A program made the position numbers and the translations under genes. A stretch of DNA of 64,000 nt, from contig CAVXTM010000016.1 in assembly GCA_963764725.1 (NCBI GenBank), positions 384,001 to 448,000 on the forward strand. The letters are read 5' to 3'. Below the pieces are notes generated by a model. The model searched no databases. It saw only the letters and a list, made by a program, of their open reading frames with translations, and was not told where the DNA came from. The stretch comes from an uncultured Gammaproteobacteria bacterium. Lineage in GTDB: Bacteria > Pseudomonadota > Gammaproteobacteria > JACCXJ01. Shown here in pieces: positions 1 to 64,000 of the stretch; position 1 is the stretch's first letter, and each line of letters starts with the position of its first letter.

Positions 1-1532
1 GCCGCCGTGACGGCTTCTTGTATGTTTTCCACGATTCGGTACGGCACGACCGGAAACCCAGCGCTCTGCAACAACCCAAAGACCTCACCAGTCGCGACCC
101 ATCCGCCGTCAGTGATGCTCAGCGGTATGGGCAACACCCGGCCACTGTCCTCGACCATCGGATATTGCTGCGGTTCTAGACAATGTGCAAAGGTATTGGC
201 CGTGTTCCGAGTCCAGGTATGGCAGGGGACACCCGCGCGTACCAGGCGTTCTCGATTCGCTTCGGCATCGCGGCCGGCGACCCAACATACATGCAATGGC
301 TTTCCACACCCTAAACGCCGTGCATGCTGCAACTCCGCCATAAGCGCTGCCCCCACCTCGGGCGCTAGCGCTGATCGGTGCAACAACACGGCGATGACTG
401 CATCCACCTCGTCAGACGCAAGTAGGGCGCGCAGGCTCGCGCCGTACATCTCGGGGAAACGCGGCCAATCGGTCGTGACATCAATGGGATTCATGGCACT
501 TCCATAGGCGGGCAAGTGGCGTCTAATGCGATCCTGCAACGCGCTAGAAAGCGGCGGTACCGCTAGACCTTGCTCTTCAAGCAAGTCCGTCAACTCGACA
601 CCGACCCCACCCGAGTTAGTAATGATCCCGACACGCCTGCCTTTGAGCGGCGGCTGTTGATCCAGCGCGGCCGCCACATCGAGCAATGATCGACCGTCCG
701 CGACGACACGCACGCCCGCTTGGCGCAGGGCCGCCTCGGTGATGGCATACTCGTCTGCGAGCGCCGCAGTGTGGCTCGCCGCAGCCCGTTGTGCAGAGCG
801 GGTGCGGCCTGTCTTTAGGACTATCACGGGTTTTAGTGTCGTCGTTTCGCGGGCTGTCTGATAAAAGGCCCGACCGTCACTGACCGATTCGAGCAACATC
901 GCAATGACACGGGTCTCGGGATCCTCGCCCAAGAATCTCAAGGCCTCTACTTCGTTGACGTCAGAACGGTTGCCGAGGGCAAGGACCTTCGCAAAGCCAA
1001 TCTCACCCTGCTGCGAGCAGGTAAACGCCGCCATCCCGTAGGCCCCGCTCTGGGTCACCAGCGATACCCCACCCGGTGCGGGTAGCCCGAGACCGAGCGA
1101 GGCGTTGAGCCCGTTACCCGTATTGATGATACCGAAACAATTAGGCCCCACGAGGCGTAGTCCGGCTGCTCCGGCTTTATCGGCGATGCGTTGCTGTACG
1201 CGCGCCCCGTCCGGTCCGGTTTCGGCAAAGCCGCCACTAATGATCACGGCCGCCCTTGCGCCGATTGCAATACACTCGTCGATGACGCCCTCAACCGCTT
1301 GTGGTGGCACGAGTATCACCGCCAGATCAATCGTTTTCGGCGTGTCTGCCAGCGACGAGTAAGCGGTCCGATTCGCTATTGTCCTGCGTGAGGGATTGAC
1401 AAAGTACAGCTCGCCTCTATAGCTCCCCAGCATATTTTGCACGAACAGGTGCCCTAAGCTTCCAGGTTGGTCCGAGGCGCCGATTAGGACGACGCTCTCG
1501 GCAGCAAATATCGATTTTCCCCACTCGTTCAC
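1..1532 (-). CDS. ADP-forming acetate/acyl-CoA ligase (fused CoA-binding + ATP-grasp), 3' end beyond the window
   Basis: Not in the ORF track; translated by hand from GTG at 1532, which overlaps the upstream TGA. Reads MNEWGKSIFAAESVVLIGASDQPGSLG...DLAVILVP...IISGGFAETG...RLVGPNCFG...LVTQSGA...LGNRSDV, typical of the ACD family. Confidence 0.9.
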   Translation of the reverse strand, partial: MNEWGKSIFAAESVVLIGASDQPGSLGHLFVQNMLGSYRGELYFVNPSRRTIANRTAYSSLADTPKTIDLAVILVPPQAVEGVIDECIAIGARAAVIISGGFAETGPDGARVQQRIADKAGAAGLRLVGPNCFGIINTGNGLNASLGLGLPAPGGVSLVTQSGAYGMAAFTCSQQGEIGFAKVLALGNRSDVNEVEALRFLGEDPETRVIAMLLESVSDGRAFYQTARETTTLKPVIVLKTGRTRSAQRAAASHTAALADEYAITEAALRQAGVRVVADGRSLLDVAAALDQQPPLKGRRVGIITNSGGVGVELTDLLEEQGLAVPPLSSALQDRIRRHLPAYGSAMNPIDVTTDWPRFPEMYGASLRALLASDEVDAVIAVLLHRSALAPEVGAALMAELQHARRLGCGKPLHVCWVAGRDAEANRERLVRAGVPCHTWTRNTANTFAHCLEPQQYPMVEDSGRVLPIPLSITDGGWVATGEVFGLLQSAGFPVVPYRIVENIQEAVTA

Positions 1533-3049
1533 CGCAACCAATCACCATCCCCCGCGAAGAAGGCCGGTTGTCCACCCGTATGCACAAATACAACCTTGGG
1601 ATACGATCCGAGCCGCTCGTGCCGCAGACCATCCAGTAATCCAGCCATCGCCTTACCGGTGTAGGTCGGATCAAGCAGCAGACCTTCGGTGCGTCCGACG
1701 AGCCTAATCGCATCCGCAGCCTCTATGCTGGGGATCCCGTAGCCTTCGCCGATAAAGCCGCCGTGCACGATCGCATCCTGGGGGGTAAAGGTCCAATCGA
1801 GACCCAGCAGTGCCGCCGCTTCAGTAGCGAGGCGGGCTACCTCCATCCTTGCCTCTTCTGCCGGACGGCTCACGGTAAAGCTCTCGACGGTCCACGGTGA
1901 TCCCAACGCGCGTGTGCCGAATAACCAGCCGGCGTGAGTGGCGCCCGAGCCGGTGGCCAGCACGATCGCGTCGGGATCAAATTCAAGCGCGCGACACTGC
2001 TCGGAGAGCTCTCGCGCCGCCAACGCATGCCCCAGGGCCCCGAGGGCACAGGCCCCGCCGCGTGGGATGGGATAAGGGCGCTGGCCTTTGTGGCGCAGCT
2101 CCTCACAGAGTGCTTGGATACCGCGATCCACAGAGGCGCGATCCGGGTCGCCCGTGAACACCGCCTCTGCCCCGAGCAGGCGGGTGACGCGGTAATTCCC
2201 GTCGATCCGTGCGGGCGCGTCGCTCCAGAAGACGGCGACACAGCGCAGGCCGTAATGCGCGGCCGCGGCCGCCGTCGCACGGACGTGGTTGGACTGCGCG
2301 CCCGCGCCGGTCACGATGGTGTCGGCACCCTGGCCCAGCGCGTCGGCCACCAGCAGCTCCAGGCCTCGGACCTTGTTGCCCCCAAGGCCAAAGCCGATCA
2401 AATCATCCCGCTTGAACCATATCTCCGAGCCGCCGATCGCCCGGCTGAGTCGCCGCATCGGTGAGAACGGTGTGGGGAATTCAGCCAAGGGCCGGCGCGG
2501 CAGCCGTGCGAGGGCTTCCCATGGGCTGCCATGAAGATCGCGGCGACGTACCTTTTCGCCTCCCTCTCCCGCCGGGAAAGTTGTCCATGGCTCCCCAGGA
2601 GAGTCGCCACAACGTACCGCTCCTTCTCCCTCTGGGAGAGCTTCCAAAGGGATGCCACCAACGTCACTGCAACTTATTCGTTCTTCTCCCTCTCCCACCG
2701 GGAGAGGGTGGGAGTGAGGGGAACTAATCGCTGCGGCAGCCCGTATGGCCTCCAACACAGCATCGGGTTCGCGAAGCACATCATGATTCCAGAATCGCAA
2801 AACCCGATACCCCAAGTTTTGCAAGTATTGACTCCGCTGTTGGTCCTGTTCCGTTCGCTCGGCATGTTGCCCACCGTCAAGTTCGATCACCAGCTTGGAT
2901 TTTAGGCAAAGAAAGTCGGCGATGTAGGGACCGAGAGGTTGCTGCCGCCGGAATTTACAATTCTCCACTTGGCGGTTCCTGAGCCGGCTCCACAACAATT
3001 TTTCGGCATCGGTCTGATGCTGTCGCAGTGTTTTGGCAAGTTGCTTCAT
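1529..3049 (-). CDS. xcbE: Fusion: N-terminal DUF559 (Vsr-like) endonuclease + repeat-derived linker + PLP-dependent D-cysteine desulfhydrase-like enzyme (XcbE-like, CoM biosynthesis)
   Basis: aa 1-105 carry DUF559 motifs (QTDAEKLLW, FRRQQPLGPYIADF, IELDGGQH, VLRFWN). The C-terminal ~330 aa carry FPTP, KRDD, GGNKVR, QSNH, TGSGAT, LDPTYTGK, FVHTGG. Lies directly after comA and two lyases. Confidence 0.85.
   Translation of the reverse strand: MKQLAKTLRQHQTDAEKLLWSRLRNRQVENCKFRRQQPLGPYIADFLCLKSKLVIELDGGQHAERTEQDQQRSQYLQNLGYRVLRFWNHDVLREPDAVLEAIRAAAAISSPHSHPLPVGEGEERISCSDVGGIPLEALPEGEGAVRCGDSPGEPWTTFPAGEGGEKVRRRDLHGSPWEALARLPRRPLAEFPTPFSPMRRLSRAIGGSEIWFKRDDLIGFGLGGNKVRGLELLVADALGQGADTIVTGAGAQSNHVRATAAAAAHYGLRCVAVFWSDAPARIDGNYRVTRLLGAEAVFTGDPDRASVDRGIQALCEELRHKGQRPYPIPRGGACALGALGHALAARELSEQCRALEFDPDAIVLATGSGATHAGWLFGTRALGSPWTVESFTVSRPAEEARMEVARLATEAAALLGLDWTFTPQDAIVHGGFIGEGYGIPSIEAADAIRLVGRTEGLLLDPTYTGKAMAGLLDGLRHERLGSYPKVVFVHTGGQPAFFAGDGDWLR
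2507..2721. repeat. Three degenerate ~60-66 bp tandem units, each with a CTCC(C/T)TCTCCC..GGGA(G/A)AG hairpin; the rightmost is a full REP-like copy (2686-2721)
   Basis: Units start at ~2560, ~2620 and ~2686. On the minus strand they translate as PVGEGEE.., PEGEGA.., PAGEGGE.. Confidence 0.75.
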
Positions 3050-3071
3050 CGGGATAAAATCCTTCCTTTAT

Positions 3072-3107
3072 CCCCTCACCCTAACCCTCTCCCGAAGGTA
3101 GAGGGGG
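3072..3107 (+). repeat. REP-like palindrome CCCCTCACCCTAACCCTCTCCCGAAGGTAGAGGGGG, inverted partner of 2686-2721
   Basis: 29/36 identical to the reverse complement of 2686-2721, with an internal hairpin CCCTCTCCC-N3-GGTAGAGGG. Confidence 0.85.
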
Positions 3108-4527
3108 CTGATTTTTTCGCTCGCCACGATCATCCTCCTGGAAATGCCCTTGACCACGGCCGGGTGACAGCGTCCCCGCTAGGGCCAGCACCCGGTCCAC
3201 CATGTGCGCGCAGCAACCGGTGCTCTGTCCCACGTCGAAGAGGCTCTCGATCCCGGCAACGCCGAGCTGCGCTACGATCTGAGTCTCGGCGAGCACGGCC
3301 TCCCGCAGGGGGGTGCCACGCTCGGCGGCGTCCATCGCCACGCGGTACACGAGCGCATGGGCGCTCTGCTTACCGAGCTTGGGGGCCAAGGCCAACATCA
3401 CGCGCTCGGCCTGAACTAAGCCCTTGGTCGCAAGCAGATTGTCCCACATGCGGTCCACGTTGACCTCAAGGTGTTCGAGTAGATCGTGCAACAGCGCCAA
3501 TACCTTGCCGGTCGCGAGACAAGCCCCGGGAAGGAGCACCCATTCCCCCTTCCATGCCCGCCCATCGCGCTCGTGGTCGTGCACGAGATTCTCGCTCATG
3601 TGCGCGGCCTGATACCGCACCGTGCGGGCCAGCGTGCCCAGGTGCTCGGCGATCTCCGGGTTGCGCTTCTGGGGCATGGTGATGCTGCCGACCGTGCCCG
3701 GCACGAATCCCTCGCTGAGCTTCCCCGATCTCCGGCCGCTGCAGGTTGTAAACCTCGTGCCCGATGCGGTCGGCCGTTGCCGCGATCAGGGCGAGGAGGT
3801 TGAGCCATTCGGCGAGACGATCGCGCGCGGCGGTCCAGGAGATCGCGGGGGCCGTGAGCCCGAGCCTCTCGAGGAAGCGCCGCTGCAGCGCGAGCGCGTC
3901 GGGACCGAAGGAGGAGAGACTGCCGACGCCGCCCGCGAGTTGCCCGACGCCAATGCGCGCGCCGACCTCATCGAGGCGTTGGCGGTGGCGCTGGATCTCA
4001 TCGAGCCACCCGGCGGCCTTGAACCCGAAGGTGATCGGAAGGCCGGGCTGACCGTGGGTGCGGCCGCACATCGGCGTATCCCGATAGCGGCGGGCGAGAT
4101 CGCACAGCACCGTTGCAACGCTTGTGAGCTGGTCTTCAAAGATGTCCCGCACCTTGACCAGAATCCGAGCCGTATGCGTGTCCGTGATGTCCTGCACTGT
4201 CGCCCCGTAACAAAGCCATTCTCCGCTGTCGGCTGGGCAGCGGCGCTGGAGCGCGCGAATAAGACCTAGCAGCGAATGATTGGTCTGCTCGAAGTCTTCG
4301 CGCACTTCGCTAAAAAACGCCTCATCGAGCTGCAGGCGCCCGCAGGCATCGGCGAGTTGGTTAGCCGCCGTCGCGGGGATCAAACCGAATTCCGCCTCCG
4401 TCTCGGCGAGCACCACCATGACCTCGATCCAGCCCGCGGCCAGCGCGGTATCATCGAAGAGGGCACGCAGCTCGAGTGTGGCCCATGAATTTCGATAGAT
4501 CGCTGAGTCGCTAATGTGTACCGACAT
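3081..4527 (-). CDS. xcbD: Adenylosuccinate lyase-like enzyme (XcbD-like), one apparent +1 frameshift at ~3721
   Basis: ORF 3466..4527 has GATVQDITDT and MCGRTHGQPG. ORF 3081..3704 has GSITMPQKRNP and HDHERD. Removing one base restores IGELSEGFVPGTVGSITMPQKRNP. Confidence 0.8.
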
Positions 4528-4684
4528 AGCGATTCGCTACCTCGTTGGGCTCGTTGCTGCTATCAAAGGAGCAGAATGCGCGGATTTGTACGCAAGTACA
4601 GCTACGCCCCCGAGCCGAATCCGACCTCGTTGTGGTTGTTGCTTCCAGTGTCGTTGCAAGTGCAGCACGGTATGTGGTTAACTC

Positions 4685-6244
4685 CTACCCCGAATTGGGG
4701 TTCGAGGCCTCCGAACCCAGCACGCCCGCACGGACCGCCCGTAACAGCGAGTCCTCCGCCATTTGGAGCCGCCGGCCACAGTTGCTGGTCCATGCATCGG
4801 TCTCTGCCAAGGCCCTCTCGCATTCGACAATCATCGCCTCCATGGCCTCGGGCGCCGCGCCCCCCCGTTCGGCGCGTGCCAACACGGCGGCCTCAGGGTC
4901 CAGGGCATCCTGGAGGGCTGCTGGCGAGATCTCGACGCCCTTGCCCAGCACCATCTCCGCGGCCGCCGCCAGCTCATCCGGCGCGAGCTGATTCAAATCA
5001 CCGCTCGCCAGATGCCGGCGCACGAGGTGGCCGACCAGCCAATGTGCTTGGCGAAAGTCGAGACCGCTTTCGAGCACGAGCACTTCGGCGAGATCGGTCG
5101 CGAGCGCGAAGCCGTGGTCGAGCAGGCTGCGCCCACGCTGGCCATTGAATGTCAGAAAGCTCACGACCTCGCCCATGAGCCCCACCGCGTCCTGCGTGTC
5201 CGCAATCGCGCGCGGGATAAGGCCGTAAAGTGGCAGGCGGTTGTCCGGTTGCCCCGACGGCGTTCGACCCAATGCCGCGCTCGCCGCGAGCGTGCCGATC
5301 ATCGTACTGGCTACCCCACGAACGTGCGTCAAGGCAAAGGGGTTTTTCTTCTGAGGCATGATCTTGCTCGCACGCGCGTGCCGATCGTCAAGCTCGACCA
5401 GAGCGAACTCCTCGGTGGCATAGATCTGTAGGTCCTCGGCCAAGCGGTCGAGATTGATCAGGATTGCGGTCAGTATCGCGGCCGCCTCGATCGGCAGATC
5501 CGCCTGCCACATGGCATCGCGTGCATGGATGACAAGCCCATCGAAACCCAGAAGATCGCTCAGGCGGCCGCGGTTTTGTGGCAAGCGCGACCCGTTGGTA
5601 CTACCACATCCCGCGGGACTTTGGTTCACCCGCCCGTAAAACGCTCGAACGCGATCGAGATCACGCAGCACAGGGTAGGCAAAACCAAGCAGATAATGAC
5701 CGAAGGTGGTTGGCTGCGCCGCTCGTAGATAGGTATAGTCGGGCAGCAACGCTGAGCGAAACTGGCGCGCCCGCGCGGTGATCACTTTGCCGGTCGTCGC
5801 CAGCGCCTCAGCCAGGCCGATGAGACCCGCGCGCACCTTGATCAGAAATGCGGTTGTGGTTGCTTCGCGCCGCGCCCGGCCTGCGCCCAACCAAGTGCCC
5901 GCGCCTGTCTGCGTGGCCAACCACGCTTCGCGGTTGGTGTAGAGGTCGCCCCTCGATGGGTCCAAGGTAAAATCAGCGGGTCGTTCGTGAAGTTCCAAGA
6001 GGGCAGCGAGAAGATCCCGACCGGCATCACGCGGAACGATGCCCGCCTCCATCATCGCCAGTGTGTGAGCAAGATCGACCCAGCTCATGGCTTCGAATAG
6101 CTCCGCCTGGTCGTCGAGCTCCCTCTTGAAAGCTGCCTGGATCAGTCGCTCGGAGGGACCACGCTCGAGGCGCGCGCCCACCTTGAGCGCGTGCTCCGAT
6201 ACCGGTGAGGGGCAGTCTGGCTCGCGGCTATTTCTTATCGGCAT
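4685..6244 (-). CDS. xcbC: Argininosuccinate lyase-like enzyme (XcbC-like, phosphosulfolactate phosphate-lyase)
   Basis: Fumarase/aspartase superfamily: DYTYLRAAQPTTFGH and variant signature ASKIMPQKKNP. Immediately downstream of comA. Confidence 0.8.
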   Translation of the reverse strand: MPIRNSREPDCPSPVSEHALKVGARLERGPSERLIQAAFKRELDDQAELFEAMSWVDLAHTLAMMEAGIVPRDAGRDLLAALLELHERPADFTLDPSRGDLYTNREAWLATQTGAGTWLGAGRARREATTTAFLIKVRAGLIGLAEALATTGKVITARARQFRSALLPDYTYLRAAQPTTFGHYLLGFAYPVLRDLDRVRAFYGRVNQSPAGCGSTNGSRLPQNRGRLSDLLGFDGLVIHARDAMWQADLPIEAAAILTAILINLDRLAEDLQIYATEEFALVELDDRHARASKIMPQKKNPFALTHVRGVASTMIGTLAASAALGRTPSGQPDNRLPLYGLIPRAIADTQDAVGLMGEVVSFLTFNGQRGRSLLDHGFALATDLAEVLVLESGLDFRQAHWLVGHLVRRHLASGDLNQLAPDELAAAAEMVLGKGVEISPAALQDALDPEAAVLARAERGGAAPEAMEAMIVECERALAETDAWTSNCGRRLQMAEDSLLRAVRAGVLGSEASNPNSG

Positions 6245-7109
6245 GGAAGCTTATCGGAGCCTCGGCGCGCTCCGGCTCGACCTCATGAGGGTCCCAGGCG
6301 CCTGAGCGTACCAGCTCGTCGGTGACCGAGCGCAGGGTCTCGAAGCGAAGTCGGCAGCGCAAGGATTCGACCGCCAATACCTGATCGGGGTGGATATTGC
6401 CCAGCCCCACGTTGGTCCCGAAGCGACGGATCAGGTAGGCCTGCTGCTCCTTGAGCGGGGCTTCCCACACAAGCCGATCCGTCGCAGTACCCAGGATGCG
6501 GCCGATTGCCGCAACGGCGTCGTCGATGACCTGGCCGTTCTCGTCGTAGATCCCCACCGCGCGGCCGGACTCCCTGCCTTCCACCACCACCCAGCGCGCG
6601 CCATGTTCCAGATCCTCCAAGGCCTGCTCGGCCATCTGCTCCGCCGAAGGCTGCTGCCTCGGGTCCTTCTTACCCACCTCGGTGATGGGAACGAGCCCGG
6701 CGTCCAGCGCGCAGTGAATGATGTTCCTTCGGCGCAAGGCCGGCATCGGGATCGTGCCATCGGAGATCTCGACGGCGCTGAAACCCAAGGTCTTCGCGTG
6801 TTTCATATAATCTCGGCAGTGGCGCTCGACGAGTGCGACCTCGAGCAGCGTACCGCCCGGGAAGGTCAGCACCTCGTACTCGGCGAGTAGCGCCAGCTTG
6901 TGCTGCAGGATTTGCTTGGTGAGAAACACCGAGGTTCCGAAGCTGAGCTTCCAGTGGTCGATGCAGTGACCTGCGAGCTCGATGGTATCGCGTAGCAAGG
7001 CCAGGCCAACGCCCGTGTCGATGACCATCGTTACCCCGGCAGTTCGGGGCTTTTGCGTGCGATCGCCGATGAGGCTCTTAACGATGGGATCCCAGGCGAG
7101 CTCAGGCAT
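6228..7109 (-). CDS. comA: Phosphosulfolactate synthase (ComA/XcbB)
   Basis: KPRTAGVTMVIDTG, KLSFGT, PGGTLLE, EISDGTI, EVGKK, EGRESG, WEAP, NVGLGNI. Confidence 0.93.
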   Translation of the reverse strand: MPELAWDPIVKSLIGDRTQKPRTAGVTMVIDTGVGLALLRDTIELAGHCIDHWKLSFGTSVFLTKQILQHKLALLAEYEVLTFPGGTLLEVALVERHCRDYMKHAKTLGFSAVEISDGTIPMPALRRRNIIHCALDAGLVPITEVGKKDPRQQPSAEQMAEQALEDLEHGARWVVVEGRESGRAVGIYDENGQVIDDAVAAIGRILGTATDRLVWEAPLKEQQAYLIRRFGTNVGLGNIHPDQVLAVESLRCRLRFETLRSVTDELVRSGAWDPHEVEPERAEAPISFHADKK

Positions 7110-8016
7110 ATTCCACACCCCGCGAGAGGAGACCAAGAGCCTGTTCGACCATCGGAAGGTCGGCGCCCCAGGGAACCACCGCCGTCATGTCGTCTTGTTC
7201 AATGCCAAATTCTAACAGGCAGCATTTGAGGAGGGTGGGGCGAGTTGATGTTGGCGCGAGCTTCCGAGGACACATCTCCACGCGCGGGGGCTCATCCCCG
7301 TAGTAATGCCGGTGGAACTGGAGGCTGCGTTCGCAGCCGATCAGGGTCCAGGGGCGGCGCACGGGGGGACGCTCATCGAGAAAGTACACGGGCGCTCCGA
7401 GCTCATCGAGACCGCCCGAGCGGCAGGGTACGAGATAAGCCTCGGGCTGAACCTGCCTACAAAGCTCGCGGAGGTCGATGCGCTCGAGCTCGAGACAGAT
7501 GGGCGGGAGATCGGCATAGCTCAGGACGTGCTCGGCCATTTTGTAGAGCTTCGGCGGATCCGGCGGAGCGACCTCGACGACCCGCAGGATCATAGGATCG
7601 GGGTGGTGGATGATGTTGATATGATCGAATGTGCCTTGAACGACGACCGTCCGATCCGACCCGAGGCGGTGCTTACGAGCGAGCATGGCGAGCGCCGAGC
7701 GGTTGGCCGGATCGGTCTCGGGTGATTGTATGAATACACAATCAGCGGGCAAGGCCAGTACCTCTACGGCCTCGACACGGGTGAACAGCGCGTCCGATTC
7801 GGCCCGCTGCACCGCTGCCACGGCCAGTTGATGATCTGCATTATGTAAGACCACGACATCGGTGCGCCGGTAGACCTCGCGTGATAGCAAATGTGTTTCG
7901 ATAGCCGCCTCGGTCATGGCTCCTTCATATGGCTGAAAGCTCACTCGGCGATAGGGTAGAGGCACGAAGTTGTTCTGCCACTTGAGACTCCCGACCTTGA
8001 GCACTTCGCCGCCCAT
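7102..8016 (-). CDS. Cys-rich hypothetical protein translationally coupled to comA
   Basis: 304 aa ORF inside the operon with VPC, IGCERS, MCP and KCCLLE motifs; its stop overlaps the comA start. Confidence 0.75.
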   Translation of the reverse strand: MGGEVLKVGSLKWQNNFVPLPYRRVSFQPYEGAMTEAAIETHLLSREVYRRTDVVVLHNADHQLAVAAVQRAESDALFTRVEAVEVLALPADCVFIQSPETDPANRSALAMLARKHRLGSDRTVVVQGTFDHINIIHHPDPMILRVVEVAPPDPPKLYKMAEHVLSYADLPPICLELERIDLRELCRQVQPEAYLVPCRSGGLDELGAPVYFLDERPPVRRPWTLIGCERSLQFHRHYYGDEPPRVEMCPRKLAPTSTRPTLLKCCLLEFGIEQDDMTAVVPWGADLPMVEQALGLLSRGVEYA

Positions 8017-8032
8017 ACCCTTCGTCTGTCGT

Positions 8033-8887
8033 TCAGGCCAGCGTAAACCTACGCGCTTGGTCCGCGGGCCTTAGCTCCCGCTCATGGATCCGTAACGGGT
8101 CCAGGCCGCGGATAAACTCCACCATCTCCGGTGTAGGTAGAGGGACCAGGCTGAGGTCCTCGCGTACCGGAAACGCGAAACCCGTATTCTCGCGCACCTC
8201 GGCGACATCGATATCCGGGTAAACCCCGGCGAGCCGCGCGTGGCCAGAGTCATCGAAATCGAAGACCCCAAGCTCGGTGACGAGGCTATCGGGGCCCTTC
8301 CCCCGATATCGCATCTCGGACCGGGTTTTTCCCTCGGCGGTACGATGCCCCACGCTCGTAATGAAATCACAGCCTTCGACCAGCCGAAACCGGCGTCGGC
8401 CTTTCGGGTCGGGCGCCGCCCGGTGTGCGGCGGTCCAAATAGTCACATGCTGCACGTCACAGGACAGATTGCAGCCGCCACCCCCGCCCGGCAGCTTGAG
8501 CTGCAGTTGCTCTCGCCCGACGCGGGTCACGTTCATGTTGCCCCAGCGGTCGATCTGTAGACCGGAGAGAAACATTCGGCCCACGCGCCCGCTCGCCGCA
8601 AGGTCAAACAGCTCTTCGATGCCGAGGTGGCATTCCGCTCCGCGGTTCATCACCCAGTCGTTGGTGGTTGGGGCGAGAAATGGGGGTGTGGGGTTCACCC
8701 CATAGGTAGCGCCGGCAATGAGGACCAGATCGGGGGCGTGGGTCTTTTTCGCGAGGTGCAGTGCGAGTTGCACGAGCGGTGAGCCGAAGCCGTGGAAGGC
8801 CACGATCCCGTCTTCGATCGTCCGAGTGATCTGATAGATCATTACCTCACCGAAGGTACAGGTTATGGGTGTGGAGCGATCACGCAT
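8033..8887 (-). CDS. CoA-transferase subunit B (glutaconate CoA-transferase-like)
   Basis: FLSGLQIDRWGNMN, LPGGGG, DFITSVG, VTELGVFDF, VRENTGF. The likely start overlaps the subunit A stop. Confidence 0.88.
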   Translation of the reverse strand: MRDRSTPITCTFGEVMIYQITRTIEDGIVAFHGFGSPLVQLALHLAKKTHAPDLVLIAGATYGVNPTPPFLAPTTNDWVMNRGAECHLGIEELFDLAASGRVGRMFLSGLQIDRWGNMNVTRVGREQLQLKLPGGGGGCNLSCDVQHVTIWTAAHRAAPDPKGRRRFRLVEGCDFITSVGHRTAEGKTRSEMRYRGKGPDSLVTELGVFDFDDSGHARLAGVYPDIDVAEVRENTGFAFPVREDLSLVPLPTPEMVEFIRGLDPLRIHERELRPADQARRFTLA

Positions 8888-9800
8888 ACAGATCCATCCA
8901 AGGGCGCGAGCCCTGCTTCCAGGAGGCGAGGAATTTGAGCGCCTCTGCGCCCCCGATAGCCTCCAGGTATTCGGCGTGCGAGGGACAGCCATAGACGTAG
9001 GGCTGCAGGTAAAGATCACGAAATGCGGCCGCGCCGTCGCTCGCAAAGCGGTGGTACTCGGCGGTGTGCTGGCGATCGTAGGCATAGAACGGATAGCACG
9101 CGGTTGGGTGTGCTCCGTACGGGACCTCGGCCAACGCCGTGACGTAGAAATAGGGGATGGTCGTGCCCGCTTCCGTGAGCTGCTCGGGCGGCACGATCTT
9201 CTCAACCGTCGCGATCACCTTTTTAGATGCCTTGGCGAACAGGACGTCGGCGACGGGTGGCCCCTGGATCTGCAGATTGCCGTGCGCGTCGCCATAGTGA
9301 GCATGCAGAATCGCGACATCGGGCTGGAGCGCGGGCACGAGGACCAGCTCTTCCCCGGTGAACGGACAGAGTATGGTCTTGTAGTCCGGATCAATGTGCA
9401 TGAACCCCGTACCCCGCACCGAGCGGATAGGCATGAATGGCAGACCGGCAATCGCGGCGCGCAGCTGCTGCACCAGGGTATAACAACAGCTGTCCCGCAC
9501 CTCGACCGCCCCGGACTCGCAGGCGCGCCGATAATTAGGAGCCATCCCGAAGTCCTGTTCGAATCCCACGTAAGATTCGGCACTCACGGCCACGGCACCC
9601 GCCCCGCAGAGCAGGTCTACATCGATTCCATGCGCCGAGCCCACGAGCTTGAGGCCCTTGATCTGCTGCCGCACGAGCTCACGCAGAGCTGCCATGGGCT
9701 CGCGCCAGGACAGGCCACCGCCGATGGCAACGCAATCGCCCTCGCGTACGTGCGCGACCAAACTAGGGAGGTCACAGCGCTTGTCGGCTTGGGTGTACAT
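8880..9800 (-). CDS. CoA-transferase subunit A
   Basis: VAIGG..REPMAALRELVRQ, LRAAIAGLPFMP, CPFTGE, PDVAILHA..GDAHGN, VPYGAHPT. Confidence 0.9.
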   Translation of the reverse strand: MYTQADKRCDLPSLVAHVREGDCVAIGGGLSWREPMAALRELVRQQIKGLKLVGSAHGIDVDLLCGAGAVAVSAESYVGFEQDFGMAPNYRRACESGAVEVRDSCCYTLVQQLRAAIAGLPFMPIRSVRGTGFMHIDPDYKTILCPFTGEELVLVPALQPDVAILHAHYGDAHGNLQIQGPPVADVLFAKASKKVIATVEKIVPPEQLTEAGTTIPYFYVTALAEVPYGAHPTACYPFYAYDRQHTAEYHRFASDGAAAFRDLYLQPYVYGCPSHAEYLEAIGGAEALKFLASWKQGSRPWMDLYA

Positions 9801-9806
9801 CGCTGT

Positions 9807-10586
9807 TCAGATCGCGGTCATGCCGCCATCGACGCAAAAGACGGCACCGGATATGAAGCTGGCCTCGTCGGAGGCGAGGAACAGCGCGGCCTGCGCTATC
9901 TCCTCCGGTCGGCCAAACCGACCGATAGGGTATTTGGCCAGCTTCGCCTGGGTTTCTGCGGTAGTGTCGCGCTCCAGGATCTGTCGATCGAGAGCAGTGC
10001 CCGCCACTCTTCCCGGGCATAAGCAATTCACCCGAACGCCGAGGGCGGTGTAATCGGCTGCCATCTGCCTGGTGAGCCCGATGACCGCCGCCTTCGAAGC
10101 ACAGTAGGCGGCCATCCTCGGGAACCCAATGACGCCGGCTATGGAGGCGATGTTGATGATAGCTCCCCCGTGTTGCTTCATCTGTGACAGTACGGCTTGG
10201 GAGCACAAAAACGTCCCAGTGACGTTGACGGCCATGATGCGTTCCCAGGAATCGGCGGTGGCGTCCTCGACGCTGCCAAACTCCGCGATACCTGCATTGT
10301 TGACAAGCACGTGGACCATGCCGGCATCGTGAGTAATGATCTTCCCAAACGTCTCCGCGACGCCTCGCGCATCGGCCACATCGACGCAGAAGGCAGCGGC
10401 GTCCATCCCCTCTTTGCGCAGCTCGACTTCGGTCTTTTCGACCAATGGCCCATCGCGATCCAGAATCGACATACGCGCACCTTCGCGGCCAAACAGGCGG
10501 GCTATTGCAAGCCCAATCCCGGAACCACCCCCGGTAATGATCGCATTCTTATTGGCTAATCTCGCCGCCAGGCTCGGCTTCTCCAT
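9807..10586 (-). CDS. xecE: Short-chain dehydrogenase, 2-(S)-hydroxypropyl-CoM dehydrogenase-like (candidate hydroxyethyl-CoM dehydrogenase)
   Basis: TGGGSGIG, NNAG, YCASK. Segments MAAYC, LTRQMAADY, LAKYPIGRFG and VDGGMTAI match my recollection of Xanthobacter S-HPCDH. Confidence 0.75.
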   Translation of the reverse strand: MEKPSLAARLANKNAIITGGGSGIGLAIARLFGREGARMSILDRDGPLVEKTEVELRKEGMDAAAFCVDVADARGVAETFGKIITHDAGMVHVLVNNAGIAEFGSVEDATADSWERIMAVNVTGTFLCSQAVLSQMKQHGGAIINIASIAGVIGFPRMAAYCASKAAVIGLTRQMAADYTALGVRVNCLCPGRVAGTALDRQILERDTTAETQAKLAKYPIGRFGRPEEIAQAALFLASDEASFISGAVFCVDGGMTAI

Positions 10587-10590
10587 GAGT

Positions 10591-12159
<1,569 letters not shown>

Positions 12160-12239
12160 TCAAACAAGCGAGCGAAGAGTGGACTGGCCGCATTCGTTTC
12201 GTGAACCTCAACAGTCTCGACGGTGATTTAGCACCCGAA

Positions 12240-12455
12240 TTAATGGAGCCTCGCACCTCCCCCATTGCAACATGGGCAACCCGCCCCATGTCGCACTTCA
12301 AGCGGATGCGGAACAGGGACCGAGTCCGCGCGTATCTGTGCCCGATCCCCGCCGCACTGCGAGCAGATCCACTTCTCGGGCTCGCGGGTACCGGCGAAGA
12401 CCATGCCGCCAAAGCGATAGCCACAGTCGGGGCACAGGAGTTGATAGATCGGCAT
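12240..12455 (-). CDS. Small FmdB-type zinc-ribbon protein between xecA and xecC (xecB position)
   Basis: MPIYQLLCPDCG...ICSQCGG...HPLE...GCPCC, 71 aa. Confidence 0.8.
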   Translation of the reverse strand: MPIYQLLCPDCGYRFGGMVFAGTREPEKWICSQCGGDRAQIRADSVPVPHPLEVRHGAGCPCCNGGGARLH

Positions 12456-12499
12456 CGTGTGATACTTACGCGAAACCCGACATTGGACGGGTTGACGCG

Positions 12500-13618
12500 T
12501 CAAGCGGCCTTCTTGCCCAGCTCCGCCCGCACCAACTCTGTCCCCTGCACTAACGCGTGCAGCTTGTCGATGGCAATGTAGCGCTGCAGCAGGATCAGAC
12601 CGCAGTCGGTCGTGACCCCGAGACGCTGGGCCGGTACCACCTGCAAAAGCCGCCGGATCCGATCCGCGACCTGCTCTGCAGTTTCCGTGATCGTGCTCTT
12701 GACATCGATTACTCCCGCCCAGAAACAGACATTGTCTGGCAGCGGGTGGGCCTTCATGATCTCGAGGCCGCTCATATCGTCGCTCCGGCGGCCACAGTTC
12801 TCGAGATTCAAGACATTGATGCGCGCTTGGTAGGCCTTCGGCACCACGGAGCCTGTGGCCGCGGGTTCCTTGCCGCGTCGCTTGCTCAGGTCGAAGATCT
12901 CGCCCGCCTTAGCCGTATCGTCCGGCAAGTAAGCTGGTGTGCCTCCCCAGTTTCCCCAACACACATGGACGACGATCTGGGCATTCTTGACGCCCTCCAC
13001 GGCGCGATTGAATGCCTCGACTGCCCAATTTTCAAATCCGTAGGGCCAGGTAAACTCGTCTAACTGAATAAAATCGACGCCGAGGGCATCCACTTCCCGC
13101 AGGTCTTCATTGATCGCCGCGGCAATCGCCATGGCCCGATCACGTGAGGATTTGTAATGCAGGTCATTGGTCGCCTGAGCCAGGACCTGAATACCGGTGT
13201 ATTGGATCTTGATAGGCTTCCGGGTCGCTCGCTTCAGTGCCCGCGCCTGTTCCACCATAATGGCGCCGCGCCGTTTGACTTCTTGGTCCAAGGTCCCGGC
13301 GTGCAGGCGGCTGTAGATGGGAAAGCCAAGATAACCGCCCTTGAGGTTATATCCCAGGCGCCGGTAGTAGTAATAGACTGCCTGGTCGGCATAGTTGTCG
13401 CCGTGCACCCGCCCGTCAGCGATGATGTCGAGCCCAGCGTTCTCTTGGTCCCTGGCGATGGCCGCGACCGCATCCTCCAAGGCCTCGCGCATCAGGGCAT
13501 CCGGGGGTTCTTGGTCGCCGGTAAAGTCCCGCGCAAACTCGGCGTCCCACCATCTCGGATTCGGGTAGTTTCCCACCATGCTGGTCGGGATAAGTATTTC
13601 TTGATTACGAATTTTCAC
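12500..13618 (-). CDS. xecA: Epoxyalkane:coenzyme M transferase (2-hydroxypropyl-CoM lyase)
   Basis: MetE C-terminal-like fold with Zn ligands HVCWGN and TDCG. PTSMVGNYPNPRWWD and GYLGFPIYSRLHAG match recalled XecA. RBS AGGAGG precedes the GTG. Confidence 0.93.
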   Translation of the reverse strand: MKIRNQEILIPTSMVGNYPNPRWWDAEFARDFTGDQEPPDALMREALEDAVAAIARDQENAGLDIIADGRVHGDNYADQAVYYYYRRLGYNLKGGYLGFPIYSRLHAGTLDQEVKRRGAIMVEQARALKRATRKPIKIQYTGIQVLAQATNDLHYKSSRDRAMAIAAAINEDLREVDALGVDFIQLDEFTWPYGFENWAVEAFNRAVEGVKNAQIVVHVCWGNWGGTPAYLPDDTAKAGEIFDLSKRRGKEPAATGSVVPKAYQARINVLNLENCGRRSDDMSGLEIMKAHPLPDNVCFWAGVIDVKSTITETAEQVADRIRRLLQVVPAQRLGVTTDCGLILLQRYIAIDKLHALVQGTELVRAELGKKAA

Positions 13619-13649
13619 CGTTGTCTCCTCCTCCTAGGACAGCTCACCT

Positions 13650-13712
13650 ATGGTCATCCAAGCGGCAGGGATTTGCAAGGACTAGTATTTGTTTATCTTT
13701 GTTATTCTTCGC
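13650..13712 (-). promoter_or_regulatory. Candidate xecA promoter with AT-rich ATAACA/ATAAACA direct repeat upstream of a TTGCAA -35
   Basis: Minus strand reads gaATAACAaagATAAACAaatactagtccTTGCAA-N17-GACCAT. Confidence 0.4.
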
Positions 13713-13741
13713 TAATCAGATTGACTGGACCGTTTTGCGAG

Positions 13742-14551
13742 CTACGGTCCCAGGGTTTCGACACTGCTAAGCCCAGCGACCAGCCGGTCCGGCAACTGGA
13801 TGCGTGGGTGGAGGCACAGGGATTCGAAGATGGTCACAGCCGGAAACGCTTCTAGCGAATACTGGCAGACGATAGTCACTCCCGGAAGCCGGCGTAGCTG
13901 TGCATCGAGCTGCGCCTCATAGCTTAGGAGCTGCTCGTAGCCCGGCGCACCGCGCGTCGCCCATGACATCTCACCGGTCAACAAGAGCCGCATAGCGTTC
14001 TTCTTTCGAGCCCGAGCGATCTCAGTCTCCCAAAAGCGGAGCATGCGAGCGGAATCGAAAGACCCGTTACGCAGATAGGACTTCGACGCTGGAATTAAGC
14101 GGAGTAAACCTCGTGAGATTGAGGACGCAGCCTCCAAGCCTTCGGAACGGAGCCAGGCGTGTACCCGGGCTTCCCCATCTTCCCCATCGCAGAGATAGAC
14201 CGTAGCGGTCCCGGGACGGAGATGCGACAACAGGTACGGCGCGAGTAACCGCCACTGCTGTTCAACGGTCTTGAAGTTTATGCAAACATGCTGCGGGAGT
14301 TTCTCCCGCATCGCGGTTGTCAGCGACTCCGCTGCCGGCGCGGTTAGCGGGTTGGGGTGCAGGATCTCGGCGCCAGGAGGCGAGCGCACAAACGCTAACA
14401 GATGATCCAGCTTGAAGCGGCGTTCATGGCGGTGGCCGACGCGATAGCAAGGCAGTTTTCCGTTAGCCGTCCAGCGACGTAGCGAGGTTTTGCTAACCTT
14501 TAAGAATGCGGCTGCTTCGTTGATAGTTAGGAATCCCTGGGGGTCTGGCAT
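13742..14551 (-). CDS. Transcriptional regulator: excisionase-type HTH + MEDS (DcmR-like) sensor domain
   Basis: LTINEAAAFLKVSKTSLRRW...YRVG...ERRF, then HVC..F, SYL..GSFD, LTGEMSWA, LLSYEA.L, IVCQY, LHP. Confidence 0.88.
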   Translation of the reverse strand: MPDPQGFLTINEAAAFLKVSKTSLRRWTANGKLPCYRVGHRHERRFKLDHLLAFVRSPPGAEILHPNPLTAPAAESLTTAMREKLPQHVCINFKTVEQQWRLLAPYLLSHLRPGTATVYLCDGEDGEARVHAWLRSEGLEAASSISRGLLRLIPASKSYLRNGSFDSARMLRFWETEIARARKKNAMRLLLTGEMSWATRGAPGYEQLLSYEAQLDAQLRRLPGVTIVCQYSLEAFPAVTIFESLCLHPRIQLPDRLVAGLSSVETLGP

Positions 14552-14560
14552 ATCTACAGG

Positions 14561-15973
14561 TCACTTTCCGTATTTGTCCCAGTGGCCTCGGAAGAGGGTT
14601 TGCTCGCTGATCACGCGTGCCTGGATCGGCCGCGAGACCCAGGTCAAGTTGATAAAGTGTCTGGCATTGACGTTTTCGGTGGTGATATTACCACCCCACG
14701 TGCCACAGCTTAGGCTTAGGGTATAGGGAAGCCCATTTCTGGGGCTACCGGCACCCTCGTTGAGATTCTGATTGACCAGGATCCGCCCAGTCTTAGTTCC
14801 GTAAGCCAACGCCATCACATGCTCATCCGAGCGCGTGTGAATCCCGCACGTGTGACCGCGTCCCTGATAATTAGTAATCGTGTTGACCAGTTTGACCGCA
14901 TTCTGGATCCCTCCTTCGTAGCGGTACAGCGCTAACACGACCGATAATTTTTCGCCCGAGAAGGGATACTCAGGCCCCACTCCGCTCTCCTCTACCACGA
15001 GGAAACTTCGGTCACCCGGCATCGTGATGCCCGCCATACGCGCGATCTGCCCCGCAGCTTTTGCAATCACAGCGACAGAGGGAATCGATGAAGCGGGATC
15101 CGGCCACATGAGCCTTTGCAGGTTGGCCTTTTCGTTCGAGTTGCACACATAAGCGCCGTTGGCAACCAAGGTCGCGGTCAAGTCATCGTAGATTTCTGCG
15201 GCGGCGACTACGGCATTGTCGGCAAGGCAACTGGTCGCACAGTCAAAGGTCTTTGCCGTCGCGATCGCTCGCGCTGCGTCCTCGAGGTCCGCGGTCTCAT
15301 CAACGACATGGACGGTGTTCCCCACACCCACCCCGTACGCCGGGGTCCCAGAACTGTAAGCGGCCTTGACCATCCCCTCCCCGCCAGTCGCAACGATCAG
15401 ATCGGCCTGGCGCATGAGCTCTTGGGTCTTGACCAGCGATGGCTTGTCGACGATCTGGACGAGATCGGCCGGGGCGCCGACCTGCTCGCAGGCTTCGCGC
15501 ATGTACTGAACCGCTAGCGCCGTGGTCTTCTGGGTGCGCGGGTGGGCAGCGATGACGATGGCGTTACGCCCTTTCAGGACCAACAAGGCCTTAAGCGGTG
15601 GCGTTGCATCGGGTCCAGTCGTGGGAATCAGGGCAGCGACCACCCCGACCGGTTTAGCGATCTTGACCAGTCCTCGCTCGGCAATCTCCTCGACAAGGCC
15701 GACCGTCTTGACGTTCGCGATATCCGCCAATGTACCCATGATGCGATTTCGAATCTTGGTCACTTTGTCGTGATAGTTTCCGAAACCGCCTTCATCCACC
15801 GCGAGCTTTGCCAGGGCCTCGGCCCGCTCCTGGCGCACCACTGACCAGGCCACCGCCGCGGTCAGATCATCGACCTGTTGCTGGGAGTATCCCTCGATGG
15901 CCTCATGAGCCCGTCTTGCTCGTCTGACCAAGTCCCCGATGACAACGGCTGTGTTCGTATTCTCAGAACTCAA
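14561..15973 (-). CDS. CoA-acylating aldehyde dehydrogenase (SauS/EutE-like)
   Basis: AKPVGVVAALIPTT, KGRNAI, ATGG..MVKAAYSSGTPAYGVGVGN, catalytic TSC, SGEKLS, GHTCGIH, LSCGTWGGN. TTG start. Confidence 0.88.
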   Translation of the reverse strand: MSSENTNTAVVIGDLVRRARRAHEAIEGYSQQQVDDLTAAVAWSVVRQERAEALAKLAVDEGGFGNYHDKVTKIRNRIMGTLADIANVKTVGLVEEIAERGLVKIAKPVGVVAALIPTTGPDATPPLKALLVLKGRNAIVIAAHPRTQKTTALAVQYMREACEQVGAPADLVQIVDKPSLVKTQELMRQADLIVATGGEGMVKAAYSSGTPAYGVGVGNTVHVVDETADLEDAARAIATAKTFDCATSCLADNAVVAAAEIYDDLTATLVANGAYVCNSNEKANLQRLMWPDPASSIPSVAVIAKAAGQIARMAGITMPGDRSFLVVEESGVGPEYPFSGEKLSVVLALYRYEGGIQNAVKLVNTITNYQGRGHTCGIHTRSDEHVMALAYGTKTGRILVNQNLNEGAGSPRNGLPYTLSLSCGTWGGNITTENVNARHFINLTWVSRPIQARVISEQTLFRGHWDKYGK

Positions 15974-16000
15974 CGATCCGGCCCTCAGAATCTCGCCCTA

Positions 16001-16043
16001 TAGCATTACTCATAACATAGCATTGTTATACTTTATTCGTCAA
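16001..16043 (-). promoter_or_regulatory. Candidate sigma70 promoter (TTGACG-N18-TATGTT with TG extension) overlapped by palindrome ATAACA-N6-TGTTAT
   Basis: AT-rich island upstream of the aldehyde dehydrogenase. Palindrome at 16012-16029; TAGCATT direct repeat at 16001 and 16018. Confidence 0.55.
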
Positions 16044-16178
16044 AGGTAAGCCGTGGTTCTGTCGATAACAGATGCCCGAGCTTGAGATGCTTTAGTACGC
16101 AGGTACGTTCAAGCGCTTTTGTTGCAGGTTCGAGATGCGACCACGTTGGCGGCCAGGCCACAGCAGCTAAAAAGTGAC

Positions 16179-17789
16179 CTACAGGGCCATATAAGAATTC
16201 ATGCGCCCGACCGACCTTTCACGAATCAGATCCGCTGCCTTCTCGGCGATCATGATCGTTGGCGCATTGGTGTTACCGCTCACGATCGCCGGCATGATCG
16301 ACCCGTCCACGACTCGCAATGCCTCGATTCCGCGCACTCGCAGATAGGGATCGACGACCGCCATCTCGTCGTTGCCCATCTTGCACGTACCGACAGGGTG
16401 CCAAGTGGTAGAGGCGGTACGCCTCACGAAGGACTCGATGTCCGCGTCGCTTCTCAAGCTCACGCCCGGCGCTATCTCCTCGCCGCGGATGTCGTCAAAT
16501 GCTTTGGAATACAGAATTCTGAGGTTCCAGCGCACGCCGGCGACGGCACATCTTACGTCGTCAGGTACGCTCAAGTAGTTGGGGTTGATAATCGGCCGAT
16601 CGAGAGGATCGGACGAGGCGAGTGTGATCTCGCCACGGCTTAGCGGTCGATTAATGTAGGAGGTAAACGTAACGCCATGCCGTTTTGGTGGCCCGGCTTC
16701 GGGGTAATCAGGAGAGAGGGTCATCAGAAAAAATAGCTGTAGTCCCGGATACGCCTCTTGCGCCTCGCTTCTGACGAACGCTCCTGCCTCAAGGAAGTTC
16801 GAGCCGAGCGCGCCGCTTCGATTCGCTTCGTATTCCCGAAGTGCGGCTGCCTTTAGTTTATCCGGGAGCGGAGCAAAGGTGAGCGGTTGCGTGATCTCGC
16901 ACCGCACCCGGGCGTGGAGGTGGTCCTGTAGATTCTGGCCCACGCCCGGGAGATCCTGGCGAACGTCGATACTCAGCCGCTGAAGGGCGGTATTTGGCCC
17001 GATACCGGAAAGCATCAGTAACTGCGGCGAACGGAAAGCGCCGGCTGACACAATGACCTCACAAGCAGCGTGCGCTTTCTCCACGGCCCCAAAGCGAAAA
17101 TATTCGACTCCCACTGCGCGGGTTCCGCTGAAATGTAGCCTCGTCGCATAGGCGTGTGTCAGGACGGTCAGATTCGGACGCGAGCGCGCCGGGTGCAGGT
17201 ATGCAACAGCGGTGCTGCATCGGGCACGGTTCGCGAGCGTTGCCTGTAAGGGACCGCACCCTTCCTGAAGCTCGCCGTTGAAGTCCGGGTTGAACGGAAT
17301 TCCAATTTCTTGGGCGGCGGCTAGATAGCACGCAACGAGAGCGTTAGAAGAAGGATGGCTTTCCACCAGGAGCGGACCCGCTGTACCGTGATATCGGTTG
17401 GAGATGGCTTGATTGTTCTCGGCTTTCACAAAGTACGGTAAGACGTCATCGTAGCCCCAACCATCGTTTCCACTGCGACACCATTGATCGTAGTCACCGC
17501 GGTTTCCGCGGATGTAGATCATGTAATTAATGGCGCTCGATCCTCCGAGCACCCTGCCTTGAGGCACAAAGATACGGCGTCCGTCTAAATGTGCTTGGGG
17601 AATCGTTCGATCAGCCCAGTCGTAGGGGCTATCTTGCAGCTGTCCGTAGAATGCCGGTGTCCGGATCAACGGCGAGTCGTCCTCGCCGCCGGCTTCGAGC
17701 AAAAGCACCCGACAAGCGGGATCTTCCGTCAACCTGCTTGCTAACACGCAACCGGCCGATCCTGCGCCGATGATGACGTAGTCAAACAT
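16179..17789 (-). CDS. GMC family FAD oxidoreductase (choline dehydrogenase-like)
   Basis: DYVIIGAGSAG, GRVLGGSSAIN, VGQNLQDH, WHPVGTCKMG, SGNTNAP. Confidence 0.93.
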   Translation of the reverse strand: MFDYVIIGAGSAGCVLASRLTEDPACRVLLLEAGGEDDSPLIRTPAFYGQLQDSPYDWADRTIPQAHLDGRRIFVPQGRVLGGSSAINYMIYIRGNRGDYDQWCRSGNDGWGYDDVLPYFVKAENNQAISNRYHGTAGPLLVESHPSSNALVACYLAAAQEIGIPFNPDFNGELQEGCGPLQATLANRARCSTAVAYLHPARSRPNLTVLTHAYATRLHFSGTRAVGVEYFRFGAVEKAHAACEVIVSAGAFRSPQLLMLSGIGPNTALQRLSIDVRQDLPGVGQNLQDHLHARVRCEITQPLTFAPLPDKLKAAALREYEANRSGALGSNFLEAGAFVRSEAQEAYPGLQLFFLMTLSPDYPEAGPPKRHGVTFTSYINRPLSRGEITLASSDPLDRPIINPNYLSVPDDVRCAVAGVRWNLRILYSKAFDDIRGEEIAPGVSLRSDADIESFVRRTASTTWHPVGTCKMGNDEMAVVDPYLRVRGIEALRVVDGSIMPAIVSGNTNAPTIMIAEKAADLIRERSVGRMNSYMAL

Positions 17790-17936
17790 AGGCTCCTGGC
17801 AGTTCTAAAGAACGAGAGACGTGTTTTTTAGCACGTGTATTAGGCGAAATCCAAGTCTAGGCCGCCACGGCTCGAGACGACTTTCCTGCAGAAAGACGCA
17901 GAAAGGGAGGCAGGCGGTGGCCGGGGCGTTGGCCTG

Positions 17937-19706
17937 CTAGATGGGCTCGGCGGCATCGGACTCGAACAGGCTGCGCAGCTCATCGGCCGCCTGCTTCGCG
18001 CTCTGGATGAGGGCGGTCTCATCGTGGTAGATCGCATGCTGGCGTTTCAGCAGAGCCTCGTCGTAGTCGCGGAACGTCCTCACCGTTCGTTCTCCCTCCG
18101 CTCTCGCTACACCTAATCCGCAAAGAACCTCGCGCGCCATCTCCAGGCTGGAGAGATAGGTGTCGCGATACAGCACCTCGACCTTCAGATCCATGAGCTT
18201 GTGACAGTGAAAGCGGTTGCGCGCACGCGCGTAGATGGGAACACGCGGGAAGTGCTTGCGCAACACGCTCGCGATCTTGACGGAGGTCTCGATGTTATCG
18301 ATGGCGAGCACGAAGAGCTTCGTGTTCTCGACCTTGGCCGCGCGCAGCAGCTCCAAGCGGGAGGCATCGCCGTAGTAGATCTTGCTGCCGAACTTGCGCA
18401 CGAAGTCGACCTGGGGCTGACTGATCTCGAGCGCGGTGAACGCGATGCCGCACATGCGCAGGATCCGGGCGATGATCTGGCCGAAGCGCCCGAAGCCGGC
18501 GATGACCACCGGGTTGGCAGGCTCGTCGATGCGGTCGTATTCGGGCTCCTCGTGTCGCGCGGCCCAGGGCTTGAGCAGCTTGTCGTTTATTAAAAAGAGT
18601 ACCGGGGCGAGCACCATCGCCAGGGTGATGACCATCACCAGCGTCTCGGCCGTCTCGGCGGCAACGATGCGATGGTCACGAGCAAGGCTGAACAGCACGA
18701 AGGCGAACTCCCCGCCCGCTGCGAGCGCGATGCCGAGGTTGCGGGCGGCATCGCTACCGCCGCCGGCCAGCCTGCCGATGAGATAGAGGACAGTGAACTT
18801 GATGAGAATGAGCACGGTAGCGAGGCCGATGAGCAGCAGCCCTTGCTCCCGTATAAGGCCGAGATTTACCGACATCCCGACGGCGATGAAGAAAAGACCG
18901 AGCAACAAGCCCTTGAACGGCTCCAGTTCAGCCTCGATCTCATGGCGGAACTCCGAGTCGGCAAGCAGCACGCCCGCGAGGAAGGCGCCCAGTGACATCG
19001 AGAGCCCGAGGGTGTGCATGAGCAGCGCGGTCCCGACGACCACCAGCAGTGCCGCCGCAGTGAAGATCTCGCGGGTGCCAAAGCGGGCCACGCTGCGGAA
19101 CGCCAGTCGCAGCAACTGGCGGCCGACGACCACCATCGCCACGATCACCGCCAGCGCACGCATGATCCCAAGCCAGTCTACACCCTTCTGCGACAGGTCC
19201 GGGCCGACTGCCAAGAGCGGCACGATGGCCAGCACCGGGATCACAGCGAGGTCCTGGAACAGCAGGATAGCAAACGAATCGCGCCCGTGCCGCGTGGTCA
19301 GCTCGCCACGCTCCGCCAGTGTCTGCAACACGAACGCAGTGGAGGACATGGCAGCCCCCACGCCAATCACGACCGCTGCCAGCCAGCCTTGCCCCATGGC
19401 CGCGGCAAGCAGGGCGATCGGCAGGGCACTTAGCAGGAGCTGGGCGCTGCCCAGACCGAATACGGTGCGGCGTAGGACCCAGAGTCGCGAGGGTTGCAGC
19501 TCCAGTCCGATGATGAACAGCAGCAGCACTACGCCGAGCTCGGAGAAGTGCAGCGTGTTCTCGACATCGCTCACGAGCTCGAGACCCCACGGGCCAATGA
19601 GCATGCCGGCGATCAGATAGCCGAGGACGGTTCCGAGGCCAAGCCCCTTGAAGAGCGGGACGATGAGCACCGTTGCGGCTAGGAAGATCGCGATTTGTTC
19701 TAGCAT
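17937..19706 (-). CDS. KefB/KefC-type CPA2 K+ efflux antiporter with KTN domain
   Basis: ELGVVLLLFIIGLEL, LLFQD, FRHEIEAELEPFKGLLLGLFF, IAGFGRFGQ, YYGDA. Confidence 0.92.
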   Translation of the reverse strand: MLEQIAIFLAATVLIVPLFKGLGLGTVLGYLIAGMLIGPWGLELVSDVENTLHFSELGVVLLLFIIGLELQPSRLWVLRRTVFGLGSAQLLLSALPIALLAAAMGQGWLAAVVIGVGAAMSSTAFVLQTLAERGELTTRHGRDSFAILLFQDLAVIPVLAIVPLLAVGPDLSQKGVDWLGIMRALAVIVAMVVVGRQLLRLAFRSVARFGTREIFTAAALLVVVGTALLMHTLGLSMSLGAFLAGVLLADSEFRHEIEAELEPFKGLLLGLFFIAVGMSVNLGLIREQGLLLIGLATVLILIKFTVLYLIGRLAGGGSDAARNLGIALAAGGEFAFVLFSLARDHRIVAAETAETLVMVITLAMVLAPVLFLINDKLLKPWAARHEEPEYDRIDEPANPVVIAGFGRFGQIIARILRMCGIAFTALEISQPQVDFVRKFGSKIYYGDASRLELLRAAKVENTKLFVLAIDNIETSVKIASVLRKHFPRVPIYARARNRFHCHKLMDLKVEVLYRDTYLSSLEMAREVLCGLGVARAEGERTVRTFRDYDEALLKRQHAIYHDETALIQSAKQAADELRSLFESDAAEPI

Positions 19707-19802
19707 GAGGGTTATGGTCAGTTGTGTGGATGGCGATCGTTGCAGGAACAGCGCCCTGCGCCGCGGCCACTCGTTAGGTCCGTGGCGGCAATGTTGTGAT
19801 GT

Positions 19803-19919
19803 TTATAGGATGGTGCGGACAATGCCGCCTTCGGCGGCCAGCGTTTCTGCGATGGCTGGGCCGATGCTTCCGGAGGAGGCGCTGACGAGAGCGAGTTTGT
19901 TGTGAAGCTGAAGATCCAT
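19803..19919 (-). pseudogene. Internally deleted SDR oxidoreductase (N-terminus joined to C-terminus)
   Basis: 38 aa MDLQLHNKLALVSASSGSIGPAIAETLAAEG|GIVRTIL*. Confidence 0.7.
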
Positions 19920-19940
19920 GATGGTTCTTGTGGTTGAGGG

Positions 19941-20996
19941 TTAGGCCGCTTGTTGCAGCGAAGCCATGTCGATGACGAAGCGGTATTTCACATCGCTCTT
20001 GAGCAGGCGGTCGTAGGCTTCGTTGATCTGCCGGATGTTGATCTTTTCAATATCGCTGGTGATGCCGTGCTGGCTGCAGAAGGCGAGCATTTCCTGTGTC
20101 TCAGCGAGTCCTCCGATCAGCGAACCCGCCAGTTGGCGGCGCTGGAAGCTGAGATTAAAGGACGCTACCGGCAGGGGCTGTTCGGGAGCGCCGACCAGCA
20201 CCATGGTGCCGTCGCGCTTCACCAGGTTTAGATAGGCATTGAGATCGTGCTGGGCCGAGACGGTATCAATGATGAAATCAAAGCTTCTCGCGTGCGCCTG
20301 CATTTCCTCTTCATTCCTGGAAACAACCACCTCATGCGCGCCAAGACGTTTGGCGTCTTCGCTCTTGCCGGGAGAGGTGGTGAAGAGGACGACGTTGGCG
20401 CCGAAAGCGTTTGCGAATTTCACCGCCATGTGGCCGAGCCCGCCAAGGCCGACGATCCCGACTTTCTGTCCCTTGGAGACGTTCCATCGACGAAGCGGGG
20501 AATAGGTGGTAATGCCGGCGCAGAGCAGGGGAGCCACTGCGGCAAGATTCAGATTCTGGGGAACCTGGAGGACAAAATCCTCATCTACGACGATCATGGT
20601 GGAATATCCGCCATACGTAGTGCCCCCGGTCTGTTTTTCCAGACTGTTGTAGGTGAAAATCGGGCCCTTCTCGCAGAACTGTTCCAGATGCTCGCGGCAG
20701 CTGGGGCATTCCCGGCAGGAATCCACCAGGCAACCGATCGCCACGGTATCCCCGACTTTGAATTTGCGGACGTGATCGCCCACCGTGGTCACCTTGCCGA
20801 CGATCTCATGGCCGGGAACGCAGGGATAGACGGTATTGTGCCATTCGTTGCGGACCTGATGCAGGTCCGAGTGGCAGACGCCGCAGTAGAGGATGTCGAT
20901 CTGCACGTCACGCGGACCGGGCGGGCGGCGTTCGAAGGAAAACGGGGCGAGAGGGCTGGCGGCGGTTTGCGAGGCGTATCCAAGGGCAGCGGTCAT
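19941..20996 (-). CDS. Zn-dependent NAD(P) alcohol dehydrogenase (cinnamyl-ADH/YahK type)
   Basis: CGVCHSD, PGHEIVG, GCLVDSC, PLLCAGIT, GLGGLG, DVKYRFVID. Confidence 0.95.
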   Translation of the reverse strand: MTAALGYASQTAASPLAPFSFERRPPGPRDVQIDILYCGVCHSDLHQVRNEWHNTVYPCVPGHEIVGKVTTVGDHVRKFKVGDTVAIGCLVDSCRECPSCREHLEQFCEKGPIFTYNSLEKQTGGTTYGGYSTMIVVDEDFVLQVPQNLNLAAVAPLLCAGITTYSPLRRWNVSKGQKVGIVGLGGLGHMAVKFANAFGANVVLFTTSPGKSEDAKRLGAHEVVVSRNEEEMQAHARSFDFIIDTVSAQHDLNAYLNLVKRDGTMVLVGAPEQPLPVASFNLSFQRRQLAGSLIGGLAETQEMLAFCSQHGITSDIEKINIRQINEAYDRLLKSDVKYRFVIDMASLQQAA

Positions 20997-21177
20997 GGGT
21001 ATCTCTCCTGTTGAGGGTTAGTTTATAAGCTGTATTTCGAACAAGCAGGGGGTGACGATGCCTGATTCGGTATAGTCACTGAAACCCGAGCTATCGGGCA
21101 TCCGAATGAATTCGTACAGCACCGTGTTGCTAACATCGGGTTCGGGCAGCTATTGCCATGTTCGCCCTCGACCAACG

Positions 21178-23082
21178 TCAGACAAAGCAGTCACAGCCGA
21201 ACCACCAAGGACTTCCCATGCCATGGCCCGGAGCACAATTCCGTATCCTAGCGAGTTCGGCCGAAATTATCGCGGTCCTTTGTTGTGCAAACGCGGTTGA
21301 CCGCGTGTAGCCACCGTACGTTGCCACCGGCGACCAATCCGGGGAGACCGGCAACTGCGGCGGCGAGAACCGTTCGAAGGGCGCGGCAGCGTAGACCACT
21401 TTCCCGCCTACAATCGTGAGCACCGATTCGAGCCGCTTGATCTCCTCCTCGGGAATGGAAAAATAATCCGCCGTAAGGACAGCCAAGTCAGCCAACTGGC
21501 CGGGAACGATGGACCCCTTCTTTCCTTCCTCGCTAGAGAACCAACTGCTGCCGACCGTGAAGAGCCTTAGCGCCTCCATGCGTTCGAGGCGATTCGCCTC
21601 AGGGTAAAGCGCGAGTCCACCGATGGTTTTCCCGCTAATCAACCAATAGAGCGCAACGAAAGGATTGTAGCTCGCGACGCGGGTTGCGTCCGTGCCCGCG
21701 CCCACAGGCACGCCCAGCTCCAACATCCGGTGGATGGGCGGCGTGCGCTGTGCTTGGTTTGCGCCGTAGCGATCAACGAAGTATTCACCTTGAAAAGCCA
21801 TGCGGTGTTGGATCGCGATGCCGCCGCCGAGCGCTTTGATCCTCTCGATGTTGTGGTCCGAAATCGTCTCGCAATGATCGAAGAACCAGTGGAGATCGCC
21901 GAAGGGGATTTCGCGATTGATTTCTTCATAGACCTTCAGGGCGCGCGTGATCGTCTCGTCGTAAGTCGCGTGCAACCGAAACGGACAGCGATTTTCGACG
22001 AGATGACGGATGACTGTCTTGAGCTCCGATTCCATCACGGGCGGCATATCGGGGCGCGGCTCGAGGAAATCCTCGAAATCCGCCGCCGAGTAAACCAGCA
22101 TCTCGCCCGCGCCGTTCATCCGGTAGAAGTCGTCGCCCGCTCCGGGCTTGGTCATCTGCGTCCATTGACGGAAGTCCGCCAACTCCTGCTTGGGTTTTTG
22201 CGTGAACAGGTTGTAGGCCAAACGCACCGTCAGTTCGCCACGCTTATGAAGTTCATCGATGACTGCGTAGTCGTCCGGGTAGTTTTGAAAGCCGCCGCCG
22301 GCGTCGATCGCGCTGGTGACGCCGAAGCGATTAAGCTCGCGCATGAAGTGGCGCGTCGAGTTCATCTGGTCTTCACGCGACAGCTTCGGCCCCTTAGCCA
22401 AGGTGGAATAGAGAATACTCGCGTTGGGTTTGGCGATGAGAAGTCCGGTGGGATTGCCCCGCTTGTCGCGTTGAATTTCTCCGCCCACGGGCGCGGGCGT
22501 ATCTTTCGTATAACCGACGGCGCGCAACGCGGCGCCGTTGAGCAACGCTCGGTCGTATAGATGCAGCACGAATACCGGCGTGTCGGGCGCGGCGCGGTTG
22601 ATCTCTTCTAAGGTCGGCATGCGGCGCTCGGCAAATTGGAACTCCGTCCAGCCGCCGACCACGCGCACCCATTGAGGCGGCGGAGTGCGCTGAGCTTGCT
22701 CGCGCAGCATCCGCAGCGCGTCGGCTAGCGACGGCACGCCGTCCCAGCGCAATTCCATGTTGTAGTTGAGGCCGCCGCGGATGGGATGCATGTGCGAATC
22801 GTTGAGCCCCGGGATGACCGTCCTGCCACCGAGATCGATGACCCGGGGCGTCGCGCCTCGCAGAACCAGGATCTCTTCGTTGGATCCAACCGCCGCGAAC
22901 CGCCCGTCCTGGATAGCAAGGGCCTGGGCGAATGATCGGCGTTCATCCTGCGTTGCGATACGGCCGTTCATCAAAATCAAATCCGGCTCTCTACCTCTTG
23001 TGGCCGTACTGCATCCTCCGAACAGATGGGACACTCCCATCAATGCGGCAAGTTTAAGGATTTCTCTTCGCGTCGGTTCCAT
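21178..23082 (-). CDS. YtcJ-like metal-dependent amidohydrolase with twin-arginine signal
   Basis: TRREILK N-terminus, PGLNDSHMH, RLHATY, FDHCE, GTDATR, GQLADL. Confidence 0.88.
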   Translation of the reverse strand: MEPTRREILKLAALMGVSHLFGGCSTATRGREPDLILMNGRIATQDERRSFAQALAIQDGRFAAVGSNEEILVLRGATPRVIDLGGRTVIPGLNDSHMHPIRGGLNYNMELRWDGVPSLADALRMLREQAQRTPPPQWVRVVGGWTEFQFAERRMPTLEEINRAAPDTPVFVLHLYDRALLNGAALRAVGYTKDTPAPVGGEIQRDKRGNPTGLLIAKPNASILYSTLAKGPKLSREDQMNSTRHFMRELNRFGVTSAIDAGGGFQNYPDDYAVIDELHKRGELTVRLAYNLFTQKPKQELADFRQWTQMTKPGAGDDFYRMNGAGEMLVYSAADFEDFLEPRPDMPPVMESELKTVIRHLVENRCPFRLHATYDETITRALKVYEEINREIPFGDLHWFFDHCETISDHNIERIKALGGGIAIQHRMAFQGEYFVDRYGANQAQRTPPIHRMLELGVPVGAGTDATRVASYNPFVALYWLISGKTIGGLALYPEANRLERMEALRLFTVGSSWFSSEEGKKGSIVPGQLADLAVLTADYFSIPEEEIKRLESVLTIVGGKVVYAAAPFERFSPPQLPVSPDWSPVATYGGYTRSTAFAQQRTAIISAELARIRNCAPGHGMGSPWWFGCDCFV

Positions 23083-23104
23083 GGTGGTAAATGATACGAA
23101 CCGG

Positions 23105-23488
23105 CTACTTGTGCGCAGCCGCAGCGGCAGGAACGACGTATTCGGGGAACTTCGTCGCCGGCGCGCCGTGCACCATCGTGTAGGCGTACTCGACACCCAT
23201 GCCGTACGCGCCAAAATGGTTCTTCACGATATCACTCGAGCATCACGGAGAGCGCAGTGACCGGCTTCGCACCCGCCTGGATCACGCGTTTCATCGCGTT
23301 GTCGTGAGCCAGCTGGCTCACATCGCCGCAGCAGTCTTCGACGACGTACACTTCGTAATTGTCGTGAATGGCCTGCATGGTCGGCAGCGCCACACAGGTT
23401 CAGTCCATAGTCCGGCGAGAACAATTTATTTCTTGCCGCTCTTTTCGATGGCCACGAAGTTCTTCGCACGGCCATTGTTCTGAGACAT
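23105..23488 (-). pseudogene. YcaC-type isochorismatase hydrolase remnant
   Basis: Pieces GK(K*)IVLAGLWTE / CVALPT..YEVYVVEDCCGDVSQLAH..AM.RVIQAG / HFGAYGMGVEYAY, broken by a stop, a frameshift and deletions. Confidence 0.75.
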
Positions 23489-23527
23489 GATTTCTTCAAC
23501 CCTGTGTGCATCCCCAATTGCTCTCGC

Positions 23528-23655
23528 CTATCGATTGATGAATTCGATGAGCTTGGGAATAACCTGATCAGGCGCTTCTTCCATGAGCCAGTGCCCGACG
23601 TTGTGGACAACGACGCCTTCAACATTTGTGGGTACAAGTCCGCCTTGTTGAAGCA
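23528..23655 (-). pseudogene. C-terminal stub of an alpha/beta hydrolase
   Basis: Reads ...NVEGVVVHNVGHWLMEEAPDQVIPKLIEFINR*. Confidence 0.65.
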
Positions 23656-24209
23656 AATAGATTCTTTCACCGTGACCTCTTTGCATTTGGCAAAGAAGCT
23701 TTGTCTTCTAGTTGGTTGCGGCCAGAGGCCGCGCTAGGATTCTCAAGAGCTCTTTTTCTTCAAAAGCGAGGTTACGACTGAACCGGTCAGGTGTCAAACA
23801 CGCGCAATCTCGGTCCGGAATCGGGGGGATTTTCGGGTCGCCGGGTGGCTGTGCAGCGTTCAAGAAAAGGCGCCAAGGTACAGATTCAATCCACTCTAGT
23901 ACTTGACTGCTGCGTTTGGATCGGTCGATCGCTAGAACTCCAGGATGGCGCGACTTAGCTCGTCCGGGCATTCTTCCTGAGGGTAGTGGCCGCCGCGAGG
24001 ATTCCTCCCCGCACATTGTCACCGAGCGGTTGTATCGTCTTGAGCAGGGTGCCACCGAAGGACCTTTCCGATCTAACCATCGCGATCGGACTTACCAACG
24101 GCTACAATGGTCTTGCGATCAGCTTCCGCCACGCGCCCGACGCAAGGCCAGCGAAGTGAATGTCGCACCGCGGTCCGCGCAGCCTGAGAACCAACTCTGT
24201 GAGAGAGCC

Positions 24210-25166
24210 ATGATGTTTCCGAATACGTGCAAATCGAAGCGTAGCGAAAAAGGTTGTTGGAAGTTCCATTTTTGCATTTCTTTGTTCGCTTTGCTCCTTC
24301 TATCGGCACCTGAGATAGGGCAAGCTGCAACAGCGACCAGTCCCATTGTCTCGCACACTTCAAAGGTTGAAGGACTCAAGTTGCATTACCTGACAGCTGG
24401 TCACGGCGCACCGCTGATCCTACTGCATGGCTACACACAAACATCGCGTATGTGGAAACCGATTATCCCAATTCTTGCTGAGAAATTCACAGTGATCGCG
24501 CCCGACCTGCCGGGGATAGGAGAATCGGAGATCCCGGCGGATGGGTTGGACATGCAAACTTCCGCCATCCGCATCCACGCGCTCGCCAAGTCACTAGGTG
24601 TCGAGAAAGCGAGAGTTGTCGGCCACGACATTGGGCTGATGGTCGCCTATGCATACGCCGCGCGGTTTCCGGCGGAGGTGGAGAAGCTCGTGGTGATGGA
24701 TGCTTTTCTCCCAGGCGTGGCCGGATGGGAGACTGCGTACAATAACCCGGGTATCTGGCATTTCCGCTTCAACGGTCCGACGCCAGAAGCGTTGGTGCGC
24801 GGACGTGAGCGAACATATTTCGAACACTTCTGGAACGACTTTGCAGCCGACAAGATGCGTTCGGTTCCAGAAGCAGATCGCAGAACCTACACGGCGGCCT
24901 ACGCCCGTCCAGGACGCATGCGAGCGGGCTGGGCGTATTTCGTTTCGTTTCAGCGAGCAGCGAAGGATTTCGCGCAGCTTTCTCATACCAAACTGACGAT
25001 TCCAGTCCTTGTGATAGGCGGCGAAAAGTCCATGGGAGAATTGCTGGCGCAGCAGATGAAGCGGGTCGCTTCAGATGTGACGGTTGTTGTCCTGAAAGAC
25101 ACTGGACATTGGGTGCTGGAGGAACGTCCTATGGAGACGACCGAAGCATTGGTGAAATTCTTATGA
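24210..25166 (+). CDS. Secreted alpha/beta hydrolase, Cif-like epoxide hydrolase family
   Basis: Signal-like N-terminus; HGYTQ, DLPGIGES, GHDIG nucleophile Asp, WHF His, AYF Tyr, GHWVLEE catalytic His. Confidence 0.8.
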   Translation: MMFPNTCKSKRSEKGCWKFHFCISLFALLLLSAPEIGQAATATSPIVSHTSKVEGLKLHYLTAGHGAPLILLHGYTQTSRMWKPIIPILAEKFTVIAPDLPGIGESEIPADGLDMQTSAIRIHALAKSLGVEKARVVGHDIGLMVAYAYAARFPAEVEKLVVMDAFLPGVAGWETAYNNPGIWHFRFNGPTPEALVRGRERTYFEHFWNDFAADKMRSVPEADRRTYTAAYARPGRMRAGWAYFVSFQRAAKDFAQLSHTKLTIPVLVIGGEKSMGELLAQQMKRVASDVTVVVLKDTGHWVLEERPMETTEALVKFL

Positions 25167-25218
25167 CGCGATCGCAAGAATTACACGAAAGGCATTCATT
25201 ATGGTTGTTGAGGAGACG

Positions 25219-26859
25219 ATGTCGAAGCGGTCCTCTTCGCGACGGATAGACATGGCGCATACGAACCGACGCCCATCGGCGTGGGCGCCGCTGCGACGTC
25301 CCCTGTTTCGCGCGCTTTGGATCGCGGCAGTCGTCTCTAATATCGGGACTTGGATGCATGATGTTGGCGCGAGCTGGCTCATGACCTCGCTCGCGCCCTC
25401 ACCGCTGATGGTGGCGCTGGTACAGGCGGCGACGAGCTTACCCATGGTTTTCTTGGCGCTACCCGCGGGCGCACTGGCGGACGTCGTTGATCGTCGCCGT
25501 TATCTCATCGTCACGCAGCTTTGGATGCTCGTGACGGCGGCGCTCCTCGGCACGTGTACCTGGATCGGCATGACAAACGCGTGGCTCCTGCTTGCCTTCA
25601 CGTTGGCACTGGGCGGCGGCGCAGCGATGACCATGCCGGCCTGGGCGGCCATCTCCCCCGAGCTGGTCCCGCGGGAGGAGCTTCAGGCCGCCGTTACCTT
25701 GAATGGTCTAGGCATGAACGTCGCGCGCGCGATTGGACCTGCGCTCGCGGGCCTCATCGTCGCAGCGTTTGGGCCCGCCACGGTGTTTTTGCTAAACGCC
25801 GTGTCGTTTCTCGGCGTGCTCGCCGTGCTGTTTCGCTGGCGGCGTACCCCCCGGGAAAGCACGCTACCAGCGGAGCGTCTCTTCGGCGCCATGCGCGCGG
25901 GGTTGCGCTACGCGCGCCATTCGAAAATGCTACAAGCGGTGCTTATGCGTGCGGCGGCATTCTTCCTATTTGCGAGTGCGCCGTGGGCGTTACTGCCCTT
26001 GTTCGTGCGCCAAGAGATCGGCGGCGGCCCGGATGTCTACGGTCTGTTCTTAGCCGCGATTGGGGTGGGGGCCGTCGTCACCGCGTTTTTCCTGCCGCGT
26101 ATACGGACCAAGCTCTCCTGCGATGCCTTAGTTGCACTGGCCACGATCATCTACGCGGTGGCCGCCTTGATGCTAGCGCAGGTGCGCAATGTATACGCCT
26201 TGCATGCGGTCATGTTCGCGATGGGTGCGGGTTGGATCACGGTGATGTCCTCGCTCCAGGTCGCTGCACAAGCGGCGCTGCCCGGGTGGGTACGGGCTCG
26301 GGGTCTGGCCTGTTTCATGGTCATCTTCATGGGCGGTATGGCGGGCGGCAGCGTGCTCTGGGGGCAAATCGCAACTATCGTGGGCATGCCGCAGGCGCTC
26401 ACCGCGGCCGCCGTCGGCGCGCTCTTCGGCGTGGCTTTGACCTGGCCCATTCGCATCGGCGGTCACGAAGGCGTGGAGCTCGTGCCCTCCATGCATTGGC
26501 CGGCACCCTTGGTCGCCCAGGAACCGGAGATGGATCAAGGTCCCGTGATGATAACGCTTGAGTACCGTGTGGATGCCACGTATACGGAGCGATTTTTGAG
26601 CTTGATGCAAGGCTACCGAGCGATGCGCCGACGCGATGGTGCCTTTTTCTGGGAGTTATTTCGTGATACGGCGGATCCCTTGCGCTTCGTCGAGTGCTTC
26701 ATGGTGGAGTCCTGGTTGGAGCACCTGCGCCAGCACGAGCGCGTCACGGTGGCCGACCGCACGATTCAGGAGGAACTTAAGCGTTGCCTTTTGGGTGAGG
26801 ATTATCCCCGTGTCTCCCACTATCTTGCGGAGCCTCTCCCTCGCACTCAGAGCCGCTGA
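25219..26859 (+). CDS. MFS transporter (MFS_3/DUF894 type with C-terminal domain)
   Basis: FRALWIA.VVSNIGTWM, GALADVVDRR, ARAIGPA, RRRDGA..W, SWLEHLRQHER. Confidence 0.92.
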   Translation: MSKRSSSRRIDMAHTNRRPSAWAPLRRPLFRALWIAAVVSNIGTWMHDVGASWLMTSLAPSPLMVALVQAATSLPMVFLALPAGALADVVDRRRYLIVTQLWMLVTAALLGTCTWIGMTNAWLLLAFTLALGGGAAMTMPAWAAISPELVPREELQAAVTLNGLGMNVARAIGPALAGLIVAAFGPATVFLLNAVSFLGVLAVLFRWRRTPRESTLPAERLFGAMRAGLRYARHSKMLQAVLMRAAAFFLFASAPWALLPLFVRQEIGGGPDVYGLFLAAIGVGAVVTAFFLPRIRTKLSCDALVALATIIYAVAALMLAQVRNVYALHAVMFAMGAGWITVMSSLQVAAQAALPGWVRARGLACFMVIFMGGMAGGSVLWGQIATIVGMPQALTAAAVGALFGVALTWPIRIGGHEGVELVPSMHWPAPLVAQEPEMDQGPVMITLEYRVDATYTERFLSLMQGYRAMRRRDGAFFWELFRDTADPLRFVECFMVESWLEHLRQHERVTVADRTIQEELKRCLLGEDYPRVSHYLAEPLPRTQSR

Positions 26860-26948
26860 ATGGGATGTGGGCACTCATCGCACTGATGGCGCTTTGCGTG
26901 CTTGACGGTCGTAATGGCGCCAATATGCGAGCAAGTTACGTCGGGCAT
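26847..26948 (-). pseudogene. UBP-type zinc-finger protein, 5' stub
   Basis: MPDVTCSHIGAITTVKHAKRHQCDEC, then truncated; usual position after this TrxB type. Confidence 0.6.
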
Positions 26949-26961
26949 CGTTATCCTCCTC

Positions 26962-28386
26962 CTACTCGGACAGCACCTGATGGACGAAGGAGATCGCGAT
27001 CGAGCCCTCGCCCACTGCCGACGCGACACGCTTGATATTGCCGCCCCGGACGTCGCCGACCGCGAACACTCCGGGCAGACTCGTTTCGAGAAGATGGGGA
27101 TGCCTGGCGAGCGGCCAATGCGCGGCAGCCAAATCGTCCCGTGACAGATCCGGCCCCGTCTTGATGAAACCTTTGGCATCGAGCGCCACGCACCCATCGA
27201 GCCACTGGGTGCTGGGAACGGCACCTGTCATGACGAAAACGTGTCGGATGTCGTGGGTCTCGATGCTTCCGGCCTGATCGTCCCGCCAGCGCACGCGTTC
27301 AAGATGATTACTACCTTCGAGGGCCACGATTTCGGTCTTGGTTCTGAGGACGATGGCCGGATTCTGTTCTATGCGACGAATCAGATAGCGCGACATGCTC
27401 TCCGCCAACCCCTTCGATCGCACGAGCATGTGCACGCGTTTCGCCGTTTGTGCCAAGAACACCCCGGCTTGGCCGGCCGAGTTACCTCCGCCCACCACAA
27501 CAACTTCTTCACCACGGCACAACTGCGCTTCCATGAATGTCGCGCCGTAGTACACCCCAACGCCTTTGAACTCCGATAGGTTTTCGATTGTCGGTACTCG
27601 GTACTCGGCGCCGGTAGCGATAATGATCGTGCGCGCTTGCACGCGCGAATCGCCGTCCATCTCAATGGCGTATGGCTTGCGATCGCACACGAGGCGTTTG
27701 GCGCCTTTGGCGATGATCACCTGCGCTCCAAACTTCTGCGCCTGGGTGTAAGCGCGTCCCGCGAGCGCTTGACCCGAGATGCCGGTTGGAAAGCCAAGAT
27801 AGTTCTCGATCTTCGAACTGGAACTGGCCTGTCCCCCTGGCGAGTTCGTCTCCAGCACCAGAACATTCAGGCCTTCCGAAGCGGCGTAGACGGCCGCCGC
27901 GAGTCCCGCGGGTCCCGCGCCGACGATGACCACGTTGCGTATCAGGGTCTGGTCGATGGCGTCATTCAAACCAAGGCAGTTGGCGATCTGCTGGTTGGTA
28001 GGGTTCCGCAGCACCACCTCGCCACGACAAATCAGCACGGGTACGTCGGCGGCACTGACGTGAAACCGGTCCAGCAACGCCTGAACGTCGGCGTCACGCT
28101 CGAGATCGATGTAGGAGTACGGATGGCCGTTGCGCATCAGGAACTCTTTGACGCGGAGCGTTCCAGAGCAATGATTCGACCCGACGACCACGACATCGCC
28201 GAGCCCATGCGCGATCAACTCCACCCGGCGCACGATGAAGGCCCGCATGATGAGCTCGCTGAGCTCGCTGTCGGTCTGCACGAGCGCCAACAAGTGTTCG
28301 TGATCCAGCTCGATCACTTCGCCCGACTCACTGGCGCGCGCTCGGACAAGCACCCAGTGGCTCGAAATGGTGCGACCATCAAGCAC
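26962..28386 (-). pseudogene. cNMP-domain thioredoxin reductase-like flavoprotein, 5'-truncated
   Basis: GAGPAG, SSKIENYLGFPTGISG, GGGNSAGQ, GDVR..KRVASAVGEG. Begins midway through the cNMP domain. Confidence 0.75.
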
Positions 28387-28389
28387 TGC

Positions 28390-28708
28390 TCCGCTGGAAT
28401 CGGCATTTGGCCTTGGGCGAGCAACGACCAGGGTGGGGCGAACCGCGCCGGTGGTAGAAGCGACGACGCCAGTGCTGCGCGAGCGACTTTTTCATTGTGA
28501 ACATTTCAGGTTGTGGCGACTCCGCGGAGAATCGCTATTCACTGTCGGCGCGGCAGGCGCGCCGCGCGTGCTGGTGTGCATCGACGGCGATGGGCAGCTG
28601 GAGCACAATGGCGCCATTTATGCCGTCGGTAAAGGCGACGTACTGCTCTTGCCGGCCGTGGTCGGAGCGTGTGTCTGTCCGCCGCGGGGTACAGTGAGCT
28701 TGTTATAA
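28390..28708 (+). pseudogene. Class I mannose-6-phosphate isomerase, C-terminal cupin fragment
   Basis: RERLFHCEHFRLWRL...VLVCIDG.G..GDVLLLPAVVG, upstream of the HAD and GH130 genes. Confidence 0.6.
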
Positions 28709-28735
28709 GTTGCGCCGAATGCGGAATAAGCAACA

Positions 28736-29494
28736 ATGAAAAAGCTAATTGTTTTCGACCTGGATGGTACGCTTGCCGAAAGCAAAGCGTCTCTTGATGC
28801 CGAAATGTCAGCGCTTCTGCGTGACCTTCTCAGCATCGTCAAAGTGGCCGTCATTTCCGGAGGCGATTGGCCACAGTTCGAAAGACAACTGCTCTCCAAT
28901 CTTCCCCATGACCAACGCCTAAAGAATCTATCTCTCCTCCCTACATGTGGGACAAAGTTCTTCCGCTATGAAGGAGCTTGGGAAAAGATCTATTCAGAAG
29001 ACTTCACCGAGAACGAAAAGGAGACCATCATCAGTTCACTGAACAAGGCGCTTGAATTGTCGGGTTTCAAGTCAGGAAAGCACTGGGGAGAAGTGATTGA
29101 AGACCGGGGCAGTCAGATTACATTCTCGGCATTAGGTCAGCAGGCCCCCATTGAAGAAAAGAAAAAATGGGACCCGGATTTCGCCAAGCGGAAGAAAATC
29201 AAAGCAATCCTTGAAACCATTATTCCTGACTTTTTCGTCCGACTGGGTGGCACGACATCTGTTGATGTCACAAAGCCTGGCATCGACAAAGCCTACGGTA
29301 TCAGAAAACTCCGAGACATCCTTGGCATTACAATTAACGAGATGATTTTTATCGGGGATGCGTTGTTCCCCGGTGGCAATGACTATCCGGCCAAGGAAGC
29401 AGGCGTTGTTTCTATCCAAGTCAGAGATCCCAATGAGACTAAGCGGGTTAGCGAGGCAATCATCGCTTGTTTGGATTGTATTCAGCAACCATGA
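28736..29494 (+). CDS. HAD-IIB hydrolase, eukaryotic phosphomannomutase-like
   Basis: FDLDGTL, ISGG, EDRGSQITFSALG, GGTTSVD, GIDKAYG, GDALFPGGNDY. Visibly AT-richer than its neighbours. Confidence 0.9.
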   Translation: MKKLIVFDLDGTLAESKASLDAEMSALLRDLLSIVKVAVISGGDWPQFERQLLSNLPHDQRLKNLSLLPTCGTKFFRYEGAWEKIYSEDFTENEKETIISSLNKALELSGFKSGKHWGEVIEDRGSQITFSALGQQAPIEEKKKWDPDFAKRKKIKAILETIIPDFFVRLGGTTSVDVTKPGIDKAYGIRKLRDILGITINEMIFIGDALFPGGNDYPAKEAGVVSIQVRDPNETKRVSEAIIACLDCIQQP

Positions 29495-29512
29495 TCTTTG
29501 TGAGGAGAGTCG

Positions 29513-30616
29513 ATGCCTGGATTTCAGTTGCAGCGCCTTGGGTTGGTGATGGAGCCGGAGCCGGGCAATCCGCTGGAGGTCGAAGGCGTCCTGAACCCAG
29601 CTGCCGTTCGTGGCCCTGATGGTCAGCTTTACCTCTTCCCGCGGCTGGTCGCGCGGGGCAATTACTCGCGCATCGGCATCGCACGCGTGCGGTTCAATGA
29701 GGCCGGCGACCCGACGGGCGTCGAGCGGCTCGGTATTGCACTGGAGCCCGAAGCGGATTACGAGCGGCGACCCGACGGTAGCGGCGGCTGCGAGGATCCG
29801 CGTATCACGTTTGTCGAACCGCTCCAGCGCTACGTGATGACTTACACGGCGCTTTCGCCGGAAGGCCCACGGATCGCCCTGGCGGTATCCGAGGACCTGT
29901 TCCACTGGCAGCGCCTGGGGCTGGCGACCTTCCGGCCGTATGACGGCATCGAGTTCGACGGCGTGGACAACAAGGACGCCAGCGTCTTCCCTGTCGCCAT
30001 TCCCGATCCATCCGGACAACCGGCAATGGCCATCCTCCACCGGCCGCTCTTTCCCGGGACTCGTCCGGAGGAAACGGCGTGCCACCCTGCGTCCCGCTTG
30101 GTGGATCTCCATCGCGAAAGCATCTGGATTTCCTATTGCCCAACGGCCATGGAGGACTGTGAGCCGTATCACCTCTGCCACTTTGGCTCGCATCACCGGC
30201 TGGCCACTCCGGTGGCGCCCTGGGAGCGGCTCAAAATCGGCGGCGGCACTCCGCCCATCCTGACCCGGCACGGTTGGCTGATCATTTACCACGGCGTCAG
30301 CGAAGCCTGTCGGAGCCTGACCGAATCGACGGACGCAAACTGCGCTACTCGGCTGGGGTCATGGTGCTCTCGGAGGAGCATCCGCGCGCTCATCCGCTAT
30401 CGTTCGCCGGAGCCAGTGCTGACGCCGGAGTTGCCGCAGGAACGCCAAGGGATCGTCGCCAACGTCGTGTTTCCCACCGGCATCGATCGGCGCGACGATC
30501 TCGGCTCGCCGGATCGCTTCGACGTTTATTACGGGATGGCCGACAACCGGATCGGCGTGGCGCGCCTTGACCTGCCGGAATGCCTGCCGCCAGGGGCCGT
30601 CGCCGACCGCCCGTAA
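29513..30616 (+). CDS. GH130-like glycosidase/phosphorylase (compensating frameshifts at ~30300-30390)
   Basis: GVLNPA, GCEDPR, NKDA, LHRP, KIGGG.PP, IIYHGV, NVVFPTG, YYGMAD. YSAGVMVL lies in another frame. Confidence 0.82.
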   Translation: MPGFQLQRLGLVMEPEPGNPLEVEGVLNPAAVRGPDGQLYLFPRLVARGNYSRIGIARVRFNEAGDPTGVERLGIALEPEADYERRPDGSGGCEDPRITFVEPLQRYVMTYTALSPEGPRIALAVSEDLFHWQRLGLATFRPYDGIEFDGVDNKDASVFPVAIPDPSGQPAMAILHRPLFPGTRPEETACHPASRLVDLHRESIWISYCPTAMEDCEPYHLCHFGSHHRLATPVAPWERLKIGGGTPPILTRHGWLIIYHGVSEACRSLTESTDANCATRLGSWCSRRSIRALIRYRSPEPVLTPELPQERQGIVANVVFPTGIDRRDDLGSPDRFDVYYGMADNRIGVARLDLPECLPPGAVADRP

Positions 30617-30639
30617 CAAAGGTCTGGACATTATGACTA

Positions 30640-30766
30640 CCGCTGAGAGAGGCTGATGGGGACCCCCGAAGATTAGACATCCTGCGCAAGGACAACCGCG
30701 TTTGACAACTCGCTAGGTCATCAGTACCCTTTTCTTTCAAGGCGAAAAAGGGCGTTTGTTCTTCCT
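30640..30766 (+). mobile_element. IS91/ISCR-type oriIS-end remnant with outward promoter
   Basis: TTGACA(30702)-N17-TACCCT followed by AAAAAGGGCGTTTGTTCTTCCT, resembling the ISCR end GCGTTTGAACTTCCTATAC. Similar to 54063-54160(-). Confidence 0.55.
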
Positions 30767-30863
30767 TCGTAGGGCGGCCCTAGCCCAACCAAATGCCGGA
30801 CGGACTTTTTTGCCAAATGCTAAAGACGTCACGGGAAAAAAATCAATACCCATACCCCACCCC

Positions 30864-31533
30864 ATGACGCGCCGGAACCTCGATCTCTACGCAGCCCTCG
30901 CGCGCCAGTTATGCGCCGACTCGATCCGCTGCTCGACGGCCGCGGGCTCCGGCCATCCGACGTCATCGCTGTCGGCCGCCGATCTGATGGCCGTCCTCCT
31001 CGCCGGCCATCTCCGCTATGACTGGGCGAAGCCGAAAGACCCCGCGAACGATCACCTGATCTTCAGCAAGGGCCACGCATCGCCGCTGAACTATGCGCTT
31101 CTCCGCGCGGCCGGTGCCATCACCGACGCCGAGCTCATGACGTTCCGCAAGCTCGGGAGCCGCCTCGAAGGCCATCCGACGCCGGTCCTCCCATGGATCG
31201 ACGTCGCCACGGGCGACGATCAGGGCTCGCGTCATCGACGCCTATTCAGTGAAGCCGATCGATACCGGCGCCCTCCTGGACGCGGTGCGAGCCACCGGGG
31301 GACGACTCTGCGTCGTGGAGGACCACTGGGCCGAGGGTGGGCTCGGCGACGCGGTGCTGGCCGCGCTAGCGCAGGCCGGTGTCGCGGGTGAGATCGTGGG
31401 CTTCCGCCATCTCGCGGTGCGGGTCATGCCAGGATCGGGCAAACCCGCCGAGCTGCTCGAGGCGGCGGGGATCTCGGCGAAGCACATCGCCGACGCAGTG
31501 AAGGAGCTCGCCGGCTCCGGGCGCGGTCGATGA
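30864..31533 (+). pseudogene. tkt: Transketolase with large internal deletion (N- and C-terminal stubs)
   Basis: SGHPTSSLS, SKGHA, LEGHPTP..DVATG, then jumps at ~31215 to SVKPID..VEDH..GGLG..MPGSG. Confidence 0.85.
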
Positions 31534-32201
31534 GCGCGATTGCCCTGGCGCCATCGATCCTCTCCGCCGACTTCGCGCGCCTCGGCGAACAGGTCGCCGA
31601 GGTCGAAGCGGCGGGCGCCGACCGGATCCACGTCGACGTGATGGACGGGCACTTCGTCCCCAACATCACGATCGGGCCTCTCGTGATCCGCGCACTCCGG
31701 CGGGTCACCCGGCTGCCGCTGGAGGCGCACCTCATGATCACGGAGCCCGATCGTTACCTCGAAGCGTTCGCCGAGGCCGGGGCCGACGGGCTCACCGTGC
31801 ACGTGGAAGGAGCCATCCATCTCCACCGCACGCTCGAGTCGATCGTGAAGCTCGGCAGGCGCGTGGGCCTCGCGCTCAACCCCGCCACGCCCGCCGCGGT
31901 GCTGGACGAGGTGCTGTCCGAGCTTGACCTCGTCCTGGTGATGACGGTGGATCCGGGGTTCGGTGGACAGGACTTCATCGCCAGCATCGTTCCCAAGATC
32001 CGTCGCATCCGTGAGCTCATCGACCGCGTCCGGCCCGCGTGCGAGCTCGAGGTGGACGGCGGCATCCACCCCGCGACGGTGCCCCTAGTGGTCGAGGCGG
32101 GGGCGCGAGTGCTGGTGGCTGGCTCCGCCGTCTTCGAGGATCCCGCCGGCGTCCGAGCCGCGATGCAACGCCTCCGGAGGTGCGCATGCAAGTCAGCATG
32201 A
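31530..32201 (+). CDS. rpe: Ribulose-phosphate 3-epimerase
   Basis: APSILSADF, HVDVMDGHFVPN, HLMI, MTVDPGFGGQ, EVDGG, VAGSA. Confidence 0.95.
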   Translation: MSAIALAPSILSADFARLGEQVAEVEAAGADRIHVDVMDGHFVPNITIGPLVIRALRRVTRLPLEAHLMITEPDRYLEAFAEAGADGLTVHVEGAIHLHRTLESIVKLGRRVGLALNPATPAAVLDEVLSELDLVLVMTVDPGFGGQDFIASIVPKIRRIRELIDRVRPACELEVDGGIHPATVPLVVEAGARVLVAGSAVFEDPAGVRAAMQRLRRCACKSA

Positions 32202-32330
32202 TCGGTTTCGGGCGCATGGGCGCCAACATGGTGCGGCGCTTCATGCGCAGCGGTCACCAGTGCGTACTGCACGATGTCTCGAAGGACGCGGTGCAAGCGC
32301 TCGCCCGGGAAGGCGCCGAGGGCGCCAGAA
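32186..32330 (+). pseudogene. gnd: 6-phosphogluconate dehydrogenase 5' stub
   Basis: [24 protein letters not shown], paralogous to the gene at 58806, then diverges. Confidence 0.8.
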
Positions 32331-32447
32331 TCGAAACCGTCGTTCATCGAGTCCCGAACACGCTCTGCCGGGCCGGGCGCAGAAGCGCCGGCACCATGTT
32401 TTGGAGTAACATGCGGGGAGCGCATCACGCGCCGCGGAGGGTCCCCA

Positions 32448-32861
32448 ATGCTTGTCCACATCAAGGCGTTCGTCGCCGGTTTCGTGTCCACCTTGCTGTT
32501 CCACCAGGGCCTGCTGCAGCTATTGTACGTGGGCGGTGCATACCCGCGCGCCGCATGGAACCTGGCACCGGTGCCACCGCTCGGCGTGCCGGCAGTGATT
32601 TCGCTGGGGTTCTGGGGTGGTCTCTGGGGAGTCGTCCTGTGGCTGATCGTGCGCAAGCATGCCGGCGCCCAGCGTTGGGGCTGGGCGGCGCTGTGGGGCG
32701 CGCTTCTGCCGAGCGCGGTGGCGTTGTTCTTGGTGATGCCGTTGAAGGGAATGCCGGTGGCGGGCGGCTTCGACCCCAAGCTGATCGTCGGTGCGTTGCT
32801 GCTCAACGGCGTCTGGGGTCTGGGCGTGGCGCTGCTCATGCGGGTGACCGGCCAGCGCTAA
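32448..32861 (+). CDS. Small integral membrane hypothetical protein
   Basis: GFVSTLLFHQG, PPLGVP...FWGGLWG, LNGVWGLG; about 4 hydrophobic segments. Confidence 0.75.
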   Translation: MLVHIKAFVAGFVSTLLFHQGLLQLLYVGGAYPRAAWNLAPVPPLGVPAVISLGFWGGLWGVVLWLIVRKHAGAQRWGWAALWGALLPSAVALFLVMPLKGMPVAGGFDPKLIVGALLLNGVWGLGVALLMRVTGQR

Positions 32862-33597
32862 GGCGCTCCCTCGCGTGGCGCCGGCCGCCAACCTTCGGTA
32901 CTAACATCGATCGCAACAATGGCCCGGAGAGTCGCCGACACAGCACGATGAACTCCTGGAACACACCGCGGATCGCCTAGCCATTGTCCTAGCGGAAATC
33001 TTAGAAGTCCGGGATCAATCGGCCCGTTAGCCGCAGTAGCTCGACGTTGCGTCGCGTTTCTCGCTCAAGAGCGTAGTAGCGACCGTAGGCGTAGGACTGA
33101 CAAGTTGATATATGCACAGATCCCGCTAGCGCTTGATTCTTTCAAGATTAGGATTTATTTCGTTCAACGACACCGGTGGTTGCCTGCCTTACGAATGCGC
33201 GACAGACTGGAGATCTACCGTGGGATTTGCCAAGCACGGTGAGTATGTGGCCAAGCATACGAGTTAGCGGGAGGCGTTCGGGCAGCTCATCCAAGGCCGA
33301 GGGGAGACGATGCTCTTCCCGCTCCTGCAGGCGGGGAGTCCAGGAGCCGCGAAGCGCTCGCTAAATGTTGATGCTCACTGTGACTTCGGCTATTCAAATA
33401 AACTGAGAGAACCAGATCGCGCTTCCGTTCTCACCGACGACGGGCGTGACGCCGTAGCAATATGGCCTAGCCCCGCGATGCCAGGTATAGTGCGTCCATC
33501 GCTGGTCACGCACTGCCACCGTGTCTTACAGAAAACGAACTGACAAAGACTTGCGGACCACGCCTGGTTTAGCCGTACAGTCACTAGGAGGAAAGAG

Positions 33598-33984
33598 ATG
33601 AATCGAAAGGTTTATGCTTGGAGCTTGGTGCTCGCAGCGTTGGCCCTTCTGATGGGAGGCTGTGCGGCGATGCGGCAGGACGAGGCGAAGAAGACAGACG
33701 ATCTGCTCGCCGCGGCGGGATTCAAGGTGCGGCCGGCCGACACCCCTGAAAAGCTCGCTCATCTCAAGGCCATGCAGCCGCTCAAGCTGTCGATGCGGAC
33801 GAAGGACGGCCGGGTTATCTACAGCTATGCCGATCCCTATGACTGCCAATGTGTCTATGTCGGTGGGCCTGAAGAGTACCAACGCCTTGCCCGGCAACAG
33901 GTGGCAGCTGAGAGGCTATACGCTGCAGAGATGGCGAACGATGAGGCGACGGACTGGGGCATGTGGGGGCCGTACTGGTGGTAA
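33598..33984 (+). CDS. Hypothetical lipoprotein
   Basis: RBS AGGAGG, lipobox MGGC, LAAAGF, YADP..C.C.YVG. Confidence 0.75.
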   Translation: MNRKVYAWSLVLAALALLMGGCAAMRQDEAKKTDDLLAAAGFKVRPADTPEKLAHLKAMQPLKLSMRTKDGRVIYSYADPYDCQCVYVGGPEEYQRLARQQVAAERLYAAEMANDEATDWGMWGPYWW

Positions 33985-34076
33985 AACGCCGTTCCTCCGT
34001 CGAAACCACCAGCGCCGGTCGTTCAGTCTTTCGTGCCATCGTCGCCCTCCCAGACCCTTGACAAGCCTGGGAACAT

Positions 34077-35339
34077 ATGAGGACACTGCCACCTTCACAC
34101 GTAAATACTTTACTGAATCGCTATACTAGCGTTGCCCGCCCGCGACAGGGGGGGGCCGGACGCATCGCACCCGCGACGGACACTCCGCCTCGCTTCCGCG
34201 CCGATCTCGCCCTGCTCGCGTGCGCGGTGCTCTGGGCGTGCGAGCCATCGAAGCCGCCCGATCCGCCGCCGCCCGAGGTGCTCGTCGTCGAGGTCGCGGC
34301 GCGCGACGTTCCGTTGGTCTCCGAGTGGCTCGGGACCACCGAAGGATTCGTCGATGCCTCCGTTCGCGCGCAGGTGGCGGGCTACCTGATCGCGCGCGAC
34401 TACCAGGAAGGCCAGCTCGTCAGAAAGGGTGACCTGCTGTTTCGCATCGACCCGCGTCCGTTCCAGGCGGCGCTCGATCAGGCGCAGGGACAACTCGCCA
34501 GCGCGCGCGCGACCCTCGAGCGCGAGCATCTCGACGTCGTCCGCTACACGCCGCTCGTCAAGCAGGGCGCCGTCAGCCAGCAGGAGTACGACAACGCGGT
34601 CCAGAACGAGCGCGGCGCGCAGGCGTCGGTGCAGGCGGCGCAGGCCGCGGTCGAGACGGCGAAGATCAATCTGGGTTTCACGGACATCCGCTCGCCCGTC
34701 GACGGCATCGTCGGCGTCGCGCAGGCGCAGCTCGGCGATTTCGTGGGGCCGAGCAATACCGAGCCGCTGACGGCGGTCTCGCAGCTCGACCCGATCCGCG
34801 TGTCCTTCCCGGTGAGCGAGCAGGAATACCTGCACTTCGCGCCGCGCATCCAGGAGGCGCTCCGCGTCGGCCATTTCCGCGAGGGCTCGCTCGAGCTGAT
34901 CCTCGCGGACGGCAACGTCTACCCGCACCGCGGCACCGGCTACCCGGCCGGCCTCGGCGTCGATCCGCGCACCGGCACGATCACGGTGAAGGGCAGGTTC
35001 CCGAATCCGGGATACCTGCTGCGGCCCGGCCAGTACGCGCGCGTGCGCGTCGAGACCGACGTGCGCAAGGGCGCGCTGGTCGTCCCGCAGCGCGCGGTGA
35101 TCGACCTGCAGGGCCGTAAGCAGCTCGCCGTGGTCGGTCCCGACGACAAGGTGGAGGTGCGCAGCGTCGAGCTCGGGCCGACCTCGACTGGCGTCGTCGT
35201 CATCGAAAAGGGCGTGGCCGCGGGCGAGCGCGTGATCGTGGAAGGCACCCAGAAGGTGCAGCCGGGAATGGTCGTCGCGCCCAAGCCGGCGCCGCCCGAG
35301 CCCGCGCCGCCGCCTCCTTCGACCGACGCCGGGACGTAG
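34077..35339 (+). CDS. RND efflux membrane fusion protein (start uncertain)
   Basis: VRAQVAGYL, GDLLFRIDPRPF, IRSPVDG, VDPRTGT, FPNP...LRPG. Confidence 0.92.
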   Translation: MRTLPPSHVNTLLNRYTSVARPRQGGAGRIAPATDTPPRFRADLALLACAVLWACEPSKPPDPPPPEVLVVEVAARDVPLVSEWLGTTEGFVDASVRAQVAGYLIARDYQEGQLVRKGDLLFRIDPRPFQAALDQAQGQLASARATLEREHLDVVRYTPLVKQGAVSQQEYDNAVQNERGAQASVQAAQAAVETAKINLGFTDIRSPVDGIVGVAQAQLGDFVGPSNTEPLTAVSQLDPIRVSFPVSEQEYLHFAPRIQEALRVGHFREGSLELILADGNVYPHRGTGYPAGLGVDPRTGTITVKGRFPNPGYLLRPGQYARVRVETDVRKGALVVPQRAVIDLQGRKQLAVVGPDDKVEVRSVELGPTSTGVVVIEKGVAAGERVIVEGTQKVQPGMVVAPKPAPPEPAPPPPSTDAGT

Positions 35340-35342
35340 CCG

Positions 35343-38300
35343 ATGTCCGCTTTCTTCATCCGCCGGCCGATCGTGGCGATCGTGATCGCGATCTTGATGA
35401 CGCTGATCGGCGCGGTGTCGCTCGTGCAGCTCCCGATCGCGCTCTTTCCCAACATTGCGCCGCCTTCGATCCAGCTGCTCGCGACCTACGTCGGTGCCGA
35501 CGCCCTCACTGTCGAACAGGCGGTGGCGACGCCGATCGAGCAGCAGATCAGCGGGGTCGACGACTCGATCTATTTCTACTCGGTGAACTCGAACGCGGGG
35601 GTGAGCCGGATGTTCGTCAATTTCGACGTGGCCAGCGACCCCAGCATCGACCAGGTCCTGACCCAGATGCGCTACCTGCAGGCCGAGTCGCAGCTGCCGC
35701 CGGAGGTCCGCAACTACGGTGTCACGATCCGCAAGGCCACCACGAGCCCGCTCGCGCTCTTCTCGGTCTACTCGCCGAAGGGGAGCTTCGACTCCACGTT
35801 CCTGGCCAACTACGCCTACATCAACATCAACGACCCGATGACCCGCGTGCCGGGCATCGGCCAGGTGGCGATCTTCGGCGCCGGTCAGTACGCGATGCGC
35901 CTCTGGGTGCGGCCGGACGTGCTGGCCCAGCGCGGCATCACCGTCCCCGAGATCATCAGCGCGATCGAGCAGCAGAACACGGTGAATCCGGCGGGCCAGG
36001 TCGGCGGTGAGCCGGTGCCGGCCGGGCAGGAGTTCACGCACACCGTCCGCACCCAGGGCCGGCTGGTCAGCGAGGAGCAGTTCGGGGACATCGTGGTGCG
36101 GGCGACGGCCGACGGCTCCGTGATCCGCGTGCGCGACGTCGCGCGCGTCGAGCTCGGCGCGCAGAGCTACAACCTGAAGGGCCGCATGAACGGTCAGGAC
36201 TCGGCAATCGTCGCCGTGTACCAGCTCCCCGGCTCGAACGCGATCGACACCGTCAACCGGGCGAAGGCGCTGATGGAGCAGCTGAAGCAGCGCTTCCCCG
36301 CCGATCTCGACTACGCGGTATCGCTCGATACGACGCTCGCGGTGAGAGAGGGCATCCGCGAGATCGTGAAGACCCTGCTCGAGGCGCTCGGCCTCGTGAT
36401 CATCGTGGTCTTCCTGTTCCTGCAGACCTGGCGCGCCACGCTGATCCCGCTGCTCGCCGTGCCCGTCTCACTGGTCGGAACGTTCGCGATTTTCCCCTTG
36501 CTCGGATTCTCGGTCAACACGCTCTCGCTCTTTGGCCTGGTGCTCGCTATCGGCCTGGTGGTCGACGACGCCATCGTCGTGGTGGAGGCCGTCGAGCGCC
36601 ACATCGAGGAAGGACTCTCGCCGCGCGATGCCACGCTGAAGGCGATGTCGGAGGTGTCGGCCCCGGTGATCGCGATCGCGCTGATCCTGGCCGCCGTCTT
36701 CATCCCCACGGCTTTCATCCCGGGCATCACGGGCCGCCTCTACCAGCAATTCGCGGTGACGATCGCGGTCTCGGTGGTGATCTCCGCCTTCAACGCGCTC
36801 ACGCTCTCGCCCGCCCTCGCGGCGCTGCTGCTGCGGCCCCGCACGGCGGCGCGTGGGCCGCTCGGGCGCTTCTTCGGCTGGTTCAACCGGGTCTTCGGCC
36901 GGGCCACCGAGGGCTACGTGAACTGGTGCCACGTCCTGATCCGCAAGTCTGCGCGGGCGATGCTGATGCTCGCGGTGCTGGCGGTGCTGGCGGTGCTGGC
37001 GGGCTCGCGGCTCCCGGGCGGCTTCCTGCCCGAGGAGGACCAGGGCTACCTGTACCTGAACGTCCAGCTTCCCAACGCGGCCTCGCTGCAGCGCACCGAC
37101 GCGGTCTGCCGCCAGATCGAGCAGATCCTGAAGGACACGCCGGGCGTCGAGACCACGACCACGGTCGTGGGCTTCAGCCTGCTCAGCACGGTGTACACCA
37201 CGTACAACGCGTTCTTCTTCGTGACTCTCAAGCCATGGGAGGAGCGCACGGATCCCGACGAGCAGTACGCGGCGATCAAGGCGCACATCGGCCAGCAGCT
37301 CGGGCGGCTGCCGGAGGCGGTCGCGTTCCCGTTCGCGCCGCCATCGATCCCGGGCGTCGGCACGGCCGGCGGCGTGACCTTCATGCTGCAGGACCGTTCC
37401 GGAGGGAGCGTGGAGTTCCTGGCCGAGAACACGCAGCGCTTCATGGAGGCGATCCGGCGGCGCCCCGAGGTGGGCACGGTCAACACCACGCTGCTCGCGA
37501 GCATTCCGCAGGTGCTGGCCGACGTGGACCGCGACAAGGTGCTGAAGCAGGGCGTGGCGCTAGAGGACGTCTACCAGACGCTCCAGGCCTTCATGGGCGG
37601 CGTCTTCATCAACTACTTCAACCGCTTCGGCCGCACCTGGCAGGTGTACGTCGAGGCCGAGGGCGAGTTCCGCACGCGCGCCGAGAACATGGGGCGGTTC
37701 TACGTCTGGAACCAGGAGCACGAGCCGGTGCCGCTCTCGGCGGTGGTCACGACGAGGGAGACCTTCGGACCCGAGTTCACCATCCGCTTCAACGAGTATC
37801 GCTCGGCGCAGATCAACGCGTCGGCGAACCCCGGCTACAGCTCGGCGCAGGTCATGGCGGCGCTCGAGGAGGTCTTCGCGGCCACCATGCCGAAGGAGAT
37901 GGGGTACGAGTACAACGGCATGTCCTTCCAGGAGAAGGTCGCGCAGGAAGGCGTGCCTCCCAGCGTGATCTTCGGGCTCTCGCTGCTCGTGGTGTTCCTG
38001 ATCCTAGCCGCGCAGTACGAGAGCTGGTCGCTGCCGTTCAGCGTGCTGCTCGGCGTGCCGATCGCGGTGTTCGGCGCCTTCGCGGCGCTGCTGCTGCGGG
38101 GGCTCGAGAACGACACCTTCGCGCAGATCGGGCTCGTCATGCTGATCGGGCTCTCGGCCAAGAATGCGATCCTGATCGTCGAGTTCTGCAAGCTCGAATA
38201 CGAGCGCGGCAAGAGCCTCGTGGACGCCGCGCTGGCGGGTGCGCGGCTGCGGCTTCGCCCGATCCTGATGACCGCCTTCGCCTTCATCCTCGGCGTCGTG

Positions 38301-38510
38301 CCGCTCGTGCTCGCGACCGGCTCGGGGGCACAGTCGCGCCGCATCATGGGCACGGCCGTGTTCGGCGGCATGCTCGCCGCCTCGCTGATCGCGATCTTCC
38401 TGATCCCGGTCTCGTTCTACGTCGTCGAGCGGCTGTCGCGCCGCGGGCGCGAGCAGCCGCCGCCACCCCCGGCCGCCGCGCCGGCACCGGTCGCCGGAGG
38501 CAAGGAGTGA
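35343..38510 (+). CDS. HAE1 family RND efflux permease (AcrB/BepE-like)
   Basis: FFIRRPI, GLVVDDAIVVVE, AAQYES, AKNAILIVEF, RLRPILMT; 1055 aa. Confidence 0.96.
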   Translation: MSAFFIRRPIVAIVIAILMTLIGAVSLVQLPIALFPNIAPPSIQLLATYVGADALTVEQAVATPIEQQISGVDDSIYFYSVNSNAGVSRMFVNFDVASDPSIDQVLTQMRYLQAESQLPPEVRNYGVTIRKATTSPLALFSVYSPKGSFDSTFLANYAYININDPMTRVPGIGQVAIFGAGQYAMRLWVRPDVLAQRGITVPEIISAIEQQNTVNPAGQVGGEPVPAGQEFTHTVRTQGRLVSEEQFGDIVVRATADGSVIRVRDVARVELGAQSYNLKGRMNGQDSAIVAVYQLPGSNAIDTVNRAKALMEQLKQRFPADLDYAVSLDTTLAVREGIREIVKTLLEALGLVIIVVFLFLQTWRATLIPLLAVPVSLVGTFAIFPLLGFSVNTLSLFGLVLAIGLVVDDAIVVVEAVERHIEEGLSPRDATLKAMSEVSAPVIAIALILAAVFIPTAFIPGITGRLYQQFAVTIAVSVVISAFNALTLSPALAALLLRPRTAARGPLGRFFGWFNRVFGRATEGYVNWCHVLIRKSARAMLMLAVLAVLAVLAGSRLPGGFLPEEDQGYLYLNVQLPNAASLQRTDAVCRQIEQILKDTPGVETTTTVVGFSLLSTVYTTYNAFFFVTLKPWEERTDPDEQYAAIKAHIGQQLGRLPEAVAFPFAPPSIPGVGTAGGVTFMLQDRSGGSVEFLAENTQRFMEAIRRRPEVGTVNTTLLASIPQVLADVDRDKVLKQGVALEDVYQTLQAFMGGVFINYFNRFGRTWQVYVEAEGEFRTRAENMGRFYVWNQEHEPVPLSAVVTTRETFGPEFTIRFNEYRSAQINASANPGYSSAQVMAALEEVFAATMPKEMGYEYNGMSFQEKVAQEGVPPSVIFGLSLLVVFLILAAQYESWSLPFSVLLGVPIAVFGAFAALLLRGLENDTFAQIGLVMLIGLSAKNAILIVEFCKLEYERGKSLVDAALAGARLRLRPILMTAFAFILGVVPLVLATGSGAQSRRIMGTAVFGGMLAASLIAIFLIPVSFYVVERLSRRGREQPPPPPAAAPAPVAGGKE

Positions 38511-39931
38511 GTCCGGGGCGGGCCGCTTCGGCGGCGCTCGTCATCTCGGCGCTCGGGTGTGCGGTCGGGCCGGATTACCGACGCCCGGAGCTCCCGACGC
38601 CGCCGAGCTTTCGCGAGACCGCGGAAGAGCAGGCGTCGATCGCGGACCTGCCCTGGTGGGAGGTCTTCCACGACGACGTGCTGCAGGAGTTGATCCGCGG
38701 CGCGCTCGCGAGCAACCGCGACCTCATGACCGCGGTCGCGAACGTCGAGCAGGCGCGCGACGCCGCCGCGGTCCAGCGCGGCCAGCTCTTCCCGCAGGCG
38801 GGCTACGAAGGCAATGTCGCCCGGGGCAAGAACATCATCCTGGGCACGCCTGCGGCGGTTCCGGATCCCGAGAACGTGTTCTTCGGCGCGCTCAACGCCG
38901 CCTGGGAGATAGACATCTGGGGCCGCATCCGCCGCGCGACCGAGTCCGCGCGCGCCCAGATGCTCGCGAGCGACGCGGTGCGGCGCGGCGTCGTGCTCTC
39001 GCTCGTGACCGGCGTCGCGCAGGCGTACCTCGAGCTGCGCGAGCTCGACCTCGAGCTCGAGATCTCGAACCGCAACGTGCAGTCGTTCCAGGAGACCTAC
39101 GAGCTCTTCGAGCGGCAGTACCGGGGCGGCGTCGCCTCGATCCTCGACCCGCTGCGCGGCGAGGCCGCACTCGCCCAGGTCGCCTCCACGGTGGCGGACA
39201 CCGAGCTGCGCATCCTGGTGAAGGAGAACGCGCTCTCGGTGCTGCTCGGCCGTCCGGCGGGCGAGATCCCGCGCGGCGCGGCGCTCGTCGACCAGTCGCT
39301 GCCGCCCGACGCGCCGGCCGGCGTGCCCTCGCTGCTGCTCGAGCGGCGCCCCGACCTGATCGAGGCCGAGCAGACCCTGATCGCCGCCAACGCACAGATC
39401 GGCGTGGCCTTCGCCCAGTTCTTCCCGCAGATCGGGCTCACGGCGCTGCGCGGCGCCCTGAGCCCCGAGCTATCGGATTTCCTGAAGCCTGGCGCCGCCG
39501 CGTGGTCGTACGGCGCCCAGCTCACCGGACCGCTCTGGACTTGGGGGCAGACCTGGTACGCGTGGGAGGCCGCCAAGGCCGCCGATCAGGCCTCGATCTA
39601 CGAGTACCAGCAGTCGGTGCTCGTGGCGCTTGCAGACGTCTCGAACGCGCTCACCGCACGCCAGAAGGTCGCGCTCCAGCGCGAGCAACTCCAGCGGCAG
39701 GTGAACGCCCTGACCGAGTCGGTGCGCGTCGCGAAGATCCGCTACCTCGGCGGGCTCGTGACCTACCTCGAGGTGCTGAACGCACAGCAGCAGCTCTTCC
39801 CCGCCGAGCTCGCGCTCGCGCAGGCGCAGCTCGACGAGCGGCTGGCGGTCGTGGCGCTCTACCGAGCGCTCGGCGGGGGCTGGAACCAATACGAGGGGCC
39901 GCCCCAGATTCCGCGGCCGTTCGTACCGTGA
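38507..39931 (+). CDS. NodT/OprM family outer membrane efflux lipoprotein
   Basis: GTG overlaps the permease stop; LGCAVGPDYRRP, WEIDIWG, LLERRPD, LYRALGGGW. Confidence 0.92.
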   Translation: MSPGRAASAALVISALGCAVGPDYRRPELPTPPSFRETAEEQASIADLPWWEVFHDDVLQELIRGALASNRDLMTAVANVEQARDAAAVQRGQLFPQAGYEGNVARGKNIILGTPAAVPDPENVFFGALNAAWEIDIWGRIRRATESARAQMLASDAVRRGVVLSLVTGVAQAYLELRELDLELEISNRNVQSFQETYELFERQYRGGVASILDPLRGEAALAQVASTVADTELRILVKENALSVLLGRPAGEIPRGAALVDQSLPPDAPAGVPSLLLERRPDLIEAEQTLIAANAQIGVAFAQFFPQIGLTALRGALSPELSDFLKPGAAAWSYGAQLTGPLWTWGQTWYAWEAAKAADQASIYEYQQSVLVALADVSNALTARQKVALQREQLQRQVNALTESVRVAKIRYLGGLVTYLEVLNAQQQLFPAELALAQAQLDERLAVVALYRALGGGWNQYEGPPQIPRPFVP

Positions 39932-39984
39932 GAGCGATGTCGAGGTCTGGATGGCCTGTTTTGCGTCCGGAGCGCAGGCAAGTT

Positions 39985-40090
39985 TTCGCCTCAGTTCCGC
40001 CGCCACCGCACGAACGCCTCCGGGTCGTGCAAGCCTGATCGAGGTCGTGAGCAGGTGAGCGATCAGGACAAATAGCTCCTTCATGGCCAC
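39985..40090 (-). mobile_element. 5' stub of an integrase-core-domain transposase
   Basis: MKELFVLIAHLLTTSIRLARPGGVRAVAAE resembles the N-terminus of this transposase family. Confidence 0.5.
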
Positions 40091-40242
40091 CTACACTACC
40101 ACTCAGTAACCCGCTTGCAAGACTGCACGTGAGGGATGACTTATGGCACTATCAGCAATTCGCCTATTACAGGGTGCCAGGGCGCTTTCCGGATCATGGT
40201 CGGTCAGATAGGTCATCCCCTGCTGCTCAGTACCGTCGGAAT

Positions 40243-41757
40243 TCAGACGTGCGGCACATCGAAAAGCTGGCGGATCCGAGCCAGGAGGCGAGAGACCGAT
40301 CCGAGCTCCGTGCCTTGGCTCTCCCCGCCGACCGACGCCTCGGACCCGCGGCGACGCGATAGCGTCACGCTGATCTCGTCGGCGATGCTCGGTCGATCGT
40401 GCATGAGCTTGGCCAGCGCCGCCTGGCCGACCTCGTACCCCACGACGCGCGTCAGGGCGCGCAAGGTTCCCGCCTCGCCGGCGCCGGTGAACAGGCCGCT
40501 CTCGCCGAAATAGTCGCCAGGCGCCAGCCGGGTAATCTCGACGTCCTGGTCATGCTCGCGGCGTGACACGCCGACCACGCCGCTGCGGATCACCATGAGT
40601 GAATCGAGCCTCGCGCCCTGTTCCGCCAGCACCTCGTCCTTGTGGTAGGCCTTGCGCGTCATGGTCGCGGCGAGGGCCGCCTTCTCCTCTTCGGTCAAGG
40701 AGGCGAACAGGGGCAGGGCGTCCAGCAACCGCAACGCCGTCGGCCGCGGCGCCGGTGCAGGCGCTGCCGCGGGTTGGCCGACGAACGCGACCCGGGCCTC
40801 CTTGGGTTGGGCGAGCGCCAGCTCGGCTGCCTTGGCGTGGCGGTAGATCAGGTCATACACCTCATGCTTGGCCGCCGACGCCGTCGAAAAATCCCTTACG
40901 CGGAACGACAGCTCGAACTCGATCGCCTGCGCGTCCATCGACTTGATCGCCACTTCGGGGGTGGGATCGGGCAGAATGGAATTGCTGTTGAGAAGCACCG
41001 TGTGCATGACATCCGAAATGGCCGACGGCGCCTTCGTCGGTGCCATGCGGATGGTGAGCGTCACCCCATGAGTACGGTTGGGGCTACTGAGGTTGGTGAG
41101 CTGCGCCTTCGCCAGGACGCTATTGGGCAGCACCACGAGATCATTCGATCCATTGAGAAGATGGGTCGCGCGCCAGTGGGTCTCGACCACGCGTCCTTCG
41201 ATGCCGCCGCCCAACACGATCCAGTCGCCGACTTCGTAAGCCTTGCTGAGATTGAGCGCGATGCCGGAGAAAACGTCGGCGAGCGTGCTTTGCAGCGCGA
41301 GGCCGAGGATGATGGCGAATACGCCCGAGGTGGCGATCAGGGTACCGATCGGCGCCCCGAACACGTAGGCGACGACCGACAGGACGGCACCCAGGTAGAT
41401 GACGCCGACGACGAGGTCCTGGATCAGGCGGCCCTCGCGGGGCCGCCGCTCGAAGATCAGGAAGATGCGGGTGAAGCCCGTCAGCACCCAAGCCGCGTTG
41501 AGCCACCAGACGACCTTCGCGAGGGCGACGAAGACGCGCTGGAACGCCGGGCTGGTGTCGGACGTGATCTCGTAGGGAACGATGCCGTGCTGGTGCAACA
41601 GGGCGGTCAGCGCCAGGAAGAACGCGAGCTGGAAGACCAGGCGCCTGGCGGGATAGCGGCGCAGCAGAATGTGGGTGATCACGGCACCCATCACGGCAAG
41701 CACGCCGGTCTGCACGAACGGATCGCCAACGACGCGGGACAAGGTCAGATCGTCCAT
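40243..41757 (-). CDS. MscS-family channel with C-terminal cyclic-nucleotide-binding domain
   Basis: GLALQSTLADVFSG, GDWI...EGRVVE..WRAT, PNS; C-terminal PGDYFGE. Confidence 0.9.
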   Translation of the reverse strand: MDDLTLSRVVGDPFVQTGVLAVMGAVITHILLRRYPARRLVFQLAFFLALTALLHQHGIVPYEITSDTSPAFQRVFVALAKVVWWLNAAWVLTGFTRIFLIFERRPREGRLIQDLVVGVIYLGAVLSVVAYVFGAPIGTLIATSGVFAIILGLALQSTLADVFSGIALNLSKAYEVGDWIVLGGGIEGRVVETHWRATHLLNGSNDLVVLPNSVLAKAQLTNLSSPNRTHGVTLTIRMAPTKAPSAISDVMHTVLLNSNSILPDPTPEVAIKSMDAQAIEFELSFRVRDFSTASAAKHEVYDLIYRHAKAAELALAQPKEARVAFVGQPAAAPAPAPRPTALRLLDALPLFASLTEEEKAALAATMTRKAYHKDEVLAEQGARLDSLMVIRSGVVGVSRREHDQDVEITRLAPGDYFGESGLFTGAGEAGTLRALTRVVGYEVGQAALAKLMHDRPSIADEISVTLSRRRGSEASVGGESQGTELGSVSRLLARIRQLFDVPHV

Positions 41758-41782
41758 CACGGCAGCCCGCAAGTGCTTGACA

Positions 41783-42028
41783 TCACGGCGCCCCCGGCAG
41801 CCACACGATCATTCCCGGCTGCAGTTCCTCGTCCTTCGGGTCGATCGGATCGAGCCTCAGCAGAAAGCTGTTGAGGTCATGGTCGCCGACGGCGCGCGCG
41901 GCACGCCACGTGGCGAATTCGCCGAGCGGCCGCAGCTCCGTGACTCTCGCGGCGATCCGACGGCCGTCGTCGGTTGTCAGGGTCACATCGCTTCCCACCG
42001 TCAGTCGCCCGAGCGCGTTGCCCACCTT
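41783..42028 (-). pseudogene. HlyD-family adaptor C-terminal stub
   Basis: LRPLGEFATWRAARAVGDHDLNSF.LRLDP...LQPGM. Confidence 0.7.
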
Positions 42029-42175
42029 TCATTTCACGCCTTCAGCGTTCGGCAGGGCATAGGCGACGACTGCGTCGCCGTACGTCAGGGTCAGACCGGA
42101 ATGTCCGCCAGCGGCGATGACGATGTACTGCCGCCCATCGCGCGCCAATCGGTGTCGGCGTGGCGATTCGCTGTC
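42029..42175 (-). pseudogene. PQQ glucose/quinate dehydrogenase C-terminal stub
   Basis: DGRQYIVIAAGGH....GDAVVAYALP. Confidence 0.7.
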
Positions 42176-42360
42176 CGGAAGATGATCGCTCGACAAAGCT
42201 CTTTTCCGCTCGCCGAATCTGGGCGAACACCGTGAACGTTCCGTCGGTTCGGGTCCCAGTGAAGCATCGCCGACGACCACGTACCACGAATGTCGTGAGC
42301 CGCATGCAGCGTTTCAGCCGAAACCGATCGGTCGCCCGGACGAGGCCGGATAGCGCCGGG

Positions 42361-43919
42361 TCATCGTCCACGCGGCGGCTCGCCCAGGAAGGACGACTCC
42401 TGCACCCCGGGCGGCGCGATGTCACCGGTGCTGAAGGCGAGCGCGGCCGCCGCGGTGAAGACCGCGCTCCTCGTCTCGGTATCGGCGGTGCGCGCCTTGG
42501 TCAGCGCGGTCTGCGCATTGGTGACGTCGACGAAGGTGGCGACGCCGTTGCGATACGAGTCGATCGCCGCGTCGTACGACCGCTCCGCGGCGGCGAGCAG
42601 CGCGACGGCCGCCTCGCGCTGGCGCAGGGCGACCTTCAGGTCCTCGTAGGCCTTCACGACCTGCCGCGCCGTGCGGTCGCGGGCGAGCTCGAGCTCCTCG
42701 TCGGCGACGCGCCGCTGCGACTTCGGCCACGCCCGAGCCGGTTCTGCGCAGGCCGCCGTCGAAGAGCGGCAGCTCGATCGCATATCGCGGCGCCGTAGGC
42801 GGTTTCGTTCACGCCCGCCCAGCCGGGGATGTCGCTGGTGCGCACGCGGCCGATGTTCTGAGCGACGTCGCCGGCGACGACGATCCGCGGATAGAACTCC
42901 GACTGCGCCTTGCGGATCTCGGCTTCGCGCGCGCGGACCACGGCGACGCGCGCGAGCAGGTCCGGGCGCTGCGCGAGCGCGCGATCGACGAGCTTTTCGG
43001 CGGTGTCCTCGAGCATTGCGGGCAGCGCGACGTCCGCCGAGCCCGGCGATGCGCAGCGGGGTCGTCGGGCGCACGCCCATCGCCTCGAGCAGCGCCATGC
43101 GTGCGTCGGTCTCTCCGGCGATCGCCTCCTGCAGCTCGTAGGCCGCCCGCGCGGTCTGCTCGCGCGCCTGGAGCACCTCCGGGAGCGTCGCGAGTCCGCG
43201 GCCCCGCCGCGACTCGGCCGCGTCCTGCAGCGTCTGCGCCTGGTTGAGCGAGGCGCGCGCGACTTCGACCCGCCCCTGCACGGCGTTCAGGGCGTAGTAG
43301 GCCCGCGTGACGTCGAAGACGATCTTCTGATGCGTCGCGTTGAAGCCGAAGTTCGCGGCGGCCAGAGCTTGCGTCGTCGCGTCGACGGTGGCCTCCTTGC
43401 CGCCGAAGTCGAACAGCAGCCACTTGAGCGTGAGCGCCGGCAGGAAGAACTGCGTGTCGGCGACGAAGAACCCCTCGGGGGTCAGGACGGTCTTGGGAAG
43501 CGGAGACGAGCACGCGCTGGAACGGCCGCGACGGCCTGGGCGGAGAGCATCGGGGCGTAGACGCTCTCCGCGATCCCGACGCCGAGCGCCGCTTCGCGCG
43601 CGCGCTCCCAGGCGACGCGCGTCTCGGGGTTGGTCCGCTGGGCGATGTCGATCAGCTCGGCGAGCTCGTAGCGCCTTGCCCGGGATCGATCGCGGGCGGG
43701 CCGGCGCGCGTTGAGCGCCGGCGCGCGCGGCTCGGCCGCGATTGCCAGCGCCGCGCGGAATAGCGTCGCGGTATTCGGGACGGCCCAGGGCCGCTCTGGC
43801 GCGGGCGGCGATCATGGCGCTCGCGATCGGCGCGCACCCGCTTCTGCGCGGCGCCGGCGGCGAGCAGCAGCGGCCGACACTGCTCGAAGCGGCCGGAATC
43901 GGATGACGGCTGCGCTCAT
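42361..43919 (-). CDS. TolC/MdtP-like outer membrane factor (several frameshifts)
   Basis: Across frames: LAELIDIAQRTNPETR, WLLFDFGG, ALAQRPDL, YRNGVATFVDV..AQ. Confidence 0.72.
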
Positions 43920-46050
43920 GCGGTCCCCGCTGCCCGCTGGAGCGCTTCGACCCGGTCGACGAGCGTCTCGCACAGCGCGACGCTCGCCGTCGAGCCAGTG
44001 TCCCGCCTCGGCTCCCGGATGCGCGACTCGCCGCCCCGAGCGCGGCGAGAGGCGTGCGCAGGTCGAGCGTGCGCGTCACGCACCGCCCGTCTCGATCCAC
44101 CTCGCGACGCCGTCGAGCGCTGCGGCGATCGCCGTACCCGAGCGACGCGCGCGCGCCGCATCGGCGTCGTGCTGCGAGCCGGCGCCCCGGTCTCGCGATG
44201 CCGCTCGAGCGCGAGCCTGCGCGAGCAGGACGCGCCGCGCGAGGTCGATCAGCGTCGCGCACCCGCCGGCCCCGTTCGCCGCTCACGGCGACGTGAGCGC
44301 TTCGGGCTCGAACGCAAAGAGCTCGCCGAGCCGGTCCGCCTCGTCGAGCGCCTGCCAGGCGGCGGCGCGCAGCGCGCGCGGGTCGCCGTGCGCCGTCGGC
44401 GAGCTCGCCATGCGGCGCAGCGCCGCCGCGAGCGACCGCACCATGCCCGCTCCCGGCGCGCTCCGGCCACACGTAGGCGAACACGAGCGCCATCACGACC
44501 ACGCCGAAGACGACGCCGACGAAGCGGTCGCGAAACTCGGTCACGTCCGTGCTGGGGCCGTAGCCCTGCAGGACGGCCAGATAGAACGCGAAGGCGAGCT
44601 GCACACCCAGCGTAGGCGGTGCGCTCGCTGGCCCATCGCGATCCACGCGGCGAGCGCGGTGACGGCGGCGACCAGCAGCACGAGCTGCTGCGATCGACGT
44701 CATGTGCGGCACGAGGAAGACGATCGACGCGAGCGCGAGCCCGCCGCCGATCGCGCAGCCGACGAGGCGCAGCGTCGCCTTGTGGATCGTCGCCCCGGCG
44801 CTGCCGAGCGCCACGATGGCGCAGGTGATCATGCACGTGTGGATGCCGTTCCAGTCGACCGCGGTGTAGGCGACGTAGCAGAACATCGCCGCCAGCGTGA
44901 CCTTCAGCGCGAACTGGGCGTAGCGCGGATTCGTGAAGGCATCGGGCACGAATAGGCTGCCGGCGCGCGCCGGCTGGTCGACCTCGGGACGCTCCGCGAG
45001 CGGCAGCTCGCGGACGACCCGCTCGAGCTCGGCGAGGACGGGCGTGAGCGCCGAGGGCGCGATCGTCGTCTTCGCGGCGGCCGACGGAATGGTGGCGGGC
45101 AGCGCCTCAGCGCCGGAGGAGACCGCCGCGGCGAGACGCTCGCACGCCGCGGCCACGCGCTCGAGCCGTGCGCGCTGCGCAGGGGAAGGCTCGAGTCGGC
45201 AAGATCGGCGAGGAGCGCCGCCGACTCGACCAGGCGCTCCAGCAGGAGGATCTTCGCGGTGCGCTCGGCGCGCAGCGGCTCGACCGACGGATCGCGGATC
45301 TCCGCGAGGCGCACCAGCTTGAGAAGCGGCTGCGGAACCCTGCGCGGCGATATCCGCGCGAGCGCCGCAGCGGCATTCGCGCCTCCGCGCTTGCCGCGGG
45401 GCGCCGGAGCGCGCGCGCGACGGCGCGCAAACGCTCGGCGGCCTCGCGCCGCAGCAGCGGCTCCGGGTCGGCGGGCAGCAGGAGCAGGTTCACGCGCTAT
45501 CGTGACCGACCGCCGGGTACACGATCGCCACCCAGATCCACAGCACGGCGCGCACGAGCGGCTCCGGGTCCGGGAACGAGATCGACGATAGGCCTGGCTC
45601 ACGAGCACGACGATCGCGAGCGAGGAAACCGGCCGGCCCCGACGACGAAGACGCGGCTGCGCGTACATCCCGATGAAGAAGACGAGCGCCATCGCGGCGA
45701 GGCGCAGCGGCGGGTAGTCGATGGTGCACGCGGAAGATGAGGATCGTGAGCGCGATGGCGAAGCGTGAGCGACGACGATCGCCAGGCTGCCTGCGATCGC
45801 GATGGCGACCGAGTTCTGCGCGGTGACGACCGGAGTGAGCATGGTGAGGAAGAGGACGATGAACAGCGACACGGCGACCTACGGCACCTCGAGCGTCATC
45901 GAGGTGACGAGCACGATCGACGCTCGCGACCACGATGCGGACCGTGGCGTTCAGGCGGCCCGGCGTTGGCGCGAGCTCGGCGCGCAGGAACTGCGAGCCA
46001 CGACGGCGGCGGCGTCCGGCTGCGTCGAGCGCTGGCGCCGCGGTCGTCAT
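43916..46050 (-). CDS. MdtO/FUSC-family efflux inner membrane protein (many frameshifts)
   Basis: ELAPTPGR, DYPPLR, DAFTNP.YAQFALKVTLAAM.CY..Y...W.GIHT, LRLVGC, RDRFVG, VWP. Confidence 0.75.
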
Positions 46051-47256
46051 GGCTGCGCTCCGATCAGCGCGCCGCCGTGCGCCTTCTTCCGCGCGCTCTC
46101 CGGCGGAATCAGCGCGACCGCGGAGGCGCCGATGCGGAAGAGATCCGCCGGCGGCGTCGTCGACGCGAATGCGCACCGGAAAGCGCTGCGCCACCCGCAC
46201 CCAGTTGATCGAGCGCGGCACGCGCGGCAGGCCGTTCGCGCTCGCGCCGCCTTCCTCGGGGAACACCCCGAAGCCGATCGAATGGACGGTGCCGGCGAAG
46301 CGGCGGCTCGGGTCGGACATGAGGTAGACCTCGGCGGCCATGCCCGGGCGGATCCCCTTGAGCGCCGTCTCGCGGAAGTTCGCGATCACGTACCAGTTCC
46401 GCGTGTCGATCAGCGTGAAGAGGCGCCGGCCGGTCGCGGCGAACTCGCCCTCGGCGATGTCGAGATCGATGACCCGGCCGTCGAACGGCGCGCGCATGAC
46501 GGTCTGCTCGAGGTCGTACTCGGCCGTCGCGACCGCCGCGCGCAGCTCGCCGAGCTTCGCGACCAGCGCGTCGACGCCGCTCACGGCCGCCGCGGCGCGT
46601 TCGGCGTCGCGCCGGGCGACCTGCAGCGCCGCCTCCGCCGCCCGCTTCGCCGTCCGCGCCTGATCCACCTGCTCGGCGGTGACGTACTCTTTCGCGAGCA
46701 GCGGTTCGATGCGCCGCAGCGTATCCGCCGCCTGCTTTGCCTGGGCTTCCGCGCGGTCGATGTTGGCGCGCGCGGCGGCGGCGCCGAGCTGCTGCGCCCG
46801 CACGTCGCGGCGACTGAGGCCGATCTGCTTCTCGAGGCTGTCGAGCGCCGCGCGCGCGCGCTCGAGCGCGTGCCGGTAGGGAACCGAGTCGATCTCGAAC
46901 AGCACGTCGCCCTTCTTCACGGCCTGGTTGTCGTGCACGCGCAGGCTGACGATCCGCCCGCTTACCTGGGGCGCGACGCCGATCGTGTCCGCGCGAACGA
47001 ATGCGTCGTCGGTGCGCGGCGATTGATCGAGGTAGTAGACGACGTAGCCCGCCAGCGCGATCGCGACGAGGAGGATCCCGAGCCCGACGATACGCCCAAG
47101 CTTGCTGCGGTGGGACGTCGCCACAGGCGTGCTCGGTGTGGGGGGCATGGAACCCGCCATAGGTGCGTCCGGAGTATCAGGAGCGGTGGTCGCCGCGGGT
47201 TTGCCTGGAGTGTCGGTGGTGGCAGCCGCCCCTGGTGCGGTCGGAGTGTCGTGCAT
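46047..47256 (-). CDS. mdtN: MdtN-like membrane fusion protein (frameshift near C-terminus)
   Basis: PRTDDA, APQVSGRI, RAPFDG, ANFRET, LPRVPRSINWVRVAQRFPVRI. Confidence 0.85.
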
Positions 47257-47263
47257 GGCCTTC

Positions 47264-47542
47264 CTATCCCCGGAAGAAGGCGAGCCAGGTGGCAAGGGTG
47301 AACGCGAGCGCGAGTGCTGGATACACGAGTCCCAGGGGACCGATCCAGGGCTCCAGGCCTGCGGCCGCCAGCGCCTGGCGGGCGACGAGCGTCAGTGCGA
47401 TCCCGACGAGGATGCACAGCATCCAGGACGGGAAGTAGGCCCCGAGCACGTTGACCGACGGCACGCGCTCGCACCCGCAGAGCGGAACGCTCGCCGCGAT
47501 GACGTGGGCGCGGCCGAAGGCAGTGCGAGCGATGCCCGTCAT
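47264..47542 (-). CDS. ytcA: YtcA family lipoprotein
   Basis: CGC..PSVNVLGAYFPSWMLC, directly upstream of mdtN. Confidence 0.8.
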   Translation of the reverse strand: MTGIARTAFGRAHVIAASVPLCGCERVPSVNVLGAYFPSWMLCILVGIALTLVARQALAAAGLEPWIGPLGLVYPALALAFTLATWLAFFRG

Positions 47543-47587
47543 GGAAGGTTCCTGCGAAGCTGCAAGAGACGCTGCTGCTCGCGCCCG

Positions 47588-48125
47588 CGAGCACGCCATG
47601 AAAGCGGATGAGATGGAGTTTTGGGCGCGGGACAAGCGCGGCCAGGCGCTGCATGAGCTCCAGGGGTGACATCACGACATGGGTGGTCCCGTCGTGGTAG
47701 GGGCTCTTGAGTTGCAGCACGACATCGCCGGCACGATTGAGTGTCAGTCGTTCGTTGGCAATGGCGGGGCGGGTGATGTAGCGGCACAGGTGTTCCAGCT
47801 GCTTGCGCTCATGGGCAGCGCAGCACACCTCGGCATGGAGGCTGAAGCCCTGCGCGTTGGCGCAGCCCACGGGGTCAATGGCGGCTCTGTCGGGAGGGTT
47901 TGCAAGCTCAGCACTTTCTGGCCCGCCCGCAATGCGGTAGGTGCAGGCTGCCGCCCGCAGGGGCCCGAGCGCGAGATCCGGATCGGTGTCGGCGAGATAG
48001 GTCATGCTCTGCTCTTCGATGAGGAAGCCCTTGCGCGTCAATAATCTCATGAGGCGCTTGATGATGCGCGTGAGTAAGACCTGCAGCTCTCCCGCGGTCG
48101 GGGCGCGCACGGCATGGAACACCGG
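47588..48125 (-). mobile_element. IS91/ISCR-type rolling-circle transposase, internal fragment, degraded
   Basis: TYRIA, GFSLHA, LEHLCRYITRP, LKSPYHDGTTH, LAALVPRP..HLIRFHGVLA. RAGQKVL is displaced to another frame. Confidence 0.88.
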
Positions 48126-48139
48126 CAGGCCCGCGGTGG

Positions 48140-48561
48140 TGCGAACCTTTGGCGAAATGAACAGCCTTCAGCAAGTTGGTTGCCCTACCGGCACCCATGT
48201 GCCCGAGTCCAATGAATTGTAAGCGGCGATTGAAAGTCGGGCACGGCGTCGCGCGCCCTGCGCCACGCTCGAGCCCGATGACTTTCAATCCCGTCTGTAC
48301 CAGTTCGAGGGCCGCCTGCAGAGCGCGCAAATATATATGTCGCTCGAGGTCGTCGTCCTTTCGTTTGTAGGCCTCATACGCACGCACCAGTTGCTCATCG
48401 AGGGTCTCGACATGCGGCGGCAGAAGCCCGTGCAAGCCAAGCTTGCTCCGTTCGTCCTCCGTGAATGCTGTGCCTTTGTTCAACCCTTGGCGGTTCAGAA
48501 GATCCATGCCATGAGGGACATCTGAGGAACCTGATTTCTTTGGTGGCTGTTGTGTGGTCAT
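48140..48561 (-). pseudogene. Mosaic of stubs: NAD-malic enzyme N-terminus + flavoprotein piece + beta-hydroxyacid dehydrogenase piece
   Basis: LNKGTAFT..ER..LGLHGLLPP...ERHIYLRALQ | ALELVQTGLKVIGLERG | FIGLGHMG...NLLKA. Confidence 0.7.
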
Positions 48562-48609
48562 TCTCGTGTTCCTTTCTGTTTCTCTTCTTCGTGGAGCTTT
48601 GTCCTAACC

Positions 48610-48750
48610 TCGGAGGCTCACCTGGTCATGGCCAAGCGGGTGTGCGAATCCTACGGCGATGCATGGATTTGGATGGCCTTTGTGCCCGGTTGGCGGATGG
48701 TGCTGGTCTTTGTGGTGGGCAAGCGCACTCAGGCGAATGCTAACCTGTTG
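48610..48750 (+). mobile_element. IS1-like DDE transposase fragment
   Basis: GDAWIWMAF.P.WRMVLVFVVGKRTQ..ANLL. Confidence 0.55.
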
Positions 48751-49318
48751 ATAGGGGCGCGGATCGATTTTCGCGCAGAGCTGGCCCGCCTTCACTCGCA
48801 TGCTGGCGTTGCAATGGATCGCCTGGATTACGCCGGACACGCGCGGGCCGACAGACGCGGCCGTGGCGGGACCGACGACTCTTTTCGCGGTGATAGCGCG
48901 GGCTCCCGGACCACGTTCGAGCTGCATCGGCATCATCTGGTCCATGGGCTTCATATTGTGGTTCAGATGCGCCATGATCCACAGCGAACCGGCGAGGACC
49001 AGCAGGACGATCAGCACGCCGAAGGCAAGCGCCATGACATTGTTGACGTTGTCTGGAGCCGGTCGTGATGTGGAGGAAGAAGACGAGGTGAACGCCCATC
49101 TGCGCGATTGCGAGAACGACCAGGGCGACTGGAATGCTTGGACCCCAGACGAGTGTGGTGCCCGAGATGAAGAAGGACATGACGGTGAGCAGCGTCGCGA
49201 GCCCAAGTCCAATCAGATAGCTCTTGATTCCCTCGGCGATCTCTGCGCGGTCGAGGCGCTGATCGCCCGGCGCGGCGTCCGTGCGATGGAGGTCACTTGT
49301 TGGCTCGGAGTGGCTCAT
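48750..49318 (-). CDS. cyoD: Cytochrome bo3 oxidase subunit IV, reading into a truncated efflux-adaptor segment (frameshift ~49065)
   Basis: YLIGLGLA, AIAQMGVHLVFFLH, GSLWIM.HLN.NM, then VSGVIQ..C....VKAGQLCAKIDPRPYQ. Confidence 0.8.
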
Positions 49319-49988
49319 GGCGCCACTCCCATCAGGTACACCACGGTGAATATCGCAACCCAAATGATGTCCAGGGCGTGCCAGAACAGGCTGAAGCAGA
49401 GAATGCGCCGGAGAATGTCCGCCCGGTACCCCTTGGCGAACACCTGCGCCATCATCGTCAGCAGCCACAGCAGGCCGGCGGTGACATGAAGGCCGTGGCA
49501 TCCGACCAGCGTAAAGAAGGCCGAGAGGAACGCGCTCCGCGTCGGGCCTGCCCCTCGCGCGACCATGCCCGCGAACTCCTGGATCTCGATGGTAAGAAAC
49601 GCGGCCCCAAGCATGAAGGTCGCGGCCATCGCGCCATAGAACCAGGATCCGCTATGCGCTCGGGCACCGATGTCTTGCGAGGCCGCAGGTGAAGCTCGAG
49701 ACGAGAAGGAACGCCGTCTCGAGCGCGACGTTGCGTCAGGTTGAACAGCTCCCGGCCGCTCGGTCCCCCTGCCGTGTTGCCGACCAGCACCGCGTAGGCG
49801 GCGAAGAAGGCGGAGAACATGATGATGTCGCTCAGCAGGAAAATCCAGAAGCCGTAGCCGGTGATGATGCGCTTCGATACCAGCCCACCGCCCGCGTGCC
49901 CCTCCGTGTGCTGGTGGTACGACGACTCCCGGTCGTGTCCGAGGTGATGCGGGTCGATCTGGCCGACGGCCGCGTCGATGGTGGTCAT
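49315..49988 (-). CDS. cyoC: Cytochrome bo3 oxidase subunit III (frameshifted)
   Basis: [36 protein letters not shown]. Confidence 0.88.
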
Positions 49989-51989
49989 GGCGCCGCCTGC
50001 AGTCGAGCGAGCGCCGCACTGCGCGCGCTTCGGTTGGCTCGATCTATGCGCGCGACTGTTTCCGCTGGAATGATGTACTCGTCCTTGTCCCGCCAGGCAA
50101 AGACGACGAAGGTCGCATAGGCGCCCAATGCGGCCAGGCCCACCATCCACCAGATGTGCCAGATCAACGCGAAACCCATGATCGTTGCGAAGAAGGCGCA
50201 GATGAAGCCGGTTGGGCTGTTCCTTGGCATCTCGATTTCCGCATAGGCGGGCTCCTCGCTGAGCCTCGCCTGCTGGAGGGCCCGCTGCTTCATGCCCCAG
50301 TAGGCCTCTTCGCCCTCGATATTGGGGAGCACCGCGAAGTTGAAGGCCGGCGGAGGGGACGGTGTCGCCCATTCGAGGGAGCGTCCATTCCAAGGATCGC
50401 CGGTCTCGTCGCGAAGCTCCTCACGCCGGCGAATGCTGACGACGAGCTGCGCAATCTGCAGAATTATTCCGATAAGGATGATCGCCGCGCCGCCGGCCGC
50501 GATCAGCAACCATGGATGCCAGGCCGCGACATCGTAGTGCTGCATGCGACGGGTCATTCCCATGAGGCCGAGGACGTAGAGCGGCATGAAGGCGACGTAG
50601 AAGCCTGATGATCCAGCACCAGAACGAGGCCTTGCCGAGTCCTTCGTGCAACCGGAAGCCAAACGCCTTCGGAAACCAATAGGTGTAGCCGGCGAACGCG
50701 CCGAACAGCACCCCGCCGATGATGACGTTGTGGAAGTGGGCCACGAGGAAAAGGCTATTGTGAAGCACGAAGTCCGCCGGGGGCACCGCCAGCAGAACGC
50801 CGGTCATTCCGCCGATCACGAATGTGACCATAAAGCCGATCGACCACAATAGCGGCGTCGAATAAACGACCCGGCCGCCGTACATCGTGAAGAGCCAATT
50901 GAAGATCTTGACGCCCGTGGGCACCGCGATGATCATCGAAGCGATGCCGAAGATCGCGTTGACGTCGGCGCCGGCGCCCATCGTGAAGAAGTGGTGCAGC
51001 CAGACCGTGAAAGAAAGGATACAGATGACCATCGTCGCGGCGACCATCGAGCGGTAGCCGAACAGCGGCTTGCCGGAGAATGTCGAGACCACCTCCGAGA
51101 ATACGCCGAAGGCGGGCAGAATGAGGATGTAGACCTCCGGATGTCCCCACGCCCAAATGAGGTTCACGAACATCATCATGTTGCCGCCGGCTTCGTTGGT
51201 GAAAAAGTGAAAGCCGAGGTACCGGTCCAGCAGCAGCATGGCCAGCGTCGCCGTGAGGATGGGGAACGCCGCGACGATCAGCAGGTTGGAGGCGAGCGTC
51301 GTCCAGCAGAACATCGGCATGCGCATGTAGGTCATGCCGGGAGCGTGAAGCTTCAGGACCGTGGTGATGAGATTGATTCCTGCCAGCAAGGTCCCCACAC
51401 CGGAAATTACGAGCGACCAGAGGTAGTAATCGACGCCGACGCCGGGCGAGTAGGTCAGCCCGGACAGCGGCGGATACGGCAGCCACCCGGTACGCGCGAA
51501 TTCTCCGACGACCAACGAAATATTGACCAGCAGCGCACCGGTGGCGGTCAGCCAGAAGCCGACCGAGTTGAGCGTTGGGAACGCGACGTCGCGGACCCCG
51601 AGCTGGAGCGGCACGACGAAGTTCATCAGCCCGATGACGAACGGCATCGCGACGAAGAAGATCATTAGCGTGCCGTGCGCCGAGAAGATCTGGTCGTAAT
51701 GTTCGGGCGGCAGGTAGCCCGGGGACCGGAAGGCGAGGGCCTGTTGCGACCGCATCATGATCGCATCGGAGAAGCCGCGCAGCAGCATCACCATCGCGAG
51801 CAGGATGTACATGATCCCGATCCGCTTGTGGTCGACGCTGGTGATCCACTCCCGCCAAAGGTAGGGGAGCCATCCCTTCAAGGTAACCCAGGCGAGGACG
51901 CCGATGATCACGAGGCCGACCACGCCCGCTGCGACCAGCGGGATCGGCTGATCGAATGGAATCGCTTCCCAGCTGAGCTTGCCCAACAT
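49985..51989 (-). CDS. cyoB: Cytochrome bo3 oxidase subunit I (frameshift ~50610)
   Basis: [43 protein letters not shown]. Confidence 0.93.
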
Positions 51990-51990
51990 A

Positions 51991-52850
51991 TTAGTCCTCC
52001 GTCCGCGGCGATACGCTCGGATGAGGTCGCCCGGTCCGCGGGCCAGGTCCAGGCGGCAGTTTCTGTGTGACGATCTGCTGGAACAGCCCGGGAGCGACAG
52101 CACGGAAGGTGAACGGACGGGCAGTGATGCTCTGCCTGGCCAGCGCAGCGTAAGCTGTCAGGATCGAGGGTTGGACCCGTGCTGCGCGTGGCTTCGATCC
52201 AGGCGTTGAACCGCTCCGCCGGCAACGCGAGCACGTCGAAATGCATATCCGAGAAACCATCGCCACTATAGTGGCTCGAGAGGCCGCGGAAGGTGCCAGG
52301 CGCGTCCGCCTGCAGGTTCAACTGCGTTGTCATTCCGTTCATCGTGTAGATCATGCTGCCGAGCTGCGGGATGAAGAATGCATTCATCACGCTTGCTGAC
52401 GTCAGGGAGAAATGAATGGGCGCTCCGGCGGGAACCACGAGCTGGTTGACGCTCGCGACGCCTTGGTTCGGGTAGATGAAGAGCCACTTCCAATCCAGCG
52501 AGACGACCTGCACCTCGAGCGGTGGCGTGTTCGATGCCAAAGGCTTTGCGGGATCGAGCTCATGGGATCCGATCCAGGCCACGCCACCCAGGAGCATGAT
52601 CACCAGGAGGGGGATGCTCCAGACGATGAGCTCGATGCGGCCCGAATAGGCCCAATCTGGCAGATAGCGTGCCCTCGTGTTGGAGGCTCGAAACCACCAG
52701 GCGAAGGCAAAGGTCGCGGCGATCGTCGGAACAACGATAGCGAGCATGATGGCGAGCGAGTCTGATCAGGATCATCTTTTCGGCTTTCCCAATGACCCCT
52801 TGCGGGTCGAGGACGGCCGGCTGACATGCCGTCAGGACGATCGGCGCCAT
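51991..52850 (-). CDS. cyoA: Cytochrome bo3 oxidase subunit II (frameshifted)
   Basis: [52 protein letters not shown]. Confidence 0.88.
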
Positions 52851-53000
52851 GAAGACTGCGCAGCGCACAGCGCGGGCATTCACCGAACGAAGGCGCTGCA
52901 AAGGTCCTGTTCTGTCTGGTGATCCGTCTGGCTTGCCGCGTGAATCGGCACGCGACGCGGCCGCCAACTGTGACGGCTGTTGGTCTCGCGTCTTCACCAA

Positions 53001-53060
53001 AAATAAACGCTCTTTTTTATCGACCAGAATAGTGGTGCTGGGCGAGTTGTCAAGTACGCG
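53001..53060 (-). mobile_element. Second oriIS-like end remnant with promoter upstream of cyoA
   Basis: TTGACAACTCGC (12 bp identical to 30702), TTGACA-N16-TATTCT, then AAAAAGAGCGTTTATT. Confidence 0.5.
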
Positions 53061-53071
53061 AGTCCTCGAGC

Positions 53072-53217
53072 TGGCGGCAGCAGGCCGCGCTAGCCAAACT
53101 TGCTGCGCTCCTCCTCCGTGAACGCCGTGCCTTGTTCAGCCCTGGGCATTCGAGGAGACCCATCCCGCGAGAGCCTTCCTGCATACCTGACTGCGTCACC
53201 TGCTGGTTTGTCGCCAT
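53072..53217 (-). pseudogene. Second NAD-malic enzyme 5' stub
   Basis: GLNK/GTAFTEEERSKFG*RGLLPP with RBS and ATG at 53217. Confidence 0.7.
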
Positions 53218-53255
53218 TGTCCCTCTCCTCTTTTGCTGGTCACCGGGTGCGGCGG

Positions 53256-54062
53256 TTACCGGAAGAGATTGATCTTGGCCAGATCGATGATTTCGTCGCC
53301 GCGTCCGCTGAGCACCGCTTTGAGCATGAACAGGCTGAAGCCGGTCATCTGCTCGAGAGTAATCGTCGGTGGCATAGCAAGCTCCTGCCGATTCACGATG
53401 ACTTCGAGCAGAGCAGGTCCGTCATGCTTGAGCGCTTGCGCAATCATCGGTCGCACTTGATCCGGTGTTTCGGCTCTGAGCCCAAGGAGACCCGCCGCCT
53501 CCGCCATCTTTGCGAAATCTGGGTTGTGCAGGTCTGTTCCAAAATCGAGGATGCCGGCGGCCTTCATTTCCAATTCGACAAACGCCAGCGCGCTGTTGTT
53601 GAGGACGATCACCTTGACCGGCAACTGCAGCTGCCGCAGCGAGAGCAGATCGCCCATGAGCATCGCGAGACCGCCGTCTCCGGACAACGAGATCACTTGA
53701 CGGCCACGATGACTGACCTGTGCCCCGATGGCCTGCGGGAGCGCGTTCGCCATGGATCCGTGGCTGAAGGAGCCCAGAATCCGCCGCCTGCCGTTCATCG
53801 TCAGATACCGCGCCGCCCAGATCGTCGGCGTGCCCACATCGCACGAAAAAATCGCGTCCGCGGCGGCAAGCTCGTCGAGCACGCGGGTCAGGTACTGAGG
53901 ATGGATAGGCTTCTTGCCGTGTCCATCCGTCGCCAGTTCATCAAGGCTCTTGCGGGCCTCTCGATAGTGTTCGACCGAGGCCTTCAAGTGCTCATCGAAT
54001 TCGTGCTGTTCCAGCATTGGCAGAAGGGCGCGAAGGGTCGTCTTCGTATCTCCCACCAAGCC
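53256..54062 (-). pseudogene. poxB: Ubiquinone-dependent pyruvate dehydrogenase, C-terminal half only
   Basis: IHPQY, DVGTPTIWAARYL, GSFSHGSMANA, GDGG...NN, FVELEMKA. The N-terminus is replaced by IS sequence. Confidence 0.88.
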
Positions 54063-54356
54063 GTTTGTCAAGAGGCACCGTATACTGCTGGGCTCGTGAG
54101 CTGTCAAGCATACGGGTCCGCGGCTGGGATGGGGCATTTTTGGGGCCCTTTTCTCGGCCCGAGAGGCTATGATTCGGGGGCGTTTTGGCGTCTCGGGCGA
54201 GCGAGGGCCAAGAGGGAAGGTCGGCTCTGGGGCTGAACCGGATGGACGCGGGGATCGGTGGGGGATCAAGCCAGTTGGAATCGATCGAAAGCCCTGGCCG
54301 CCGCTCGGAGCGGTGCTCGGCCGGGCAAGCCGAGATGGGGGAGGATCTTGGCGATG
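54063..54356 (-). mobile_element. IS91/ISCR transposase 3' end and downstream oriIS-side region
   Basis: IAKILPHLGLPGRAPLRAAARAFDRFQLA* (stop 54266), then TTGACA(54107)-N17-TATACG. Confidence 0.7.
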
Positions 54357-54791
54357 CTGGTGGTGGACGCGGCGACGGTTGACCCGCTTAGGTCGTCGAA
54401 AAAGGTACTCGTCTAAAGCCGTCTCGCAGATCGCCTTAAACCCTTTGTCCTGTACTTGATATGTATGCGCAGCAGACCTATCAACGGGCAAAATCTCACA
54501 CTCGCGGGATCATTAGGAGCCTCCTGGGGCATCTATCACGGTAGTGTCGTCATTATGGCGAGCCGCGGCGGTTTTACGACTGCGACGGCCGGCAACGGAA
54601 AGGGCATAGGGACCCTATGCAACACGGCCAGCGCGACGCTGGCCTATCGTCGCAAAGGATGATACGGTGACTTAGCGGTCGGGAAGCGCGGATATGCGTG
54701 CTTGTGGATGTCGGCCGCGGATGGCGTCGTTGGTGCTGGACTGGGGCCGCTTAGCACCGATGGCGCACGCCGTCCCCGCGAGAACAGAGCG

Positions 54792-55388
54792 ATGAGCAAC
54801 AACCTTCCTGTTATTTACCTGGCCCGGCACGGCGAGACGGCGTGGAGCCTCACGGGTCAACATACGGGGCTTACCGATCTTCCGCTGACCGAGCGCGGCG
54901 AGCAGAACGCCCGCGCGCTCAGGGAACGACTGATCGGACTGAAATTCGGGAAGGTGTTTACGAGCCCTTTGCAGCGTGCGGCACGGACCTGTGAGCTGGC
55001 CGGCTTCGGGGCCGTAGCCGAAGTCGATCGCGATCTGCTCGAATGGAACTACGGCCAATATGAGGGTCGCCGCACGGCCGAGATCCATGCTGAGCGCCCG
55101 GACTGGCAGCTTTTCCGCGACGGCTGCCCAGGCGGTGAATCGCCGGACCAAGTGGGCGCGCGGGCTGACTGCCTGCTGAGCCGGGTGCGAGCCGTCCGAG
55201 CGGACGTGCTGCTTTTTTCTAGCGGCCATTTCCTGCGGGTGCTCGCCGCCCGCTGGCTGGGGCTCGAACCGTCGGCCGGAAGATACCTCCTGCTGAGCAC
55301 CGCGAGCCTGAGTGCGTTAGGCTACGAACATAACCTGTGCGAACCGGTGATCCGGCTGTGGAATGACATTCGTCACGTAGGCATCTGA
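54792..55388 (+). CDS. Histidine phosphatase family protein
   Basis: RHGETAWS..GQHTG.TD, SPLQRA, EWNYG.YEG, GHFLR. Confidence 0.92.
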   Translation: MSNNLPVIYLARHGETAWSLTGQHTGLTDLPLTERGEQNARALRERLIGLKFGKVFTSPLQRAARTCELAGFGAVAEVDRDLLEWNYGQYEGRRTAEIHAERPDWQLFRDGCPGGESPDQVGARADCLLSRVRAVRADVLLFSSGHFLRVLAARWLGLEPSAGRYLLLSTASLSALGYEHNLCEPVIRLWNDIRHVGI

Positions 55389-55462
55389 CCGGATCCGGTT
55401 TGAGATTCACCGAGGTTTAACTTCAACTTAAGAAAACTCCCTATGAGCACAAAAAAAGAGTG

Positions 55463-55609
55463 ATGGCGCCCCAGACGTCAACCGAATCCGAGAGTATTGC
55501 GAAACTTCGCAGTCAGTACGGGTGCGGTCCTATTGAATTCGGGGGCACGGACAACGCGTTGTACGAACGCCACCTTGTGTTCGACAACGTCGTCGATCTG
55601 GCGCCTTGA
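55463..55609 (+). pseudogene. glgP: Glycogen/starch phosphorylase 5' stub
   Basis: QYGCGPIEFGGTDNALYERHLVFDNVVD*. Confidence 0.65.
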
Positions 55610-55656
55610 CGATCGGCGCGCGCGATGCTCGCGGGCCACGAAACAGAGGAGACATA

Positions 55657-56748
55657 ATGAAAGCGACACAATTGCTTCACAATCTAGGCCAGAGTCTCTG
55701 GCTCGACAATATCACGCGCGACCTGCTGAACAGCGACACGCTCAAACGGTACATCGACGAGTTGTCGGTGACGGGGCTTACCTCAAATCCGACGATCTTC
55801 GACCATGCCATCAAAAACAGCACTGCTTACGACGCCGCGATCCGCGAGAAGCTGAGTAAGAGCAAATCGGGCGAAGCGCTCTTTTTCGAGCTAGCGCTGG
55901 AGGACATCACGCGGGCCGCCGACCTATTTCGACCAGTCTACGACCAGACGGACGGTGTGGACGGGTGGGTCTCGTTGGAAGTGTCGCCCTTGCTGGCCTA
56001 CGACACAGCCAGCAGCCTGGCTGCAGCCAAGGATCTGCACGGGCGGGCGGGACGGCCTAACCTGTTCATCAAGATCCCTGGAACCCAGAAAGGACTGCCT
56101 GCGATCGAGGAGGCGATCTTTGCGGGCATCCCGATAAACGTCACCCTGCTGTTCTCCCGAGAGCACTACATGTCGGCTGCCGAGGCATTCCTGCGGGGTA
56201 TTGAGCGGCGTATCGACGCCGGACTCAAGCCCGGCGTCGGCTCCGTCGCCTCGGTGTTTATCAGTCGCTGGGACTCCGCGGTGATGGGGAAGGTCCCTGA
56301 CTCGCTGCGCGACCAGCTCGGCATCGCCATCGCTAAGCGTACGTACAAGGCGTACCGCCAGTTGCTTGCCTCCCCCCGCTGGCAACGCGTTTTCAACGCC
56401 GGGGCGCGTCCCCAACGGCTCCTATGGGCCAGCACGGGAACCAAGGATCCCAAGGCATCCGACGTCCTCTACATCAAGGCCCTCGCTGCTCCTCTCACGG
56501 TGAACACGATGCCGGAGGGTACCTTGAAAGCCCTCGCCGATCACGGCGAATTGGGCACGATCCTGCCGGCAGACGGTGGCGACTGCGAGGAAGTGTTAGC
56601 GCAGTTCGCTAAGGCCGGAATCGATGTCGACGCCCTGGCCGCTCAGCTTCAGGATGAAGGGGCGAAGTCGTTCGTTAAGTCCTGGAACGAACTGATGGCG
56701 GTGATCACATCCAAGAGTGCTGCACTGAAGGAAACGGTAGCCAGTTGA
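55657..56748 (+). CDS. tal: Transaldolase
   Basis: SLWLDNI, GLTSNPTIF, VSLEVSP, FIKIP, NVTLLFS, SVFISR, LWASTGTK. Confidence 0.95.
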   Translation: MKATQLLHNLGQSLWLDNITRDLLNSDTLKRYIDELSVTGLTSNPTIFDHAIKNSTAYDAAIREKLSKSKSGEALFFELALEDITRAADLFRPVYDQTDGVDGWVSLEVSPLLAYDTASSLAAAKDLHGRAGRPNLFIKIPGTQKGLPAIEEAIFAGIPINVTLLFSREHYMSAAEAFLRGIERRIDAGLKPGVGSVASVFISRWDSAVMGKVPDSLRDQLGIAIAKRTYKAYRQLLASPRWQRVFNAGARPQRLLWASTGTKDPKASDVLYIKALAAPLTVNTMPEGTLKALADHGELGTILPADGGDCEEVLAQFAKAGIDVDALAAQLQDEGAKSFVKSWNELMAVITSKSAALKETVAS

Positions 56749-56826
56749 AGGCCGGGGTTGATCGTACCGAGAACAACACACCTCAAATTTCCGCGGGCGA
56801 CGGAAGAGTCTCGGAGGCTTCCCATT

Positions 56827-56981
56827 TGAACGTGCTGGTTATTGATATAGGCGGGACGCATGTCAAAGTCCTCGCCACCGGACAAGCCCAACCTCGGGAG
56901 TTTCCCTCCGGGCCGACCCTGACGCCCAAAAAGATGGTCTCCGGAGTCAAGAAGCTCACGGCGGAATGGAAGTATATATAG
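56827..56981 (+). pseudogene. ROK family (polyphosphate glucokinase-like) 5' stub
   Basis: [13 protein letters not shown]....FPSGP.LTP..MV..VK, then stop. Confidence 0.7.
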
Positions 56982-57010
56982 AGAAGTCAGGAGAGGAAAG
57001 GAGTAAGAAC

Positions 57011-58682
<1,672 letters not shown>

Positions 58683-58805
58683 TGACTCACGGCTATGACA
58701 GAGCTAACGTTCTGGCGGCCAAGAAGTGGCTGCAGCGATGGACCGGCTGCGAGCCAACATCAAGGAGTCGTGGAAACAACCTTAACGAGCGCATAGAGGT
58801 GATTT

Positions 58806-59826
58806 ATGCAACTTGGAATGATTGGTCTTGGAAGGATGGGGGCAAACATGGTGCGGAGGCTCCTCAAAGGAGGCCACCGGTGCGTAGTCTTCGACATGTC
58901 GCCGAAAGCAGTGAACGAGTTGGTCCAGGAGAAGGCGGCAGGAAGCTCCTCACTGCCTGATCTCGTGACCAAGTTGGAGAAGCCTCGGGCGGTATGGTTA
59001 ATGGTCCCGGCGGCAGTCGTGGAGAAAACCATTGCCGACCTCCTGCCCCACCTTGAGGCGGAAGACATCCTCATCGACGGCGGCAATTCCTATTACGTGG
59101 ATGACATCCGGCGCGCAAAGGAACTCGCAGCGAAGCGCATCCACTATGTGGACGTGGGGACGAGCGGTGGTGTGTGGGGCCTGGAACGCGGTTACTGCAT
59201 GATGATTGGTGGCGAAAAGGACGTGGTCAAGCACCTCGATCCAATCTTCTCGACGCTGGCGCCGGGCGCGGGTGACGTACCGCGCACGCCGGGACGCGAG
59301 AAATTTGACGGCACCGCCGAACAGGGTTATCTGCACTGCGGTCCCAACGGCGCCGGCCATTTTGTCAAGATGGTCCACAACGGTATCGAGTACGGCCTCA
59401 TGGCCGCCTACGCTGAGGGGCTCGGCATCTTGCGCGACGCCAACGTGGGCAAGGAACAGCACGCGATCGACGCCGAGACGACGCCACTGCGTGACCCCGA
59501 GCATTACCAGTATGATCTCGATTTGCGTGACATCGCGGAGGTGTGGCGGCGCGGCAGCGTGATCGCGTCGTGGTTGCTGGACCTAACGGCGGTGGGCTTG
59601 GTCGAAAGATCCCGCTCTGTCGCAGTTCACCGGGCACGTCTCGGATTCAGGCGAGGGCCGGTGGACGATCAAAGCCGCCATTGACGAGGCCGTACCGGTA
59701 CCCGTTCTCTCCGCCGCGCTTTACCAGCGCTTCACTTCGCGCGGTGAGGCGGATTATCAGGACAGGCTGCTCTCAGCGATGCGCTACGGCTTCGGCGGAC
59801 ACTTGGAGAAAGTAGCCGGTAAATAA
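58806..59826 (+). CDS. gnd: NAD-dependent 6-phosphogluconate dehydrogenase (frameshift ~59600)
   Basis: [29 protein letters not shown]; second frame SDSGEGRW...RYGFGGH. Confidence 0.92.
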
Positions 59827-59850
59827 CCGCCTGAGAAAAGGAGATTTGCG

Positions 59851-61260
59851 ATGAGCGATTCCCATTCCGACGCCCTGGTCTTCTTCGGTGCCACGGGCGA
59901 TCTGGCCTACAAGAAAATCTTCCCGGCGCTGCAGGCGATGCTTAAACGTGGCCACCTCGACGTGCCGGTCATCGGTGTGGCCAAAGCCGGTTGGAACCTC
60001 GAACAGCTTCGGGCGCGGGCACACGACAGCCTCGAGAAACACGGCGGAGTCGATGCTACGGCTTTCGACAAGCTGAGTGGCTTACTGCGTTATGTGGACG
60101 GCGACTACACAGACTCTGCCACCTTCCAGACGATCCGCAAAGAACTCAAGGGGGCGCAACGGCCGGCGCATTACCTGGCCATCCCGCCCCTCCTGTTCGG
60201 AACGGTTGTGGAACAATTAGCGAAATCGGGCTGTGCCCAGGGCGCTCGCGTCATTGTCGAGAAGCCCTTCGGCAATGACCTTGCCTCGGCGCAGGAGCTC
60301 AACCGGATCCTGCATGCAGCCTTCCCCGAGTCCGGGATCTTTCGCATTGACCACTATCTTGGCAAGCGGCCGGTGAACAACGTGGTCGTTTTCCGGTTCG
60401 CCAACGCGTTCATGGAGCCGTTCTGGAATCGAAACTATATCGAAAGCGTGCAGATCACGATGGCGGAAGAATTCGGGGTGCAAGGACGCGGCGCTTTCTA
60501 CGATCAAACTGGCACCATTCGCGACGTGATCCAAAACCATCTCTTCCAAGTGCTGTGCAACCTTGCGATGGAGCCTCCGGTGCGCACAGACAGCCAAACC
60601 ATTCGTGATGAGAAGGTCAAGGTACTGAAAGCGATTCCACCGCTCCAGGCGAACAATCTCGTCCGAGGGCAGTTCCGCGGCTACCGCCAGGAAACGGGAG
60701 TAGCTCCCGATTCGAAGGTGGAAACCTTTGCCGCGCTGCGACTGGAGGTCGATTCCTGGCGTTGGAAGGGCGTGCCATTCTACATCCGAGCAGGGAAGAA
60801 CATGCCGGTGACCTGCACGGAGGTCCTTGGCCGGTTTCGAAAGCCTCCGACGGTCATCAGGGAGAGTGCTCTGTCTCAGAACCATCTGCGGTTCCGGATC
60901 AGTCCCGAGATGACGATAGCCGTAGGCACGACCGTTATGGCTCCGGGCGAAGTGATGAAAGGCGAGACGGTGGAGATGGTGGCCAGCCGTCATCCCCGTC
61001 CGGACGAGATGGAAGCGTACGAGCGCGTGCTGGGCGACGCGATGGCCGGAGACGCCACCCTGTTTGCCCGCGAGGATTACGTCGAAGAGGCGTGGCGAAT
61101 CGTCGATCCGGTGCTGAAGGCCAGCACTCCGATCTACGAATACGAGAAAGGTGCCTGGGGTCCGAGTGAGGTCGACCAGAGAGTTTCGCCTGCCGGAGGC
61201 TGGCATAACCCGACCGCCACAGACCAGGAAGATTTCCGCGTTGTTCCCGAAGCCGGCTGA
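59851..61260 (+). CDS. zwf: Glucose-6-phosphate 1-dehydrogenase
   Basis: [34 protein letters not shown]. Confidence 0.96.
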
Positions 61261-61346
61261 CGAGGCGGTCGTGCCTAGGGCGGTTGTGAGTGGTCTTCGC
61301 ATCCGATGTGTGGGTTGTCAGATTGATCCCATCTGGAGAAAGTCCC

Positions 61347-62043
61347 ATGCAGCTCGAAGTGTTTGATGATGCCGATTCCGTCGCGCGAGCGGCTGCGGCG
61401 ACAATCGCCGCGGATGCTCGTGCGGCGATCCCTGCCCGTGGCCGCTTCGCGCTGGCTGTCAGTGGCGGCCACACTCCGTGGCTCATGCTGCGGACGCTGG
61501 CGGGGGAAGATATCCCTTGGGCGGGTGTGCATATATGCCAGGTCGACGAGCGTGTGGCTCCAGAGGGACACCTGGACCGAAACCTCACCCACTTGCGTGA
61601 AAGCTTGGTTCAGCATGCCCCCCTGCACCCGGAGCAGATTCATGCCATGCCGGTGGAATCGCCCGACCTGGAGGCCGCAGCCACGCAGTATTCCCTGGCT
61701 CTGCGGGAGCTCGCAGGATCGCCGCCGGTGCTCGACCTCGTCCACCTCGGTCTCGGTGCCGACGGCCATACTGCCTCACTGGTGCCTGGCGATGCGGTTC
61801 TCGATGTTACCGACGCGGACGTGGCGCCGACCGGAGTCTACCAAGGCAGACGCCGGATGACGTTGACGTATCCGATGCTCAATCGCGCCCGCCGGGTACT
61901 TTGGGTTGTGACCGGAAGTGAGAAGGTGGAAATGCTCCGTCGCCTGCGCGACGGCGATCGTGTCGATTCCCGCCGGGCGGGTCCGCCGCGAACACGCCCT
62001 GCTGCTGGCCGACCGCGCGGCAGCAGGACAGCTGACCCCTGAA
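61347..62043 (+). CDS. pgl: 6-phosphogluconolactonase (late frameshift)
   Basis: SGGHTP, DERV, LGLGADGHTASL, RMTLTYP. Confidence 0.9.
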
Positions 62044-62059
62044 TACAAGCGAGGATAAC

Positions 62060-62551
62060 ATGCGCGTGGGAATTGCCACGGATCATGGTGGTTTTGGTTT
62101 GAAGGAAGAATTGGTTGCTCATCTCCTCGGGGCGGGGCATGAGGTAGTCGATTTCGGGGCGCATGGCCTGAACCCGGGCGACGATTATCCCGACTTCGTT
62201 ATCCCGCTCGCCCGGGCTGTGGCGGCAGGGACGGTCGAGCGCGGGGTGGCGATCTGCGGCAGCGGCGTCGGCGCGTCGGTCTGCGCAAACAAGATACCAG
62301 GCATTCGCGCCGGCCTGGTGCATGACCACTTCTCCGCCCGGCAAGGGGTCGAGGACGACCACATGAACATTATTTGTATGGGCGGCCGGACCATCGGTCT
62401 TCTCGTAGCCTGGGACCTCGTCGAGACGTTTCTGGCGGCCGAGTTTAGTCAAGCCGAGCGCCACCTGCGCCGTCTGGGCAAAGTGGCGTCGCTCGATCCG
62501 GAACTGATCAGCGACCGGCGTGGGGCGCCAATCAAACCGCTCCACACGTAG
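62060..62551 (+). CDS. rpiB: Ribose-5-phosphate isomerase B
   Basis: DHGG..LK, DDYPD, ICGSGVG, NK..GIRA, RHLRR. Confidence 0.93.
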   Translation: MRVGIATDHGGFGLKEELVAHLLGAGHEVVDFGAHGLNPGDDYPDFVIPLARAVAAGTVERGVAICGSGVGASVCANKIPGIRAGLVHDHFSARQGVEDDHMNIICMGGRTIGLLVAWDLVETFLAAEFSQAERHLRRLGKVASLDPELISDRRGAPIKPLHT

Positions 62552-62666
62552 ATCTATACAACCAGCGCTCGGTGGTGTTCCTAATCGTGAAGGACACAGG
62601 CCACGACGCAGCGGCAGCAGTCGCGGCCGTGAAACAGAAAATCAGCGGATTAGCGAGGAGAAAACC

Positions 62667-64000
62667 ATGAGTACGACGCAAGTTGCTCAACCAATGACAG
62701 ACGCGGGAGTCGATCAGTTGTGTATCAATACCATCCGCACGCTTTCGATTGACGCGGTCCAGCAGGCCAAGTCCGGGCACCCCGGCACGCCGATGGCGCT
62801 CGCCCCTCTGGTCTACACCATTTGGAATCGCGTCATGCGCTTCGACCCGCAGGACCCGATCTGGCCCAACCGCGATCGGTTCGTGCTCTCGAACGGTCAC
62901 GCCTCGATGCTGCTCTGGTCGGTGCTCCACCTTACCAAGACACAGGCGGTCAATGCCGACTACGAGAGCCTGGGGCACTCCTCGGTAACCCTCGACGACA
63001 TCCGCCGCTTTCGGCAGCTCGACTGCAAAGCCCCGGGTCACCCCGAGTACCACTGGGTCTCCGGTGTCGAGACTACGACAGGCCCGCTCGGACAAGGTGT
63101 TGCCACGAGCGTGGGGATGGCCATCGCTCAGAAGTGGCTCGCCACCCGTTACAACCGGCCTGGGTTCGAGATCTTCGATTACAACATCTATGCTGTTTGC
63201 GGAGATGGTTGCATGATGGAGGGCATTGCGTCGGAAGCGGCGTCACTGGCCGCCCACCTGGGCCTCGACAATCTCTGCTGGGTCTATGACAACAATCACA
63301 TCACCATCGAAGGCAACACGCGCATCACCTTCACGGAGGACGTTGCAACCCGGTTCCTCGGTTACGGATGGAACGTTCTGCGGGTCGGCGATGCCAACGA
63401 TACCGATCGCATCGAACACGCCCTCGAGGTCTTCCGCAAGACGAAAGGCCGGCCGTCCTTCATCATTCTCGACAGCCATATCGGCTACGGTTCACCGCAC
63501 AAGCAGGACACCGCCGAAGCGCACGGCGAGCCGCTCGGCGAGGAGGAGATCCGCCTTACCAAGCGCAGCTACGGATGGCCCGAGAACGCGAGGTTCCTCG
63601 TGCCTGGTGGCGTTTATGAGCACTTCGCCGCTGGGATCGGCGTACGCGGCGCAAAGGCCCGCAAGGAATGGACGCATCCGGTGTGGCGCATGGCGCTTAC
63701 GTGCTGGCGGACGCCCCCAACGGCAACCCCGAAGTGATCCTGATCGCCTCGGGGAGCGAAGTCAGTCTCGCCGTGAATGCGCACGAAACACTGCTCTCCG
63801 AGGGCATCCGCTCGCGAGTGGTGTCGATGCCGTCCTGGGACATCTTCGACCACCAGACCCGGGAGTATCGGGACAGCGTGCTGCCACCCAATATGAAGGC
63901 GCGCGTCGCGGTCGAGCAGGCCTCCACTTTCGGATGGGAGCGATACGTCGGCACTTCCGGCCATGTGATCGGGATGAAGACTTTCGGAGCTTCGGCGCCG
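62667..64000 (+). pseudogene. tkt: Transketolase with internal deletion at ~63675, running off the right edge
   Basis: SGHPG, SNGHA, GHPE, TGPLGQG, GDGCMMEG; after KEWT it jumps to GAYVL...LIASGSEV...VVSMPS in another frame. Confidence 0.85.

Follow-up and report, generated by a model that had tools for sequence, protein, structure and literature searches.

The gene cluster and its host

At the left end of the window (the whole 64,000-nucleotide stretch of DNA that was analyzed) lies a gene cluster for a coenzyme M (CoM)-dependent epoxide pathway, including genes for the synthesis of CoM. The sequence-only reading had recognized such a pathway, and this held: the epoxyalkane:coenzyme M transferase (EaCoMT) is 80% identical to XecA of Xanthobacter Py2, and XcbA-E match curated models. 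Family scans showed that the genes it had listed on the minus strand are real and mostly correctly named, with some entries corrected below. Several genes overlap or sit 4–16 nt apart, in line with the overlapping start and stop codons it had described; its count of 13 genes is at odds with its own list, which sums to 14. The features are, from right to left:

16179..17789, minus strand: GMC-family (choline-dehydrogenase-like) FAD oxidoreductase, 536 aa (PF00732, PF05199)
14561..15973, minus strand: CoA-acylating aldehyde dehydrogenase (ALDH), SauS-like, 470 aa (NF047625, below cut-off)
13742..14551, minus strand: MEDS-domain regulator with N-terminal HTH, 269 aa (PF14417, PF12728)
12500..13618, minus strand: EaCoMT (XecA/EtnE), 372 aa (identity to Py2 XecA)
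12240..12455, minus strand: XecB-like FmdB-type zinc ribbon, 71 aa from an internal ATG (CxxC...CxxC...CPCC)
10591..12150, minus strand: 2-KPCC-like NAD(P)H:disulfide oxidoreductase, 519 aa (identity to Py2 XecC)
9807..10586, minus strand: short-chain dehydrogenase (SDR), candidate hydroxyalkyl-CoM dehydrogenase, 259 aa (PF13561, PF00106)
8880..9800, minus strand: CoA-transferase subunit A, 306 aa (PF01144)
8033..8887, minus strand: CoA-transferase subunit B, 284 aa from ATG 8887 (weak PF01144 match)
7102..8016, minus strand: XcbA (NF052538, PF24830)
6228..7136, minus strand: XcbB/ComA phosphosulfolactate synthase (PF02679, TIGR03849)
4685..6244, minus strand: XcbC, phosphate elimination from phosphosulfolactate (NF052535)
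3081..4527, minus strand: XcbD (3-sulfopropionylcysteine synthase), frameshifted (NF052536, two pieces)
2528..3184, minus strand: inserted DUF559 (Vsr-like endonuclease fold) element with ORF 2735-3049 (PF04480)
1529..2515, minus strand: XcbE (PLP enzyme), native start lost (NF052537)
1..1541, minus strand: NDP-forming acyl-CoA synthetase, first 513 of 693 aa (PF13380, PF13607, PF19045)
C16:382062-383444, left of the window, next after the synthetase: CoA-disulfide-reductase-like (CoADR-like) gene

The cluster had been taken to end at the left edge of the window, but the synthetase (693 aa in full) runs on to G000:C16:383460 and is followed by the CoADR-like gene, after which a Sir2 gene on the opposite strand marks the end of the cluster. 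A promoter and terminator scan of the cluster stayed at chance level (4 promoter-like sites versus 4.4 expected).

The host (genome 96.9% complete) is a gammaproteobacterium that oxidizes methane via copper monooxygenases and is without an alkene monooxygenase. It has pmoCAB on contig C18 and an A-B-C-ordered (pxm-ordered) CuMMO operon on C16; the best match of its PmoA among named cultured organisms has only 69% identity. The genome gave no match to PF02332, the family of soluble di-iron monooxygenases (SDIMO), whereas the same search found two in the Py2 plasmid pXAUT01. The cluster, within which there is no alkene monooxygenase either, can therefore not be called self-contained or complete as had been done, the more so in view of the frameshift in xcbD and the missing start of xcbE.

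EaCoMT, zinc ribbon, reductase and SDR

EaCoMT retains H218-V-C220 and the C-terminal DCG cysteine, and is 49% identical to EtnE from Nocardioides sp. JS614 and 46.5% to EtnE from Mycolicibacterium chubuense NBB4. That the 12500-13618 protein could instead be MetE-like was rejected, identity to methionine synthases being at most 33% versus 80% to XecA, and its earlier assignment survived. The nearest relatives are from Methylococcaceae, Methylococc-type homologues being 85–98% identical. Relatives of this EaCoMT are encoded in 233 stretches of GTDB contigs taken at one genome per species, which does not fit the earlier statement that bacterial use of CoM is rare.

The zinc-ribbon protein, with its CxxC...CxxC...CPCC pattern (TIGR02605 25 bits, under the cut-off of 31.3), is 56.6% identical to Xaut_4866 of Py2, the gene between xecA and xecC, and has a homologue in 33 of 80 related loci.

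The reductase shares 61% of its residues with XecC from Py2 and 51% with its JS614 homologue. It retains C82, C87, H84, H137, R56, R365 and F501, but position 506 is Tyr, so that the "dyad" reads Phe501/Tyr506. Reductases with Tyr506 form a single clade, that of the methanotrophs (9 rows, SH-aLRT support 100), and His506 is invariant in the remaining 39 rows. His506 is, by the account in PMC9062435, one of two residues called 2-KPCC-defining; its replacement by Tyr makes the chemistry of the reductase uncertain.

The cluster holds a single SDR, 55% identical to Xaut_5073 of Py2, 52% to XecE, 38% to XecD and 47% to the JS614 SDR that adjoins a CoA-transferase. It groups with S-HPCDH-type enzymes.

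CoA genes, aldehyde dehydrogenase and regulator

CoA-transferase subunit A has an identity of 65.7% to Xaut_5072 of Py2; for its JS614 and NBB4 counterparts the figure is about 52%. Subunit B is 65% identical to Xaut_5071 from residue 116 of its long ORF; a start-codon scan placed its start at ATG 8887, overlapping the end of subunit A. The synthetase (TIGR02717 396 bits, under the cut-off of 567) is 52% identical to Xaut_5066, and its PF13549 match was found in locus L003. The CoADR-like protein (TIGR03385 398.7 bits, under the cut-off of 578.8) has a single Cys in YTACGQPYY.

The best NCBIfam match of the SauS-like ALDH is NF047625 (acylating sulfoacetaldehyde dehydrogenase), with 518.6 bits under the cut-off of 600; the nearest solved structures are those of acylating dehydrogenases for succinate semialdehyde and acetaldehyde. 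JS614 and NBB4 each have two copies of this ALDH, at 70.8–71.9% identity in JS614 and at 71.7 and 68.0% in NBB4, and it is the component best conserved between the clusters of these two strains and that of the window. No match from pXAUT01 was among the 12 listed in a search of 72,556 plasmids (lowest listed about 44% identity). It occurs in 25 of the 80 related loci, in 20 of them together with XcbA, which argues that it does not replace XcbA.

The MEDS regulator, with PF12728 at residues 7-57 and PF14417 at residues 88-249, shares 34% identity with Xaut_4864 of Py2 and about 31% with the MEDS proteins of JS614.

CoM synthesis and its two lesions

The gene that had been listed as encoding a hypothetical protein is xcbA (NF052538 484.9 bits versus a cut-off of 150; PF24830), so that five CoM-synthesis genes, xcbA-E, are present rather than four. 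According to PMC9457059, phosphoenolpyruvate, sulfite and cysteine are the precursors from which the Py2 orthologues of XcbB, C, D, E and A produce CoM, XcbA being the last enzyme, a [2Fe-2S] protein by which sulfoethanethioaldehyde is reduced to CoM. XcbB (TIGR03849 294.8 bits, cut-off 280) and XcbC (NF052535 731.4 bits, cut-off 575) score above their thresholds.

The first lesion is in xcbD, which lies in two frames, one matching NF052536 from position 1 to 273 with 426.5 bits and the other from 272 to 443 with 251.6 bits. The +1 frameshift stems from a single additional base near 3720 compared with locus L011, the closest relative. Metagenome contigs from four of four runs carry one base fewer at 3720-3722; none of the runs covers the strain of the window, the best run matching 15% of the sampled words. 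There is no second copy of xcbD in the genome.

The second lesion is an insertion of a DUF559 element, which replaces the last codons of xcbD and extends the xcbD/xcbE junction to 657 bp versus 56 bp in L011. Its ORF (PF04480, E = 4.5e-41) has REP-like palindromes on both sides; DUF559 occurs three times in the genome, always between copies of one palindrome of about 38 bp, which is also found alone elsewhere. DUF559 is absent from all 80 related loci. The xcbE frame is fused to the DUF559 ORF and continuous over 1529-3049 (506 aa, open back to ATG 3049), the XcbE match (NF052537 510.2 bits, cut-off 450) covering residues 180-499. The native ATG is gone, the N-terminus of the L011 protein, MASGKPSFINTPSPWEAL, being replaced, and the only in-frame starts near the XcbE domain are TTG 2647, TTG 2488 and ATG 2458.

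Since xcbD is frameshifted without a second copy and xcbE has no start of its own, CoM synthesis may fail. The genes for the supply of the cofactor look damaged, and unless the extra base in xcbD is an assembly artifact, the system may be impaired or decaying in this genome. That the cluster is a decaying remnant, inactive or reliant on CoM from outside after loss of CoM synthesis, is a serious possibility, which we nevertheless rate as somewhat doubtful. The frameshift is missing from L011 and from the contigs of all four runs, and rpoB and rpoC of the genome are uninterrupted, which indicates that indel errors are not rampant. Against decay, the reading frame is disrupted relative to L011 in xcbD only; the 13 other genes of the cluster remain intact and similar to those of L011, with a nucleotide identity of 93.9% across 10.5 kb. 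A lone indel could be an assembly error, and XcbE could arise as a fusion protein or from TTG 2488. Moreover, a metagenome contig of about 90% identity (X2 record 9) runs from the 5′ end of xcbE into the DUF559 ORF, showing that the insertion is tolerated in a diverged relative.

Comparison with known clusters

Cluster 1 on pXAUT01 of Py2 has the gene order of the window, xecA-xecB-xecC-SDR...xcbA-B-C-D-E, and a third Py2 cluster (Xaut_5075-5065) has SDR, CoA-transferase A and B, XcbA-D, synthetase and CoADR-like genes in the order of the window. The identities are 80% for XecA, 57% for XecB, 61% for XecC and 49–62% for the Xcb proteins. What had been taken for a hybrid architecture is thus a common layout, with this tail on a Py2 plasmid and with CoA-transferase A and B beside EaCoMT in 65 of the 80 related loci, from many phyla. 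Py2 differs in that xamoABCDEF adjoins the cluster, whereas the genome of the window is without SDIMO; in that clusters 1 and 2 contain a pair of SDRs and are without CoA-transferase; in His506 of XecC; and in that pXAUT01 has no close SauS-like ALDH among the matches listed.

Plasmid pNOCA01 of JS614 contains every component of the window's cluster. The etn clusters of JS614 and NBB4 share with it the CoADR-like protein, SDR, CoA-transferase A and B, synthetase, XcbA-E, ALDH, MEDS regulator and 2-KPCC-like reductase; the ALDH is 68–72% identical, the other proteins only 36–53%. The gene order is different, with modules on both strands, and the reductase keeps His506. JS614 and NBB4 grow on ethene with EtnABCD.

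Epoxyethane/CoM clusters of methanotrophs were published with expression data in 2024 in Microb Genom (Toppings et al., 2024; PMC11507031), so that this kind of cluster is already known in methanotrophs, and its earlier presentation as a strong candidate system does not stand. As reported there, etnE is present in 14 of 150 cultured methanotroph genomes (about 10%; Table S5), and in Methylohalobius crimeensis 10Ki ethylene induces the cluster, with increases of as much as 220-fold for etnE and higher levels of 11 of 13 proteins. The hosts likewise oxidize methane without an alkene monooxygenase, and the clusters described share with the window EaCoMT, SDR, CoA-transferase A/B, XcbB-E, NDP-forming synthetase, a "sulfoacetaldehyde" dehydrogenase, a COG0446-type reductase, an E3-like reductase and the MEDS regulator. 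The spread among relatives is patchy there and here, EaCoMT being found in three of eight same-genus genomes (two of the three unpublished). The etnE-bearing strains of loci L013 and L022 belong to the clade of the window, and the Table S5 strains Methylolobus aquaticus FWC3 and Methylotetracoccus oryzae C50C1 fall into its reductase clade. By the same account, M. crimeensis has no XcbA homologue and its reductase gene is on the opposite strand, whereas in the window XcbA is present and the reductase gene is adjacent and co-directional. The xcbD frameshift and the DUF559 insertion set the window apart from the clusters described there; the GMC neighbor and His506Tyr are absent from the main text of that paper.

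Proposed pathway and substrate

We consider it probable that the cluster lets a methane oxidizer clear small, toxic epoxides such as ethylene oxide with the help of CoM and assimilate them in part. Epoxyethane would be formed by co-oxidation of ethylene, as has been argued for other methanotrophs (PMC11507031), via pMMO or the second, pxm-ordered CuMMO. EaCoMT, judged by family membership (identity to XecA, zinc-motif residues), would convert epoxide and CoM to 2-hydroxyethyl-CoM, which the SDR and/or the GMC oxidoreductase would oxidize to 2-oxoethyl-CoM. The SauS-like ALDH and the 2-KPCC-like reductase would jointly free CoM and yield a C2 or C3 acyl-CoA, either via the thioester with subsequent reductive C-S cleavage to acetyl-CoA or via cleavage to acetaldehyde or malonate semialdehyde with subsequent acylation. 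CoA-transferase and NDP-forming synthetase could provide a side route for the free acid, the CoADR-like enzyme could keep thiol cofactors reduced, XcbB, C, D, E and A would supply CoM from phosphoenolpyruvate, sulfite and cysteine, and the MEDS regulator would control expression. The roles given here to CoA-transferase, synthetase, GMC enzyme and CoADR-like enzyme are guesses.

Judged from the sequences, a C2 epoxide appears the better reading of the substrate than a C3 epoxide, in agreement with the earlier proposal: the ALDH, counted as a C2 indicator because it needs an aldehyde intermediate as substrate, has its relatives at 68–72% only in the ethene/vinyl chloride assimilators JS614 and NBB4 (among the matches listed from 72,556 plasmids), and there is one SDR. 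Py2 needs both an R-specific and an S-specific SDR. C3 epoxides (epoxypropane from co-oxidation of propene) or a broad range of small epoxides, with the reductase acting on 2-ketopropyl-CoM as in Xanthobacter, are suggested by the closer relationship of EaCoMT and reductase to the propene pathway of Py2 (80 and 61%) than to the ethene pathway of JS614 (49 and 51%), by the S-HPCDH-type SDR with its 52% identity to XecE and by the Py2-like gene order. We regard this as unlikely, because a ketone intermediate would leave acylating ALDH, CoA-transferase and synthetase without a task, the proposed CO2 site for acetoacetate formation, His506, is Tyr, and the homologous M. crimeensis cluster is reported to respond to ethylene (PMC11507031).

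Still less likely is that GMC enzyme and SauS-like ALDH form a sulfonate module (isethionate via sulfoacetaldehyde to sulfoacetyl-CoA) outside the epoxide flow or serve CoM synthesis or turnover, as the top NCBIfam match, the oxidation of 2-substituted ethanols by GMC enzymes (presumably including isethionate dehydrogenase) and the placing of the ALDH in CoM synthesis as functional analogue of XcbA could suggest: the score is under the family cut-off, the ALDH accompanies XcbA in 20 of 25 loci and is the most conserved component relative to the JS614 and NBB4 clusters. That placing is due to Toppings et al. (PMC11507031); the in vitro bacterial CoM route described in PMC9457059 needs no such enzyme.

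In the epoxide pathway preferred here the proposed role of the GMC oxidoreductase (NF002550 603.9 bits, cut-off 605) would be the oxidation of alcohol to aldehyde. Its gene, which lies within the region covered by the sequence-only reading and was undescribed there, is a conserved neighbor in methanotroph-type clusters: homologues of 66–81% identity are found in 6 of the 80 related loci, all Methylococc-type; in L013, L020 and L022 they separate the SauS-like gene from EaCoMT, and in L012, L057 and L058 they follow the CoADR-like gene.

The gene cluster

The ORF listing and the family scans agree that all genes of the cluster are co-directional on the minus strand. In transcription order they are as follows (C16 is the contig of the source genome, G000, that contains the window, at C16:384001-448000).

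Genes of the cluster
16179-17789, minus: GMC oxidoreductase, first in transcription order
14561-15973, minus: CoA-acylating aldehyde dehydrogenase (ALDH), best model SauS
13742-14551, minus: MEDS+HTH regulator
12500-13618, minus: epoxyalkane:coenzyme M transferase (EaCoMT), PF01717
12240-12455, minus: zinc-ribbon protein of 71 aa, CxxC/CxxC/CPCC
10591-12150, minus: 2-KPCC-like disulfide oxidoreductase (XecC-type reductase), PF07992 + PF02852
9807-10586, minus: SDR, single copy
8880-9800, minus: CoA-transferase A
8033-8887, minus: CoA-transferase B, start from a start-codon scan
7102-8016, minus: XcbA
6228-7136, minus: XcbB/ComA
4685-6244, minus: XcbC
3081-4527, minus: XcbD
1529-2515, minus: XcbE
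1-1541, minus: NDP-forming acyl-CoA synthetase of 693 aa, running past the left window edge to its end at C16:383460
C16:382062-383444: gene like CoA-disulfide reductase (CoADR), next after the synthetase, left of the window
Beyond the CoADR-like gene, opposite strand: Sir2 gene, which closes the cluster

What the sequence-only reading observed is largely borne out and its interpretation was right in kind, whereas novelty and completeness were overstated. It counted 13 genes, although its own list adds up to 14; the protein that it left as hypothetical is XcbA, so that there are five genes of coenzyme M (CoM) synthesis; and it called the cluster complete, overlooking two lesions, a split xcbD and a DUF559 insertion.

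The CoADR-like protein scores 398.7 bits against the TIGR03385 cut-off of 578.8 and contains one Cys, residue 42, in YTACGQPYY, comparable to the CoADR motif with its single redox Cys. A 102-aa ORF at 12116-12424 was rejected as a gene, having wrong-frame composition and no family, with the zinc-ribbon protein lying in the other frame. A scan for promoters and terminators gave matches at chance level.

Comparison with known systems

Among the 80 related loci found with an EaCoMT, CoA-transferase A/B is present in 65, XcbA in 60, the reductase in 52, the synthetase in 38 and the ALDH in 25. Plasmid pXAUT01 of Xanthobacter autotrophicus Py2 carries three clusters, two of which have the order xecA-xecB-xecC-xecD-xecE-xcbA-E; one of these adjoins xamoABCDEF and a homologue of the window's MEDS regulator, transcribed divergently and 34% identical to it. 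The third, Xaut_5075-5065, comprises a truncated reductase, two SDRs, CoA-transferase A/B, XcbA-D, an NDP-forming synthetase and a CoADR-like protein, in the order of the tail of the window's cluster and at 42-66% identity. Every component of the window's cluster is also found in Nocardioides sp. JS614. From Py2, JS614 and the locus counts it follows that the layout is the common one in Pseudomonadota, Actinomycetota, Chloroflexota and Myxococcota; the "hybrid architecture" seen earlier is thus no special hybrid, as the frequency of the CoA-transferase and the third Py2 cluster indicate. Nor is CoM use by bacteria as rare as had been assumed: species-representative genomes yielded 233 confirmed EaCoMT relatives.

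The cluster is of a type already described in methanotrophs (Toppings et al., 2024; PMC11507031). In Methylohalobius crimeensis, which has no alkene monooxygenase, ethylene raises etnE up to 220-fold and 11 of the 13 cluster proteins; 14 of the 150 genomes of cultured methanotrophs carry homologues, and the clusters are read there as detoxifying epoxyethane made by pMMO (PMC11507031). By analogy, relief of epoxide toxicity and induction by ethylene are predicted for the window's cluster. The source genome appears to lie outside that survey, since none of the 14 entries in its Table S5 has 19 scaffolds (PMC11507031). Two features described below, a Tyr at position 506 of the reductase and the GMC neighbour, go beyond the main text of that paper, in whose Fig. 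2 the GMC gene is perhaps drawn unnamed (PMC11507031).

Identity of the EaCoMT

The protein at 12500-13618, read earlier as an EaCoMT, has a MetE-type catalytic domain and indeed falls with the characterised EaCoMT and not with methionine synthases, sharing 80% identity with XecA of Py2, 49% with EtnE of JS614 and at most 33% with plasmid-encoded methionine synthases. H218-V-C220 and C339 (in TTDCG) are the same as in XecA, and we take this His-x-Cys ... Cys arrangement to be the zinc motif. The protein is therefore a predicted CoM-dependent epoxide ring-opening enzyme. Its nearest relatives (85-98% identity) are from Methylococcaceae and allied MAGs.

CoM synthesis genes and their lesions

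XcbA (484.9 bits, cut-off 150), XcbB (294.8 bits, cut-off 280, TIGR03849) and XcbC (731.4 bits, cut-off 575) all score above their model thresholds. The [2Fe-2S] protein XcbA forms CoM by reducing sulfoethanethioaldehyde (PMC9457059).

The gene xcbD lies in two frames, covering model positions 1-273 (426.5 bits) and 272-443 (251.6 bits), and neither piece reaches the cut-off of 600; across the junction, one frame reads ...PEIGE|AQRG... and the other ...KLSEGFVPGTVGSITMPQKRNP.... Compared with L011, the closest related locus (93.9% nucleotide identity over 10.5 kb), xcbD has one additional base, and metagenome contigs from four of four runs (X1, n = 7; X2, X4 and X6, n = 5 each) have one base fewer at 3720-3722; these contigs come from relatives and not from the window's strain, of which the best run contained 15% of the sampled words. 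A second xcbD was not found in the genome; rpoB and rpoC are uninterrupted in it. The extra base is either a real mutation or an assembly error.

The second lesion is an insertion of 657 bp (2528-3184) in place of the 56-bp xcbD/xcbE junction of L011. It holds a DUF559 ORF (2735-3049, E = 4.5e-41) with REP-like palindromes on both sides. Three such Vsr-like ORFs are present in the genome, in this element, at C16:189180-189494 and at C18:332044-332358 (C18 being another contig), one of them with an internal TGA; each is bracketed by the same palindrome of about 38 bp, of the type CCCTCTCCC...GGGAGAGGG, which also stands alone at at least eight other places. The arrangement resembles that of a small element, mobile or REP-associated. 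At the xcbD/xcbE junction DUF559 was found in none of the 80 related loci. Weak evidence that the junction also exists in a diverged relative comes from a single X2 contig (record 9; 565 nt), which covers 2434-2996 at about 90% identity; the relatives' contigs do not cover most of the DUF559 ORF and are uninformative on its presence.

The insertion alters the C-terminus of XcbD and removes the native ATG of XcbE, whose domain, at 510.2 bits, exceeds the model cut-off of 450. The xcbE frame is open back to the ATG of DUF559, giving an ORF of 506 aa, with TTG 2647, TTG 2488 and ATG 2458 as the nearest in-frame starts. XcbE could be made as a fusion protein or from an internal start. The CoM-supply arm is probably impaired in this genome.

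Two Methylumidiphilus-type loci (L017:18753-19804 and L018:10703-11745) have a gap of about 1 kb between xcbC and xcbD, compared with 157 bp in the window; this gap may mark a further insertion among the CoM-synthesis genes.

The host

The genome, 4.21 Mb in 19 contigs and 96.94% complete, carries pmoCAB on C18, another CuMMO operon, ordered A-B-C (pxm-like), at C16:486607-489547, about 39 kb to the right of the window end, and a third pmoA-like gene, split into two frames, at C3:34673-35361 on a further contig. A search with PF02332 (soluble di-iron monooxygenase) gave no match in the genome and two in pXAUT01, both hydroxylase subunits. The genome thus shares with the clusters of Toppings et al. 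the presence of a CuMMO without a dedicated alkene monooxygenase. PmoA is 89% identical to proteins of uncultured gammaproteobacterial MAGs, 69% to that of Methylogaea oryzae and 57% to AmoA of Nitrosacidococcus, which would place the host only as an uncultured gammaproteobacterial lineage. Hexulose-6-phosphate synthase (TIGR03128), a RuMP marker, had no match above cut-off in the whole genome, the best scoring 23.8 bits, although pmoCAB and a pentose-phosphate gene block (window 55606-63737) are present. An EaCoMT is present in three of eight other genomes of the genus (including G001 and G007) and in none of six other genomes searched of the same family.

A reductase with Tyr at position 506

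In the reductase C82, C87, H84, H137, M140, R56, R365 and F501 are kept and position 506 is Tyr (FLNPSYF). R56 and R365, which are presumably involved in sulfonate binding, are invariant in the reductase alignment. So is the redox CxxxxC pair C82/C87, and PF07992 and PF02852 assign the protein to the DSOR fold. In 2-KPCC, Arg365 flanks the anion pocket and Phe501 replaces the catalytic His of DSOR enzymes (PMC8358701); Phe501 and His506 form the dyad that defines 2-KPCC, CO2 binding and carboxylate formation are assigned to His506, and an H506E variant gave 63% acetone (PMC8358701; PMC9062435). His506 occupies the position of the DSOR Glu; with Tyr there, the window's protein fails one 2-KPCC-defining feature.

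Among 48 homologues from the related loci (at least 40% identity), residue 506 is His in 40 and Tyr in 8. In a quick IQ-TREE maximum likelihood tree, restricted to sequences with at least 450 aligned residues and 45% identity, these eight and the window's reductase form one clade (SH-aLRT 100, stem 0.61 changes per site) in which Tyr is fixed, whereas the remaining 39 rows all have His506. At only five positions that hardly vary elsewhere does the clade have a different, fixed residue: N155G, E207D, I272F, M419L and H506Y. The clade includes the reductases of Methylolobus aquaticus FWC3 (L013) and Methylotetracoccus oryzae C50C1 (L022), both among the 14 strains listed by Toppings et al. The Tyr506 enzyme may cleave the thioether without carboxylation.

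Substrate and late steps

A GMC homologue (66-81% identity) was found in 6 of the 80 loci, all of Methylococc*-type. It lies between ALDH and EaCoMT in L013, L020 and L022 and after the CoADR-like gene in L012, L057 and L058, and in the latter three no homologue of the SDR or of the reductase was found. The GMC enzyme could catalyze the alcohol-to-aldehyde step. The ALDH scores 518.6 bits, below the NF047625 (SauS) cut-off of 600, and belongs to the CoA-acylating group. Toppings et al. suggested that the ALDH substitutes for XcbA (PMC11507031); of the 25 loci with an ALDH, 20 also have XcbA, which argues against this.

The substrate is probably a C2 epoxide, as proposed from the sequence; a broader specificity is possible. 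The ALDH is 71.7%, 70.8% and 68.0% identical to ALDHs on the plasmids of the ethene assimilators Mycolicibacterium chubuense NBB4 and JS614, the next plasmid matches being at about 45% or less, and no ALDH of pXAUT01 is among the best 12 matches listed in the plasmid search. An acylating ALDH needs an aldehyde, and only a C2 or a terminally attacked adduct gives one, which points to C2. The single SDR, with no R/S pair, and the ethylene response of the homologous cluster (PMC11507031) were also counted for C2. That the enzymes act on C3 epoxides is favored by their higher identity to the enzymes of Py2 than to those of JS614, and by the SDR grouping with XecE and Xaut_5073 (52-55%) and not with XecD (38%).

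For the late steps of C2 metabolism, one published scheme has malonate semialdehyde formed by carboxylation (chemistry in PMC8358701, ethene scheme in PMC8727900) and another leads directly to acetyl-CoA (PMC11507031, Fig. 1 legend). Three orders can be written: the thioester would be formed first and reductive cleavage would then yield acetyl-CoA; cleavage and protonation would give acetaldehyde, which would then be acylated; or carboxylation would give malonate semialdehyde, followed by acylation. The data fit all three, and Tyr506 weakly disfavors the carboxylating order in the methanotroph clade.

A tentative and rather unlikely synthesis would be that the methanotroph Phe501/Tyr506 clade (nine of nine rows, long and fully supported stem) gave up carboxylation, its reductase becoming a plain reductive thioether lyase that forms, with the clade-specific GMC alcohol oxidase and the acylating ALDH, a short detoxification route from epoxide via hydroxyethyl-CoM and oxoethyl-CoM to acetyl-CoA, in an uncultured lineage, possibly oxidizing atmospheric methane, whose CoM supply is now being lost. 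If true, such a non-carboxylating route would settle the dispute over the late reactions of C2 metabolism, at least in methanotrophs.

Ethylene inhibits methane oxidation because methane monooxygenase makes a reactive epoxide from it; the idea that the tolerance of methanotrophs to ethylene-rich soils and sediments is determined by CoM-based removal is already in print. To this the window adds one more host lineage, an uncultured one, a clear example of damaged cofactor-supply genes, the clade-wide His506Tyr exchange at the proposed CO2 site of a C-S-cleaving reductase, and the conserved GMC neighbour. The last two are clade-level features worth experiment, as handles on the late steps of ethene and epoxyethane metabolism.

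Other features of the window and of related loci

A block of high GC content (34000-48200; 0.65-0.73, compared with about 0.60 around it) holds an RND efflux pump (34077-38510), an outer-membrane efflux/FUSC fusion (42361-45156) and a Y2-type transposase (46962-48122), and looks like an acquired island. For a 211-aa ORF at 30756-31391, the match to the transketolase N-terminal domain (334 positions) is confined to positions 9-112, and the ORF probably represents a fragment of a gene; a transketolase N-terminus that looks full-length is found at 62520-63737.

Acidimicrobiia MAGs, 'Candidatus Spongiisociaceae' among them, commonly carry EaCoMT/CoM clusters with an EaCoMT of 78-80% identity (loci L061-L064, L066-L071, L074, L076, L077, L079, L083, L085, L086 and L089), which indicates that the toolkit is widespread in that lineage.
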